A DNA stretch of 64,000 nt from the NCBI RefSeq assembly GCF_002113885.1, contig NW_018480069.1, positions 34,031 through 98,030 of the forward strand, given 5' to 3'. Source of the DNA: Mizuhopecten yessoensis (Eukaryota). Within the stretch, counting starts at the first letter, position 1. Every line of letters begins with the position of its first letter. Position numbers and translations under genes: made by a program. The notes beneath the pieces were generated by a model, which searched no databases, was not told the DNA's origin, and saw nothing but the letters and a program-made list of their open reading frames with translations. This document shows positions 1 to 64,000 of this stretch, piece by piece.

Positions 1-3000
1 TCCAGTGGGCCTCCTGTTACCGCAGAAGCAGATTAATAACATGACATTGCAAAATAGAGATCAATGTGCTTGCCAATACCCTTTATGCACGTCGCTGATA
101 CTATAAAACCCTACACAATTAGTGAAAAATGAATAAAATACAACAGAAAACCAAGACTATACTGCACCGCTTCGACTTTACCGCGATAGGAAGTGAAAGT
201 TTTTTCGAGCATGCGCTGAAAAAAATACGAAACTGTGCAATAAACTGTGCTAAAAAAGCTGAATTAAAATTACAGAGGTGCAATGTGCCACATTCAAAAA
301 CTCTTCGAAGGGGAGTAACTCGTGGATGGTCGCGATAACACCTATTCATTGCGTATTAAAAAAAAACCCACCAATAATATAAATAGATGTTTCATAGTCG
401 TTATGCAAATATTTACATCGTGCGAGAGATACTCAGAAAACTCGAAGAATATGAAAATGAGAAAAACCTTTTTGTAATTCAAGTTTTCCTTCAAGCCTGA
501 TTGGACTTACGACTGCTGGGCCACTAAAAACAATATCTCTTCAACTGGTCACTGTTCATCAGTAGGCGGGTGCCCCAAAAATTGAAATATTCACCCGAAA
601 CCATTATCTAATTAGATTGACACTGATCAAAATACACACGGTAAGCGACACGTGAGTCTCGAGGATTAGTGGTCCGGGTATATACACTCATCACCCCTTT
701 AGGAACGTAAAATTGAAAAACCACGTGCTGGACTCTGAAGCAAAAATACGTCTGGATTTTCTGGATTGAACGAAAGGAAGTGGCCTAATCAGAGACGACT
801 CTGGCTGAATGAATTGTTTGCTGTATATAAAGTTGCAAAAACAATTAGAAAATCAAAAAAGTGTCATGCAAAGTTCTCTAAATTGGAAACAGACGAAAAT
901 TAAACAACGTCTTATAATGCAAAAACAAAACTTAGAAACATGATAGAGAATTGAAATATAAAACATAAACCCATTTTTTTCAGGCTAAGTCTAAACATAT
1001 ATACCGTAATTGATTCTGATATTCTTGTGGCTCGAATTGATTATGTAAAGTAATACTTTACGTGTCCACTACAGTAGTTCTTGCGATTGAAAATACCTTA
1101 ACAGAATATTTTGCACTTTTGAAGCATTCATCGATGAAAAGCATCAAGTTTTGTATTCCGTTTTTAACCTTCTGGTTTAAAATTGCCTTATATGTACATA
1201 ACTGTCGTCTACGAAAGGTTTACTTGGAGCATTTTTCATCCAGAAATATTTCATCAGTTCTCACAACGTATAATTACTAGGCCCTCTCGATAGTATATGT
1301 ATTTTATACACTAAGCTTAATAACACGTGATTGACTAATTTTATACAAATACTGTTTAATTATGGAATAATTATAACGTGAAACGTAAGAAATCACACGG
1401 CGGAGGTGCTTTAGTGAATTAATAGTTAATTAAATGTAATTCTATTTAAATATACATTATTAACAATAAATTTAATCTGGATGTTTTCCAGCCAAATTTT
1501 CAATAACCGTTATTGTACCCTTCCATAAAAACGATGTTATCACGGACCTTAAGAATTTCCCAGGTATAATAAGGATAAGTTAGATATTGTGTTTTATTTC
1601 AAGACAATTTTAGTTCATTTAAAACTTTTTACTACACTTCTGTTGGATTGATGTAATGGGAAGCTTTTACCCCAATCACAAATTGTCTTTGTTTTACACG
1701 ATTATGATAACAAATATGTATTGAAAATGTTACCCCTAATTACGTATTTTATATATACATGTGCAATATTGGTCATTTTTAAGGGTGGAGGTTAAAAATG
1801 TCCATATACTACCATGGTTTACATTGAGTTTGAGGTTTTAAAAATGATACAACTTTATGTAAATATCTAAAACAAAATTTGTTTGATGAACTGGGTTTCG
1901 TATGTATATGGGCGATACAGTCGTCATTCGTTATTAAACTACTGCGACCAGATTAAACAGAATTGTTTTAATTTGCTGCACATTTCAGTAAAAGGGACAT
2001 TAAACAGACTTATTTTCGATAACGTTACTTCACAATTTTATTTAACAAAGTCCATATCGAAACATTAAAAGTGTGGTAACTTCACATCTGTTAGCATGTC
2101 ACCATGATAGGAATTGGGATGTAGAGGAATAGTGATACGTGCTATAGATGTTGTCTAGGTGTAATGCACTGAATTTCATTTGTACCGTAGTGAAGTTATC
2201 CTGGGGGTCAACTTTACCTCGATAAGTATTTGCCTCTAGAGAGCGAGGGGTGTAGGCATTGCCGGGAGTATCGCATGTGCAGTGTGTGAAAACAGAGCTG
2301 AACGAGCGAGAAGGCCAGTCTGTGTGTTTTTGGGAATATCTGCACAAAGTTCATAAAGAGACCGTACAAGTGGAGTATAAGTAAACAGCAGCCACTTTAG
2401 TACTCATCTGCCAACTCTATTCAGATAAAAAAAAAAAAAAAAAACAGAAATACATTCCGACATTTACTGGTATAAGCCACCTGCCTTTTAAAGTAATGCA
2501 AATGTCGAATGTAAACACTTTGAAAGAATTAACGAAATCCGGAGAATTTATTACGGAAGCTTACAAACACAAAACTGTGACGTATTAACATTATTTAAAC
2601 TGCTGTTGATAATGTCTTGTCATGTCTGTTTGTCCGTCCGTCCGTCCAGCTGTCTGTCTGTGCGGTGTTATTATTCTTTCCTTGTACATTCCAAATATGA
2701 GTGTGTACTAAGAATCCGTTCAAGTTTTGTTAACGAATGGTAACTGGGAGTAATGTATACGGACATATATAAAGCTAAAGATATAATAAATTATTAGCCA
2801 TGTGTTTAAACTTTAAACACCAACTGAATGTCACAATGCCATTGATAGTGTCAACTTAGTGTAGTGTAATTGAAGGTCCCAGTATAAATGCTCTTTAATG
2901 TGTGTGATAGAGATCGTTATAATACATCTAATGACAATTTTGAAATCTGATTGGTCGAGACGTGTAATGTTCGACTCTGCACATTACACTTCAGGCAGGT

Positions 3001-4069
3001 GTAACCGTGTTGTAACACTGATTTTCTAAGATTTTTATATACCTTAGGTTATGTTAAGTTCAACTTATGATTATACTTATATTATCACACACCATACGGT
3101 ACTACAACGATCGTTTAGGGGTGCCGCTGCTTTTCTTAGAAACAAAGCATTTTTATAAGTAAACATTGTACAGCTACAGTATAAAATTGATTGAGCAAAA
3201 TTGGAAGTTATATAAACAACCATACCAGGAGCTAGAGCGACATAACTAAGGTACTTGTTCGTAAATATCATAAAGACCAATGGGAGGGCGGCTTATTTAA
3301 GGCAAGTGGGACCACCAGCGTTCGAGTCTCTGTCTTTTTGTCTTTTCTTTTTATCCCGCAGGTTAGACGTGGAGAGTTTACGAAATACTGTTAGTATAGG
3401 ACCTAGCTGGACTTCATGCAGCGCGGACACTAACAGCGTTCTAATACCAGCTACCATCTGTCTATAGCGGACAAGGACCACTGAGGTAATTAACATACCC
3501 CCTCCCATCTCAGCACCCCTACAAACAGCTAGCTTAGCCACATGTATCATCATATTAGTCAAATATGGCAATTGATTGTATAGATATATATGTATGTGGC
3601 TTGAAACATTTACACGTATACATTTGCATGTAACTCCACAAACTTAATCTTAATTAAATTTGAAAGCATTTTCCCGTTAACAAGGGATCAAATATGTCCG
3701 AACATCATTTCTCGTACATGATTGTCTCGTGAAAACATCATTTTCTCGTGTGTTTTCATTGTTTATGGTCACAGGGACCTGATAATTTGTTACAACAGTA
3801 TTTAAACCTAAGTTATTATCATCGCGGGTGGAACTTTTACCGAAAATTGATCGAGCCCCCTAAAACGTGTAGTTGTAACCCTGCGTTCACGGTGTGCGCT
3901 TAAATATTTCTGAAAGGAAAATATACAAGTCGAGAACGAGGGGTGTGTTCATTAAGGGAGAAGTTCCATTCTCGATACTCCAGGGGTTACCGTGGATAAG
4001 TTTATGCTAAGATTATAACGTTTCATTGAAGTTACAATCCAAAACCTATATAGCTGATATCACGACATG

Positions 4070-4259
4070 TATTCCGTCTTTTCGTATTGCAGAGTTGTCT
4101 GCTCCTGTAAACAGGTATTGATTGTTACGTCATTAGTTTGTGTGAGAAAATTACGTCGTTTTCTCAAAAATTTATGACGTTACTCTCACAATCAAATGAC
4201 GTAACAAGCAATGCCTGCTCGCAGGAGCGGACAATTCTGCAATACGAAAAGACGGAATA
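4070..4259. mobile_element. Foldback/palindromic MITE, copy A
   Basis: Arms TATTCCGTCTTTTCGTATTGCAGA...GTTACGTCATT and its reverse complement. Homologous to 25174-25363 in the opposite orientation. Confidence 0.85.
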
Positions 4260-6289
4260 TAGATAACTCAAAACTTAATCATCATGACATGTATATTAGT
4301 CAATAGTCAAATTATGACGCATGCCGTCAGGTTATCAACACTGTCGAACATACTCAGAATCACGCTGCATAGGCCATGTTAATGGTTCAATACTAAATAA
4401 CTCCCTAAAAGGAATTAAAGAAGTAAATGCAGATGCCCAACTTTAGAGTGTTGTGACGTTCATCATATATTATTTCAACAACGGACAGATCATTCGGAGA
4501 AACAATTCACAAATAATCGATTAATTCTCTGATATCGGCTAGAAACCAAAGATATGGAATAAATACGTAAACATATATGTACATTTGTAGCTATTTACTT
4601 AACATTATGATATACTGCTAATTTATCGTAGCTAGCCACTACAGATAGGAAATCTCGATTAAAATAGTTTATTTTCTCAGATCGTTTTATTCCATTTCGT
4701 TTTCAATCATTCCTCGCGTTCGTTCCATCTACTTTCAAGCAATTCCGTTCCTGTGAGCAAAATATATTTCGTTCCGTTCTATTCGCGTTCCTTTCCAAAC
4801 AGTGAACAGGTGGAAGCCATGTTTACGTTATTAGCATGCATACGCTTATTCACGAGAGCAGAATCCAAAGAATGGCGACCATGTGTTCGAATGGGTCAGA
4901 GGTTATGTTTACACAATACTTCGTGTTCGACAGGGTCAGAGGTAATGTTAACACAATAACGTGTGTTCATCTTGATTGATAAAGGCCATTATCTTGGTTT
5001 GTTTTGCGTTTTTGACACATGTGTTAGGTAACGCAGGTGTCTAAGGGATCGCACATACTACGAAATTTGCTTAACGTGGAATTGCACAGTAGAACCTTAC
5101 GCCACCTATGACTTTATATAGTCTTTCGGTCCTTATATGGTAGATGATATATCCGTATATGGATGTCATTCATTCCCATTTAACTTTTATGCAAATGTTT
5201 TTAGCAACGATCTCTAGCATTTTCATTCATACCGTAGTGACGCCATTTTGTGGTTTGCCAACTAATAGGCAGAGAAAGCATTCACTTCGATATGTTCTTA
5301 ACTAGCCATATGTATGTGAAAAATACAACAATGCATGTATACAATTAAAATTAATAAAAAAAACATTCTGATTAATTTTCTAACGATGCTCTGCTTGCTG
5401 AAATTGTGCTTCACAAAACTCTTCCCCGAAGCGGATGGTTTCCTCTGATCTACTTACTGTAGTGTTCCTACCTAACTTCAGTACACAGTTCCCGTCACAA
5501 TGTTTTTGTCACTAACGTTTTGCTTTATATCACAAAAATTACCACTGCAAATAAGCCTGAAATTATACCACTGACCACTTGAATATGACTATTCTTTCCG
5601 GCAGAATTAAGGAACTCTCACGAAAGTGTTCTGTCCATTTCAGTATAGTCACAAAATAAATTGACACGACCAATACATGAACACAAAAGAACTGTAAAGC
5701 AAAACCTTATCTCCTTTAATAGAACATTGGACTAACCTGATCAGCCGGGTTTGAATGAAGTCGGTCTATTTATAGGGTCGAAAAATATTTGTGAGTTAGC
5801 ACAAAGCTTTATCTCCCTCAGATGTAATACAAGACTAAACCAGTCAGTCAGATTTTAGATGATTTTGTGCCGCTTTTGTTACACAAGTAAAAATTAAAAG
5901 AAATACTGGCAGAGACGTATATATTGTAATATATACGTCTTTGGTAATACACATAATATTTGATAATAATCATGAATTCTTTACAGATAATGAACGGCAA
6001 AAGATGGAGTGCGATATTTTCTCTATCAAACATGTACATCACAAGATATTTTATCAGTACTAATGAAACGTGATACAGTGTGTTCAAAACAGGGATTGAA
6101 AGACATGTTTGTTACAAACCTGTTACACATTTATTCAATTTAATAACGCAGTGTTTCTATTTACTGTTTGATGTTGTGAAAATATATCTTTGCTATATTA
6201 TAGGAGTTTTTTGTACTAGAGTAGAACCTACTTATTATTATTATGTAATAGCATTATGCAGTACATAGGTTACATAATTAGATGAGTTT

Positions 6290-8420
6290 AATATGTGGAG
6301 AAGGCTACCCCCAAGTAATCAACGTCATATTTATGCAAGCAATCTAGAAGGTAGGGCATACCGGCCATAATACCTTCAATGTTCCAACACATGAAGTTAA
6401 AGTTGTTCGGCATCTTCATGTTGGTTCTGGAAAACAGTTCTGGGTAACCAGTCTCGAACGTGGACACCTTTTGGCTAAAACTTGGGATCTTCGATACATT
6501 TTGTAATGGCTTCATCGTCCACTACATTCAGTTGAGCCGATGCAGTGCGTTTCCACGACCGAGCGAAATATCATAAATAAGTGTAAGTGATGGAGTTCTC
6601 ATAGAGGTAATCGCACAAAGCATTCTCGGATGACACTTTTTTGTCAATTCCGTGATTGTAATACCGTCTGACTCTACTTTTCTTTCTAGGAATGAACCCA
6701 ACAAACCGTGAGCCATAGGAAATTACTGGTGATAAGTTACGTTTCTCAGCTTTTTTCAAATCATCAGAGTCGCACACGGAAGAAGGAATATGGACCGGGA
6801 TCGCGACTATGGGCCCAATCGAATGCCTATTAACTGAGTCATTTTCTGTTTGAACGAAGTGGTCAAAGGTAGGCTGAACGGAGGTTTGATCCTTTGTAAC
6901 ATCGCGTGCAAGTTCTGGAGTTTTTTATTGAGTATCTTTGGGTAGTCTAATAGGTGATGATGTCGGCGAATGACGTGGTGAAGATGGTGGTGTAGCAGTT
7001 TTGGAGGATCCGCATTGTCCTTTCTTCACAGTAGTCGAGGGCTGGTCGGAGTGTTCTTTATTTCCCTGCTTTACTTGTCGCTTGACGTCATGCATTTTCT
7101 TCTGTAACGTAACCAATGAATGCTTGTTTTGTTTAACAGATCGGGATGTCGACTCAAGGCAGTCGTTAATTGTAGTAACGTCGTTGACACAGTGTTTCGT
7201 TGTTTAGAGCACATATTTTAATTGTTTTTAAATCCTTCAATACCACTTGAGTGATCATCATTGAATTTCTGAGCAATTCCTTCACAATCAGATATTTTTA
7301 TCCAGGTTTCCTCAACTCATAGTTTGGCATTCCTAACGAGTTTTAAAGCTTCAGGTACAGTTTTTTCCAACTTCCTGTTATTTTCATTGTGGTCATTTAG
7401 TTCTTCAGATTGTACATCCACTTTAACTGTAAATTCACTGTTTTCTTTCTCTAGTTTGTTCAGTTTACATTGCATAGTCTTTAATTCATCCGTATATTTC
7501 TTTGCTCTTTCTCTTGCACTGTCTTTGTCTTTTTGTAGAGTTTTCAGTTGTTTAGTCAGATGTTCGAGATCGCAAGCATGGGATGTATTGCTAGCTTTCA
7601 GGTTATGTACCTCTGATTGCAGAGATACAGCAGCTTCCCTAAGAATCTTTATACCATTCTCTTCATCGGAAGAAGGTATTTTTGTAGGCAGTTCTCGCTG
7701 TTTTTTCCGTGCGGCTACGACTTCACTTAACTCTTTAGTGTATTCTCCGACAGCAGCGCGAAGGAGTACAAAGCAATCTCTGGCGAGCTTTGATTGTATT
7801 GGTTGATCACCAGGTCTATGGGCCCTGCGCCTCTTACGCAATACACCTTCTTTGATAGGGAAATCTTCCTTCTCGGATGCTAGCTTAAACAGTTCATGGC
7901 GTGATTGTTCGAGGTCAGGTTCACTGCCGTGGGTTATAGTTCGAATCTGTTCCAATAATAACGACTTGGGTTTGTCTATAATAGATTTAAGTTCACCGAG
8001 ATATCCAGGTATATCATTAGATGGGTTGCTAGGAGGTTCATAAAATGAGGCTTGGGAAATGTCATGATCATTTGGCGTATATATGAATGACTCCTCATTG
8101 TCATTTTGACCATTTTGCCATGTACTAAAAGGCCGGACGGGTGTAAGTTCAGTGTAAACACGGCTTTCAGAGCCCTCTCTATATGTCAATAGAGCACTAT
8201 CCATACCGTCGATCTAACAGTCACAGCAGGGGGTCCACACTTAGTCGCCTCTTTTGGTTTGCAGGAATAATGCATGTGCCTCTTTTGGTTTGCAGGAATT
8301 ATGGAAGTAGTTATCAAATATGTGAGTGCAGGAGGAATAAGTCGATGAAATGGCTAAGATACTGTATAAATCTGCAAAATTAATCTGACAACGGCTGTTG
8401 GTCACACACACTGACATGAA
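6290..8420 (-). mobile_element. 3'-truncated non-LTR retrotransposon (LINE): ORF1 remnant plus the start of the ORF2 AP-endonuclease
   Basis: A 295-aa coiled-coil-rich ORF (7317-8204) is followed by frameshifted continuation ORFs (6528-7116). Next comes FMCWNIEGIMAGMPYLLDCLHKYDVDYLGVA, which matches the APE motif-I pattern (WNxxG ... DxxxL), before the frame breaks off. Boundaries are approximate. Confidence 0.7.
7317..8204 (-). CDS. LINE ORF1-like coiled-coil protein (probably decayed)
   Basis: Longest ORF in the window. It is intronless, has heptad-rich C-terminal sequence (LQSEVHNLKASN...LTKQLKTLQKDK...LNKLEKEN) and lies upstream of an APE-like fragment. Confidence 0.55.
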   Translation of the reverse strand: MDSALLTYREGSESRVYTELTPVRPFSTWQNGQNDNEESFIYTPNDHDISQASFYEPPSNPSNDIPGYLGELKSIIDKPKSLLLEQIRTITHGSEPDLEQSRHELFKLASEKEDFPIKEGVLRKRRRAHRPGDQPIQSKLARDCFVLLRAAVGEYTKELSEVVAARKKQRELPTKIPSSDEENGIKILREAAVSLQSEVHNLKASNTSHACDLEHLTKQLKTLQKDKDSARERAKKYTDELKTMQCKLNKLEKENSEFTVKVDVQSEELNDHNENNRKLEKTVPEALKLVRNAKL

Positions 8421-11400
8421 GCAGCAGGCAGTCGAGATAGCAGACCAACTCTGCAGTAATGCATCATTAGGTCAAATGTACCCTGGAAGAAAACGAGCAG
8501 ATGGCAACCGCCTATCGTTCGTTCATACCTCGAGGGTAGCGGGTTTGTAGATTGGTGATCCAAAACCATCAAATTTCAAAAGCATGCAGTCAAAATAGGA
8601 TAATCACGACATGAAGTTCATATTTGAAAGTATTTGCATATTCCATGTTGATAAAATGTTCACCATACCTCATTCAATGTCATTACGACAGGAGGAACAC
8701 GATTAATGTCGTCGATAATCACAGACCTTCAAACACGGTGTTTACCTGTGTCCGCTATCTTTTTATTTTTTTGATGTCGCTTATGATAATTCTTTTCCCA
8801 TGTACCGATTTTATCCTACACTGTATAACTAAGCTAAACAAATCGTTTATTATGACATGGTCAAAGGTTGGACCCCGCTTACTACAATATTTTTTTTTCT
8901 GTCGTGAATGGATTTTATAATGTAAAAACTCAGTTAAGTTGTCCGTGATTGACACCAGGAAGGCGATAAGAAAACGAGGATGCCTTCCATTAATATTAAC
9001 GGTTGCCTTGACACGTCAAGTGAGAAAATCATGCCGATTCAATGAAAATATTACGCCAGAAGGAAGACGCGTGTTTTTAATAATTTAAGCAAAGGTTTCT
9101 CTATTCTCTATTGCATTACAAGTTGATTTCCCCGTGTCTACGTTGAAAAGTGTCAAAATCGGGACATGCCGTCCTAACACCATGGTGCCGGAAATCGATC
9201 CAAAGTAAACGTTATTGTCGTAAACAACTGACGACAACTGCTTTATTTACAATACACACCATTTTCGTTGAAAAATATATTTGATTGTTGTTAAAAAAAG
9301 AAATGATTTGTGTTTTTAGTTGTTATTGTTTCTATGCAATTTGGTTTAACCGCACGACTTGCGAGGCATGTGATTGTCACGTGATCGTAATTTACATAGC
9401 GGGGCAAAATATTGTGACGCTTATGGGCGCAAATGTAACGCAACTTCTTGGAGCAAAATAGGTAAATCATGACTATTTATATCACCTCTTTCATCTTATT
9501 GACTGTTACATTACGATATCGTTAGCTAGGATGAAGTATAACGATAGTTCTTATAGTTCTTGCTCGAAGTTATATGAAAGTGACAGTAGAATTTACATAC
9601 TGATCAAAACGACGACAAAATGAAATCTTCTCGAATTTTTTCAATAAGCTGATATTAATGACAATTAACGAATGATTTCAATTATTACTTCATCAATTTG
9701 TATTAATATCTTATCAGGTTTCCACATTAATCTATGTCTGATGATTATAGGGCATCTCACGACCGAAACAGCTTTATATATTATTTTGTAATATATCGTT
9801 TATTATATTATTTTTCTCCGCTAAATGTAATATTATAATAAGCGGGTTCCACTGTGGTGTTATTATTTATTTCTGACGGAATTTCGGACACCTGTGGTGC
9901 AATGCAGGACATTGCACTTGCCAAATACATTTCAAATGTTGCATGTGGTCTGGTAATAATATGTTTTTAACAGAGGAAATATTTTGGGCAAAAGTTTATT
10001 GAATTGTCGGGGTCTTGAAACCCCTGAGCACTCATCCCTTCGATGGCCGATTGGCACTCATATTACAGTATTATGCCGACTGCATCATCGCGTATCTTGA
10101 CGTGTGAACTGAATGCTTTTGTAAAGATTGCGTGGCAAGGTACGTACTCTGAATCAGTGAATAACAAGTTAATTTGTTCCGACATAGACAGTTTGCAATA
10201 CAAATGAATCTCCAGAATGATATTATGTATCATTCCCAAGCTTGTATAAAGCCAATGTATAGTCCACGTCTGTGACGCACTATCACCTTGTGTCTAAGTC
10301 AATATATTATGTTTGGGGTTCATTGCGAGCGTAGCAAGCTTACCTGATTTTAATATTTTCATTTCCTGTGTATGATTCTGTAACTGTTTGTGTATTACAC
10401 TGCCCGCGCAATATCTGTCCCTCTTCTCTAACATGTTTATAAAATCTGTGTTGAACTGTTGACACTTCCCCAGCATCAATTAAATTGGTCAGTGAACCAT
10501 GATAGAGACGTTTGTACCTGTAAGGTCAGTGGTACGTAGTAGTAACAGGGTACAAGTGTTAAATTTCAAGTTTTTAATCCGAGAATCTTTTTCTTGCATG
10601 ATGGATAAACAAGTAGGTTTTTTCCTGGTGAAAATGGAAATACATGTACATGTAAATAAATACACAAAAAAATAGTAATATATTCATGATTCATTCCACT
10701 CTGGCAATTTAATTTAAAAAAATTCAAGTTGGGAAAGTACATGGTGGCTAGCCAAGACAGGTATCTAACTTAATTTTGTGCAACACTATAATGTTCAGAT
10801 TATATGCGTAGCACAATAAACTGGAATGGTAACACCTGTCCGAAAAAATCTGGATCCACCCCTGGACAGGTCTAAAGAAAAGAAAAGAAAAACCGCTGAA
10901 CGTGGAAAAAGCATGGCTTATAAAAATGACTGTTAAATATTATATAAAATAATAAACTTTGTAACAATGAAAACAACAAAACATTAAATGGTGTTAGGCA
11001 GCACAGGAAGATATGGAAGATGTAAATAAATCCAAAGAGGCTGTAATAATCAAAAACAACTAGATTAAAACTGAAGATATTATTACCTGAAATAAAGATT
11101 TAACAAGTGATCTTTAAATGGACTGCATGATTGCCAGACATCGTATACATGCTGTGCAGTTGTGGCCCTATATTGATTCAAAAGTGTCCATCAAAGCCAT
11201 TTTATCACATACATTTTGTTTAGACACACTGGGAATACATGATATCTCATCAAAAACTCAAATATTTCCTTGGTGGAGACCTCCCCTCTAGTTGAGGCCA
11301 TATCTCCCTCACATATCCTCCCCACCTAGTCACTTTCTTCATTGTTTGGTGCATTTTGCAACAGCTCATGGGGCCCCCTTTATAGGTATCGAGCCCCGTA

Positions 11401-11685
11401 TTGGTATGTCCTGGAATCAGAACAGGTTACAAACAATATTGAAATCAAAATATGTTAAAGTTGAAAATTGCCACCTATTTGAAGAAATATATCTGAATGA
11501 GAACAGTTATGATGGATAGGGCACTTTCCGATAAAAAATTCTGTGAGATGTATTTGCTGAAGAGAGCCCCCACCCCGGTCCCCGGATGGGGGATATAGAA
11601 ATTGATTAAAGTTTCAAACTGTTACCATTAACATAATCATACGAAGAGGTGTATACTGACAAATGACCCATGGCAAAATCCTAGC

Positions 11686-11785
11686 TCACCCTCTAACAAT
11701 AGGCACTAAGGAAATATTGCAACAGTCATATAATTATTCATTCGGAAGTCAACTCTTTATTTATGGCAGAAGCAGAGCCCAAAGC
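11686..11785 (+). repeat. 100-bp segment duplicated at 13246-13345, upstream of copy 1
   Basis: TCACCCTCTA(A/C)CAATAGGCAC(T/C)AAGGAAATATTGCAACAG...GAGCCCAAAGC; three mismatches, offset 1560 bp. Confidence 0.9.
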
Positions 11786-13473
11786 CTCTTGAAGCAGTAC
11801 TTGTTGTTGTTCCTCGGAGGGAAAACACATTTCAGACTAACACAGACATAAGATAAGAGTAAATATTCGTTCACAATATTTTCAGGAAATTTAAACGGTC
11901 TTTTTCCTGCATTTCAACTGACTGTCTTGTGTTCGTTTTTCTAAAATGTTATATATATAACTATGGAAATATTGCAACATCAAGAAAGCATGTGTGTGGA
12001 GTGTACTTTCAGTACTTTGATTTAAACTTTCAATTGGTTTTTATTTTGTTGACAATGTTGCGGTATCAAATTACTATGGAAAGTGCCACGAAAATAAGTG
12101 ACAGACCGACAAATCTCTATATATTTATGCATATATATATTAATATTTAAATAAATGAAATCGAATAAAAAATTCATCTGCATGGAAATAATACAGACAA
12201 ACTAAACATATTGCTTTTTTTTTCATTAAGAAAAAAATGTCAATATTTACACATATGAATTACTCAGAGGCAATGTGTTCGACCGGAACAAATCGTGGGT
12301 AGGGATTACAATCATATAAAGCACTTGCTTATTTGCTGATCTCGTTGTGCGAGTCATGAAAAAAAAAATATATCTAAAACTTAACTGCCTTAGTAGCTTC
12401 ACCAATGTTTTGTTTGAACTTTCTTTAACTTTCTTAACAATAACAAATTTCCAGATTTATACATTTTGTAATGAAGCACTAAATAAACAAGACGACTTAG
12501 TATGTTTTATATTAGTTCAGAAGACCAGTTTCCAATCCGTTGACCGCATGTCCACAGAATACGACAGGTTCAAATAGATTTGTGATACTGTTGACCGACA
12601 AAAAGCAATAAGCCCCCGACAATTCAATATTGGAATTCTGACTTCACAGAACGCCACTGTAGTTCTCAGCATTGCTCTACCTGATGCTCTATAAAAAAGT
12701 CATGTTTGCAGTGTTCGACCCTTACATCAGCCTCCCCTGACAGTCCAATTTACAAATCATAGTTTGTCTTATTATCTAGAGCCTCGCTAAGTTGTCAGAT
12801 TTTAGGGATTGACACATCAGTCAATAAACTAATGGGATGCTTCAAGTTACATGGAAAACATCAACGATTTTAGCACGGTTATCAACTACTAGTAAAATGT
12901 ATAACCTGTATACTGATGTATATACCGTAATAAAAAGACTTAACCAGTGAGTGACTTATTATGTTTGCCATGGTCATATATATAATTACGCATATATTTT
13001 ACCATATTTTCCTGTTGTCCCTTTAAACAGACCATTTGTTCCGATTTTATTGTGCTTTGAGACTGTTTTATATTATGTTTACTTCATTTACCCAGCAACA
13101 TGTTCGCCATGGTTATATACATATATATTTTACCATTATTTCCTGTTGTTCCTTTAAATACATATTTACATATCGTATTTTCTATATTTACATTGAAAAA
13201 TCTTCTCCATGTTTATATATATATATTGGATTACAAATATGTATTTCACCCTCTACCAATAGGCACCAAGGAAATATTGCAACAGTCATATAATTATTCA
13301 TTCGGAGGTCAACTCTTTATTTATGGCAGAAGCAGAGCCCAAAGCTTCTTCCATAATATTATATATCTATTTATGTACCTGTATATTGGTATATGTATAT
13401 ATTCCACTCGAAGTTACAGAAACCACACATGTACCTGTATACCTGGATGTCACCTTTATAATGGATTACGATC

Positions 13474-16400
13474 ATGACAACGTCTACTTCTACAGTCTCA
13501 ACTCCTGGCGTGGGTCTTATATGGTGCAGTTTATTGCTGCTTTGGTCAGTTGTGGAGGCGCAGGTTGCTACATCTGGGTATGAACTGGCCATTGTTTGTC
13601 ACAAGGAAGGGCACCTTATCGAGGCTCTGGACCTCTACGTAACAAATACCCTGCTCAACCACTCACATGTTGACGAAACTGTAGAAAGGTATGGTAGTAT
13701 CAAACAACACAGTAGGACTAAACGTTACTGTAATATTGTTTTTTTCGTCTGATTGAGAGTGTTTTTATTCCAACTTGAAATCTAATCAATTTATAACTTA
13801 AGATATAATATAATGGTGTGATGACATTATGACGGAAACAGTTCAGTCATCGAAAACCTATCGACACTGCTATCAGGACAAAAATCCACATGTGACCTTT
13901 ACTCAATTAACAAAATGAAATATTTGTTGATGCCCTGCAACTGATCATTTCAAAATCTCCTATCAGTATCAATATGAAAAAATATTCTTTCAATCCTAGA
14001 TAAAAATAACTAAATAAATAAAGGAAATTATGCATTTTTTTATATATTTTTTTAGATTTCTTAAAAAAGTTAAGAAGGAGAGATCAGGGATTGATGACGT
14101 CACTGAATGGATTGGTCACCCTATTAATGCCTACTTCTTAGTCGAGAGAACAGCAAACGGTTGGAGGGAGGTCAAGCAGTGTATCGATTGCAGTACATGT
14201 ACATGTGTTCCTTCCGAGGCTTCTCTGGGTAAGACATTTGCAATCAGTCAATGTAATGGTGAGTTGTGCAGTAGTTGGCGTATATTCAGTCAAATTTACA
14301 TGGTTATCTGTTAATCTAACAGAAATGGATATACCAGAACTGTTTTGAAACAACTTCAATCGACAAGTTTGTAGATATGTCAGTCATTTACATGGACGTA
14401 CTGTACACGCAGATACAGTATAAACAAAGCAGCCTAATAATTTCCAGTTCCCTGCTACTGTATATGTAATTACCGGGTAACAGGTACATGTTTTGAATCA
14501 CTAGTAGACTGTGGAGGAGGTGAGGATTTTCAACACAAAGCGTGACAGACCCAATTAACACAGGTACTGTCCAGTTGTGTTCTGATAAATGTCAAATCAG
14601 CGACGAACTGCAAACGGCTCTATATGCACGTGTAATAATAATGTACCTTACAGTTTTATAATTTGATTTTTTTCAAACGTCTTCATGTAAATCTTTCCTT
14701 TGTTCATATTTTGCATCAGTTTTATCGATTGTTATTTCAAATACTGGTTTTGTTGACACTAAGCTCTTGTTGTTATTTATAAATGAATCCACTTTTTCTA
14801 TAATGTTCACGATCGATAGATTTATTTAGAAAAAAAGCATTCGCAATTGTTATGATTCGAGTTGACCTCACTATTATTTTCCTTTGATATATTGAAGCGA
14901 TGTTAATACTTCGACCAATATTGATGACTTATTGCAAACGTTTGATTCCATTTAAGATTTTCTGTCGTCATGGAAAAATATCATAGACGACGATGGCATT
15001 TGGACAAGAATTGATGACGTCAGTATTGCTGCAAATGGTCTAGGACGACTTCATCACACTTATGACTTGGATATCAAAACTCTAATGTCCGGAACCATTT
15101 CAAACAAAGGTACATCACCACTGACCACTTCAGATGTCCTCAATATAGCAAATTATCTGGAAGAAGAGTTTCAAGTTACATGGTATGAAGCCTTACTGGA
15201 GGTTGTTGACGTCACCGAGCTGGAGTCAGTTTTTTATAATTTGGCTATTGCCCACCACACGGTAAGGTTACCATACACGTTCGGATGATGTGCATGTACT
15301 GTATAGCGGTTATATTTCGCGGGGTTTTTAATTTCGCTATATTCGCGCTATGATTGATATCCGAGAATTCTAAACACCAGCGAAATTATCGAAAATGTTA
15401 ACCACTTTTAAGGCCCTTATCACAACATGTCGAAAATACTTTTAACCAAACGCTGTTATGCATAATTTAATGAACTCAAATAAGATTATCGCCGGACAAC
15501 TGGCAGTCAATGTAAAAACAACACTTACGTTTAAGTTGCCACAACATATTTATGTGTACACAGTAGGTGATTAATTGATTACAGTTTACTCCTACAAAGG
15601 TACATACACATTTGATTTTCTTTCGAGTGAAGTCACTGGCGGATGAGGACGCACGGAATCAGCGTTTTCAAACGGTTTAACTAAATTTCGAGGTTTAACC
15701 CTTAAATGATGACACTCAGAATATTTTGCACGACACATGGGATTTGGGTGGCGCATCGAATTTAATTCCCGCGAATATGTACTGAATACGAAACCGCAAA
15801 ATATGACCCCGCGAATTTAAAGCGCTATACAGTATGCAATTTGTAATTATATAATTTTAGATATTGTCTGACATGTTATAAATATAACATGCTTTCATGT
15901 CATTTCTTAGAATAGCACTTCACACAAAACACCAAGGAATTGTATTGTTCATAGCAAAAGTTATTAAATTATGTTGTTTTAGTAAATATTTAAAGTAAAT
16001 GAAAAAAAGAAACTTTTTGAACTTCTCTTCAATGCATATCAAAATTGAGATATTATTGCTAGATCTTTACTTCTATGAGCCGTTATTTGTTTTTACTTTT
16101 TGACATTTCCCCCCATTACTTCTATGGGCCATAATATATATATATACAACGTATATTTATATATTACTTTTAGACATTTCTTTCCATTATGTTTATGAAT
16201 CATGATATTTTTTTACTCTATGGATACAGGGAGGATTCTCATGGAAAGCACTGGATATTCTGACAGATTTACAGAAGACAAGTCAGTACTGACGAGTGAT
16301 GCTAAACCTGTTCTTGGAGTTACATACATTCTAATCCTCTACGAAAACAAGCAAACCTGAGAATATAGTTCATAAGGAAATGTTATCTATTAGCCAAATG

Positions 16401-19400
16401 TTTTAAATCTGCTATGTTTTCTGTATTTCTATATATGTTTAAGAAAACGTCAGACATGGGTTATCATTCTTTGGCATTTGATTTTTCTTATCACTGAAAA
16501 GTCCAAATAGAACGAACCGGTCATATAGTACAGAAACAAATGCTGTTTTGGTTATCTATAAAACTTTATTTTGATTTTACAAAATTTATGAAGCAAGTTA
16601 TATAATTCATTTTCATCACTCATTAGCACGCAGGAGGGTTTGATGAGGGAGGAAACCGGAGTAACCCGACAAAAAACCAAGTGGTCGGGTAGGCGACCCC
16701 ATCCTCGATACTGCAGGGGTTACGCTCACTGTCGCTCTCTGCACACCTGGAATATCGAAAGATTTAGTGTGTACCATCGGGAAGACTAGTGTGTTTCATT
16801 GATGTACATCAAAAGAATCCGTCGGTCGCTTAACGGTAACATTGACTGTCCTTCCTTTGCGATTGGATCTTCAAAGGACAGGTATCAGTCTAGCAATTGG
16901 TCAGGTATGTTGCACCTGAGACCAATCAAGTAGATTGCCACGTACCTTCAACTTTGATATGACATATTTCAGGGCTACAGCGAACGAAAGTGAGCTTAAC
17001 CCCTGGAATAACGAGGATGGGTGATCCCATACCTTTCAACCCCGATCGGGGAATCGAGCCGAGGCAGTATCGACAAACCAAATTATTGCTTTTAGATTAT
17101 ATCTAAAAGATGTAAACTGAGAGGAACGTGATCTATAAATTAACCACAGGGGCATAATCCAATCTAAGCTATCAACCTTGATGAAACTCTATGTGTTTAT
17201 ATACATGTACCACCAAAACCGTCAATTGGTTGCATATAATCTATATGACAGGTAAAAGGCCTATGGAAGATATGATTAAGACAATCAGACAAAAGGCCGA
17301 GACATCTGGAGAGGATGAACCCATAGTGACATGGTTTTCCAACATAAAGGATGCTTACCAGAAGCTGTGTCGGCAAAGTTTCGAGGTACTGAGTTGGGGT
17401 TATATAATATTCTGTTAGACCTCTTGTTGAAATGTTATATCCAACATGTCATTGAACACAGCTGAAAATACAGATTGATCTGTTAGACATAATCCATTTG
17501 CTAAACTAAACAAGAAATGTATGGCTACTCCGAGTCGAATCCAAAACTAACTAAACTATAACGCTTTGCTTTCAGACAAATCAAGTTGCACCCAACCTTC
17601 ATTGTTACAACAAGGTGACACGAATCCCCTACTACACAGGTAAAGAGGAGGTACTGAGCTACGTACCACGGATATCTAGGTTCCACGACGTCATATCAGA
17701 CGAAGAGATTTTACAACTACAGGATACCTGCAAACAGAACGTAAGTAACCACAGTTACTTTCGTGGCATGTTTAATGTTATGGGAATTTCTTTTGACTTA
17801 ATCTAAATGTCATTTTATTCGTTTACTGTAATATGTATTTGTAGATGAAGGTAGCAACTGTTATTGGAGCGGATGGAAAAAAAACCCAAAATCTTCACTA
17901 TAGAACTGGTGCAAGGTAAGTAGCACACAGACTAAGGTCGTATGTTTTTTTAATTCAATTCCCCGACCAACAAGTTTAGTGACTTCTTATTTTTGCCAGA
18001 TATTTATAGAAATTCACGTTGAAATTGTCGGACATATGCATGTGTGGATGTGAGTAAAACGGTTCCTGTTCCGATCTAACGCCAATCATAGGTTTTCGAA
18101 AAGGTGACGCCAACGTTCCACAATATGTCTGAATTTGCTTCAGCTTAGTTTGTAAGTGTATTATGACATTGCCAACTCCTTCAAATACATCATTAGCAAT
18201 TATGGACTGTTTGAGGACTTATTTAATGGTGTCCGCTTCAATTAAAGTTTGTTTTGCTATGGTTTTGTTTCACAAATATATGTATACGAAACATTTAAAT
18301 CTGCTCATACGGTCACCTTCATTACGTTTCCCATCGTGTGGTACACTGGCTTATGTTGTTGTTGTTTCAGTTAGAAGTTAACCTGTATAAGTCATTACCT
18401 ACATTAAGAGACAACCTTTTGAACTCCTCTAGGGGGTTCTATTAATGTAGGTTTGACTGTATATTATTGAAACTATTTTGTTGTAGAAACTTGCCATCAT
18501 ATATATTTAAAATGATTTTTTTACAAACCTTATGCTGTATAATATTATACTGATATTTTACAGGCATACAACTTTATGATATTATAACAAATATGATCTT
18601 TATGTTTTGTTTTAAACATTGATACTACATGTGTCTGTATATGTAATCAGATCGATCAGTTTGCTTTCCAGGTACGTGATGCATTTCCGTTACAAATCTG
18701 ATTATATATGGTTGTAAAAGTTTTCCTATACAAGCCTTGTAATGCTTAGTATTGTGACAATTTGAATGAGAAACTTGATGCTTTCTATGATTTTTATGTT
18801 TATTTTCAAATTTGGTTACTTTTTATGGTTCTCCCCTTCTTTTTTTTTTATCTAAACATGATAATTTTTATGGTTCTGATTAGTAATATTTTTGTTTGCG
18901 ACTTTCATCTCTTTTTAGAAAGGAAACAATTTATAATATTCACGCCTTGCTCATGATTTAAAGTATTAACCAATACTCTTATGATTTTTAAAATCAATAT
19001 TTTAAATAGATTTTACGCACTTCGCATTCTTTTTAAACAGTATATGAGACCAATTTCGAGTTTAACATTTTTTACCCATGGCAACATAGATGTGTCCTTG
19101 AAGGGGTGAAAAGCTGTTTGGTGCAGTTATAATTATATTTTGACATTTTGTATCTGTTTCTCCTTTACAAAAAGAAAAAAGAAAAAAACAAAGTGTCAAC
19201 AAAACCATAATTCGAACTCAGACTTGATAAAACAAAAAGAAAAGGACAAAAGACCATGTGGTCCGGAAGGGTAAGCGTATTCTGCTTAATGGACGAACCC
19301 ACCAATGGAAATATAGTACAGATCCAAGTAGTAATAACACGTCCTCAAATCGAGATCTCGAATAGCGACAACAAAATCACAATAGGCACTGCTTATCACA

Positions 19401-22400
19401 ATCAAAAACATTGACCTTCAAATTACACAAACATAAAACGCATTTCCCTATGCGACCAGATAACTTGTCCAAAATCTTCATCAACGTGCATCTTTGGAAA
19501 CCCTGTTTGTTATTTTTGTTCGTCATCAGCCGACATCTATCACGGGAGTCATGATATTCGGACCAAGCTCATGGATATCGTATAATAAGCCTGATGGTAA
19601 TGTTGTAAGCAATATCGATAAAAGCGATTGACGTGTTACGGTCTGTTATGTATTTCATTTCAAACCCGTGATTGTTTATTCATGATCTATTCCGTCACTA
19701 AATTTCCTGTCATTTTAATACAGCATATTGTCGATATGTCTGATTGTGAAATTGAAGAACTTGGCTAAGCCTCATAAAAAGTCATCAATAAATTTAGATT
19801 CATACGAAAACAAATACAAATCGGTCAGAAGATGGGCATAATTTGTTTTCATAGGAATTCCTACAGTCTGCTGGAAAGTCTTGTGACCGACCGCAATATA
19901 TTGTAAACAAGGAACTCCAATATTCTAACAATTTCGCCCACAGTATTTTTGATTTTGATCTTTGTTGTGCTTTTCACAAATTATGCTTATGATCTTACAG
20001 GGTCATTACATCAATATGGATGGTATTTGTCTTTTCTAAAACACAGTCCTAGATAGAATAGTGTGGTCAGAGAGGGTTGGAATGTTTATATAAAAATGTA
20101 TCTCCATGGTTCACTACAGAATGATGTCCATTCGTTCAATACCGCAAAACATGTCGTCATAGGTAATGCTGTTTCCAGTTCTGATATGTTGTTTACATAA
20201 CCTGAATCCGTACTTGATTCGGATGTTTTGTTTGAAACAATTCATTTCTGTGATGCACTTTTTACAAACTTGATACTTATAATACGGTACCTGCTTGTCA
20301 CCATTGTTGTAAGACATACTGTTGTATATTGATATGAGAGATTTGTTTTATAACATAATTGTTATGCATAGTTGTGATACATGTAAAATCCTCATGCATT
20401 ATATGTTTGGAGAGTATTTTCGTTTTGTTTGATTTACCTTTTCAAACTTAGTACTGCACATTGCTGTGTTGTTTGTTTGGCAAAACTGATGTTGAAAGTG
20501 TTTTTGTGAAATCTTTTTCAGTACCTGGGTGGAACCTAGGAAGAATATTTCTCTAAAACTAGAAAAACGAGTTGAACTTTTAACAGGACTCGATACATTC
20601 TATAGAAAGGAGGTTAACACGTCCCAATACTTCAATGTAAGAAATGATTTCTTTTTCTATTTATTGTATTATGCATGTATTATTTAACCACGTCTGAATA
20701 ACAAGTAATCGAGAGAAAAATACACGCATGTCGTATTACCATCCCCCGCATTCACCGAAACGAGGGTTTTCATTTGGGTTTGTCCGTCTGTCCGTCTGTT
20801 TGTCACGCTGCGAGTCCGTGCAATAACTGCAACAATTATTAACAGATTTTCTTCAAACTTGGTACCAGGGTTAAATGCCTTAAGTGCTCAAACAACTTAG
20901 ATGACCACTTTCAGCGGACTATATTTGGCGGAGTTATGGCCCATTGAATAACAAAAAACGTCATTATCTCCCGTTTCTGTTTATTAACTCTCGCAAATAT
21001 TATCTGATTGTCTTCTAACTTAGTAACAGGGTTCAACGTATTTTAGGGCTCGGCCAAGTCTGACAACCACTTTAATCGGACTCCATTTGTCGGAGTAATG
21101 GCCCCTTGATTAACGAAAAACTTCATTATCTGCAGTTTCGCTTAATAACTCTAGCAAATATTAGCCAAATTCCTTCAAACTTGATGAAATTGTTTCTCTT
21201 CCTCTGTCTTTACACCCATCTCGGGCACTCTTTGGATTTGGTGTGATATTTGCAGTAGATATTGTGCAGATATTTCAACCAAATTCCGTATGCACATCCA
21301 ACTCATGCTAAGTTTGCCAACCGATGTGATTAGTGCATATTTACTGATAATTAATGAGGTAAGTAAATTCTGATTATTAAACGATTGATTTACACCGTAA
21401 TACCTACATGTTCAATAAAAAGTCTAATTTCTGTATAAGGCTTTTTTCCCCTTCGAGTTGCAAGCTATACATTATGTCTCAACAGCACGATACTCACATG
21501 TTTAAACCTAAACCTGATAATGCTTACCTACAATATGTCCTGCTAGCGGGGGAAATACATTCCACGAATTTGCTTGTATTAACTTTGACATATGATGTTA
21601 ATAGCAAGTATTAAACCTGATATTAAGTAAAGATTTGTAGACTTATAAATTCAAATAAAAACATAATTGATATAATCGTTAAAAAGAAATAGTAAGTGTT
21701 TGTGAATCGATAGGATCTGAATTATAAACAAACAACCGAACGAACAAGTGTGGAAGAAATACTAATATCTTCAAGAATGGGACTATTCTGTGAAAATAAT
21801 ACGAAAAGGTACCGTAGAATACTAATTTGTTCACAAGGCAAACTCTGTCAAAGATAAGACTGTATGTATTCTGTCTTATGATTAGAACGATATAGTGTGC
21901 AACTACTAGTTAACCCGTATATTGCCGACAAATATGTTTATGTAAACTGGCAAACATTTTTGTTACTGATTTTGACTGCCGACACAAAACGTCACATTAT
22001 GTAAAATTGGTACGTCAAATTTGTTTTAATTACAGTCAACTAATAACTATGATTTTCAACGTTTTTAGTCAAAGGAAGACTATATATTGTAGAATAAAGA
22101 CTCCTTAAAAAGGGGGTCTGAATACAGTATTCCTCTCGAGGGTATCTGGAATTTGGGTTAAAACCCGTGACTGGGCCTTTAGTTCTGTTTTTAAGCCTCT
22201 AGAGCATCACAGGTTTTGAAATTCCAACCCCTGAACCAATAATGCAATAACCACAGTTGTTTTCTTAGATTGCGATCAAAACGACCGTTACTCGCCAAAT
22301 GTGTAGGGTTCTTATTCCTTCATACATATATTCTGTCACAGAAACTATGAATCTTGAGAGATATTGATCTAGCATACAAAGCATGATCGTACTTTTTGAT

Positions 22401-25400
22401 TCTGTTTTCCTACAGATATTTCTGAACAGTTTATATACGTATTCTTTTGAGCCGTAATTCATTGTAACCCTGATGAAAAAATGGTGCTTCAATTTTCGTA
22501 TTCCAAGTGATTATCTTGCGGCAAATGTCGGACAAGTTTGCTGATCGACTTTCGTTCCCCGATGTTGATTGTAACCATATCAGCAATGATATCCTGACAC
22601 CATCTAACGAGACCATTTGTTATGTCCAGATCAATGGTTTCAATATTGTAATGTCAACCAGTATTACAACACTTTTAAATGTTCCAAATAATAAAGAAAT
22701 ATCAGCTGATGTTCCGGATGGATGAACATTTCTTATAATGCTTTCGTTTTTAACTGTGTTTCAACATGTTCATGAGCATTTTAGATATAGATTATCTGAA
22801 ACACAGCGGAAAGGAAAAGTATACTAGAAAAGATTTTTTATGAGTACTACTTATGAGTTTACTCTGGTATTTTCATTGAAGTTCCTTATATTTTCTTTTA
22901 TTTGTTAATCAATTAATGTTTTTTATCTTAATATTTCTTTTGATTCTGTTGTTTTCTTCTTTGTAAATGATCACGATATATTTCTGATTTTGCTCTTCTG
23001 TTGACGCTAACTTATATAAAAATGTCTCTATTTTACTAAATATGAACTGTGAGAAATGGGATATGTATCATTTATATTTGCACATGCTTAACATTACATG
23101 ATATATAATATTAACCGACGTTTACATGTACTCAGATGGTGAACTACGGACTTGGGGGACATTATATCCCACACCTGGATGCAGTAAATGTGAGTATGTT
23201 TAAATGTTAACATTTCCGTGACAACACATAACATTTTGATTTTAGTCTAAACATCATTGATCGTGCATATTCCCTAAAAAACGTGTTCGTCGCTCCTGAT
23301 ATGTTTGTTCGATTTAATTCAAACAATAAAAGTACGGAACACTATCAATATTTGCAAAATTGATTGTAATGTTAATCATATATTCTGTTTCGATCACATA
23401 GAAGACATCGTGGTATTCTGCAATATGCCATTATTGAAGGCGTGGTTGTAGTCTGTATTTTGTCATGACCAACATAATCTATTTTATTTGAGTTAGAGTT
23501 ACCCCCTTGAGAATTATGAATTAAATGATATGCAGGCATGTGATCCTGTATATTTTTCATATGTGTCATTAATTAATTGAACATTTCCTTATTACTTACA
23601 AGATATCATTTTGTTTTTGCATTGTGGCAGTTCAAATTTAATCACAACATGGAAGCATGTTATTATGGTATCCCTAAATAATGCTGTGTAGCTAGGGGAA
23701 AACCGTACAGCTTGTTCAGATTTTTAGTGGTTTATCCCGATTATACTGTAGCAATTGGACTTTTCCTGCCGACATGAAAAGGAACCATTAACACGGATAT
23801 GTTGTACCGACAATACTCTATCAAACATTGTACCCGGCATACGTTATAAAGCTGAATTGTTGAATTCAATTACCATCCACGAATTAATGCTTTTGACAGT
23901 TTACATTCTAATAAGAGTTGTTTCAGTCCAGTCATCTATTATGCTCAGCCTGATACATGTAATAACTGTATATCTTTATGACATGTCATTATGGATTATA
24001 TTCACATGGATAATAGTTTGTGAACCTCTTTAATTGGACATAGATTGTGATAAAGCGGTATATGAGAACCTCAAATTATTATATATTTTTTTATTACTTA
24101 ACAGTCCCGAACATACAAAAAGGAAGGCTGGAACAATACTTTTGGAGACAGAATAGCTACCTGGATGTTTTATGTAAGTAATACCTAAACGGAATGGCAG
24201 GTTGATATAAAATAAAACACCACAGTTGAATTTATTTTTATCTGTTAAGCAATGTTAATATAGCAATGCACTGGTTAGTTAAAACAGGTATCCAATACCT
24301 GATCATATTATGACCCTAGCACTTTGCTAATTCGCAATAAAAATGAATATTTATCTTACCATTGACACAGTATTCATTGTAATGTTATGATTAAGTAACA
24401 ATGTTCATAACTCGTTTTCCAAAGTTTAAAATTCTGCTAACCTTGGTAAGATTTTGTCTTACTTACGAATACGGGTAGATGTAATGTACGTCATGACAAA
24501 AGAGAAAAGTAGGTCGTGTTCAGTGTTACTGGATCTATGCAGGATTATTATTACAAAACCAAAAATAAGAGTACAGAAAAAAAAAGTTTTTAGACGTTAC
24601 AAATTTGAGTTCGAATTTGACCTTCAGTATTGGCGCAATGGTACCATGTATTTGTTGTTTCTTTTTTATTGTGTTTGATTACGGATTTTGAATGTGTATT
24701 GACGATGTTGTTGTTATTTTCTCTTTTTCATTTTGATTTTCTAGTCAGCGCTTAACGATTGCTTATCTAACTATTAACTTTTTCATTAGCTTAACACAGT
24801 AGAAGCAGGGGGTGCAACTGTTTTCCCCATTCTCAATCTCAAGATATTCCCCATCAAAGTACGTATACTATTCTAAGTTAACTAAACAATTATTCATTTT
24901 GTTATCTGCATTTCACGTTTTGAAAGTTTCGATATAATGTCATTATTATATGCATATTTTATTAGCTGATATAGATACTGCAAACATATACGAAGAAGGA
25001 ACACGAAATAATGGGTTCTTCTTTTATGAAATATCTTATGACTTGGAAAATAAGACACCTGTACTACTACTTTTATAAGAAACCCCAGTACCAACACAAA
25101 CACAGTCAATAGTTAAAGTATAAAACTAAATTTTAGTTTATACTGGAAACAAGAAAATGGAGGTAGTCCGCAATAGTCCGTCTTTGCGTATTGCAGAGTT
25201 ATCTTCTCTTGAGAACAGGTATTGATTGTTACGTCATTTGTTTGTGAGAGTAACGTCATCAATTTTTGAGAAAACGACGTAATTTTCTCACACAAACCAA
25301 TGACGTAACAATCAATACCTGTTCTCAAGAGAAGATAACTCTGCAATACGCAAAGACGGAATATCGTTTTTCTAATTATTTTAGGGGTCGGCCGTGTTCT

Positions 25401-26168
25401 GGTACAATCTCTTGCCAAGCGGTGTCATTGATGAACGGACAATGCATGCGTCTTGCCCGGTGCTACTTGGGACGAAATGGAGTATGCTTTTATCTCTTTA
25501 ATGTCTAATTTACTATTGAAATAATAGCTAATTCAACCTGAATATATATATATATATAGTTCAGGTTGAATTAAAAAAAGTTAACAAAAAGGTACGTTAA
25601 ATGATGTATTAAAAGTATTGTCAGACAGTATGTGATTAACTACAAAATGTCATTCAGAGTTAAGTATTAATATCACTTTAATTTATATTAACACTACTTA
25701 ATAAAACAAAATGAGAAAGTATGTTATACCGTTGTATAATTCGTATAACAGTAACATAACGGATGAATTGTACATGCTGCAGGTTGCAACAAAAGGCATT
25801 AAAAGAAAAGTAGCGGTAAAATCAACGTTTATAAGCCATACATACAAATAGTTTAATAATTGAGTTATATTTATGAATGCATAAATATATATGATTATGC
25901 TAATTTGAATCTTATACGTGTGTTATTTGCGATACATATTTTAGTTCATTTACCTTATTTTATCATTTTTAAGAGATTGATTTTGTTATATTTCTAAAAG
26001 GGATATTTTATAGTCGTGTATATTTCAGCCATTTACTTAACTGAACATTTCATTTTTTCAGTTAATGCTAAATTTAACTTCTTTCCAGTTACTACAAAGT
26101 GGATTCTTGAATATGGCCAGGAATTTCGGAGACCGTGTAAAACTAACATCATGGACGAAGATTTCTGA
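13474..26168 (+). CDS. P4HA: Prolyl 4-hydroxylase alpha-subunit-like, copy 1 (complete, 13 coding exons, 532 aa)
   Basis: Hand-spliced GT-AG exons: 13474-13688, 14056-14228, 14957-15261, 16230-16281, 17252-17385, 17576-17740, 17845-17915, 20522-20636, 23136-23189, 24105-24173, 24790-24858, 25385-25481, 26089-26168. Total 1599 nt, one open frame ending in TGA. Contains a signal-peptide-like N-terminus and the motifs GHPINAY, GLGRLHHTYDLD, YQKLCR, PRISRFHDVISD, NYGLGGHYIPHLD (HxD), GDRIATWMFY, EAGGATVFP, AVFWYNL, HASCPVLLGTKW and GQEFRRPC. Confidence 0.95.
15297..15834. mobile_element. TA-flanked MITE in intron 3 of copy 1
   Basis: Terminal inverted repeats TACTGTATAGCG..TTCGCGGGGT and ACCCCGCGAA..CGCTATACAGTA; no coding capacity seen. 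Confidence 0.75.
16631..17065 (-). mobile_element. tRNA-derived SINE copy interrupted by a MITE
   Basis: GGGAGGAAACCGGAGTA..GTGGTC..GG(C/T)GACCC|CATACC..GATCGGGGAATCGA is collinear with the 59652-59797 SINE apart from a 320-bp insertion. Confidence 0.7.
16700..17019. mobile_element. hAT-like MITE with an 8-bp target-site duplication
   Basis: TIRs CATCCTCGATACTGCAGGGGTTA..GCTCACT and AGTGAGCTTAACCCCTGGAATAACGAGGATG are flanked by GGCGACCC and GGTGATCC. A solitary related end lies at 3967-3990. Confidence 0.75.
19250..19990 (-). mobile_element. Penelope-like retroelement RT remnant in intron 7 of copy 1
   Basis: The minus strand at about 19720-19880 translates to FQQTVGIPMKTNYAHLLTDLYLFSYE and FNFTIRHIDNML. 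These are degenerate forms of the PLE RT motifs GIPMG..APLLADLFL and RYIDD. Boundaries are approximate. Confidence 0.75.
20736..21235 (+). mobile_element. Helentron/DINE-1-like non-autonomous element
   Basis: TTACCATCCCCCGC start, GTCCGTCTGTCCGTCTG microsatellite, and about 2.5 internal ~165-bp repeats (AATAACT..CTTCAAACTTG..GGAGTTATGGCCC). Confidence 0.6.
25174..25363. mobile_element. Foldback/palindromic MITE, copy B, next to the exon-12 acceptor of copy 1
   Basis: About 62-bp perfect arms TCCGTCTTTGCGTATTGCAGAGTTATCTTCTCTTGAGAACAGG... and ...CCTGTTCTCAAGAGAAGATAACTCTGCAATACGCAAAGACGGA. Confidence 0.85.
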
Positions 26169-26285
26169 TTTATGTGATGAAATGAAACATTGTTATAATT
26201 TTGATTTATAGACAGAGGTAGAACTATGTTAACATCTAACAATACATTTCGTTCACATTTGTTGTAATTAATTATATATCCTATA

Positions 26286-26291
26286 AATAAA
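26286..26291 (+). terminator. Candidate polyadenylation signal of copy 1
   Basis: First AATAAA seen after the stop codon, about 120 nt downstream. The AT-rich context makes this weak evidence. Confidence 0.3.
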
Positions 26292-28837
26292 TCTTATCTA
26301 AACACATTCATTTTATGCATTGGCATCTATAAAAAGTATCTGCTTCACGCTGTGCATGTATCAATTGAGAAGTTTTAAGAAAATTCAAGTATTTTTCATC
26401 ATTATAATTTCGTTTGTATCATGTGTGTTTTTTCTGCTTACGACAACAATACTGATTATGAAAATAAACGTTAAAAAAATATTATCTTACTTCTGCTTGT
26501 TACCCTGTTCTCGTGTTTGTTTTCCTTGGGTAGACTTCATACACTGTTTTCTTTTCCGTTACAAACATAGTAGCAAGAAAATGGTGAACTGTTTTGAAAT
26601 TGTCACAATACTTGAACGAGAGCCCAAGAAGAAGCGCCAGACCATGGATACAATGCGAGACTGTGACACTCCTGGTATCAGTAATAGGACTAAAAGAAAA
26701 ATCTGTAAGGAATAGTCTGCCGGAAAGCCTACAGCGTGTGCGTTGTAATATCACCCTTCATTGGTTAATATCCATGTATTATTGTCTAATAATACATGTT
26801 CGTGCAATACATCACCCGCAAACCCCAACCCCTCCCTGTCCCCTATTGAAGATATAAACAAGCGGGCCGTTGCACTGGTTTTCCTTTTGAAAATAGGGTA
26901 CACGCATTTATATTTGCAAATGAAAACAGATAAAACAGTTTCGAATTCAACCTATAGATCTATTAAAACCTGCCAATCTCAGTATGGGATGTTTCGCAGA
27001 ATCTACAATTCAGTTAATCTAAAGCAGTGCTTGTTAAGTTGACAAGTGTTTTTTTTTATTTGTTGACAAATCAAGTGATGGTCATAAATTGTTGTTTGTG
27101 ATTGGTTGAAATCATTATCTTTTATAAACTATGAATTAATTGTATAGAATCTTTTGTCTGACAAATTTAAAAATCAAATGCCAAATGAAAATAAAGGTTG
27201 AGGAGTTGTATCCTACGATGTATCCTGTTCTTATCATTTCTCATATATTTACAAAATAAATCAACAAATAATGAGGCACATGCAATTGTTTAAGATTAAC
27301 AGGAAAAAATGGACAACTGCCGATCATCAGTAAAATTGGGCAACTAGTTGTCAAATATAAGCCAATGGATCACGAGGCAAACGTTTGCATTCGCTAAGGA
27401 ACAGCCTAATTTGAACAATTTTAGATTAAATTGCATAAAATGGGCTTATACAGGTCCTGATGTAGACAAGAAGAAAACACTTTTTCCTAAGTAACAGTTA
27501 ACGTGTTAGAAGATATACATGACACATTTGTGATTTTTTTTGTTATAGATATAATCTAAGATTCGGATTAGTCATGAAACAATATTTACACACTCCGAAG
27601 CACGCTTTGTCACCCTCGATCATTATTTAATCCGCGATTATAAAAGCAGGTTGTTTATGATTTAATAGTTATTCCGTGTATACTCTCTGATTGATCGTTA
27701 CACAGTTTGCAAATTATATGGGTTATTATTTAGGTTTTGGAGATGACTTTGTTTATATTAAGAATAACATTCCATTGCACTGTGGTTGATGGTATAAACA
27801 GGAACCTCGTCTCAATTTTGTTTTAGATGTAACTATGCCCAGTTGTGGCAAGACATTTCCGTTGAGCAGATAGCGCAGTCCGTTCGAGTGATAGTATAAC
27901 AATCTGGTTTAGCCCCAGCGTTTTCTTTTAACACTCAGAACACTGTTGATGATGATCTTGTTTGATTTCATTACGTGTTTGTTTCATAAAAAGTCCCGCA
28001 AAGTACATGTGCTGTTTTATGTTAATGAATGATTCATCAAAGCCGAAGGCCTTAATGGTTACATAGCAACGGATATACAAGAACAATGATAACTGTATCA
28101 ACCCTGCGTTTAGTTACGCATTCAAACAATTGGGTTTTCTGTTTTTCATATTCCTAAATTGCACTACAGTTAAAATAACGATATTTTATAAGATAAACAA
28201 AACATTTTCTATGTTTTTGAACCGTTTTAACCACTGTAAACAAAGAATAATTTGCCAAAGTGCTTACTCACGAAGACTTAGCAACAGTATGGAGATACTG
28301 AAAAATCATTTAACCTGAAATTCGGATCATTATATAAATAAATAAATTGGCTTCTCAACATTGCATTTCACAATATAGTTACTTTGATCTTAAACATAAA
28401 TCATGTCTAAAAGACTGAGGTACATCATAGCAATTATCGTAATGGAAACGTCGATATACATTATCATACCAGTAAATAAAATAATGACCTTACAGATAAT
28501 GAGCGATTAGAACATTTACCTTTATTCTTCATCAACTTGCAACTCTGGCAACCTGAATTGAACATATGCTATTTGCAATATTACGACTTGATTTCCAGTT
28601 ACTAGTTTCGCTTCTTGTGTCGACCTGAAACCTTTTAAACTCCAATATAAACCAGTAAGTGATCAATATACATTCCAAGAATTGGAGTAACAACATGATT
28701 GCTGCCACTTGTAGAGATGCTGTGTCTTTAGCTTATGTTATCATAATATCCCGTTTCTTTTGGTGTTATTGTCTTCCCGGATAAAAAATGTCGTTTTGTA
28801 ACGCAAATGTATTCATGTTGTGTTGTGATAGAATATT

Positions 28838-28988
28838 TCAAATGTAAAATACTGTATTATAACCCACAGAAAAATCAAATGTAAAATACTGTATTATAAC
28901 CCACAGAAAAATCAAATGTAAAATACTGTATTATAACCCACAGAAAAATCAAATGTAAAATACTGTATTATAACCCACAGAAAAATCA
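28838..28988. repeat. 37-bp perfect tandem repeat x4, upstream of copy 2
   Basis: Unit TCAAATGTAAAATACTGTATTATAACCCACAGAAAAA. Confidence 0.95.
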
Positions 28989-29222
28989 GGAGAAATAAAA
29001 CATGTTTAGCTCGTCTGTCAGCGCTGACACACATGTATACACATTAACGATTTCTCGTTGCTTTTCATTCAACCAGGAAAGTTTATACTTATTCCGCATC
29101 GCTCTAACATTGGAATATTTTAACATGTAACCACAAACTCAAATCTTGCCCGGAGTGACACAAGTAAGATGTATAACATACACGTCGCCATTTTGGAAAC
29201 AAATAACCGCTAAAAACTAGAC

Positions 29223-32200
29223 ATGAGACTTATATGGTGTAACTTGTTGCTGCCTCTTTGGGCAATTGTTCGGGCGGAAGTGTCAACATCCGGGTACAAA
29301 TTGGCTATTGTCTGTCAAAAGGAGAGACAATTACTTGAGATACTTGACCGCTACGTCACAACCACCCTGAGCAACCACTCCCATGTGGACGAATCCGTAC
29401 AAAGGTATGACAGTATTTCTACATAAATGTAATTGATTTTATCATAACTACCACCATATGTTGTTATTTAAGCGAAATGTTCCAAAGATGGTTGGCGGCG
29501 TCGGGGTTGGGGTCGGGGTTTGGTGGGGTTGTGGGGATATCCCGGAGAATTTTGTGACACAAAATTATCTAAGGTTACAAATGAAAGAATACAAATACTA
29601 TCACGCCTCTGTCTGGAATCGCGTTATCTCATTGATTCACGGATGTCACATGTTGTTGTATTGAATCCTATCAAGAATATATATATATATGTATAATATG
29701 TATAGTATGGGTTATATTGGTGAAAGTTGCGTCGCAAGACTAAATCATCTGTTACGTATGGCATCATAATAAGGAAGTCGAACTTTCTTACTTGTTCTGT
29801 ATCTTTGACCCCCTATTTGAATATAAACATATTTACAAGCGTTTGCTAAAACTATCCTGTTCATCAGTGTAATATATATGTTAGAGGATGTTATATTGAA
29901 ACTGTGTAACTGACAAAGAACTTCAAACCTGATTAACAGAATGTTAAGCGAGTAAGCAATGAGTCATACATCATATCAAAAGTTTTGAATATTGGATATT
30001 ACTCAATTATTCTTACTAACCTCTATCATCCCTCTGCGTATCACACAACTTATCCCGTAATGCATTCCCAGTAATGGAGGTAAATGTAGGTGCTGTAAGA
30101 TGTAAGTACGTGTAAAACACTCGTGCGTTGAACCAGTGCTCAAGTGAAGTATTATGGTAAATGTCATTATCAACGGGTTTCATAAATTCATGGGATGGAA
30201 TGCTAATGGTACAATTTAGATTGGCAAGCAAGGTATTAACTTATTTGATAAGTTCCATGTCGGAGACAGATGGTTATATATGTCCAACTATGTTATATAT
30301 TTTCGCGAACCAGCTTATTGGTATATTATCACCTAAGACTGTAATTTACAGAATAATTTATTTGTACGTATGTCACTGACTTAGTCATATATTTTGCCAC
30401 TGATATGTCTGTACGTATGTCACTGACTTAGTCATATATTTTGCCACTGATAAGTTTGTACGTATGTTACTGACTTAGTCATATATTTTGCCACTGATAA
30501 GTCTGTACGTATGTCACTGACTTAGTCATATATCTTACCACTGATAAGTTTGTACATATGTCACTGTAATAAAAAAAACCACTCCCATTGAACACTTTAT
30601 TTGTGTTGCACACTCTGTTATATCAGTGTCACCCTGGATATTTGTGTGTCATTAATGTAACCATTGATGACTTGTGTTACGCTCTCTGGTACCACTCGTT
30701 AGTTTATCCCTCACAGTAATGTAATTTCATTTAAAGATATTCGTTTGTTTGTATGATACACGTTACGCGTCCCCAGCGATCAGAAAGTTGAAGATGATGT
30801 AATTAACGACCCCATTGATTTGTGTGTTTGTATTACACTCTTTTATCAACAAAAGTTTATTCGCTTGTTTGTACTGTATTGAAAATGTAATTCTTTGTGA
30901 AAATATTCATGTAGCAAAACCAAAAAGTGTTTATGTGTGACGTTTATCGATTACTGGTACAGTCATCAGACAAATGACCATTTAGGCGTATGTACACAAA
31001 GGTGAAACGTAAGCGTAGCTGAATCGAGTCATTTCGGTACACATATACCAAATATTTGTACATACGCTTACGGCGTAGCCGAATCGACATCGATTTGTGG
31101 ACACCTCGTACATATTTTACACCTTTGTGTGCATACTCTTCACTGGTAATTCCTCTGATGAAGGTGACGGAGTACATGCCCACCTAGTCATCGAAACGTC
31201 ACATATAAACACTTATCGGTTGTGCTACATGAATCCTTTTACAAGCTATGCTTACCAACCTGAAGCATATGTTAAGAAAGAAAAAGGTAATTCGTTCACC
31301 ACTGATACATTGTTCATACAATGTATGTACCGCTCTTTGTAAAAGACAATGTATTCCATTACATTATTAATCTGTGTCATATATGTATTGTACTTATACA
31401 TAGAATTATGTTTTGATGTTCAGCTTCCTTAAAAATATTAAGGAAGAGAGATCCAACATCAACGACGCCAGTGAATGGATTGGTCATCCAATCAATGCGT
31501 ACCATTTGGTCAAACGGACAGCAAACGACTGGTTGACTGCTCAGCAGAATATCAACTGTGGTGCATGTGTATCTACGGCAGCAGAAGGTACATGTAGGTC
31601 TTTCTACCAAGGAGCTTGTGCAATACCCAATGATCACATCAATATGCCACCAATCGCCTTCATTAGTAACAACTGACATCATTTAATTATGTTTGATACA
31701 TATACTTTAACTACAAATCTGTCAGTTGTTTCTTGTTTAAAGCCCAAACAAGAGGTGAGGTAAGCTTTATTAATTCATTACATAACGTGTTTAGCAGTGG
31801 ACACATCTATGTGATATTCATAAATAGTCTTATGTAATGACACTGATGGTAACGTCATTAATGATAAAAACACACATGACGTCACTACGTTTCGAACATT
31901 TTTTGGCTGATGATTTCATACTTTTTTGGCGTTTAAAACGAGTCTTTGTTGTATGTCTGCATCATTAACGGAAAGTATGCATGCAATGCAATGCTATAAT
32001 GTCAAGGTATCCTTTACCTCTAGGTGTGTCTAGCTTATATCTCGTCTGTTCTGTAACATGGGAATCGCTGAAGATATCTAGATGAAACCTGGACGATACC
32101 TCATTACCAAAATGCGGTGAGCAGTGCGGTGTTGTTTAGTTACAGCGACATTCGTCACTAAACAGTGATCAAATAAATAAAAGATGTCTAGTGCGCTGTA

Positions 32201-35200
32201 TTGAGATAAACATGACCTCCACCTTAGTAAAAAAATGATGCCAATACGGTAAATTATGGTACACATTTATATTGCGTCATCATTCATTTCCCATTGTTTC
32301 ATTTGTTATTTGTGATTATAGCTATATATGTTTTCCCTTCGTGATATAAATTTCAAGCTCATAATGTTATATCCGTAAATGTGATATCAGCCCGGTGTTT
32401 CGAATTTTATGTCTGGGAAAGTTAGACTAAGACTGGCTTTAACGACTTGTAAACTATTATCCTAACCTTTAACATTTGTTTTTTTAAGAAAAAACAACAT
32501 CTTTTTTTACTTCATGAATGTTAAAATTAAGGCTTTGATTTTTTAGAGACTTGTTTAAGATAAATTTTGTGTTACAAACATAAGGTATCTGAACAAAGGT
32601 AAACAAAACCTTATGTAACAGCATTTATCTAAGTTTATGCGTTCTTTTAAGAGTTCCATTCGGCCTGGACACGGATAATAGATAGACATGGTGTCTGGAC
32701 GAGCAACGATGACGTCACCATAGCTGTCAAGGGTTTAGGAAGACTGTATACAACGTACGAGATGGACTTCAAAACCCTAATGTCCGGAACAATTTTAAAT
32801 ACAAGTGCATCTCCATTGACAACAGCAGATGGCATCAGCATAGCAAAATATCTCGAGGGAGAACATAAGATTGCATGGACAGAAGCATTACTGGAGCTTG
32901 ATGACGTCACCGAGAAAGAGTCTTTATTGTATGACTTAGCCGTGACTTACCACGTGGTAACACAACCTTCACATTTTAATAAAGGGAGGGGTTACAACCT
33001 TACACAATCTTGGGTATCTTTGATGTTGCCTACCTCATAATAAGGGAACTGATATAGTTGAGATAGTAAGGAGCTGATATACTGGCAGACATTGTAAGGT
33101 AAACTTTGATAGCTCAAACATATACCATATGGAAGCTGGTTATACTTCATATTTAACAGTTTCAATTTGTTTTAATTGTGATAACATTTAGGGTAATTGT
33201 AGTAATCTGTGAGCCTTTGCTTTATTGTTTACTTTTACTGCTCAGATTAGGATATTTGGGAAAGATTTTCAGTGTTCCAAAATTGGTTTCATTAAAAATA
33301 TCAAAAGGAATTTGACAATGAGCTAAAACATCAGTTAAAACATTGGGGAACATACGACTTTAGATGTAGTTAACATTTTGTTAAAGGAAGCAGAAACAGA
33401 GGGGTCCTTCATAAGTTATGCTGATACCAAGAGGGCTTTAAATTATGGCTAACGCAAAACTTTTAACTTAATTATGATGATGATAATGGCTATTTGGAAC
33501 TGAAAACCATACATTTCAGTGTCTTTAGGACATTGTTGATTTCTTATCAAGTCATGGAAGATTGGATTGGGATGATAAGAGAATAAAAACAAAAAAGGTT
33601 GGCAATTTAAAGGATATGGTTACACTCTCTGTGAATTAATATTTACAAACAGTGTAATAAATCATTACCAGGTCTTGCCACAATTAGTCGTACAGTTAAT
33701 GATGCCAACAAAAAGCTGTGATTCCATTCGACACTTTGCATAATTTTCAAAGTCCCTTTTAAATGATAGATAACGACAGATTTTGGAAATATATACATTA
33801 AAAGAATTTTCACTTTCTGAAAAACAGGTGGGCAGGTCACGGAAAGCATTGGCTATCTTAAAGGATTTACACCAGACAGGTAAGTAGTAATACATATTCT
33901 ATCGTTTCTTTGTATAATACAGGATGTATAATTGTTTCCAGTGAAGCACTATACTCTGTTACACGAGTAAAGTAGAATATCGTTATTTTTGCGAGTACGA
34001 ATTTATTATGTATTCTGCCATACTTGTAATATAAATATATGGCATTCAATGTGAAAAGCGTTATTTTTAAAATATCGCTATTTTTTTAAACTGATAACGA
34101 CGAAAATACTGATGTATCGAAAGTTTGTTCGAGATAAGAAACGACATATTTGACGCCAAGTTCTAATGAGGTCACGCTTTACGACAAAGATGTGCACTTT
34201 TTTGAATTGGTAATTCAACGTAATTGTACCGTTTGCTGTTTTCTGATGGGTTTTCGTAATAAAATGATGGAACAAAAGTGTACCCCCCCCAACCCCCCCN
34301 TCTCTATTTGAAACTAAAAATCTACGGTTATAACTGCAGTGAATAATACATATTGTTCTGATTGGCCATTATTTTAAGTGATATTTTCACATGTGAAAAA
34401 AACACATTTATTTACAGTGCATCCCTCAATAGACTTTTCCAATCATTTGCTGTTGTACCTCTTATCCAAGGCTCGATCGTTAAATGTAATACCTTTAATT
34501 TCAAAGGTACCAGACGTGTTGCGAGCATGCTTAATATCGTCAGGCAGAAGGCCGAGAAATCTGAAGATAAAGAGCCGCACGAAAAGCCAACAAGTACAGT
34601 TGCCGAGATGGACCATACCTACCGGAAACTGTGTCGGGAAAACATACAGGTACCCTGCACATTAATATTGGTCCGAGTTGACGGGGAAGACGGTTCCTTT
34701 CCTACATTCTAGGCAATGGAGCGAATATTTACTGTAACGTTACAGAACGTGAAACTAATGACTTGGCACGGGTTATAAACTACTCCTGCATTACTGTTAC
34801 GTTTCTAGGTCGTGGACTTGTTATGTATTGTCATTGTTGTTAACTTGGTAGTCAATGAGTAAATGCTTGTTCTAGCTTATAGCATGAAAAATATTGAACA
34901 TGCATGGTTGTGAACTCGCTTTGTATCTAATATATATTGTATGATACGTTATGTCATTGGAGGAAACTATAATTCACTTTGTAATTGAAAATATCATGTT
35001 TTCATGTTCATTCACTGATTTCAGAGGTATATCCTATGCATTGTAACTTACTCGCCATATCATGAATAAATCTTAAAAAATATTTTCATTCACTCACCAT
35101 ATTACTAGTTAATACTATAATGCATCAAAGTATATACTATAATGCCGTGTTATCTCACCAAGACATCTTTATTCTACTAGTTCTGTCCTATTCTTTAATA

Positions 35201-38200
35201 TATACTACATTGTACAATGCGTTGTATATACATTAATGTTTAGTCGCTTTCACCTGTAGTATAGTGAATGGTTGGTATTTCACGATGGCATAGCAGAGAC
35301 TTTACAATACATTGGCATTATACTGAATTATGAATAAATACATGTACTTCGTTCCATAGCTACATTGCTGTGCCGTATGGATCAAATTATATAGATATCT
35401 GCAATGTTTTGTTATCCTAAGCGAGGTTGGTCATCCGATATTTCAATGAGAACATGGATATGTCTGTATCGCTGTTTCTCCATCGTCTTTTGCATGGTTC
35501 CTCCGAATAAAAGAGCCGTTAAAGCACAATGGACATTACCGACAGCCAATAAAGGTGTGAAAAAATGTAACGCAAACAAGCAAGCCAATGCCATACCAAC
35601 ATGAAACCTTCCTAAACCGAACGGAAGGGAAGACATTCAGTATTAGAGTCACAGTCAGAACTAGGCAAGATGTCAATTGAATTATTATCAAGTGAAGCGG
35701 TACCATAATGAATACAGGACAATATCTATATCACGGTTACTATAGTTAAATGCTGGTATGTTAATCGTGAAGGTTTTGCGTTAATCAATTGCTATCTCGC
35801 TATATCAGGCTATTTGTATTGCATCAATTCCATAACTAGTTGTTTAGGTTCGTATAGTGTCTATCGTATAGACTTTGCATTCATTTTCTAAATACATCAT
35901 TTGTAATATATATTTAGATACATGAAAGTGACAAACTTTTCCTCCCGATTTGTTCTTTCGGTTTTTTTGAGTATATAAGGTAAAACATGAACCTTAATAA
36001 TTCGTTACAAAGTCGGTAACTCAACAAGTCACAACATATAATGGTTCGTCTTTACTAATATGCTAACTAATGTAGTAACATTATCAAAAGAAGGAAGGAA
36101 TTTTCCTGTTTCCCTACCAAAGAAACAGTGTTTTATTTTCAGTCTAAAAACAACCTCCATTGTTACAACAAAGTGACACGAATCCCCTACTACACAGGTA
36201 AAGAGGAGGTACTGAGCTACGTACCACGAATATCCAGGTTCCATGACGTCATATCTGACATGGAAATAATGCAAGTCAAGTATGCATGCAAGGCGCATGT
36301 AAGTATTGTAAACGAAATTGGTGAATACTAAACCCTTATGCCCTTTTACTATTTGTATATAATGAAGTCTTTATCTAAATCTAACAAACTAAATGACATT
36401 TAGATAATGGATTTAAAAAATAAAATTTGATGTGATCACATTAACGTAAAATATAATTAAAACCAATTACTTTAAATTTTAGTGAAATTTAATCATATTG
36501 ACCGAGTTATAAGTGATAAAAATGATTCCATGTCTAGTGTCGAATCTTGTTATTTCTATGTCTGCAGTTATCGCCAGCCAACGTCATTGGTCGATTTGGC
36601 AAAGTCATGCCTAATTATAAAACTAGAACCGGTGAAACGTAAGTATGTTGACTGGCAGATACGTAGCAGAAAACTACGTAATACATCATTGGAATCATAT
36701 TAAAAGAGGCTGCTCAAGAATCGAGCAATAACACATACTAAGGATAAAAGCGGTCTGTTTAATTGTATAACCGTAACAAATATGAAATGGTTATTTCTTT
36801 ATCTGTAAATATCCTTCTCAATACTTTTGAATAATTACTGGTCTATTGTATAAGTATTGCGTTGTTCGACTAAGCCTTTTTCATATGCTGAAGGCGCAAC
36901 TAGATAGAAAGTCAACGCTGTTGTTCGGGTGGCCATATGATGCTATTAACATACTTGCTTTACAGACAAACGTATATTTGTTAAAATTAAAATATTGTAA
37001 GGATTTGGTTGACTTACAGTGTAACTGTTTTAACTCTTTGACACAGTGCATGGATAGAACCGTCAGAGAAAATTGCCAAAAAACTAGAAAATAGAGTTGA
37101 ACTGTTAACGGGACTAGATACATTCTATCGTGAAGAAATGCAAACTACGGAACATTTCGAGGTAAGACCAATATACATTTATACATGTGATTTAACTACT
37201 ACGGAAGTCGGTATAACAGAAATATTGAGTATTTCGTATCAGTTATTTCATTCTCTCATGCATGACATTTTAAATCGTTTTTAGATAACAATCAGCACAA
37301 TATCCACATTTGAATACCAGATGCACTACCTAAGTATTGCAAAGTAAAATGCAATTGCAACTCTGTAAGATTTAACGACTTTTTTTCCATCAGAAAGAGA
37401 CAGGTTTTTAGATGAAAAGGCTATAACTTCCAGATTTGATACAACCTAATTTAGGATTTGCTTTGTGATGAGGAACGAATTGATAAAGGATTAACTTATA
37501 CTGTGTAACAATGACCTAAAAAACCACCGATTGATGTATGTGTCGGCATCATAAAATCAAACAATGTTTCACTAAAAATAGTGCTGGTCAGGTGAAACTG
37601 TATTCACAGCATAAACACGTGTTTATATGACTTTTGCTGTTATGTTTTGATAAATTTCGGCAGAAGATATGTAAGCAATATACGTATTGAACGTATCAAT
37701 GACTGGTCGATACCGTCTTTTCCCTTTGTCAGGATATGCCTCAATCAGTCAGAGCTTGACAAAGGGACCAGTCGGTCTTGAAATGTTGCGATACGATTAA
37801 AACGTATATTGCTTGTATAAACAGAAACGCTTTGGTAATAACAGATATGCAGTTTAGATTTTAGGTATTTCCTCCTTTTAAATCATAAGATATTAAAATG
37901 TGTCGGCTGTTCAGGAGGTAGTGGGTGAAATAAATAAAAAATTGTACAGGTGCTTGTGTTCCGCCGTAAATCATGGTCAGTATTTTATATCCTATCGTGT
38001 AGTTAATTATTGAACACGTGAAATATATCTTTTCATAAGTATATATGACTTCTGCTGTCACGTATTGCGAAACTTCAGAAACATAATTTTCAGGTCTCGC
38101 ATGTCAAAATTAGTTATGTAATCATCAAATGAGCTACCTTTTGTAGGTTCGATAGGGTCAGTTGTCTGTGCGACATACGACAGCCGCCGTGGTATCAATA

Positions 38201-41200
38201 GTCAGATCTAGGAAAGTTTATATGTAGATTACCGATGACAAACATGTAGGTAAATGTTATAATAACTGTAAGTTTGTTAAATATATAGTTATTGAAGGTG
38301 ATCATGACACAACACCGTTTATTCCCCTAGTTGGTTAACTACGGGCTCGGCGGACACTACCTAAATCACTATGATTCACTAGATGTAAGTATGCTTTATT
38401 ACCCAAAAATGACTTGTACTGTGTGCTTCCATTAGTTATTAGGGTAACCTGACACACTGTCCTCTGTGGCATCTCCCAAATTACTGAATACCTGGTAAAA
38501 GTCATGTATATTTATGCTTTGTACCATAATACGTAAATCATAAAAAATGAATGTGAATTATTCTTACTCAATTGTTAACATTCTTAAGATCACACTCTTC
38601 GGAACTGAATTAGATTTTTGTATGTTTTATTATTGCCCTATGAAGCTAATTGTTTGCATATGTTTGATACTTATTAATATGATTTATTATTTTGTTTATT
38701 TTTCAGTTAAATAAAATCAAGACTATTAACCGGGATTACGCTTTGGGAGACAGATTTGCGACATGGATGTTTTACGTAAGTAGTAATAACACGAAAATAC
38801 ATGGCAGGATTTTCTTAATATTCCATTCCCTTGTTTTTTAGCCTTGATTAGTTTATGTGAAATAAGTGTATAGGTAACATTATATTATGTCATACTGCTA
38901 CATTATAAACATGTCTCATTCTTAGTTGTTGTTATGATTCTTTTGCATTAAATCTTGTATTTACAAAGGCCGTTACATGTATACCATTGGTTCGTTAACT
39001 GCGTGTTATCCGATCAGTTGAAAAAAAACTTTTTATTTTTGTCTCCAAATAACCCGGAGTTATGTAGTATTCCCGCACCATGTTGAGTCTTCATGTAGTA
39101 ACCCCGTACTATAATGAGGCTGTATGTAGTACCCCATACTATAATGAGGCTGTATGTAGTAACCCCGTACTAGGTTGAGACTGTATGTAGTAGCCCCGTA
39201 CTATGTTGACACTTTATGTAGTAACCCTGTACTATGTTGAGGCTGTATGTAGTAACCCCGTACTATGTTGAGGCTGTATGTAGTAACCCCGTACTATGTT
39301 TAGGCTGTATGTAGTAATCCCGTACTATGTTGAGGCTTTATGTAGTAACCCCGTACTATGTTGAGGCTGTATGCAGTAACCCCGTACTATGTTGAGAATG
39401 TATGTAGTAACCCCGTACTATGTTGAGGCTGTATGTAGTAACCCCGTACTATGTTGAGACTGTATGTAGTAACCCCGTACTATGTTGATGCTGTATGTAG
39501 TAACCCCGTACTATGTTAAGACTGTATGTTATTTCCCTGTACTATGTTGAGACTGTATGTTAATTCCCTGTACTATGTTGAGACTGTATGTAGTAACCCC
39601 GTACTATGTTGAGACTGTATGTAGTAACCCCGTACTATGTTGATTCTTTATGTAGTAACCCCGTACTATGTTGAGAGTGTATGTTATTTCCCTGTACTAT
39701 GTTGAGAGTGTATGTTATTTCCCTGTACTATGTTGAGACTGTATGTTATTTCCCTGTACTATGTTGAGACTGTATGTAGTAACCCCGTACTATGTTGAGA
39801 CTGTATGTAGTAACCCCGTACTATGTTGACATTTCATGTAGTAGCCCCGTATTATGTTGAGACTGTATGTAGTAGCCCCGTACTATGTTGATACTTTAAG
39901 AAGTATCCCTACTTTTTTGAATAACGCCAAGACATGAGGTTTTTTTCCATTCAGAAGGGAAAACAGCTTTTCTGATAGATCAATTAAACAACATAGTGGG
40001 AGGCTATGACATTGTTCTGGCTAGCCTTCATCATACGGTTACTGATCTCATCAGGGCCAACTGCCTTTCTTTTATCTAGAATAGATAAAAGATCAAAAAC
40101 TTCATAAGCAACATAGTGGGAGGCTATGACATTGCTATAATATTATTAACTTCATTTCTTATGCTTGTTATACATATAACAACATAAGTGAGAGAGTTTT
40201 GACATTTTCTATGAAAATTAGGTAAAGTGACATGGAATTCATCAGTACATGACATTGAAGCGAAATAATTAATTAGAACTTGGACGTTTTCTTGGTCACT
40301 GTATGCCACTGTTGAACAGTCATTAACCGAATAATCCAAAGAGGAATATATCTGGCAGGAGAAGAGAAAAAACTGTTTAAAATTTTCTAAAATTCGCGTG
40401 GATTTTTATTTTTAGATTTGGTGATTAGGGCTTTCTTTTTCATATTATTAACTTCATTTCTTATGCTCTTATATTTTGACCAATCATCCGGGCGCTTTGA
40501 ACTTAATGCTTTGTACTTCATTATGTCACGTATACGTCAGTGTTTCCGTAAGACAGTAACAAACCAAGGTTTATCTGAAGGGCGAAAACATATTTTAGAA
40601 TTTGGGATACATGTACTAGCTAGTACTAATTATTTTGCTGTAAGGTTTTCTACTGCACAGTCAGTAGAAGGTGCATTACAAATCAGGTCTTGCCAGTTTA
40701 CTGCCATTATCAAATCATTATTTTTTTAAACTGTCTGCTCTATTGCAGTTCCAAATAAGTCTTTCATAAGATGTCTTGCAACAATGAGAAAAAGATAAAT
40801 TCATAACAGTAGCTTTGTGATCGCTAATTGTATCTACATAAGCAATTCCGCTATTCACACACTTTATGTTGGTAGTAATAAATATAGGATCAAGAAGTGT
40901 AGCTGTATCGGCAGTTACACGAGTTGCCTCTGTAATAGTGTTATAAAGCTTTAGTTAGATGTTAAGACCTCTAATTTGCTATTACAACGTTTCAAATCGA
41001 CATTAAAATCACCAAGAATACCTACATCAGAACAATACTCGCATACAGTTTCAATCGACCATTCAAAATTTTCATAAAATGTATTACTAGAGTTTGGAGG
41101 TCTGTAAAATAATCCTATCATAATTCGTCTGTTGTGACACATCACTTCCGCCCAAATACATTCGATAGAAGCTTGTTCAAACTCACGTTTGCGTATGGCT

Positions 41201-44200
41201 TGGCTCTGATAATATCATAGACGTAAATAATAACCCCTTCCCCATGCGCATTTCTATCTTTACGTATCAATAAAGAGTAACCGGGAATAGTTAGAGGCTC
41301 ATTTTCAACAGAGTCATCTAGGTGTGTCTCTGTGAAGCACAGGATATCAAAGTCACTTATAATAGAAACGAAAATGTATTCCTTATGCTTCTAACGTTTG
41401 ATTGCAATGTACTTAAATGGAAATAACTTACATTGTAAGGGCCGGGGTTTCTTTCAATATCTCCACTAAGAAGAAAAATGATAAGTAGAAACGGAAAGTC
41501 GGTACTGTAGAATCCCGATGCAAGTAGCGCATAATTCACACAAGTAAAGGAGGCATTGAAACATGTCACAATATTGTCTTTCAAGACAGATATGGCAAAT
41601 TGAACAATTAAAGGAAATTTCAGTGTGATTTTGGAGGAAGTGATGAACGAGTGGTTACTACCATGGAACTTCCGATGGATACCCTATATGCTTCCAGAGA
41701 ATTACCCATTTTCGCGTAAACAATACAAAAAGCACATTAAGTGATGGACATCGATCAGAATACAATCGACACCGTGAAAAGTAGGGATAGAGGGTAAGGT
41801 CATGAAAGTAAGATAAAAAGGCAGCAGATATAGAGGAGTCAATGACGAAATCGTGTTAGAAGAGATAGAAGTCGGAGGTAAGAACAAAAAGTGTAGCTTG
41901 TATACATACATATGTAAGGGAACGAAGTCTAAATACATCTCCGACAAAAACAAAGGGTCAAACAGCGGTCCTTGAAAATTATTAAAGTTAAGAAAGAGAA
42001 CAGATATTTCAAGGAGTATGAAGTTGAATGAGAGATACAAATACATATATATGTACACATTGGTGAACTTAATAGAAGTATGAAATGATTTCATATACAA
42101 TTACGAGGTTCAATAATACAATATTCAGACCATGATTTATATTTGACAAACAACATATTTAAAACATTTAACATGCACAGTTACACTTGTCACAGCACAT
42201 TATCATTCGCACTAACGCAATATTTCTTGTGCACTCCCATACACACCATAATGCAAACAAGTCGGGTCGGGTGTACCCATGTCGCTTGGCTGTATAATTG
42301 TATAATACTTTGTAGATGTTCGTATCAGACTATTCCATATATCGTTTACTAAAGACTATAGTCGATGATTGAGTGTTACATTCAATAATTTTACTTATAT
42401 CTAATGCCCGTACCGAAAACACCATTACTAAATTTAAGAAAGTATAGACAGAAAGATATGCCGATAAATGTAGCTAGAATATAGAAACATACTTAAAAAA
42501 TCAAGTGTATATGTTTAACCACGAACCGTATATATTGTTAAGCAATTCCTCAATTTACACCAATCACGATTGTTATCGCACAACGTTAGTCCATCGAGCG
42601 CACAAATGTGCGCAAGCAATGCTCATCAAATTTGTATCGTTCGTACATCGTGCACATCCCGCACATCGTGTAATGTTGTGCACACCCCGCACATCGTGTA
42701 ATGTTGTGCGATCCCACAACTGTATGTTGAGACGTCCGATATATGTTTTTTTGTTTTTTGTTTTTGTTTAGATGAGTGAGGTAGATTTAATATATTTTGT
42801 TTAGATGAGTGATGTAGATTTAATATATTTTGTTTAGATGAGTGATGTAGATTTAATATATTTTGTTTAGATGAGTGATGTAGATTTAATATATTTTGTT
42901 TAGATGAGTGATGTAGAAGCAGGAGGCGCCACGGTGTTCCCAAAGCTCAATCTAAGAATACTTCCAGTGAAAGTGAGTACTAATAAGGAATAATTATATA
43001 ATATAAACTGTCAAAAATATAAATCGTTTTACAAAGGAGAATAGGCTGAGGAATGTGATTTATGATTAATTATGATTATGTTTATGAATTCATATTGAAG
43101 TTCAAGTTAGAAACCATGATAAGGTGTACAAACTATTTTAATCAAAGAAAGTACTTATTACAGTACTGAGATAATGAAAGCCTACGTTGAACAGTGAAAA
43201 CGAATCACTCCATATGGCATTGAGAGAATAAATTTGTATTTAAATCACCACCGTGTTTTAAACCTGTGGTATTGTTTTATAAACCAACCGGTAAAATAGA
43301 TGTTGCGAATAAGATAAAAAAAAACACCAATGAAATCGTTTGAAAATATTGATAAATATGTAATTGTTGCCATATCCTACTTTCTGTTGAATCCCCTTTC
43401 ATATTAGCGAGACGGTGAATTTGTCATTAGTTTCGCATCAATCAAATTGAAACCGAAGAAACTCAAATATTGTCGAGACGATGTACAATGTACACTGTAT
43501 TGGAAATGCGTAAGAGACCAGGACATCAATGAGCGCGAACTAACAACTATGTTATGGATAAACTTCTTTGTTATCAATTAATTAAGTACAAGATACATGT
43601 ACAAGAAAAATAATCTTTTACAGATTTTATAGCTTAAAAACTTGTTAAGCTTAGGTTGTCCTTTATTGAACTTTAATGATGTTTAGTTTTTTGTCGAATT
43701 TTTACTGGTGCAAAAAATGCCGAATGATATAGTTTTTATCACAAAATGATTTCAATAATTTTCATTCTTTTTTATTGCTTCAAAATATTAAATGATTTGA
43801 GATAGGGTATAAAACATCATACTTGAATATTTGTACAATAATGTACCCAATAAAGCGTTGTTTTACAGGTATTGCAAGCATTTTGCAGAGTTGTCATGAA
43901 CGTGCTTTCATAAGAAATGTATGGTAACATTCTTTTACGTGATGAATCTGTTGCTATTTTAGGGATCCGCTGTTTTCTGGTACAACTTACTGCCAAGCGG
44001 TGTCCGTGACGAACGGTCCATGCATGGATCGTGTCCAGTATTACTAGGGTCAAAATGGAGTAAGTGTGAGAACATATCACATATATTTCACCAAACAGCG
44101 AATTTGCTTGTCTTTGTGTAAGATAAAAAAAAAATGTTGGCTTGTCAGTTAGACATGTAGCATCGATTTTGCGTGCTTCCTTTATTTGAGAATATATATA

Positions 44201-44633
44201 ATAACGATATAAAAAGAAAACCATGTACGATTCCTAATTTTACTCATTATAGTATTTCGTTTGTATGATTTGAGGATATGTAAATGTGTGTAAACAGTGG
44301 ATAGATATTGTTTTCCTCAGACTTATTCAAACCATTACTCCTAAATACTCACTTACAGACGTATAACGTGAGGTTGAGGCTAAAGTAGGACATGAATTAA
44401 AGACTTCTACGAGTTGCAATCCTGCGCAACGAGTATAATCAATAAACAGTACGTATATATCGGATTATGCTAGTCTAAGGGTTAAATGTATGAATTACGT
44501 ATAGTAATTGCACTGTGCTGCTTATATTTGTATTTAAATAACCTTTGTTTCAGTAACTACAAAGTGGATACTTGAAATTGGTCAAGAATTCCGGCAACCA
44601 TGCAAAAGAAATCCTTTGGATGAACATTTCTAA
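29223..44633 (+). CDS. P4HA: Prolyl 4-hydroxylase alpha-subunit-like, copy 2 (complete, 13 coding exons, 518 aa)
   Basis: Exons: 29223-29404, 31424-31587, 32652-32956, 33828-33879, 34507-34649, 36143-36298, 36568-36638, 37047-37161, 38331-38384, 38707-38775, 42904-42972, 43963-44059, 44554-44633. Total 1557 nt ending in TAA, with the same intron phases as copy 1. Motifs GHPINAY, YRKLCR, NYGLGGHYLNHYD, GDRFATWMFY, MSDVEAGGATVFP, HGSCPVLLGSKW, GQEFRQPC. Confidence 0.93.
30361..30567. repeat. 47-bp tandem repeat, about 4.4 copies
   Basis: Unit TGTACGTATGTCACTGACTTAGTCATATATTTTGCCACTGATAAGT(C/T). Confidence 0.95.
39060..39895. repeat. 31-bp minisatellite, about 27 copies
   Basis: Unit GTAGTAACCCCGTACTATGTTGAGACTGTAT, with a variant subtype GTTATTTCCCTG. 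Confidence 0.95.
39915..41710 (-). mobile_element. Decayed CR1/L2-group LINE ORF2 (2A peptide, AP-endonuclease, start of RT) in intron 10 of copy 2
   Basis: The minus strand reads MGNSLEAYRVSIG (ATG at 41709), then LLSGDIERNPGP, NVRSIRN, ILCFTETHLD, GLFYRPPNS, ILGDFNVDL, TLLDPIF, KAVGPDEISNRMMK and VFPSEWKK, with many stops and frameshifts. It is truncated at the minisatellite. Confidence 0.9.
42762..42917 (+). repeat. 33-bp tandem repeat spanning the exon-11 splice acceptor of copy 2
   Basis: Unit TTTTGTTTAG|ATGAGTGATGTAGATTTAATATA; the AG dinucleotides end at 42771, 42804, 42837, 42870 and 42903. Confidence 0.95.
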
Positions 44634-44781
44634 ATTTTTATCGCATCGAGCAATCATCATGAATAACTTTCTTTGGATGTACATTTTCTGTGAATACATC
44701 TGCGACATCGAATCAGCTGCTTCGTCAGAGGTTTATTTCTCTTGTTTCAGGTGTAAAAGTATGAGTCCGTCATACTAACTC

Positions 44782-44787
44782 AATAAA
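44782..44787 (+). terminator. Candidate polyadenylation signal of copy 2
   Basis: AATAAA about 150 nt after the stop codon, followed by T/GT-rich sequence. Confidence 0.3.
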
Positions 44788-45496
44788 CAAAGTACGCGTC
44801 AATGTGCGTCATGTAATGTGTAAATCAAATGCACTGGCATATTGTTTTGTTTATTTGGCTTTATTTTTGGTAGGTTCAAAAAATAATTGATCGTCTGAGT
44901 TTGGGAAAAATATAAAGCGTCGTCCTCGAATAGGAAGTATGTGTTAACATGGGTTATAAAAGCTTCGTCTCTTTCACAAAGATTATTCAACATTAAACTT
45001 TTTGATTGATATCACAATATTTTGGAATGTTGATGAGTGAAGAGTTGTTAAATTAAAAATTAATAAAAACTCATAATGATTGGCAACACAGACAATATAT
45101 GACCCGAAATTTCATAAAAAAATATTAGCAATACAAAAAATTAGTTGACAACAAAACAAAAGGAAAAGCACCATGATAGCCCACAAAAAAAGACGTAAGG
45201 AAAAACCAGGGAAAGACATCAATGATGATGGCTAACCAACGGCAGTACGATTTTAATTTACATCTTTTGTTTCCATAGAAGACGTAGATATCGAATTTAG
45301 ATGTCGGAATCCAAAACGCAGTATCACAGCTGGTTCATATTCTCTTTTATAAATGTATGACGTCATATGTAATTGTTTAACTGACGCGTATTTAATTGTA
45401 AAAATACTAACCGAACTCCTGTTTTGTTTAAACCACTCGTAAACAATACAAAATGATTATCCGGATATCAGTAATATGTCTCATGATCCGAGCAAT

Positions 45497-45945
45497 TCAA
45501 AGTTGGGTAATAGTGTGTAGCGATTCAAAGTTGGGAAATAGTTTGTAGCAATACAAAGTTGGGTAATAGTGTGTAGCAATACAAAGTTGGGTAATAGTGT
45601 GTAGCAATACGAAGTTGGGTAATAGTTTGTAGCAATACAAAGTTGGGTAATAGTGTGTAGCGATTCAAAGTTGGGTAATATTGTGTAGCAATACAAAGTT
45701 GGGTAATATTGTGTAGCAATACAAAGTTGGGTTTTAGTGTGTAGCAATACAAAGTTGGGTAATAGTGTGTAGCAATACAAAGTTGGGTAATAGTGTGTAG
45801 CAATATAAAGTTGGGTAATAGTGTGTAGCAATACAAAGCTGGGTAATATTGTGTAGCAATACAAGGTTGGGTAATAGTGTATAGCAATACAAAGTTGGGT
45901 AATAGTGGGTAATAATACAAAGCTGGGGAATAGTTTGTAGCAACA
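45497..45945. repeat. 28-bp minisatellite, about 16 copies
   Basis: Unit CAAAGTTGGGTAATAGTGTGTAGCAATA. Confidence 0.95.
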
Positions 45946-46120
45946 ATCAAATTGCCATCGCAGCGAGCAGAGTTCTCGAAGCGAAGCGATAAAGAAAATC
46001 CGTTACAGTAACGATATGCTATATCGATTATATTAATATGTGTCTTATGATTGACGAATGTTTCACTTTTTCATTAAACTTTATTGATATAATATTAGAT
46101 AAAATTAAGTCAGTTAAATG

Positions 46121-46268
46121 TTAGGAATAACCAGAATAATTTTTGGGGTTAAACGGTTTATACCGTAAAAAGTACTTTACATAAACCTGCGAAGCAGTTT
46201 CAATACAAAAGTAAAGTTTTGTACGTTATATACCGTATAACCCCAAAGCTAATCAAGATTATCCCTTA
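46121..46268. repeat. Imperfect long hairpin element with a GCGAAGC apex
   Basis: GGGGTTAAACGGTTTATACCGTAAAAA pairs imperfectly with TTTGTACGTTATATACCGTATAACCCC; the centre is CTGCGAAGCAG. Confidence 0.7.
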
Positions 46269-47008
46269 TAACTGAATGTAAAGGGATAGAAAACACTTTT
46301 TAGTTCATCATCGAGTAATTTCAACCAATCAGAAGTAGGAATTACAAATACCGCGCCAAACACTGCGGTATACGATGTCATCGCTTTTTGTGTGTTTTAT
46401 TTGTAATATTATATTTGTATTTTAAGTTTTTTCTTTAAATTAGATAAAGGGATTATTTTCGAACTTACCCGAACATCGTATCATTTGGGTTGGAACTAAA
46501 CCACACTCAAGACATAGATATAATGAATATCAAATACACATCATTTTATAATGAAGGTGAAGGTAAATGCTGAACTTTTCATGGTCTATTCAGACAAAAC
46601 AATTAGCAAATGGATTCTGGTAACAGTTTTATAACAACACAGTAAGTTTGTTCTGGTAACTGTTTCATAATAGTTATTTTATAACCTTTTCATACCACTA
46701 TATTGATAATTGTTTAACTGGCAACAATGTGCTATTGACGGCATTTGATCTCTCTTAAACGAGTGTGCGTCTAAGTGAGGAACTGTTGAGGTTAGTGATT
46801 TACCAGTACCCAATAATTGCTAAACCGCTGCTTCATTCAGAGTGCGACGCTGCTACTATAGTGTCCATGTGTTTTGTTGAGTGTTGCTGGTCAGATTAAA
46901 GGTTACAACACACGTTGGTATCACCTCAACAGTGTATATTAACCGTTTATCAACCTATCGATGCACCTTGATAGTTATTGCAGTATATTGCTGTCCTCTT
47001 GGTTCGTT

Positions 47009-47138
47009 CATATTTTCTTTTGTTGTCTATGTGTTGACGTATTGATTGGTATACTTTGATATTGTACTAACATATTTTCTTTTGTTGTCTATGTGTTGAC
47101 GTATTGATTGGTATACTTTGATATTGTACTAACATATT
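47009..47138. repeat. 62-bp perfect tandem duplication
   Basis: CATATTTTCTTTTGTTGTCTATGTGTTGACG...GTACTAA occurs twice. Confidence 0.9.
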
Positions 47139-48179
47139 TGAAGCATTTTTGAAAGATGTTTGCTACGTATCAGAAAGCTCTTGATAATTTCTATATGTGT
47201 AGTAGGGGTATATTTAAAGCTTAGGATATTTTATTATCACGTTAATTATTAGGTGGAAAATATCATTAATTGTGGCTTTTATCAACAGTGTCAAGCAGTT
47301 ATCTGAACATGTCTTGTGAGCCTTGAATAATCTATAACACTGTTGCCAGCAGTTCTATTGGTTTTTTTTTCCTGTGTCTATGTTTAAAGGGAGAAAGGTC
47401 AATACATTTTATGTGTATGCTTCACTTCCCTAAAATGTGACGAGGTTAACGGACTCGGTGAAAGTGTACGTTTTATGCAACACGTAAGATATATGAACTA
47501 TACTTTATCTTATGAACAATAACATCTAACCACCTGAGATATAGGTAACGTTCCTTTCTCTTCCGGTTTGAGTCGGGGGTATTGTGGGATTTCATGAAAT
47601 TGTTCCGTGTTGATTGATGTCACCTCGGCTTTGTGTCGTGACGCCATGTAACATATTTTATTTATGACTTTAATCAATTCTCATTTTGACATCACAAATC
47701 TGATGGTTACTCGCCTAAGAAGAAATACATGTAAATAATTTAGCTGGTCTTCCTAGCAATGAAGTGGTGTCCCCATTTCTGAAGGGCACATTTACAAATA
47801 TTTCAAGTTCTGCTAAAATTGGACTCAATAAAATTACCAAATGTTAACTGTGTCGTTTGCCTATGAAATTTACCAGATTAACGTTTCATGCGCGTATGAA
47901 TACGCGCTAGTTTTATTAATACTTAAATCTATGAATTCATCAACAAAAATTGAATAGGAAATTTAAGATATTTTTTTTATGTGTGAGATTCTTCATAATT
48001 TGGAAGTATTGATATCATCGTGCTCCAGTATGTTGTATGATGGTCCTTCAATGACGGACTATATTGTTTTACATTACGTCAATAAGTAGACTTGTATAAG
48101 ATCCAGAATCACGGACAAACTAACAGAATGGACCTACACTAGTTCAATATATTGAAAAAAACACATGTTGATTGAAATA

Positions 48180-48331
48180 TAAGGATTGAAACTTGCTTTG
48201 GTCGATATCATTGGTGATGAATTGAGTTGGTCTTGAAACTATAATAAACTTCGAAGAGTTTATTAAATTTGTTTCAAGATCTACTCAATTTATCACCTCT
48301 TGAAATCGACAAAACCAAGATTCAATCCTTA
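48180..48331. repeat. Imperfect long hairpin element with a CGAAG apex
   Basis: TAAGGATTGAA...GTCGAT..TTGAGT..TCTTGAAAC..AATAAACT pairs with AGTTTATT..GTTTCAAGA..ACTCAA..ATCGAC..TTCAATCCTTA. Confidence 0.75.
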
Positions 48332-48913
48332 AATAGACGGTACCAAATTACTTCCAAACATCGTACACATACATAAATAGCAGGAAGTGTCACTCCTCAA
48401 ATTCGTATTTATCTCCCGAAGCACAACATCAATAACCTCTAACCACACTGATACTCCAGGCAGTGCGAATCCTGTACCAGTGGATTTTCGGATGTCTATT
48501 TGTGACAGTTTTTGCTATTGATTCGAATTTCAAGAGCTCACTTTGAATATCGGGATTTCCGTAATGGATGTTGATAGATGACGAACAAACTTTAAAAACA
48601 GAGTTTCTTTGAGAAAAGCTCGTCAACTGAATGAAAATATTCAATAATATAAATTTATGCGATTGAGGGTCGATTCTTTAAAAATTATGTGCATTTCACG
48701 ACGATTTTCATTGTAACTATTCCTTTGTTTATACTCTGTCCTAGTTAATCAATTTTGAGATCGAATAACAGTTTTTATCCAAACTACAGTATTTTATGCT
48801 TTTTTTCCTTTCCGATGATGTGCATGGTACATGTTTTCGTTGTTTCTATTTGCGCTGAATACACTCGACCATGATAGCCGGTAGTAACGGGTAAAGCTAT
48901 GCTTCGTTCTAGC

Positions 48914-49064
48914 ATGTAAGCTGTCCGTGGGAATGGTAAGCTGTCCGTGGGAATGGTAAGCTGTCCGTGGGAATGTTAGTTTTGATCAACTTAATTTCTT
49001 ACACGTTTATAATACAAAAACCTACACATCACGAAATGATACAAAAACCTACACATCACGAAAT
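48914..49064. repeat. Short tandem repeats (20 bp x3, then 27 bp x2)
   Basis: GTAAGCTGTCCGTGGGAATG x3, then ATACAAAAACCTACACATCACGAAATG x2. Confidence 0.9.
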
Positions 49065-50752
49065 GTCTCGAAACAATGCACCGATTCTCATGTCCCAGTC
49101 ACAAGTACTACAGGAAAACGAAAACATTGATTCGCTTCAGACAGCAAATTTAAATTAAGCCCTCTCCGCCATTTTACATTTTAAGACAGACGGTATATAT
49201 TCAACGAACAACTCGGGTAATGTAATTCCGTTCCATAAGCGTGTATTGTACCTATCTTAAAATTTGATCATTGCAATGTAAAACCAGAAAGGTTTTTTTA
49301 ATCATTTCTATCAGTAAGCTTATTATCAATTCTCTTGAACCCTTGAACACAAAGTGTTTAAGGAGGCTCCACCCTTTCGCAATGAGCCAGCAGAATTAAA
49401 TGAAAGTTTCACATAATGGTTATGTCACTATGTAGAGATGATTTTATGAAAATCTAAGCATTTCGATAAACTGGGGATTTTTTTAAATACCGAAAAATTG
49501 AGTTTTTGTCAAATTCAACACTTTCACATTTTTTGAGCGTGAGGCATTGTTCATAACTATAACAAAAATAAAATATATGAAAAGAAACATTGCTTATCAA
49601 CCCTACAAATATTGTATTTATCATAAAATATCTACAACATGTTACAAACAGCGTTTTTTATTGAAACTGTATGGAAGTTACTATATTCAAGCTTAACGCA
49701 AACAGGACACATTGTTTCAATCAAAAAGAGTGAAAAATTGAACCAAATACACACAAAGTCTTTATAATTAATTTATTTTACATTTTACAATAATTTTGAT
49801 CCTGGTGATAGTTGTCTACCTGGAAAAAAATCGGAACTTTTTGCAGAGGGATAGAATTTATACAATGACACTTATTTTCTTTACTATACCTAAAAACGAC
49901 GGAAATAAATTAAATTACTATATTTAATTGTCATTTTACTGTTCTTTTATGGGACATAATTACTCTCAATCATGACTTTGGACATCATTCCATAGCCCGC
50001 TTACGCATGGTATATTAACATGTCAGGTATAGTATGCCGTTATTACGTGCACGCACATGCCACATGCACTTGCATTTTATAGGGATCTTGATATTTAACA
50101 AACCACTATTTTCAAAGAGTTATTGTAATTGCATTTGTGAACCGATTTATCTGAACGAGCGTAACTCGCTTGACAACAAAAGTCGTAGCGACCAAGAGCT
50201 TGTGAACTACTGTTAGCACGTGATACGTACAGGTGAGGTTGGTAAACAAAACACATCAGTCTGCATCCATGCGCCTCATGTACGACCTTTTTGAAGTTGT
50301 CTGATCGTATGTCAGTGTTTTCCCGTGAGTTAGTAAATGTCTTTGTATCATAAGCTTTATTTCTGAAGTACGTGTGATTATACATTTCCAAGTTACGTCT
50401 CGATATCGGGTGTTGATATATCATCGTCACGCAAATGTACTATTGTTTACCCGGTGTTACTATAATTTACACTACGGTAATGGTTGCCCGATACGCAGTA
50501 CGGAAATGACGACAGGAAAATACGATAAGAAAAACATGTATATTACGAAGGGTGGGAAGTCCTTAATCGTTAATCTGTCAATAAGAGAAATTGCATGATG
50601 GCTCACATTTAGACACGATGGTTAATATCTCTTAGCAAACATGTATAACCAAGCAGGTTTTCGTACGAGAAATTCTGCCAGCGGGCACACTTTTAAGATG
50701 TATCATTGTCAGGTGCTTAACGGAAAACGTCGATACAAATACAGACCTAAAT

Positions 50753-53700
50753 ATGGGATACACCTGGTGCGGCGTGCTGATGCTCCTAACAGCTGTAACG
50801 GCAGAAGTGGCAACATCCGGGTACAAACTGACCGTCGTTTGTCAAAAGGAAAGGCAACTAGTGGAAGCATTGGACCGCTACGTCACTATAACCTTGAGTA
50901 ACCAATCACATGTTGACGAAACTGTACAAAGGTATGTGGTACTACTCTAACGCTTTCAGGAATATATAGGTTTCAATAACTACGTAAATTGGATCTGAGA
51001 TATATATACCTATAACAAGAGTTACGCGTAATTATATGTCTCGCCGTTACCCGTTTTGTGTTTTCACAAACATTTTATGCTGATAGCATTTTCAAATAAA
51101 TTCCGTCAGAGAGGAGAACATCAAAACCATGTGGTAAGCTGCGAATACAGGTTTAACACTGGATTTAATGAGTTAGACCGCATTTTTATCGAAAAAAACA
51201 AAGTGGTACCGGTACATATATTCCGCTTTTATCACATGCATACATGAAACCTGTGATAGATACATTCATAGGTGTAGCTAATATGCACTGGTAAATATGT
51301 GCAATGAAATGTTTCTGAAAGTAAATATGCTTAATTACTGTAAATACTTAAGGTGTGTATAAAAAATATGACAATTACTGAATAAATGATGTCCAATTCT
51401 AAACTTCACCCAAAATCCTAAGTTTTCTTCCCAAGCATTTCAAATCTTTGTTTCTGACCCGCAATACTAATGGAGCCAAGCATTTCAAATCTCTGTTTCT
51501 GACCCGGAATGAGTTCTACACCGCATTACCTACTAAGCTAAAAACAAAAATTTAACATGAGCTGGCCAAAAACACAAAAATCCCCCCAAAAATTGATATG
51601 GTCATTTGAGCAAGAAACCTGTATTATATGTTGAGGTACTGTGTATACTGAAGGTGTGTATACAATTGGAAGCAAATCTGAAAATCATTTAAGAAATTAT
51701 GTCCAATTCTGAAAATCACCAAACAATTTATGTTTTCTGCCCAAAAAATTGTTGTGGTCATCTCAGCAAAAATTCCATATTACATGTTGAATTACTGTGT
51801 ATACTTCAGGTGTGTATGAAATTTCAAGTAAATCTAAAAATTATTAAAGAAGTTATGTCCAATTCTCAAAATCACCCAAAATTCTATGTTTTCTGCAAAA
51901 AAAATGTTAGGGTCATTTGAGCAAAATAAACCCGTATTTAAGCATTGAACTATTTTTGTATGGTATTAATGATCTATTTGAATGACACAGCTTTGCAAGC
52001 AAACAAATCATAATGCGCGCAGTTCAATACTGGTAATTCATATTTAAAATTAAAAATGCCCGCCTTATCGACAGTCCACACAATTATGTTCAATAGTTTG
52101 AACAGCGTATTGTCGCGTGCTGATTGGCAAACAAAGTAGTACTTTGAAATTTTAACAAACACTTCAATTTTATTCCACAATTCAGTATCAATACAATTGC
52201 GTATGATATGTTTATAGGTTGATTTAAGTTTATCAATAGAACTCTGAGCTGAAAGTAAGATTTGAAATTGTTTCGATTTTTCCCCGGAACAAATTTCGCG
52301 CATGAACAAATACAGTGAACACGGTAAATCCGACCTTGCCCTCCACGAGGGAGTTATTTTTGGAAGTTAATTCGAACTTTTCTCTTTGCTCATTTTGTGA
52401 AGAATCCAGGCGTGAATTTATTTGTTGATTGTACTACCTGACAACAGTCGGTAGATTCTATAACAGCCTCGTTATTTGACATGTCGTCATAAACTGAGGA
52501 ACCGTGGATGCGAGACGAGTGAAACTGATAGCGTTTGAAGTGAGTGATCTTGCGACGGAGCACAGGTTCGTTACAAATGTCTGAAATGTTTATGTGTGCT
52601 GTGACTCATATCAGTAGGTCTGTAACATATGTGTCAGTAGGTCTATAGAATATGTGTATTTCAGACATTTGTAACAAACCCCTGTTGATCAGTGCAGTGT
52701 AACAGACGTTATTTATGATAAATTGCATGAGCGTTAAAATTGTTTCCATTGCCGGCATTGGTGATTTCAACCGACGTGCATTTTGTACGATATTGCAGAC
52801 CTTGGTCTTGTTTTCGTTGTAATAAAAGTGTTTTTCATTAAAAAAAATATTTTGCACATAAATTTACAATGACCTTGTCAATTCTCACAATGCCCAGCTA
52901 TATTTCAGCAGCCGTGATGTTTATTTATATTGGATATTGTAGTTCCGGTCAGTGTTGTATTAATACGCTAAGAATTGTGTCTCGTGATACATGGTAATTA
53001 AAATTCCATCAACGACACAGCTTTCAAAGAGGCTATATAGTGACAATGCCATGCAAATGTCAATATTATATGTTGAAGTACTGTATATACTGAAGGTGTG
53101 TAAATAATTGCAAGCAAATCTGACAATTATCAAAGACGTTATGTCCAATTCTCAAAATCACCCAAAATTCTGTTTTCTGCCAAAAAAATTGTTGTGGAAA
53201 TCTCAGCAAAAACACGTAGTATGCATTAGAGTACTGTGTATACTAAAGGTGTGTATGCAATTTGAAGTTAATCTTAAAATTATTAAAGAAGTAATGTCCA
53301 ATTCTCAAAATCACCCAAAATTCTATGTTTTTGGCCCAAAATAGGTAAAAAAATAAGATAAAAAAATGAAACAAAATTACCCCACTTTGACTTCATATTA
53401 TAAAAGGTAGACTCCTTCATGCAAAATTTCAACACCATAATATCCCATTATTAACTGATAAAGAAACCTATAACGTAAACATAACGTTGTGAGAATCGCA
53501 ATGTTTGACGCCTTCGCCGTCGACGTCGACAGAAAAGCAATATAGGATACTTATAAAACTGATAGGTAGTCTTGTTGTAAATAAAAGGTTTCTAAGAGAT
53601 GTCAAGGAGGAGAGATCTAGAATTGACGTCATCGCAGAATGGATTGGTCATCCCATAAATGCATTTCACCTGGTTGAGCGAACAGTTAACGGATGGAGGG

Positions 53701-56700
53701 AGGTCCAACAGAACATCAACTGTATTACCTGTGTATCTACCACAGCAACACAGGGTAGGTATTTCTACAAGAGGCAATCATCAGTCATTCGATAGACTAC
53801 AACTATATGATAATTACGATATTCAATATTGAGGTTGTAATAAATTTAGGAAATTGAACGCAAAAGCCGTTTTAAAAAGGATTCATCAGCACCCTTTTTG
53901 GCAAGTAATAACGCATACATTACGGTGTGATATGGTATAACCTATAGCGAAGCAGGTCAAATATTAATTTACATTGTTGATAGTCTTTTATGTTATTAAT
54001 GTTCAGGATACGGGGGTTGGGTGGGGGATTACATACATACTAAAATATATTAACAGCCCTCCCTTCTACAGCTTTGTAAACGTTGACTGCATTTAAATAG
54101 CGTTTACACAATGAAAAAATGGTCGGCGGATTGATACCTATTTCAAATATGGCACCGTTCTCGCTTCAGCGTTATAACTGTTCGATGACAGCCATTGTTT
54201 GGTTACTATAACATCTGGAAACATATTCGGGATCCATTATGTCTGATTTTTCAACAAAGGGATGCTGCCAAACTTTTAATTCCATTCAAAATTCTTTGAC
54301 GGTAAAGTAAAAAAGGCGGCTTCTTTTTGCGACGTTTTACCGCGTCACTGCCACAGAAGTGTGTCAATGCGTGTATATAACGACCGTAATAAATGAATAA
54401 AAATGTTCGAAGTGCTGTTTATATTACTAGATTAACCATTTAAAAGCGACGAAGGAGAAGAAAATTAGTGTTGTTCACTGCGTATATTCTATATTTACCC
54501 ATATATTGATGTAGATTCACTGGAACTATAGTATCCTAGCAACCACGGCTACCGTAGTTACCATCGTAGCGACCCGCTTCGACTTGTTTTTCCTTTGTAT
54601 ACCATTTGAATATTATTTATGATGTAAATATAAGTATTTTTATTTAACTTAATAAATAACCTTAAAAAGCCGTACACATACATTGCTATACATATAGTGT
54701 CTTGTTTTAATATGGCATTCCTATTTGAAAGGAACTACAGGCATGAGGAATGTTTTGTGATAGAGAACGTTCGAGTTGTCTTTGGGTATTTTTTCTCACA
54801 CGCACACATTTGACGTCATTGTAAATATAAGGCAGTGCACTGCATCTGCATATCACAGCACAATCGACTGTTCATTGCTTTTGTGTATATAACTAAACAC
54901 ATACATAAAAAATAGATATGGTATTCCCGCTAAAAAGATATTGAACTTTAGGGTTTGCCCAGTCAGTACTGATTACTCTAATGTAAACAACGAACCATGC
55001 ACCATGATGGCGAGCTATTTTTTTTAAATGTTACAGTATGTTTGTTTTATTTTTCATTTTACATCGCTAAATTTGCTTTCATGAATTGGAAATTGTCAGT
55101 ATTTGCAATTGTTTCAGAATTCCACACGGCCTGGAAAGGTATTATAGAAGAAGATGGTATATGGTCCAGCAGTGATGACGTCATTACTGCTGCAAAGGGT
55201 CTGGGAAGGCTTTATGCAACGTATGACTTGGATATAAAAAAAATGATATCTGGAACGATATTAAACACAAGCACATCACCATTGACAACGCCAGATGTAA
55301 TCAAGATAGCAAACTATTTGGAGATAAAGGATCAGATTAAATGGTATGAAGCATTCCTCGAGCTGCTAGGTGACGTCACCAAGAATGAGTCTATATTATA
55401 CAAGCTGGCTATTGCTTATCACTTGGTAAGTTAAACGTGGTTACGGAATTTAGCGGAACTGTGAATAAATATCGATATTACAGAAATTGCATATATACAT
55501 AAATGTATTCTGCAGTACATTCGTTTAGGGAGTGAACAGTAGGTTTGTGATTTTCCTACAAGTTTTAATGCAAACAATTATCAAACAATATTTGACATAC
55601 TGAATATTAATGGGGTTTTTCTTCAAAAAGATATGACATTTTCAAAATTACCAAAAAGTCATCCTGATTTCGGCCTTATTCCTTTTTCAGTTTAATATCA
55701 CATCATTTTTACCATCACGAAAGTCTAAAAACATAAAAATAACATGTGAAGTGTCACTTACCATGACCTCACAAGAGAAATAAGATGACGTCATAAATCC
55801 TTAGTAGTTGCAACACTGAAGGTTTTCTTTAAAAAAGTAAACTGTGTTAGTGTAATAGCAAATTGTGCAGTTTAACGTTTTGAGTATTAGATAAAATGGA
55901 CCTCAATATTTTTCCAATAAGATCTGATTTTTATATAATTTGCTGAAATATGTTTCGCATATATCATATGCAATGCGAATCAGTTGAGAGCCTCTATACA
56001 TATATAAGAAAATAGGCAAATGCATTGAAATGGATGAGATATTGATTACATCCCTCAGTGATAATAATGTGGCAGAAAGTAAAACACCTAAATGATTGTA
56101 TGAGATCAATAGGGTTATTCATTTAAATGTAGTTTATTTTTTTTACAATCACGACCACTTTGTCCACACAGGGAGGTATGTCGAGTAAAGCGTTGGGTAT
56201 TCTTACAGAATTACAGGCAACAAGTAAGTGATCTTATGAAGTGTTTTACACAAGTATTAGCATCCACCCTTTCTCTAAGCAGTATTGGGTGTAATGTTTG
56301 GTAGCCAAACGTGGTGTAAAGATACCAATACCATATTCTAAACGAGTTTCTCCTCCTTCTAAATCTATGCAGCTTAATATTCACTACGCAAGAAAAATAT
56401 TTCAAGTTCCAGTTTTGCAGTTACCTTCTTATCTAATTTGTGTACGTCTAGATAAATTAAGAAAAGGCTTGATTAATACATATTGTATATCTTATAAGAA
56501 ATAGAATAGAAATACCATAACTAAATAGTACAGCAACCAGATTAAAAGTGGCAAGCAGCACGAGACTCCATTATTACATTTAGGAAGCATTACGTCAAAC
56601 CATTGAACTCTGTGTAACAAAGGTACCCGGTCGATGGATACAATGATTAAGAACATCAGGAAGAAGGCCGAAATGATTGAAGAGGATATACCGCAAAAGA

Positions 56701-59700
56701 AGATAGAAACAGTTGATGACATACACAACTCTTATCAGCAGCTTTGTCAGGGAAACATACAGGTACGTGAATACACAACTCCTACCGGCTGTTGTGTCAG
56801 AGAAACATACAGATACTGACATACACAACGCCTACCGGCTGTTGTGTCAGAGAAACATACAAGTACGTGTATACACAACTCCTACCGGCTGTTGTGTCAG
56901 AGAAACATACAGGTACGTGTATACACAGCTCCTACCGGCTGTTGTGTCAGAGAAACATACAGGTACTGACATACACAACGTCTAGCGGCAGTTGTGTCAG
57001 AGAAACATACAGGTACGTGTATACACAGCTCCTACCGGCAGTTGTGTCAGAGAAACATACAGGTCCGTATTTATTTTACTGGTGACTCCGTAGATGTGTG
57101 GTTTACAAACTGGGTGTTACATAAATAGTCGTCACTAATTGATGAATCACTTCGGCATCAATTAACGGGTCAATGAACCATGCTAATGTCGTTTGTACCT
57201 GTAAGGTCAGTCTTCCATAAGAGTCACAGTGCATATGTGCTTCAATTAAAGAACTTGAAGGTCGTTTGCAACAAACACAATTGTTTTTGAATGCTTTAAA
57301 ATAAATCGCTTAAGATTATGAGAAGGTTAAATCAATAGATAAATGTAATGTACTGGGAGCATTTATCATTTAGCCAGAGTTGTGGACTTCTCGGTAGAAG
57401 ATTGTAAGCTATTCAACAACTTGGCCGATACCCTCCCATAGCACCGATTTCGGTAACTAACAGTGCGAGATTTTGGGACACACGACAAGGATTCTGTCTC
57501 CTACCGCAGTGCTCGTGATGGCTGATACATGGTAACAAGCTCCTGTCAATACTGGGGAGCTTTTCCTTCAGCGGCTTATATGTGTATACCAAAGATTTGT
57601 ACTGCGACCTGTATCCTACCGGTAACCAGTGTAAATAACATAGCGCTGGTGTGAGTTGCTCTCTCTTTCATGTACAGCTATGTAAGGTAAATATATATAA
57701 ATAATTAGATACACAACGCCTACATGCAACTGTGTAGTGGAAATATATAGGTACTTACGTGTACAAACGGGTCCTTCTAGGTTTCATCGGGAAAGCTAGG
57801 GGCGAAAAGTTAATCTGAATTGTCTAAACTTCTGTCATGAATTGATAAACTTATAGGAGTGCTGGTTTATTTCAAATTAAATAATATGTACAAGTTAAGT
57901 GTGTATATTGTCCACCATGCCATTACCAAAAAGAGATAACCATGACCATCACTATTAAGCCAATACGTTGCTGTAAACAGTTTGCAACAATATATGGTTT
58001 CTATCATATCCAAATATATCATAGTATTTGCATTATCATTGTGATACTTGTACTTTATGGTAACAGTTAATTAGTTTATGTGATAACATGTCAGATTCTA
58101 GAAACATAGCTCTTCAAAGGCAACGCATGAAGCGCTTAAATTAGTACACTGACGTTTTTTTTAGCTCACCTGGTCCGAAGGACTATATATATATATATAG
58201 TGAGCTTATGCCGTGGCGCAGCGCCTGTCGTCCGTCGTCAACTTTTTCTTTAAAACCTATCTCCTCCTTAACGCCAAAGAGGATTTCAACCAAATTTAGT
58301 CTGAAGTATAACTAGGAGAGGGCAATCATTTCTTAAATAAATGAGGTTGGTTCGACCCCTGGGTCGAGGGGGGCGGGTCTCTGAAGGGGAACGTAGCTAA
58401 TTTTTCTTTAAAACGCATCTCCACCTAAACGCCAGAGAAGATTTCAACCAAATTTGCTCTGAAACTTCATTGGGGGAGAGCAATCATTTCCTAAATAGAT
58501 GAGGCTGGTTCGACACCTGGGGCTAGGAAGACCGGGCCCCAAACAGGAAAATTATCTAATATTTTGCTTTAAGACTCTAATACCCCATAATTGCCTGAGT
58601 GGATTGTACAAAATTTGGTCAAAAACGTTATTGAGGAAGAACAAACATTTCTTAATTGAATGAGGTTGATTTGACCCCTGCGGTCCTATGAAATGGTACA
58701 GCTAGATTATCATATTCTATGGTGTAGTTTTCATAAATTGTTAAAAATTGGTTTCTAGGTTTATAAAAGTAAAAGCTTATAGTTGAATGAAAATTAGGGT
58801 ATTGTCTAATTACAACCTGTAATATGACATATTACTTATTTCAAAATCTGTTAACATGGCAACTCAATGGAGGCCCCTGATTAGTTGAAAGTCAGATAGT
58901 GTGGTCCCAGTTGGGTTAGAACATAGACCTTGTCTGGTTTTGAGGAAATTTCATATACAAATTTACTAATGCATTCAGTTGTACAGTGTAATGACTTAAA
59001 TATAAAACCAGGTGAGCGATACAGGTCCAAAGGACCTCTTGTTATTTGACACAATATTAATATTATATGGGTCGGTTTTCAAATGAGTTACTTTTTCAAC
59101 CTTGTAAATTATTCATGTAAATGATATAAGCAATGCACAAAATCCAATAAAGTGTTGTCTATTCAGACAACACAACCTTATGGTACAATTCAAAGTTATT
59201 TTTCACATGATCTTTATGCTATATTTTCTGATCTAAACACAAACATAACTATATTGTTAAACTCATTTTAAAAACAGGCGGTAAATGTTACACCCGTCCT
59301 CCATTGTTACAACAAGGTGACACGAATTCCCTTCTATACGGTTAAAGAAGAGGTACTGAGCGATGTTCCCAGGATTTCCAGGTTCCACGACGTCATTTCA
59401 GACGCAGATATTTCACAACTGCAGGATATTACCAAGCCAAACGTAGATATGTTGATGCTTCTTTCTTTTTGTCACTGTTATCTAATTATGATCTTAAGAG
59501 TGAGTTGCTTTGCGCATTTGTTTACATTTTACAATACATTGTCCACAATCCTTTTAATTCCTCTACAATTTATATTCTTTATTATTTTACAACAACTATG
59601 AAACAAGTTTTCACAACTTATATTAATCATTCTTGTTGGGCGGGATGTTAGAGCGCGGGGGGTCTTAATGTGGGAGTTGACCGGAGTAAAACCCACGTGG

Positions 59701-61414
59701 TCAGTCAGGTGACCCCATACGTTTCCACGTCAGATCGGGGAATTGAATCCCGGCCGCTTGGTGAAAGGCTAGTGCGCTATCCACTGCGCCATCCAACCAC
59801 AAGCTACAAACTTCTTTTGTCGTTCGTTGTTTATGTAAGTCTTCCGATTCATAACAAACAGATATATGGAAGAATTTAAAGGATTCCGATAATCCCGTCT
59901 ATTATAGTGTGCGATCATTATTTTCAAATTACGTTCGATAAATTGAAAATGTTTTCACCATACAAATCTCATACTCATGTGCATCAAAACCTGATAAAGA
60001 ACTGTTTTATTACAAATTTATTAATGATTGTTCCATTTTGGTTTTAGCTTACTCGAGCCAAAGTCTTTACCGATGGCATCGCTACAGCTATTGACAACAG
60101 GATTGGTGAAACGTAAGAACATTTATTGACCGATCAAAATGAATGAAAAACACATCAACCGTAATCATCGATAATTACCCTGAAAAACATGGCGTTACTT
60201 ACCATTACCGGATGTGAACATCGTGACTGTATGTGATTTCAAGTAGTTATGATGTTGTCGTTATGATGTTCTCGTTATGATGTTGCCTATGATGTTGTCT
60301 ATGATGTTGTCTATGATGTTGTCTATGATGTTATCTTTATGATGTTGTCGTAATGATGTTGTCGTTATGATGTTGTCGTTATGATGTTGTCGTTATGATG
60401 TTGTCTATGATGTTGTCGTTATGATGTTTTCTATGATGTTGTCGTTATTATGTTGTCGTAATGATGTTGTCGTTATAATGTTGTCGTTGTGATGTTGTCG
60501 TTATGATGTTGTCGTTATGATGTTCTCGTTATGATGTTGCCTATGATGTTGTCTATGATGTTGTCTATGATGTTGTCTATGATGTTGTCGTAATGATGTT
60601 GCCGTTATGATGTTGTCGTTATGATGTTGTCGTTATGATGTTGTCTATGATGTTGTCGTTATGATGTTTTCTATGATGTTGTCGTTATGATGTTGTCGTT
60701 ATGATGTTGTCGTTATAATGTTGTCGTTGTGATGTTGTCGTTATGATGTTGTCGTTGTGATATTGTCGTTATGATGTTGTCGTTATAATGTTGTCGTTAT
60801 GATGTTGTCGTTATGATGTTGTCGTTTTGTCGTTATGATGTTGTCGTTATGATGTTGTTATGATGTTGTCTATGATGTTGTGTATGATGTTGTCTATGAT
60901 GTTGTCGTTATTATGTTGTTTATGATGTTGTCGTTATGATGTTGTCGTTATGATGTTGCCTATGATGTTGTCGTTATGATGTTGTCGTGTATGATTTTGT
61001 CGTTATGATGTTGTCGTTGTGATGTTGTCATTATGATGTTGTCGTTGTGATGTTGTCGTTATGATGTTGTCGTTATGATGTTGTCGTTTTGTCATTATGA
61101 TGTTGTCGTTATGATGTTGTCTATGATGTTGTCTATGATGTTGTCGTTATGATGTTGTCGTTGCCCGAACTGTTAGATTTACGTACAGTTTAGTTATACA
61201 CCTTAACCAAGGAAGGATACCTAAATAAGCATGCACTTGTATTTATCTATAAAAACACATTTTCGTGTTTTCCTTTCTATTTTCTACATTTGGAAACAGT
61301 GCGTTTGTGTCAAACACAATGGAAATTTGCTTGAAAATGGAAAAGAGGATAGAACTTATAACAGGACTGGATACGATCTTTCGAAAGGAAGTGAAAACAA
61401 CAGAAAAATTCCAG
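50753..61414 (+). CDS. P4HA: Prolyl 4-hydroxylase alpha-subunit-like, copy 3 (5' part, exons 1-8; remaining catalytic exons expected beyond the window)
   Basis: Exons: 50753-50931, 53588-53754, 55118-55425, 56172-56223, 56623-56762, 59278-59442, 60048-60112, 61300-61414. In frame with the same phases as copies 1 and 2. Motifs GHPINAF, GLGRLYATYDLD, YQQLCQG, PRISRFHDVISD, RIELITGLD. The HxD exon was not seen before base 64000. Confidence 0.9.
51340..53345. repeat. ~155-bp satellite-like repeat array split by an ~1-kb unrelated segment (intron 1 of copy 3)
   Basis: ATGTCCAATTCT..AAAATCACCCAAA units at about 51389, 51699, 51855, 53141 and 53294, with intervening GTACTGTGTATACTGAAGGTGTGTA. Confidence 0.75.
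56721..57064 (+). repeat. 50-bp tandem repeat spanning the exon-5 splice donor of copy 3
   Basis: Unit GTACGTGT-ATACACAACTCCTACCGGCTGTTGTGTCAGAGAAACATACAG; six copies follow the exon end at 56762. Confidence 0.95.
58155..59043 (+). mobile_element. Non-autonomous Helentron (HINE/DINE-1-like) element
   Basis: Starts TTTTTAGCTCACCTGG and carries a GTCC/GTC microsatellite and about three internal ~160-bp repeats (GATTTCAACCAAATTT). It ends with the subterminal IR CCAGGTGAGC, a short hairpin AGGTCC-AAA-GGACCT, then CTTGTT. Confidence 0.8.
59652..59797 (-). mobile_element. tRNA-derived SINE with V-domain-like core
   Basis: The minus strand shows an A box (TGGCGCAGTGG) and a B-box-like GGATTCAATTCC, followed by GTGGGTTTT..ACTCCGGT..CTCCCAC. 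A related copy lies at 16631-17065. Confidence 0.75.
60246..61163. repeat. 12/14-bp minisatellite (TATGATGTTGTC / TTATGATGTTGTCG)
   Basis: About 920 bp of mixed 12- and 14-bp units in intron 7 of copy 3. Confidence 0.95.
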
Positions 61415-61659
61415 GTAAGACTTTGGAAATGTTTATAGAATCTTAGCATAACATCACTCATTCGGGTCATGTTTACGGAAGTGACGATGGAAACCATATT
61501 AGAAATTATACAATGTTAGTCTAAGTAAACGTTCCTGTACGTAATATTATAAATAACTTTGTAATAGTTTACCATTGTTTAATTTACCACTAGGACGGTG
61601 CTGTTTTTGGTAGACCTAATATCCGCGGGGCACTACACACATAACAGTCGACTACTGTA

Positions 61660-64000
61660 TTTTTTGTTTGTTTATTCAACTTGAAGCCTCACGGCTCATA
61701 AGAATACACAACAACGTATAATTGATACATCAGTGATATAAAATACCAAATAATTATAACATCGTTAACGAAGCATAATCTTGTACATCGCATATATATA
61801 TAGTACCTATAAATGGACAGCATAATGCTTAAAATTATTATAAAGTACAAGATAAATAAATTATCGGACGATGGACAGCTCTTGTATAATTACCTTACCT
61901 AAGTGTACTGTGACTATCGGAAAACAGATGAGTTGACAACATTTTCTTAGCATAATATCAACCGGGGCTCAATAAAGAATATGTTCATTACAAAAACAAA
62001 AAAACAGGCACACAATTTGTATACAGTGGTGTAGTCAGGGGATGGACAACACAATATGTGTAAACCTGGAGATAAACAAGTACTCGGTGCTATCGATCAG
62101 AGTGAGTGAAAACACAATAACCTTTGGTTGGAATCTAGACCATTCTTACCAACTTAATTGCAGATACTTTCCTAGATTACACAGCTCTTTTCGTTACCTA
62201 CATATAGCAGCTGGACAAGCTTATATGAAGATGGGCGGCTCCAGTAATACTTTTTAATGAACTTCTTACGAATATCAACCGAATATACCATGAGAGATGG
62301 CGTACTGTTTTTTACATTCAGAATTATTTAAAAGAAAATCAACATGCACTTTTTCCACTTCGTCCGCAACATTGAAACCCCATGTTTGGCAACCGTAATT
62401 AAGAATGGAGGAAACATAGACATCAAAAACTTTAAGTTTAGATTCTACGTTGAGGGACAAATTGTTACAAATTCTTAACGCATTATACATACATTTACGA
62501 CCTTGTTCAGCAATAGTAACTTGAGTTTTTGTAAACGTACCATTAAAGCTGAGCAGTACACCAAGGTAGTTAAATCTATCAACAATTTCTATTTCATTGC
62601 CATTAAAGTAAAACAAATCGCCGGCTCGTAATCTTCCGCCATTACGAAATACAACATTTTTTTCCCCCATATTGACTATCAATTGCCGCTTTATTGTTTT
62701 AAGGAGTCTAACATTTTCTGCAAGCCAGAGGAAAATTATGAGAAAAGGACAGTATCATCTGCATACATAAGAAGAAACAGAGAAATATCTCTTAAGAATA
62801 AAGCGTCGCAAGAAGTATTGATAAGTTCATTTTCAAAATCATTCACATACATGGAGTAAAGGAAGGGAGATAACCCCTCCCCTTGCATCAAGCTTCGTGA
62901 GCACGAAAAACATTCAGACAATTCACACTTATATCTAACACAGGATTTTAAACCTTCATATAAAGATTTCAAAATATTTAATAATTTTCCTCTGATTCCA
63001 TTATGAAAAAGTTTCAAAAATAATGTATTTCTATCACACTATCGAAGGCCTTACGATAGTCAACAAAACAGCAGAAAAGCTTACGATTATGAGAAAGTAC
63101 TTTCTTAATTATACCATGTAAAGCAAAAATAGCATCATTGGTTCCAAAACCAGGTTTAAATCCGAATTGGGCATCGGAGACGATGTTGTACTCCTTAGAG
63201 CAATCTAGCAGGCTTTTTTTGAACAAAGGGTTAATGATACCATTGAACCATACTGAAGGAAAATTAAAGACGCCCATAAAAATAACACTAAACAGTTTTG
63301 AGAGAATGGGAACAAATGTCTCCTTATGTTTGACAAAAGATTCATTAAGAGCGTTATCAATTCCAGCAGCTTTACCTAATTTAGCACGTTTTGAAACACT
63401 CATTATACTTCCTTATCTGTTATAGGAGATTCTAATTCGTCATAAACCTGTGAATTGTTGTAGTCTGAAACATTTGGAGTATATCTGTAGCATCATCGCC
63501 ACTAATTACAGCTTTAAAATGTTCGAAAAAGTCTCCAAGATTCAAATGGTTTGTGGGACAGTTCGACTTTTTCTTAAAATATTGAAAAAAAAAGTTTAGG
63601 ATTTTTTCTGCGTAACAAACTTAAACGGTCTCCTTCTGATCTAAAATATTTACGTTCTTACGCTTGGATTCGACAAGAGACAACCTGTTGACAGGGGTTC
63701 TATCGGAATAAAACCAGGGTTTATGGGCACGACATTTTAATTTACTGTCAGATGGTGGAGTAGAAAAAGATTGACAACATGGGCTAAATATTTCATTTAT
63801 AACAGATGTAAAAAGATCAATACCGTGATCTACTGAGCCAACAGAGGACTGCATGTCATTAACAATATTGTGTAATAAATTAATGTTCTCATCTAAATTA
63901 CTATTCATTTGAGCTTCTCCATCAGCGTTCCATTTATATGTATTTAAACAAGAGCATCACCACTTGCATGTACTTCAATTGGACTAAATGTTATATTAAA
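61660..64000 (-). mobile_element. Decayed LINE reverse transcriptase (CR1/L2-like) in intron 8 of copy 3
   Basis: Fragmented minus-strand ORFs carry GKAAGID, QFGFKPG, CFVDYRKAFDSV, QGEGLSPFLY, LMYADDTVL and FNYLGV. A minus-strand AATAAACAAACAAAAAA tail lies near 61660-61677. Confidence 0.9.

What the first reader, a model, noticed from the sequence alone, without database searches (positions are those of the whole stretch)
13474..61414. Tandem array of three strongly diverged P4H-alpha paralogues: a candidate lineage-specific proline-hydroxylation system
Seen: three same-strand genes with identical intron positions and phases. Frames stay open across all exons despite heavy amino-acid divergence and unrelated introns, and exon-length differences are all multiples of 3. 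Established: collagen P4H alpha subunits are ER-lumenal Fe(II)/2-oxoglutarate dioxygenases that assemble with PDI. Inference: this is an old expansion kept by selection. Its members share derived changes (see the PSB, His501 and CxxC findings), so they may modify non-canonical secreted substrates such as adhesive, shell or other matrix proteins rather than ordinary collagen.
Basis: partly seen in the sequence, partly recalled or inferred. Interest (0 to 1): 0.8.

Follow-up and report, generated by a model that had tools for sequence, protein, structure and literature searches.

The report
Scallop-only tandem prolyl-hydroxylase gene array
The window holds part of a conserved tandem array of intact but diverged prolyl 4-hydroxylase alpha-like genes found only in scallops, separate from the animal's ordinary collagen enzyme; this kind of expansion is already known in flies, and the array's substrates are unknown.

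Summary
The genome is Mizuhopecten yessoensis. The three same-strand genes are real: copy A is at 13474-26168 and copy B at 29223-44633. Copy C starts at 50753, and only its exons 1-8 of 13 (my labels E1-E7, which include E6b) lie in the window.

The array also has a fourth intact copy 28 kb upstream and a truncated relic downstream. More fragments lie on another scaffold.

All four intact copies have 13 coding exons, AG/GT sites, identical phases and open frames of 516-532 aa. Nucleotide similarity between copies is confined to exons.

- **Selection:** pairwise dN/dS is 0.14-0.28.
- **Catalytic residues:** the Fe/2OG residues and both disulfides are kept.
- **Phylogeny:** the proteins form a clade found only in Pectinidae (100/100 support, stem 0.9). 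Copies 0, B and C have orthologues in Ylistrum, Pecten or Argopecten. Gene order is conserved in Ylistrum and Pecten.
- **Canonical enzyme:** a canonical collagen P4HA sits elsewhere in the genome (scaffold C772).

The "derived" PSB, His501 and CxxC states are shared by the whole molluscan divergent P4HA-like radiation, so they are not special to this array.

Expression evidence is thin: one spliced contig, and no reads in two RNA runs. NCBI already names these genes, mostly as truncated models.

Verdict: this is a new member of a known kind, like the Drosophila P4H-alpha clusters. The substrate hypothesis is untested.

The parts
13474..13688 (+). copy A exon 1 (ATG, signal peptide)
   Evidence: prefix of XP_021343228.1
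14056..14228 (+). copy A exon 2 (P4Ha_N)
   Evidence: Pfam PF08336 E 6.6e-6; spliced RNA contig joins 14227 to 14956
14957..15261 (+). copy A exon 3 (end of N domain, start of PSB-like domain)
16230..16281 (+). copy A exon 4
   Evidence: weak donor GTCAGT; NCBI model reads through here
17252..17385 (+). copy A exon 5 (linker)
17576..17740 (+). copy A exon 6 (start of catalytic domain)
17845..17915 (+). copy A exon 6b (seventh exon, 71 nt)
20522..20636 (+). copy A exon 7
23136..23189 (+). copy A exon 8 (His-x-Asp iron ligands)
24105..24173 (+). copy A exon 9
24790..24858 (+). copy A exon 10
25385..25481 (+). copy A exon 11 (second iron His, 2OG-binding Lys)
26089..26168 (+). copy A exon 12 (Leu at the His501 position; stop TGA)
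29223..29404 (+). copy B exon 1
31424..31587 (+). copy B exon 2 (P4Ha_N)
32652..32956 (+). copy B exon 3
   Evidence: XP_021343226.1 starts inside it
33828..33879 (+). copy B exon 4
34507..34649 (+). copy B exon 5
36143..36298 (+). copy B exon 6
36568..36638 (+). copy B exon 6b
37047..37161 (+). copy B exon 7
38331..38384 (+). copy B exon 8 (His-x-Asp)
38707..38775 (+). copy B exon 9
42904..42972 (+). copy B exon 10, preceded by a 33-bp x 4.7 array of its acceptor (42762-42917)
43963..44059 (+). copy B exon 11
44554..44633 (+). copy B exon 12 (stop TAA)
   Evidence: XP_021343226.1 is an exact suffix of the model
50753..50931 (+). copy C exon 1
53588..53754 (+). copy C exon 2 (P4Ha_N)
   Evidence: Pfam E 8.8e-7
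55118..55425 (+). copy C exon 3
56172..56223 (+). copy C exon 4
56623..56762 (+). copy C exon 5; its 3' end and donor are repeated as a 50-bp x 7 array (56721-57068)
59278..59442 (+). copy C exon 6
60048..60112 (+). copy C exon 6b (65 nt)
61300..61414 (+). copy C exon 7, the last one in the window; E8-E12 lie at window-equivalent 65346-78156 (L005-L006)
60713..64000 (.). window part of a 5,110-bp block that recurs at 99.5% identity head-to-tail across a single N (contig 94743-99852 and 99854-104963). It duplicates E7-E8 of copy C and is probably a haplotype assembly artefact.

Best explanation
The window covers the middle of a tandem, same-strand array of prolyl 4-hydroxylase alpha-like genes in Mizuhopecten yessoensis. 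The array holds four intact copies (0, A, B, C), one truncated relic (D), and further fragments on another scaffold.

The array is a subfamily found only in scallops (Pectinidae). It sits inside a larger molluscan radiation of divergent P4HA-like genes and is distinct from the animal's canonical collagen P4HA.

Shown:
- Each intact copy encodes about 520 aa with a cleavable-looking signal peptide and the N (dimerisation), PSB-like helical, linker and double-stranded beta-helix catalytic layout.
- The Fe(II) ligands (His-x-Asp...His), the 2-oxoglutarate-binding Lys and both conserved disulfide pairs are intact.
- The copies arose before the scallop genera split, and they have been kept under purifying selection.

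Inferred:
- They are active ER-lumenal Fe(II)/2-oxoglutarate prolyl 4-hydroxylases, probably held in the ER as complexes with PDI.
- Each copy is specialised by tissue and/or substrate, because a canonical enzyme exists for ordinary collagen and the tyrosine-lined collagen-peptide groove is not conserved.
- Their substrates are unknown. They could be non-collagen Pro-rich secreted proteins or specialised collagens.
- Expression is low or restricted.
For: - Gene structure: 13 exons, all AG/GT, identical phases, open frames of 516-532 aa. Similarity is exon-only.
- Model check: the copy 0 model equals XP_021343267.1, and the others match NCBI's partial models.
- Family assignment: P4Ha_N on exons 2-3; PF08336 plus PF13640 on the orthologues.
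- Structure: AF2 model of orthologue P0002 has pLDDT 82.9, and its catalytic domain matches human C-P4H-II alpha 7ZSC_A at TM 0.86. The N+PSB part matches 4BT8/4BT9.
- Catalytic and structural residues: His412, Asp414, His483, Lys493, Cys276, Cys293, Cys486 and Cys511 are all conserved.
- Selection: dN/dS 0.14-0.28 overall; catalytic domain 0.15-0.22, PSB 0.21-0.38.
- Clade: 100/100 support, stem 0.9, with orthologues of copies 0, B and C in Ylistrum, Pecten or Argopecten. Gene order is conserved in Ylistrum and Pecten.
- Rarity: only 4 representatives out of 1.84 billion reach E<1e-10 for the exon-3 profile.
- Canonical P4HA: it lies on C772, has up to 84% exon identity to hamster P4HA1 (59% to shark P4HA1 over the 293 compared columns), keeps the PSB tyrosines and His501, and groups with vertebrates at 99/97.
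- Transcription: a spliced RNA contig joins E2 to E3 of copy A at the predicted sites.
Against: - No enzymatic data exist.
- Two raw RNA-seq runs, of which 18-24% was read, put no read on any exon of copy A, and the one spliced contig has depth 2.2. Expression of copies B and C was not examined.
- Three of the four NCBI models are truncated, so no full-length transcript is documented for A, B or C.
- dS is near saturation (0.9-1.9), so omega is approximate.
- His501, reported as important for human C-P4H, is Leu or Arg here.
Confidence: 0.7

Rival explanations
1. The copies are redundant or tissue-partitioned collagen prolyl 4-hydroxylase isoenzymes. They still act on X-Pro-Gly repeats of scallop collagens and differ mainly in regulation.
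For: The full N-PSB-L-CAT layout and all catalytic residues are kept. The PSB-like region is under purifying selection (omega 0.21-0.38). In Drosophila, some non-canonical P4H-alpha-related enzymes hydroxylate collagen peptides in vitro (PMC12340787).
Against: The tyrosines that line the collagen-peptide groove in human P4HA1 are all replaced or deleted, and the PSB region carries two deletions. A canonical P4HA that keeps these residues exists on C772.
Confidence: 0.25
2. The array is largely silent and decaying: old duplicates that merely look intact.
For: There are no exon reads in two RNA runs. NCBI models are truncated for A, B and C. Copy D and the fragments on C5352 are clearly broken. 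Tandem arrays of splice-site sequence sit at several exon borders.
Against: Four open frames of 516-532 codons survive at about 40% amino-acid divergence with no stop or frameshift. Omega is 0.14-0.28, and catalytic residues are invariant. Orthologues with the same structure are kept in three other genera. One spliced transcript fragment exists.
Confidence: 0.07
3. The copies are non-catalytic P4HA-like proteins (pseudoenzymes). They would bind PDI or Pro-rich clients as chaperones without hydroxylating them.
For: His501 is replaced and the PSB groove is altered.
Against: The iron triad, the 2OG-binding Lys and the residues around them are the most conserved parts of the proteins, and the catalytic domain has the lowest omega.
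Confidence: 0.05

Closest known systems
Collagen prolyl 4-hydroxylase alpha subunits (vertebrate P4HA1/2/3; EC 1.14.11.2)
   Same: - Pfam P4Ha_N plus a 2OG-Fe(II) oxygenase domain, in the N-PSB-linker-CAT order.
- Iron triad, 2OG-binding Lys and both disulfide pairs.
- Signal peptide.
- The catalytic fold matches 7ZSC_A at TM 0.86.
   Different: - About 30% identity to vertebrate P4HA1.
- Outside the canonical clade, which contains the scallop's own C772 gene.
- The PSB tyrosines 158, 193, 196, 230 and 233 are not conserved, and the PSB region has two deletions.
- His501 is Leu or Arg.
- A CxxC insert in the N domain (absent in copy 0).
- No hit to the PSB Pfam model PF23558.
Drosophila P4H-alpha-related genes (26 genes; the 99F8-9 tandem cluster and the accessory-gland set; PMC12340787; Abrams & Andrew 2002 as cited there)
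   Same: A lineage-specific expansion of full-length N-PSB-L-CAT genes lies outside the clade of the one canonical collagen enzyme. The genes are partly arranged in tandem, and non-collagen substrates have been proposed for them.
   Different: This is an independent expansion in scallops with about five linked copies. Tissue specificity is documented in flies and unknown here.
Other divergent molluscan P4HA-like genes (for example M. yessoensis XP_021347256.1 and XP_021354092.1, and mussel and octopus "P4HA1-like" proteins)
   Same: They share the loss of the PSB tyrosines and the CxxC insert. Most also share the loss of His501. They lie on the same side of the tree relative to canonical P4HA.
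   Different: Identity to the array is only 30-35%. The array clade has the longest stem (0.9), extra PSB deletions, a conserved C-terminal x-E-H-F ending, and members only in Pectinidae.

Membership tests
Collagen-type prolyl 4-hydroxylase alpha subunit | N-terminal P4Ha_N domain (PF08336) | tested here: met
   Exon 2 of copies A and C scores above the Pfam cut-off, and exon 3 matches the end of the model. PF08336 is precomputed on orthologues P0002, P0034 and P0035.
Collagen-type prolyl 4-hydroxylase alpha subunit | C-terminal 2OG-Fe(II) oxygenase domain with a double-stranded beta-helix fold | tested here: met
   PF13640 is found on the orthologues and on NCBI's copy-B model. The AF2 model of P0002 matches 7ZSC_A at TM 0.86 and rmsd 2.7, and also matches algal and bacterial P4Hs.
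Collagen-type prolyl 4-hydroxylase alpha subunit | Fe(II) ligands His412, Asp414 and His483, plus the 2OG-binding Lys493 (human mature numbering) | tested here: met
   All are present in copies 0, A, B and C and in the scallop orthologues. Copy D has Arg at position 412.
Collagen-type prolyl 4-hydroxylase alpha subunit | Intrachain disulfide cysteines 276/293 and 486/511 | tested here: met
   Conserved in all four copies.
Collagen-type prolyl 4-hydroxylase alpha subunit | Peptide-substrate-binding TPR domain with a tyrosine-lined groove (Tyr158, 193, 196, 230, 233). The residue list comes from my own knowledge of the P4HA1 PSB structures. | tested here: not met
   The helical domain is predicted with high confidence, but none of the five tyrosines aligns. 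There are two deletions and no PF23558 hit. The alignment at 30% identity is uncertain.
Collagen-type prolyl 4-hydroxylase alpha subunit | Auxiliary His501 | tested here: not met
   Leu in copies 0, A and B, and Arg in copy C. It is also Arg in most other divergent bivalve P4HA-like proteins compared here. His is kept in the canonical C772 gene.
Collagen-type prolyl 4-hydroxylase alpha subunit | Orthology with canonical P4HA1/2/3 | tested here: not met
   The canonical clade (vertebrates, Anopheles, scallop C772) is split off at 100/100, and the array lies elsewhere.
Collagen-type prolyl 4-hydroxylase alpha subunit | ER signal peptide | tested here: inconclusive
   By inspection only. There is a hydrophobic N-terminus followed by a small residue at -1 and V or I at -3 before a conserved (E/Q)V. 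No predictor was available.
Collagen-type prolyl 4-hydroxylase alpha subunit | alpha2-beta2 assembly with PDI, and hydroxylation of X-Pro-Gly | not testable with these tools
   Needs co-expression and an enzyme assay.
Lineage-specific P4H-alpha-related tandem clusters (Drosophila type) | Several full-length N-PSB-L-CAT paralogues in tandem, outside the canonical clade | tested here: met
Lineage-specific P4H-alpha-related tandem clusters (Drosophila type) | Tissue-restricted expression of individual copies | tested here: inconclusive
   One spliced contig in run X3 and none in X16 or X18, with tissues not known.

The most novel reading that the evidence does not exclude
The scallop-only subfamily could be a dedicated modification system. 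Each copy, with PDI, would hydroxylate prolines in a scallop-specific secreted product such as byssal, ligament or adhesive proteins, or gamete or reproductive proteins (as proposed for the fly accessory-gland set). It would recognise its substrate through a remodelled PSB groove that no longer reads collagen X-Pro-Gly.
Probability: 0.3. Interest if true: 0.6.

Novelty: new member of a known kind. Interest (0 to 1): 0.4.

Why it matters
This work gives scallops a defined set of candidate enzymes for non-collagen proline hydroxylation, a modification that matters in bivalve adhesive and structural proteins. It shows that a canonical collagen P4HA coexists with a large divergent radiation in molluscs, in parallel with the independent expansion in Drosophila. 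It also supplies full-length 13-exon models for three genes that public annotation truncates, and it flags assembly problems at the locus. The substrate question can be tested directly by co-expression with PDI and by tissue RNA-seq.

Tried and rejected
- Catalytic exons searched alone against Pfam gave nothing, and PDB hits were weak (E about 0.1-0.2), because the exons are short.
- My first score scan missed exon 6b in copies 0 and C, which briefly suggested frame-broken genes. NCBI's models located it.
- The mixture-model tree was killed by the memory limit, so LG+G4 was used instead.
- I first concluded that all molluscan P4HAs lack the PSB tyrosines and that none is "canonical". I withdrew this after a genome search with hamster P4HA1 found the canonical gene on C772.
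- Run X1 covers intron as well as exon at low depth, so it was not counted as expression.
- Reading the three genes as haplotype or assembly duplicates was rejected. They are about 60% identical in protein, and each of copies 0, B and C has an orthologue elsewhere.
- Literature searches found no paper on these scallop genes.
- Rfam and tRNA scans of the window were empty.
- The joined spliced proteins were built and analysed only in local scripts from the stored files. They were not sent to any search, fold or look-up tool. Searches used single exons by reference or database orthologues, and the fold used Ylistrum P0002.
Full report
**What is there.** Translating every stop-to-stop frame of the window and comparing them all against all gave clean triplets of similar + strand frames in three blocks. 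Exons 2 and 3 of the blocks match Pfam P4Ha_N. Single exons give weak but correct hits to human P4HA1 (N/PSB) and P4HA2 (catalytic) crystal chains.

The window is G000:C76742:34031-98030 of a 988-Mb assembly. An exact match of NCBI protein XP_021343228.1 identifies the genome as Mizuhopecten yessoensis.

**Gene models.** I fetched the flanks of the contig and aligned each exon group as DNA. Similarity stops exactly at shared AG and GT dinucleotides. A phase conflict between exons 6 and 7 revealed a short extra exon (E6b, 62-71 nt). It was found in copies A and B by intron-against-intron comparison and in the other copies through NCBI's partial models.

The final models have 13 coding exons, all AG/GT, with phases 2,1,0,1,0,0,2,0,0,0,0,1 in every copy.
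- Copy A: window 13474-26168, 532 aa.
- Copy B: window 29223-44633, 518 aa.
- Copy C: window 50753 onward, 520 aa. E7 ends at 61414, and E8-E12 lie outside the window.
- Copy 0: contig 5018-20142, upstream of the window, 516 aa.

All exon-length differences are multiples of 3. blastn between the genes hits exons only.

My copy 0 model is identical to XP_021343267.1. XP_021343226.1 is an exact suffix of copy B. XP_021343228.1 and XP_021343230.1 are prefixes of A and C that then read into introns. So the genes are already annotated as "prolyl 4-hydroxylase subunit alpha-1-like", but three of the four models are truncated.

The joined proteins were built and used only in local scripts. Searches were done exon by exon or with database orthologues.

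**Extent of the array.** Downstream, copy D (contig 120034-126311) keeps only E6 and E8-E12. Its frame is open for 178 codons, but it lacks E1-E5 and E6b-E7 and has Arg in place of the first iron-binding His. I read it as a relic.

Scaffold C5352 carries E1-E6 on one strand and E9-E12 on the other. No further copy lies within the next 30 kb of the contig.

A 5,110-bp block with E7-E8 of copy C recurs head-to-tail at 99.5% identity across a single N. This looks like a haplotype assembly artefact rather than biology.

**Relatives and history.** A profile of exon 3 was searched against 1.84 billion cluster representatives. It found only four proteins below 1e-10, all from scallops.

A word search with the full-length Ylistrum balloti orthologue P0002 showed a sharp break. 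Proteins at 48-80% identity come only from Ylistrum, Pecten maximus, Argopecten irradians and M. yessoensis. Everything else is at 35% or less.

In maximum-likelihood trees the array plus these proteins form one clade at 100/100, on the longest internal stem (0.9 changes per site). Inside it:
- copy 0 pairs with Ylistrum P0035;
- copy B pairs with Pecten P0034 and Ylistrum P0002;
- copy C pairs with Pecten P0040, Ylistrum P0003 and Argopecten P0039;
- copy A has no orthologue in the sample.

The genomic order 0-B-C in Ylistrum and (upstream gene)-B-C in Pecten, on one strand and with the same exon series, matches the scallop window. The duplications therefore predate the split of these genera.

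**Selection.** Pairwise dN/dS among the four intact copies is 0.14-0.28, with dN about 0.26 and dS 0.9-1.9, which is near saturation. By domain it is 0.14-0.43 (N), 0.21-0.38 (PSB-like), 0.37-0.57 (linker) and 0.15-0.22 (catalytic). Four frames of 516-532 codons that stay open at 40% protein divergence point the same way.

**Not the canonical enzyme.** A genome search with hamster P4HA1 found a canonical gene on scaffold C772. Its exons are 52-84% identical to the mammalian protein, and the PSB tyrosines and His501 are in place. A partial protein read from those matches groups with vertebrate P4HA1 at 99/97, and with Anopheles at 100/100, away from all other molluscan sequences.

The array thus belongs to a large divergent molluscan (perhaps lophotrochozoan) P4HA-like radiation. 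Every member of that radiation is about 30% identical to vertebrate P4HA1.

**Residues.**
- The iron triad, the 2OG-binding Lys and the four disulfide cysteines are conserved in all intact copies.
- The five PSB tyrosines are not, and the region has two deletions.
- His501 is Leu in copies 0, A and B, and Arg in copy C.
- A CxxC insert sits in the N domain of copies A, B and C, but not copy 0.

All of these states except the extra PSB deletions also occur in the other divergent molluscan proteins. His501 itself survives in some of them. So they are old features of the radiation, not signatures of this array.

An AlphaFold model of P0002 (pLDDT 82.9) keeps the coiled-coil N domain, a helical PSB-like domain and a catalytic domain. 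The catalytic domain superposes on human C-P4H-II alpha at TM 0.86.

**Expression.**
- No run on record as RNA holds the copy A stretch in the index.
- In one small run (X3), a contig joins 14227 to 14956 with GT..AG ends, exactly the predicted E2-E3 junction, at depth 2.2.
- Two raw RNA-seq runs gave no read on any copy A exon, only on intronic repeats.
- Run X1 also covers intron, so it is uninformative.

Copy A is therefore transcribed and spliced somewhere, but at a low level or in tissues not sampled.

**Comparison with what is known.** Drosophila has 26 P4H-alpha-related genes. Twenty-five have the N-PSB-L-CAT layout, and one (PH4alphaEFB) is canonical. There is a tandem cluster at 99F8-9, and a distant accessory-gland set has been proposed to act on Sex Peptide (PMC12340787). 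The scallop array is the same kind of thing, arisen independently.

I found no paper on the scallop genes. A green-mussel study lists P4H-like genes among foot-expressed candidates for byssal protein modification (PMC7971044).

**Verdict.** The "derived changes" argument is weakened. The substrate idea remains an untested hypothesis. Interest is moderate.

Noticed in passing
L002:6509-7458 (contig C76742:16509-17458); L001:146-3149 (- strand); scaffold C5352:69-24224 (L016, L015, L009): A satellite of about 53 bp is derived from the 3' part of exon 8 (the His-x-Asp motif) and its donor. It fills intron 8 of copy 0 and the start of the contig in inverse orientation. It also spans more than 14 kb at the start of scaffold C5352, where exons E9-E12 follow it. 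This suggests the two scaffolds are neighbours.
   Followed up: partly
window 42762-42917 and 56721-57068: Tandem arrays are made of splice-junction sequence. One is 33 bp x 4.7 and carries the acceptor and first bases of copy B exon 10. The other is 50 bp x 7 and carries the last bases and donor of copy C exon 5. With the exon-8 satellite, that makes three exon borders in this family that have been amplified.
   Followed up: partly
L007:2004-8281 (contig C76742:120034-126311): Copy D is a truncated relic with only E6 and E8-E12. Its frame is still open for 178 codons. The first iron-binding His is replaced by Arg, and a conserved Trp in the last exon by Leu.
   Followed up: yes
scaffold C772:29245-85858 (- strand; L021-L027): This is the canonical collagen P4HA of the scallop. 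Two neighbouring alternative-looking versions exist for the PSB exon (84318-84476 and 85685-85858) and for the exon equivalent to E6b (50627-50695 and 50745-50816). They may be mutually exclusive exons. Much of the scaffold reads N.
   Followed up: partly
scaffold C5352:52840-69913 (- strand) and 25471-29378 (+ strand): Further fragments of the same subfamily lie here: E1-E6 on one strand and E9-E12 on the other, convergent. This could be a broken gene, an inversion or a misassembly.
   Followed up: partly
L003:1585-1635 (contig C76742:21585-21635): A near-identical copy of exon 9 of copy 0, with its flanking intron, lies 1.4 kb past the gene's stop codon. It carries an in-frame stop.
   Followed up: no
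window 7317-8204 (- strand): A 295-aa open frame is predicted to be coiled-coil, with only sub-threshold Pfam hits (ATG16, 25 bits). It lies between copy 0 and copy A.
   Followed up: no
window 15204-15871 and 16540-17040: Repeats in introns 3 and 4 of copy A draw high depth from all four runs, through reads that match only in part. These are dispersed repeat families, not expression of the gene.
   Followed up: no
window 63014-63403 (- strand): A reverse-transcriptase fragment (RVT_1, below cut-off) lies in intron 7 of copy C.
   Followed up: no
window 39061-39909, 45491-45943, 60246-61162: Long simple tandem arrays: 31 bp x 27 lies in intron 9 of copy B, 28 bp x 16 lies in the spacer between copies B and C, and 14 bp x 69 lies in intron 6b of copy C.
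   Followed up: no
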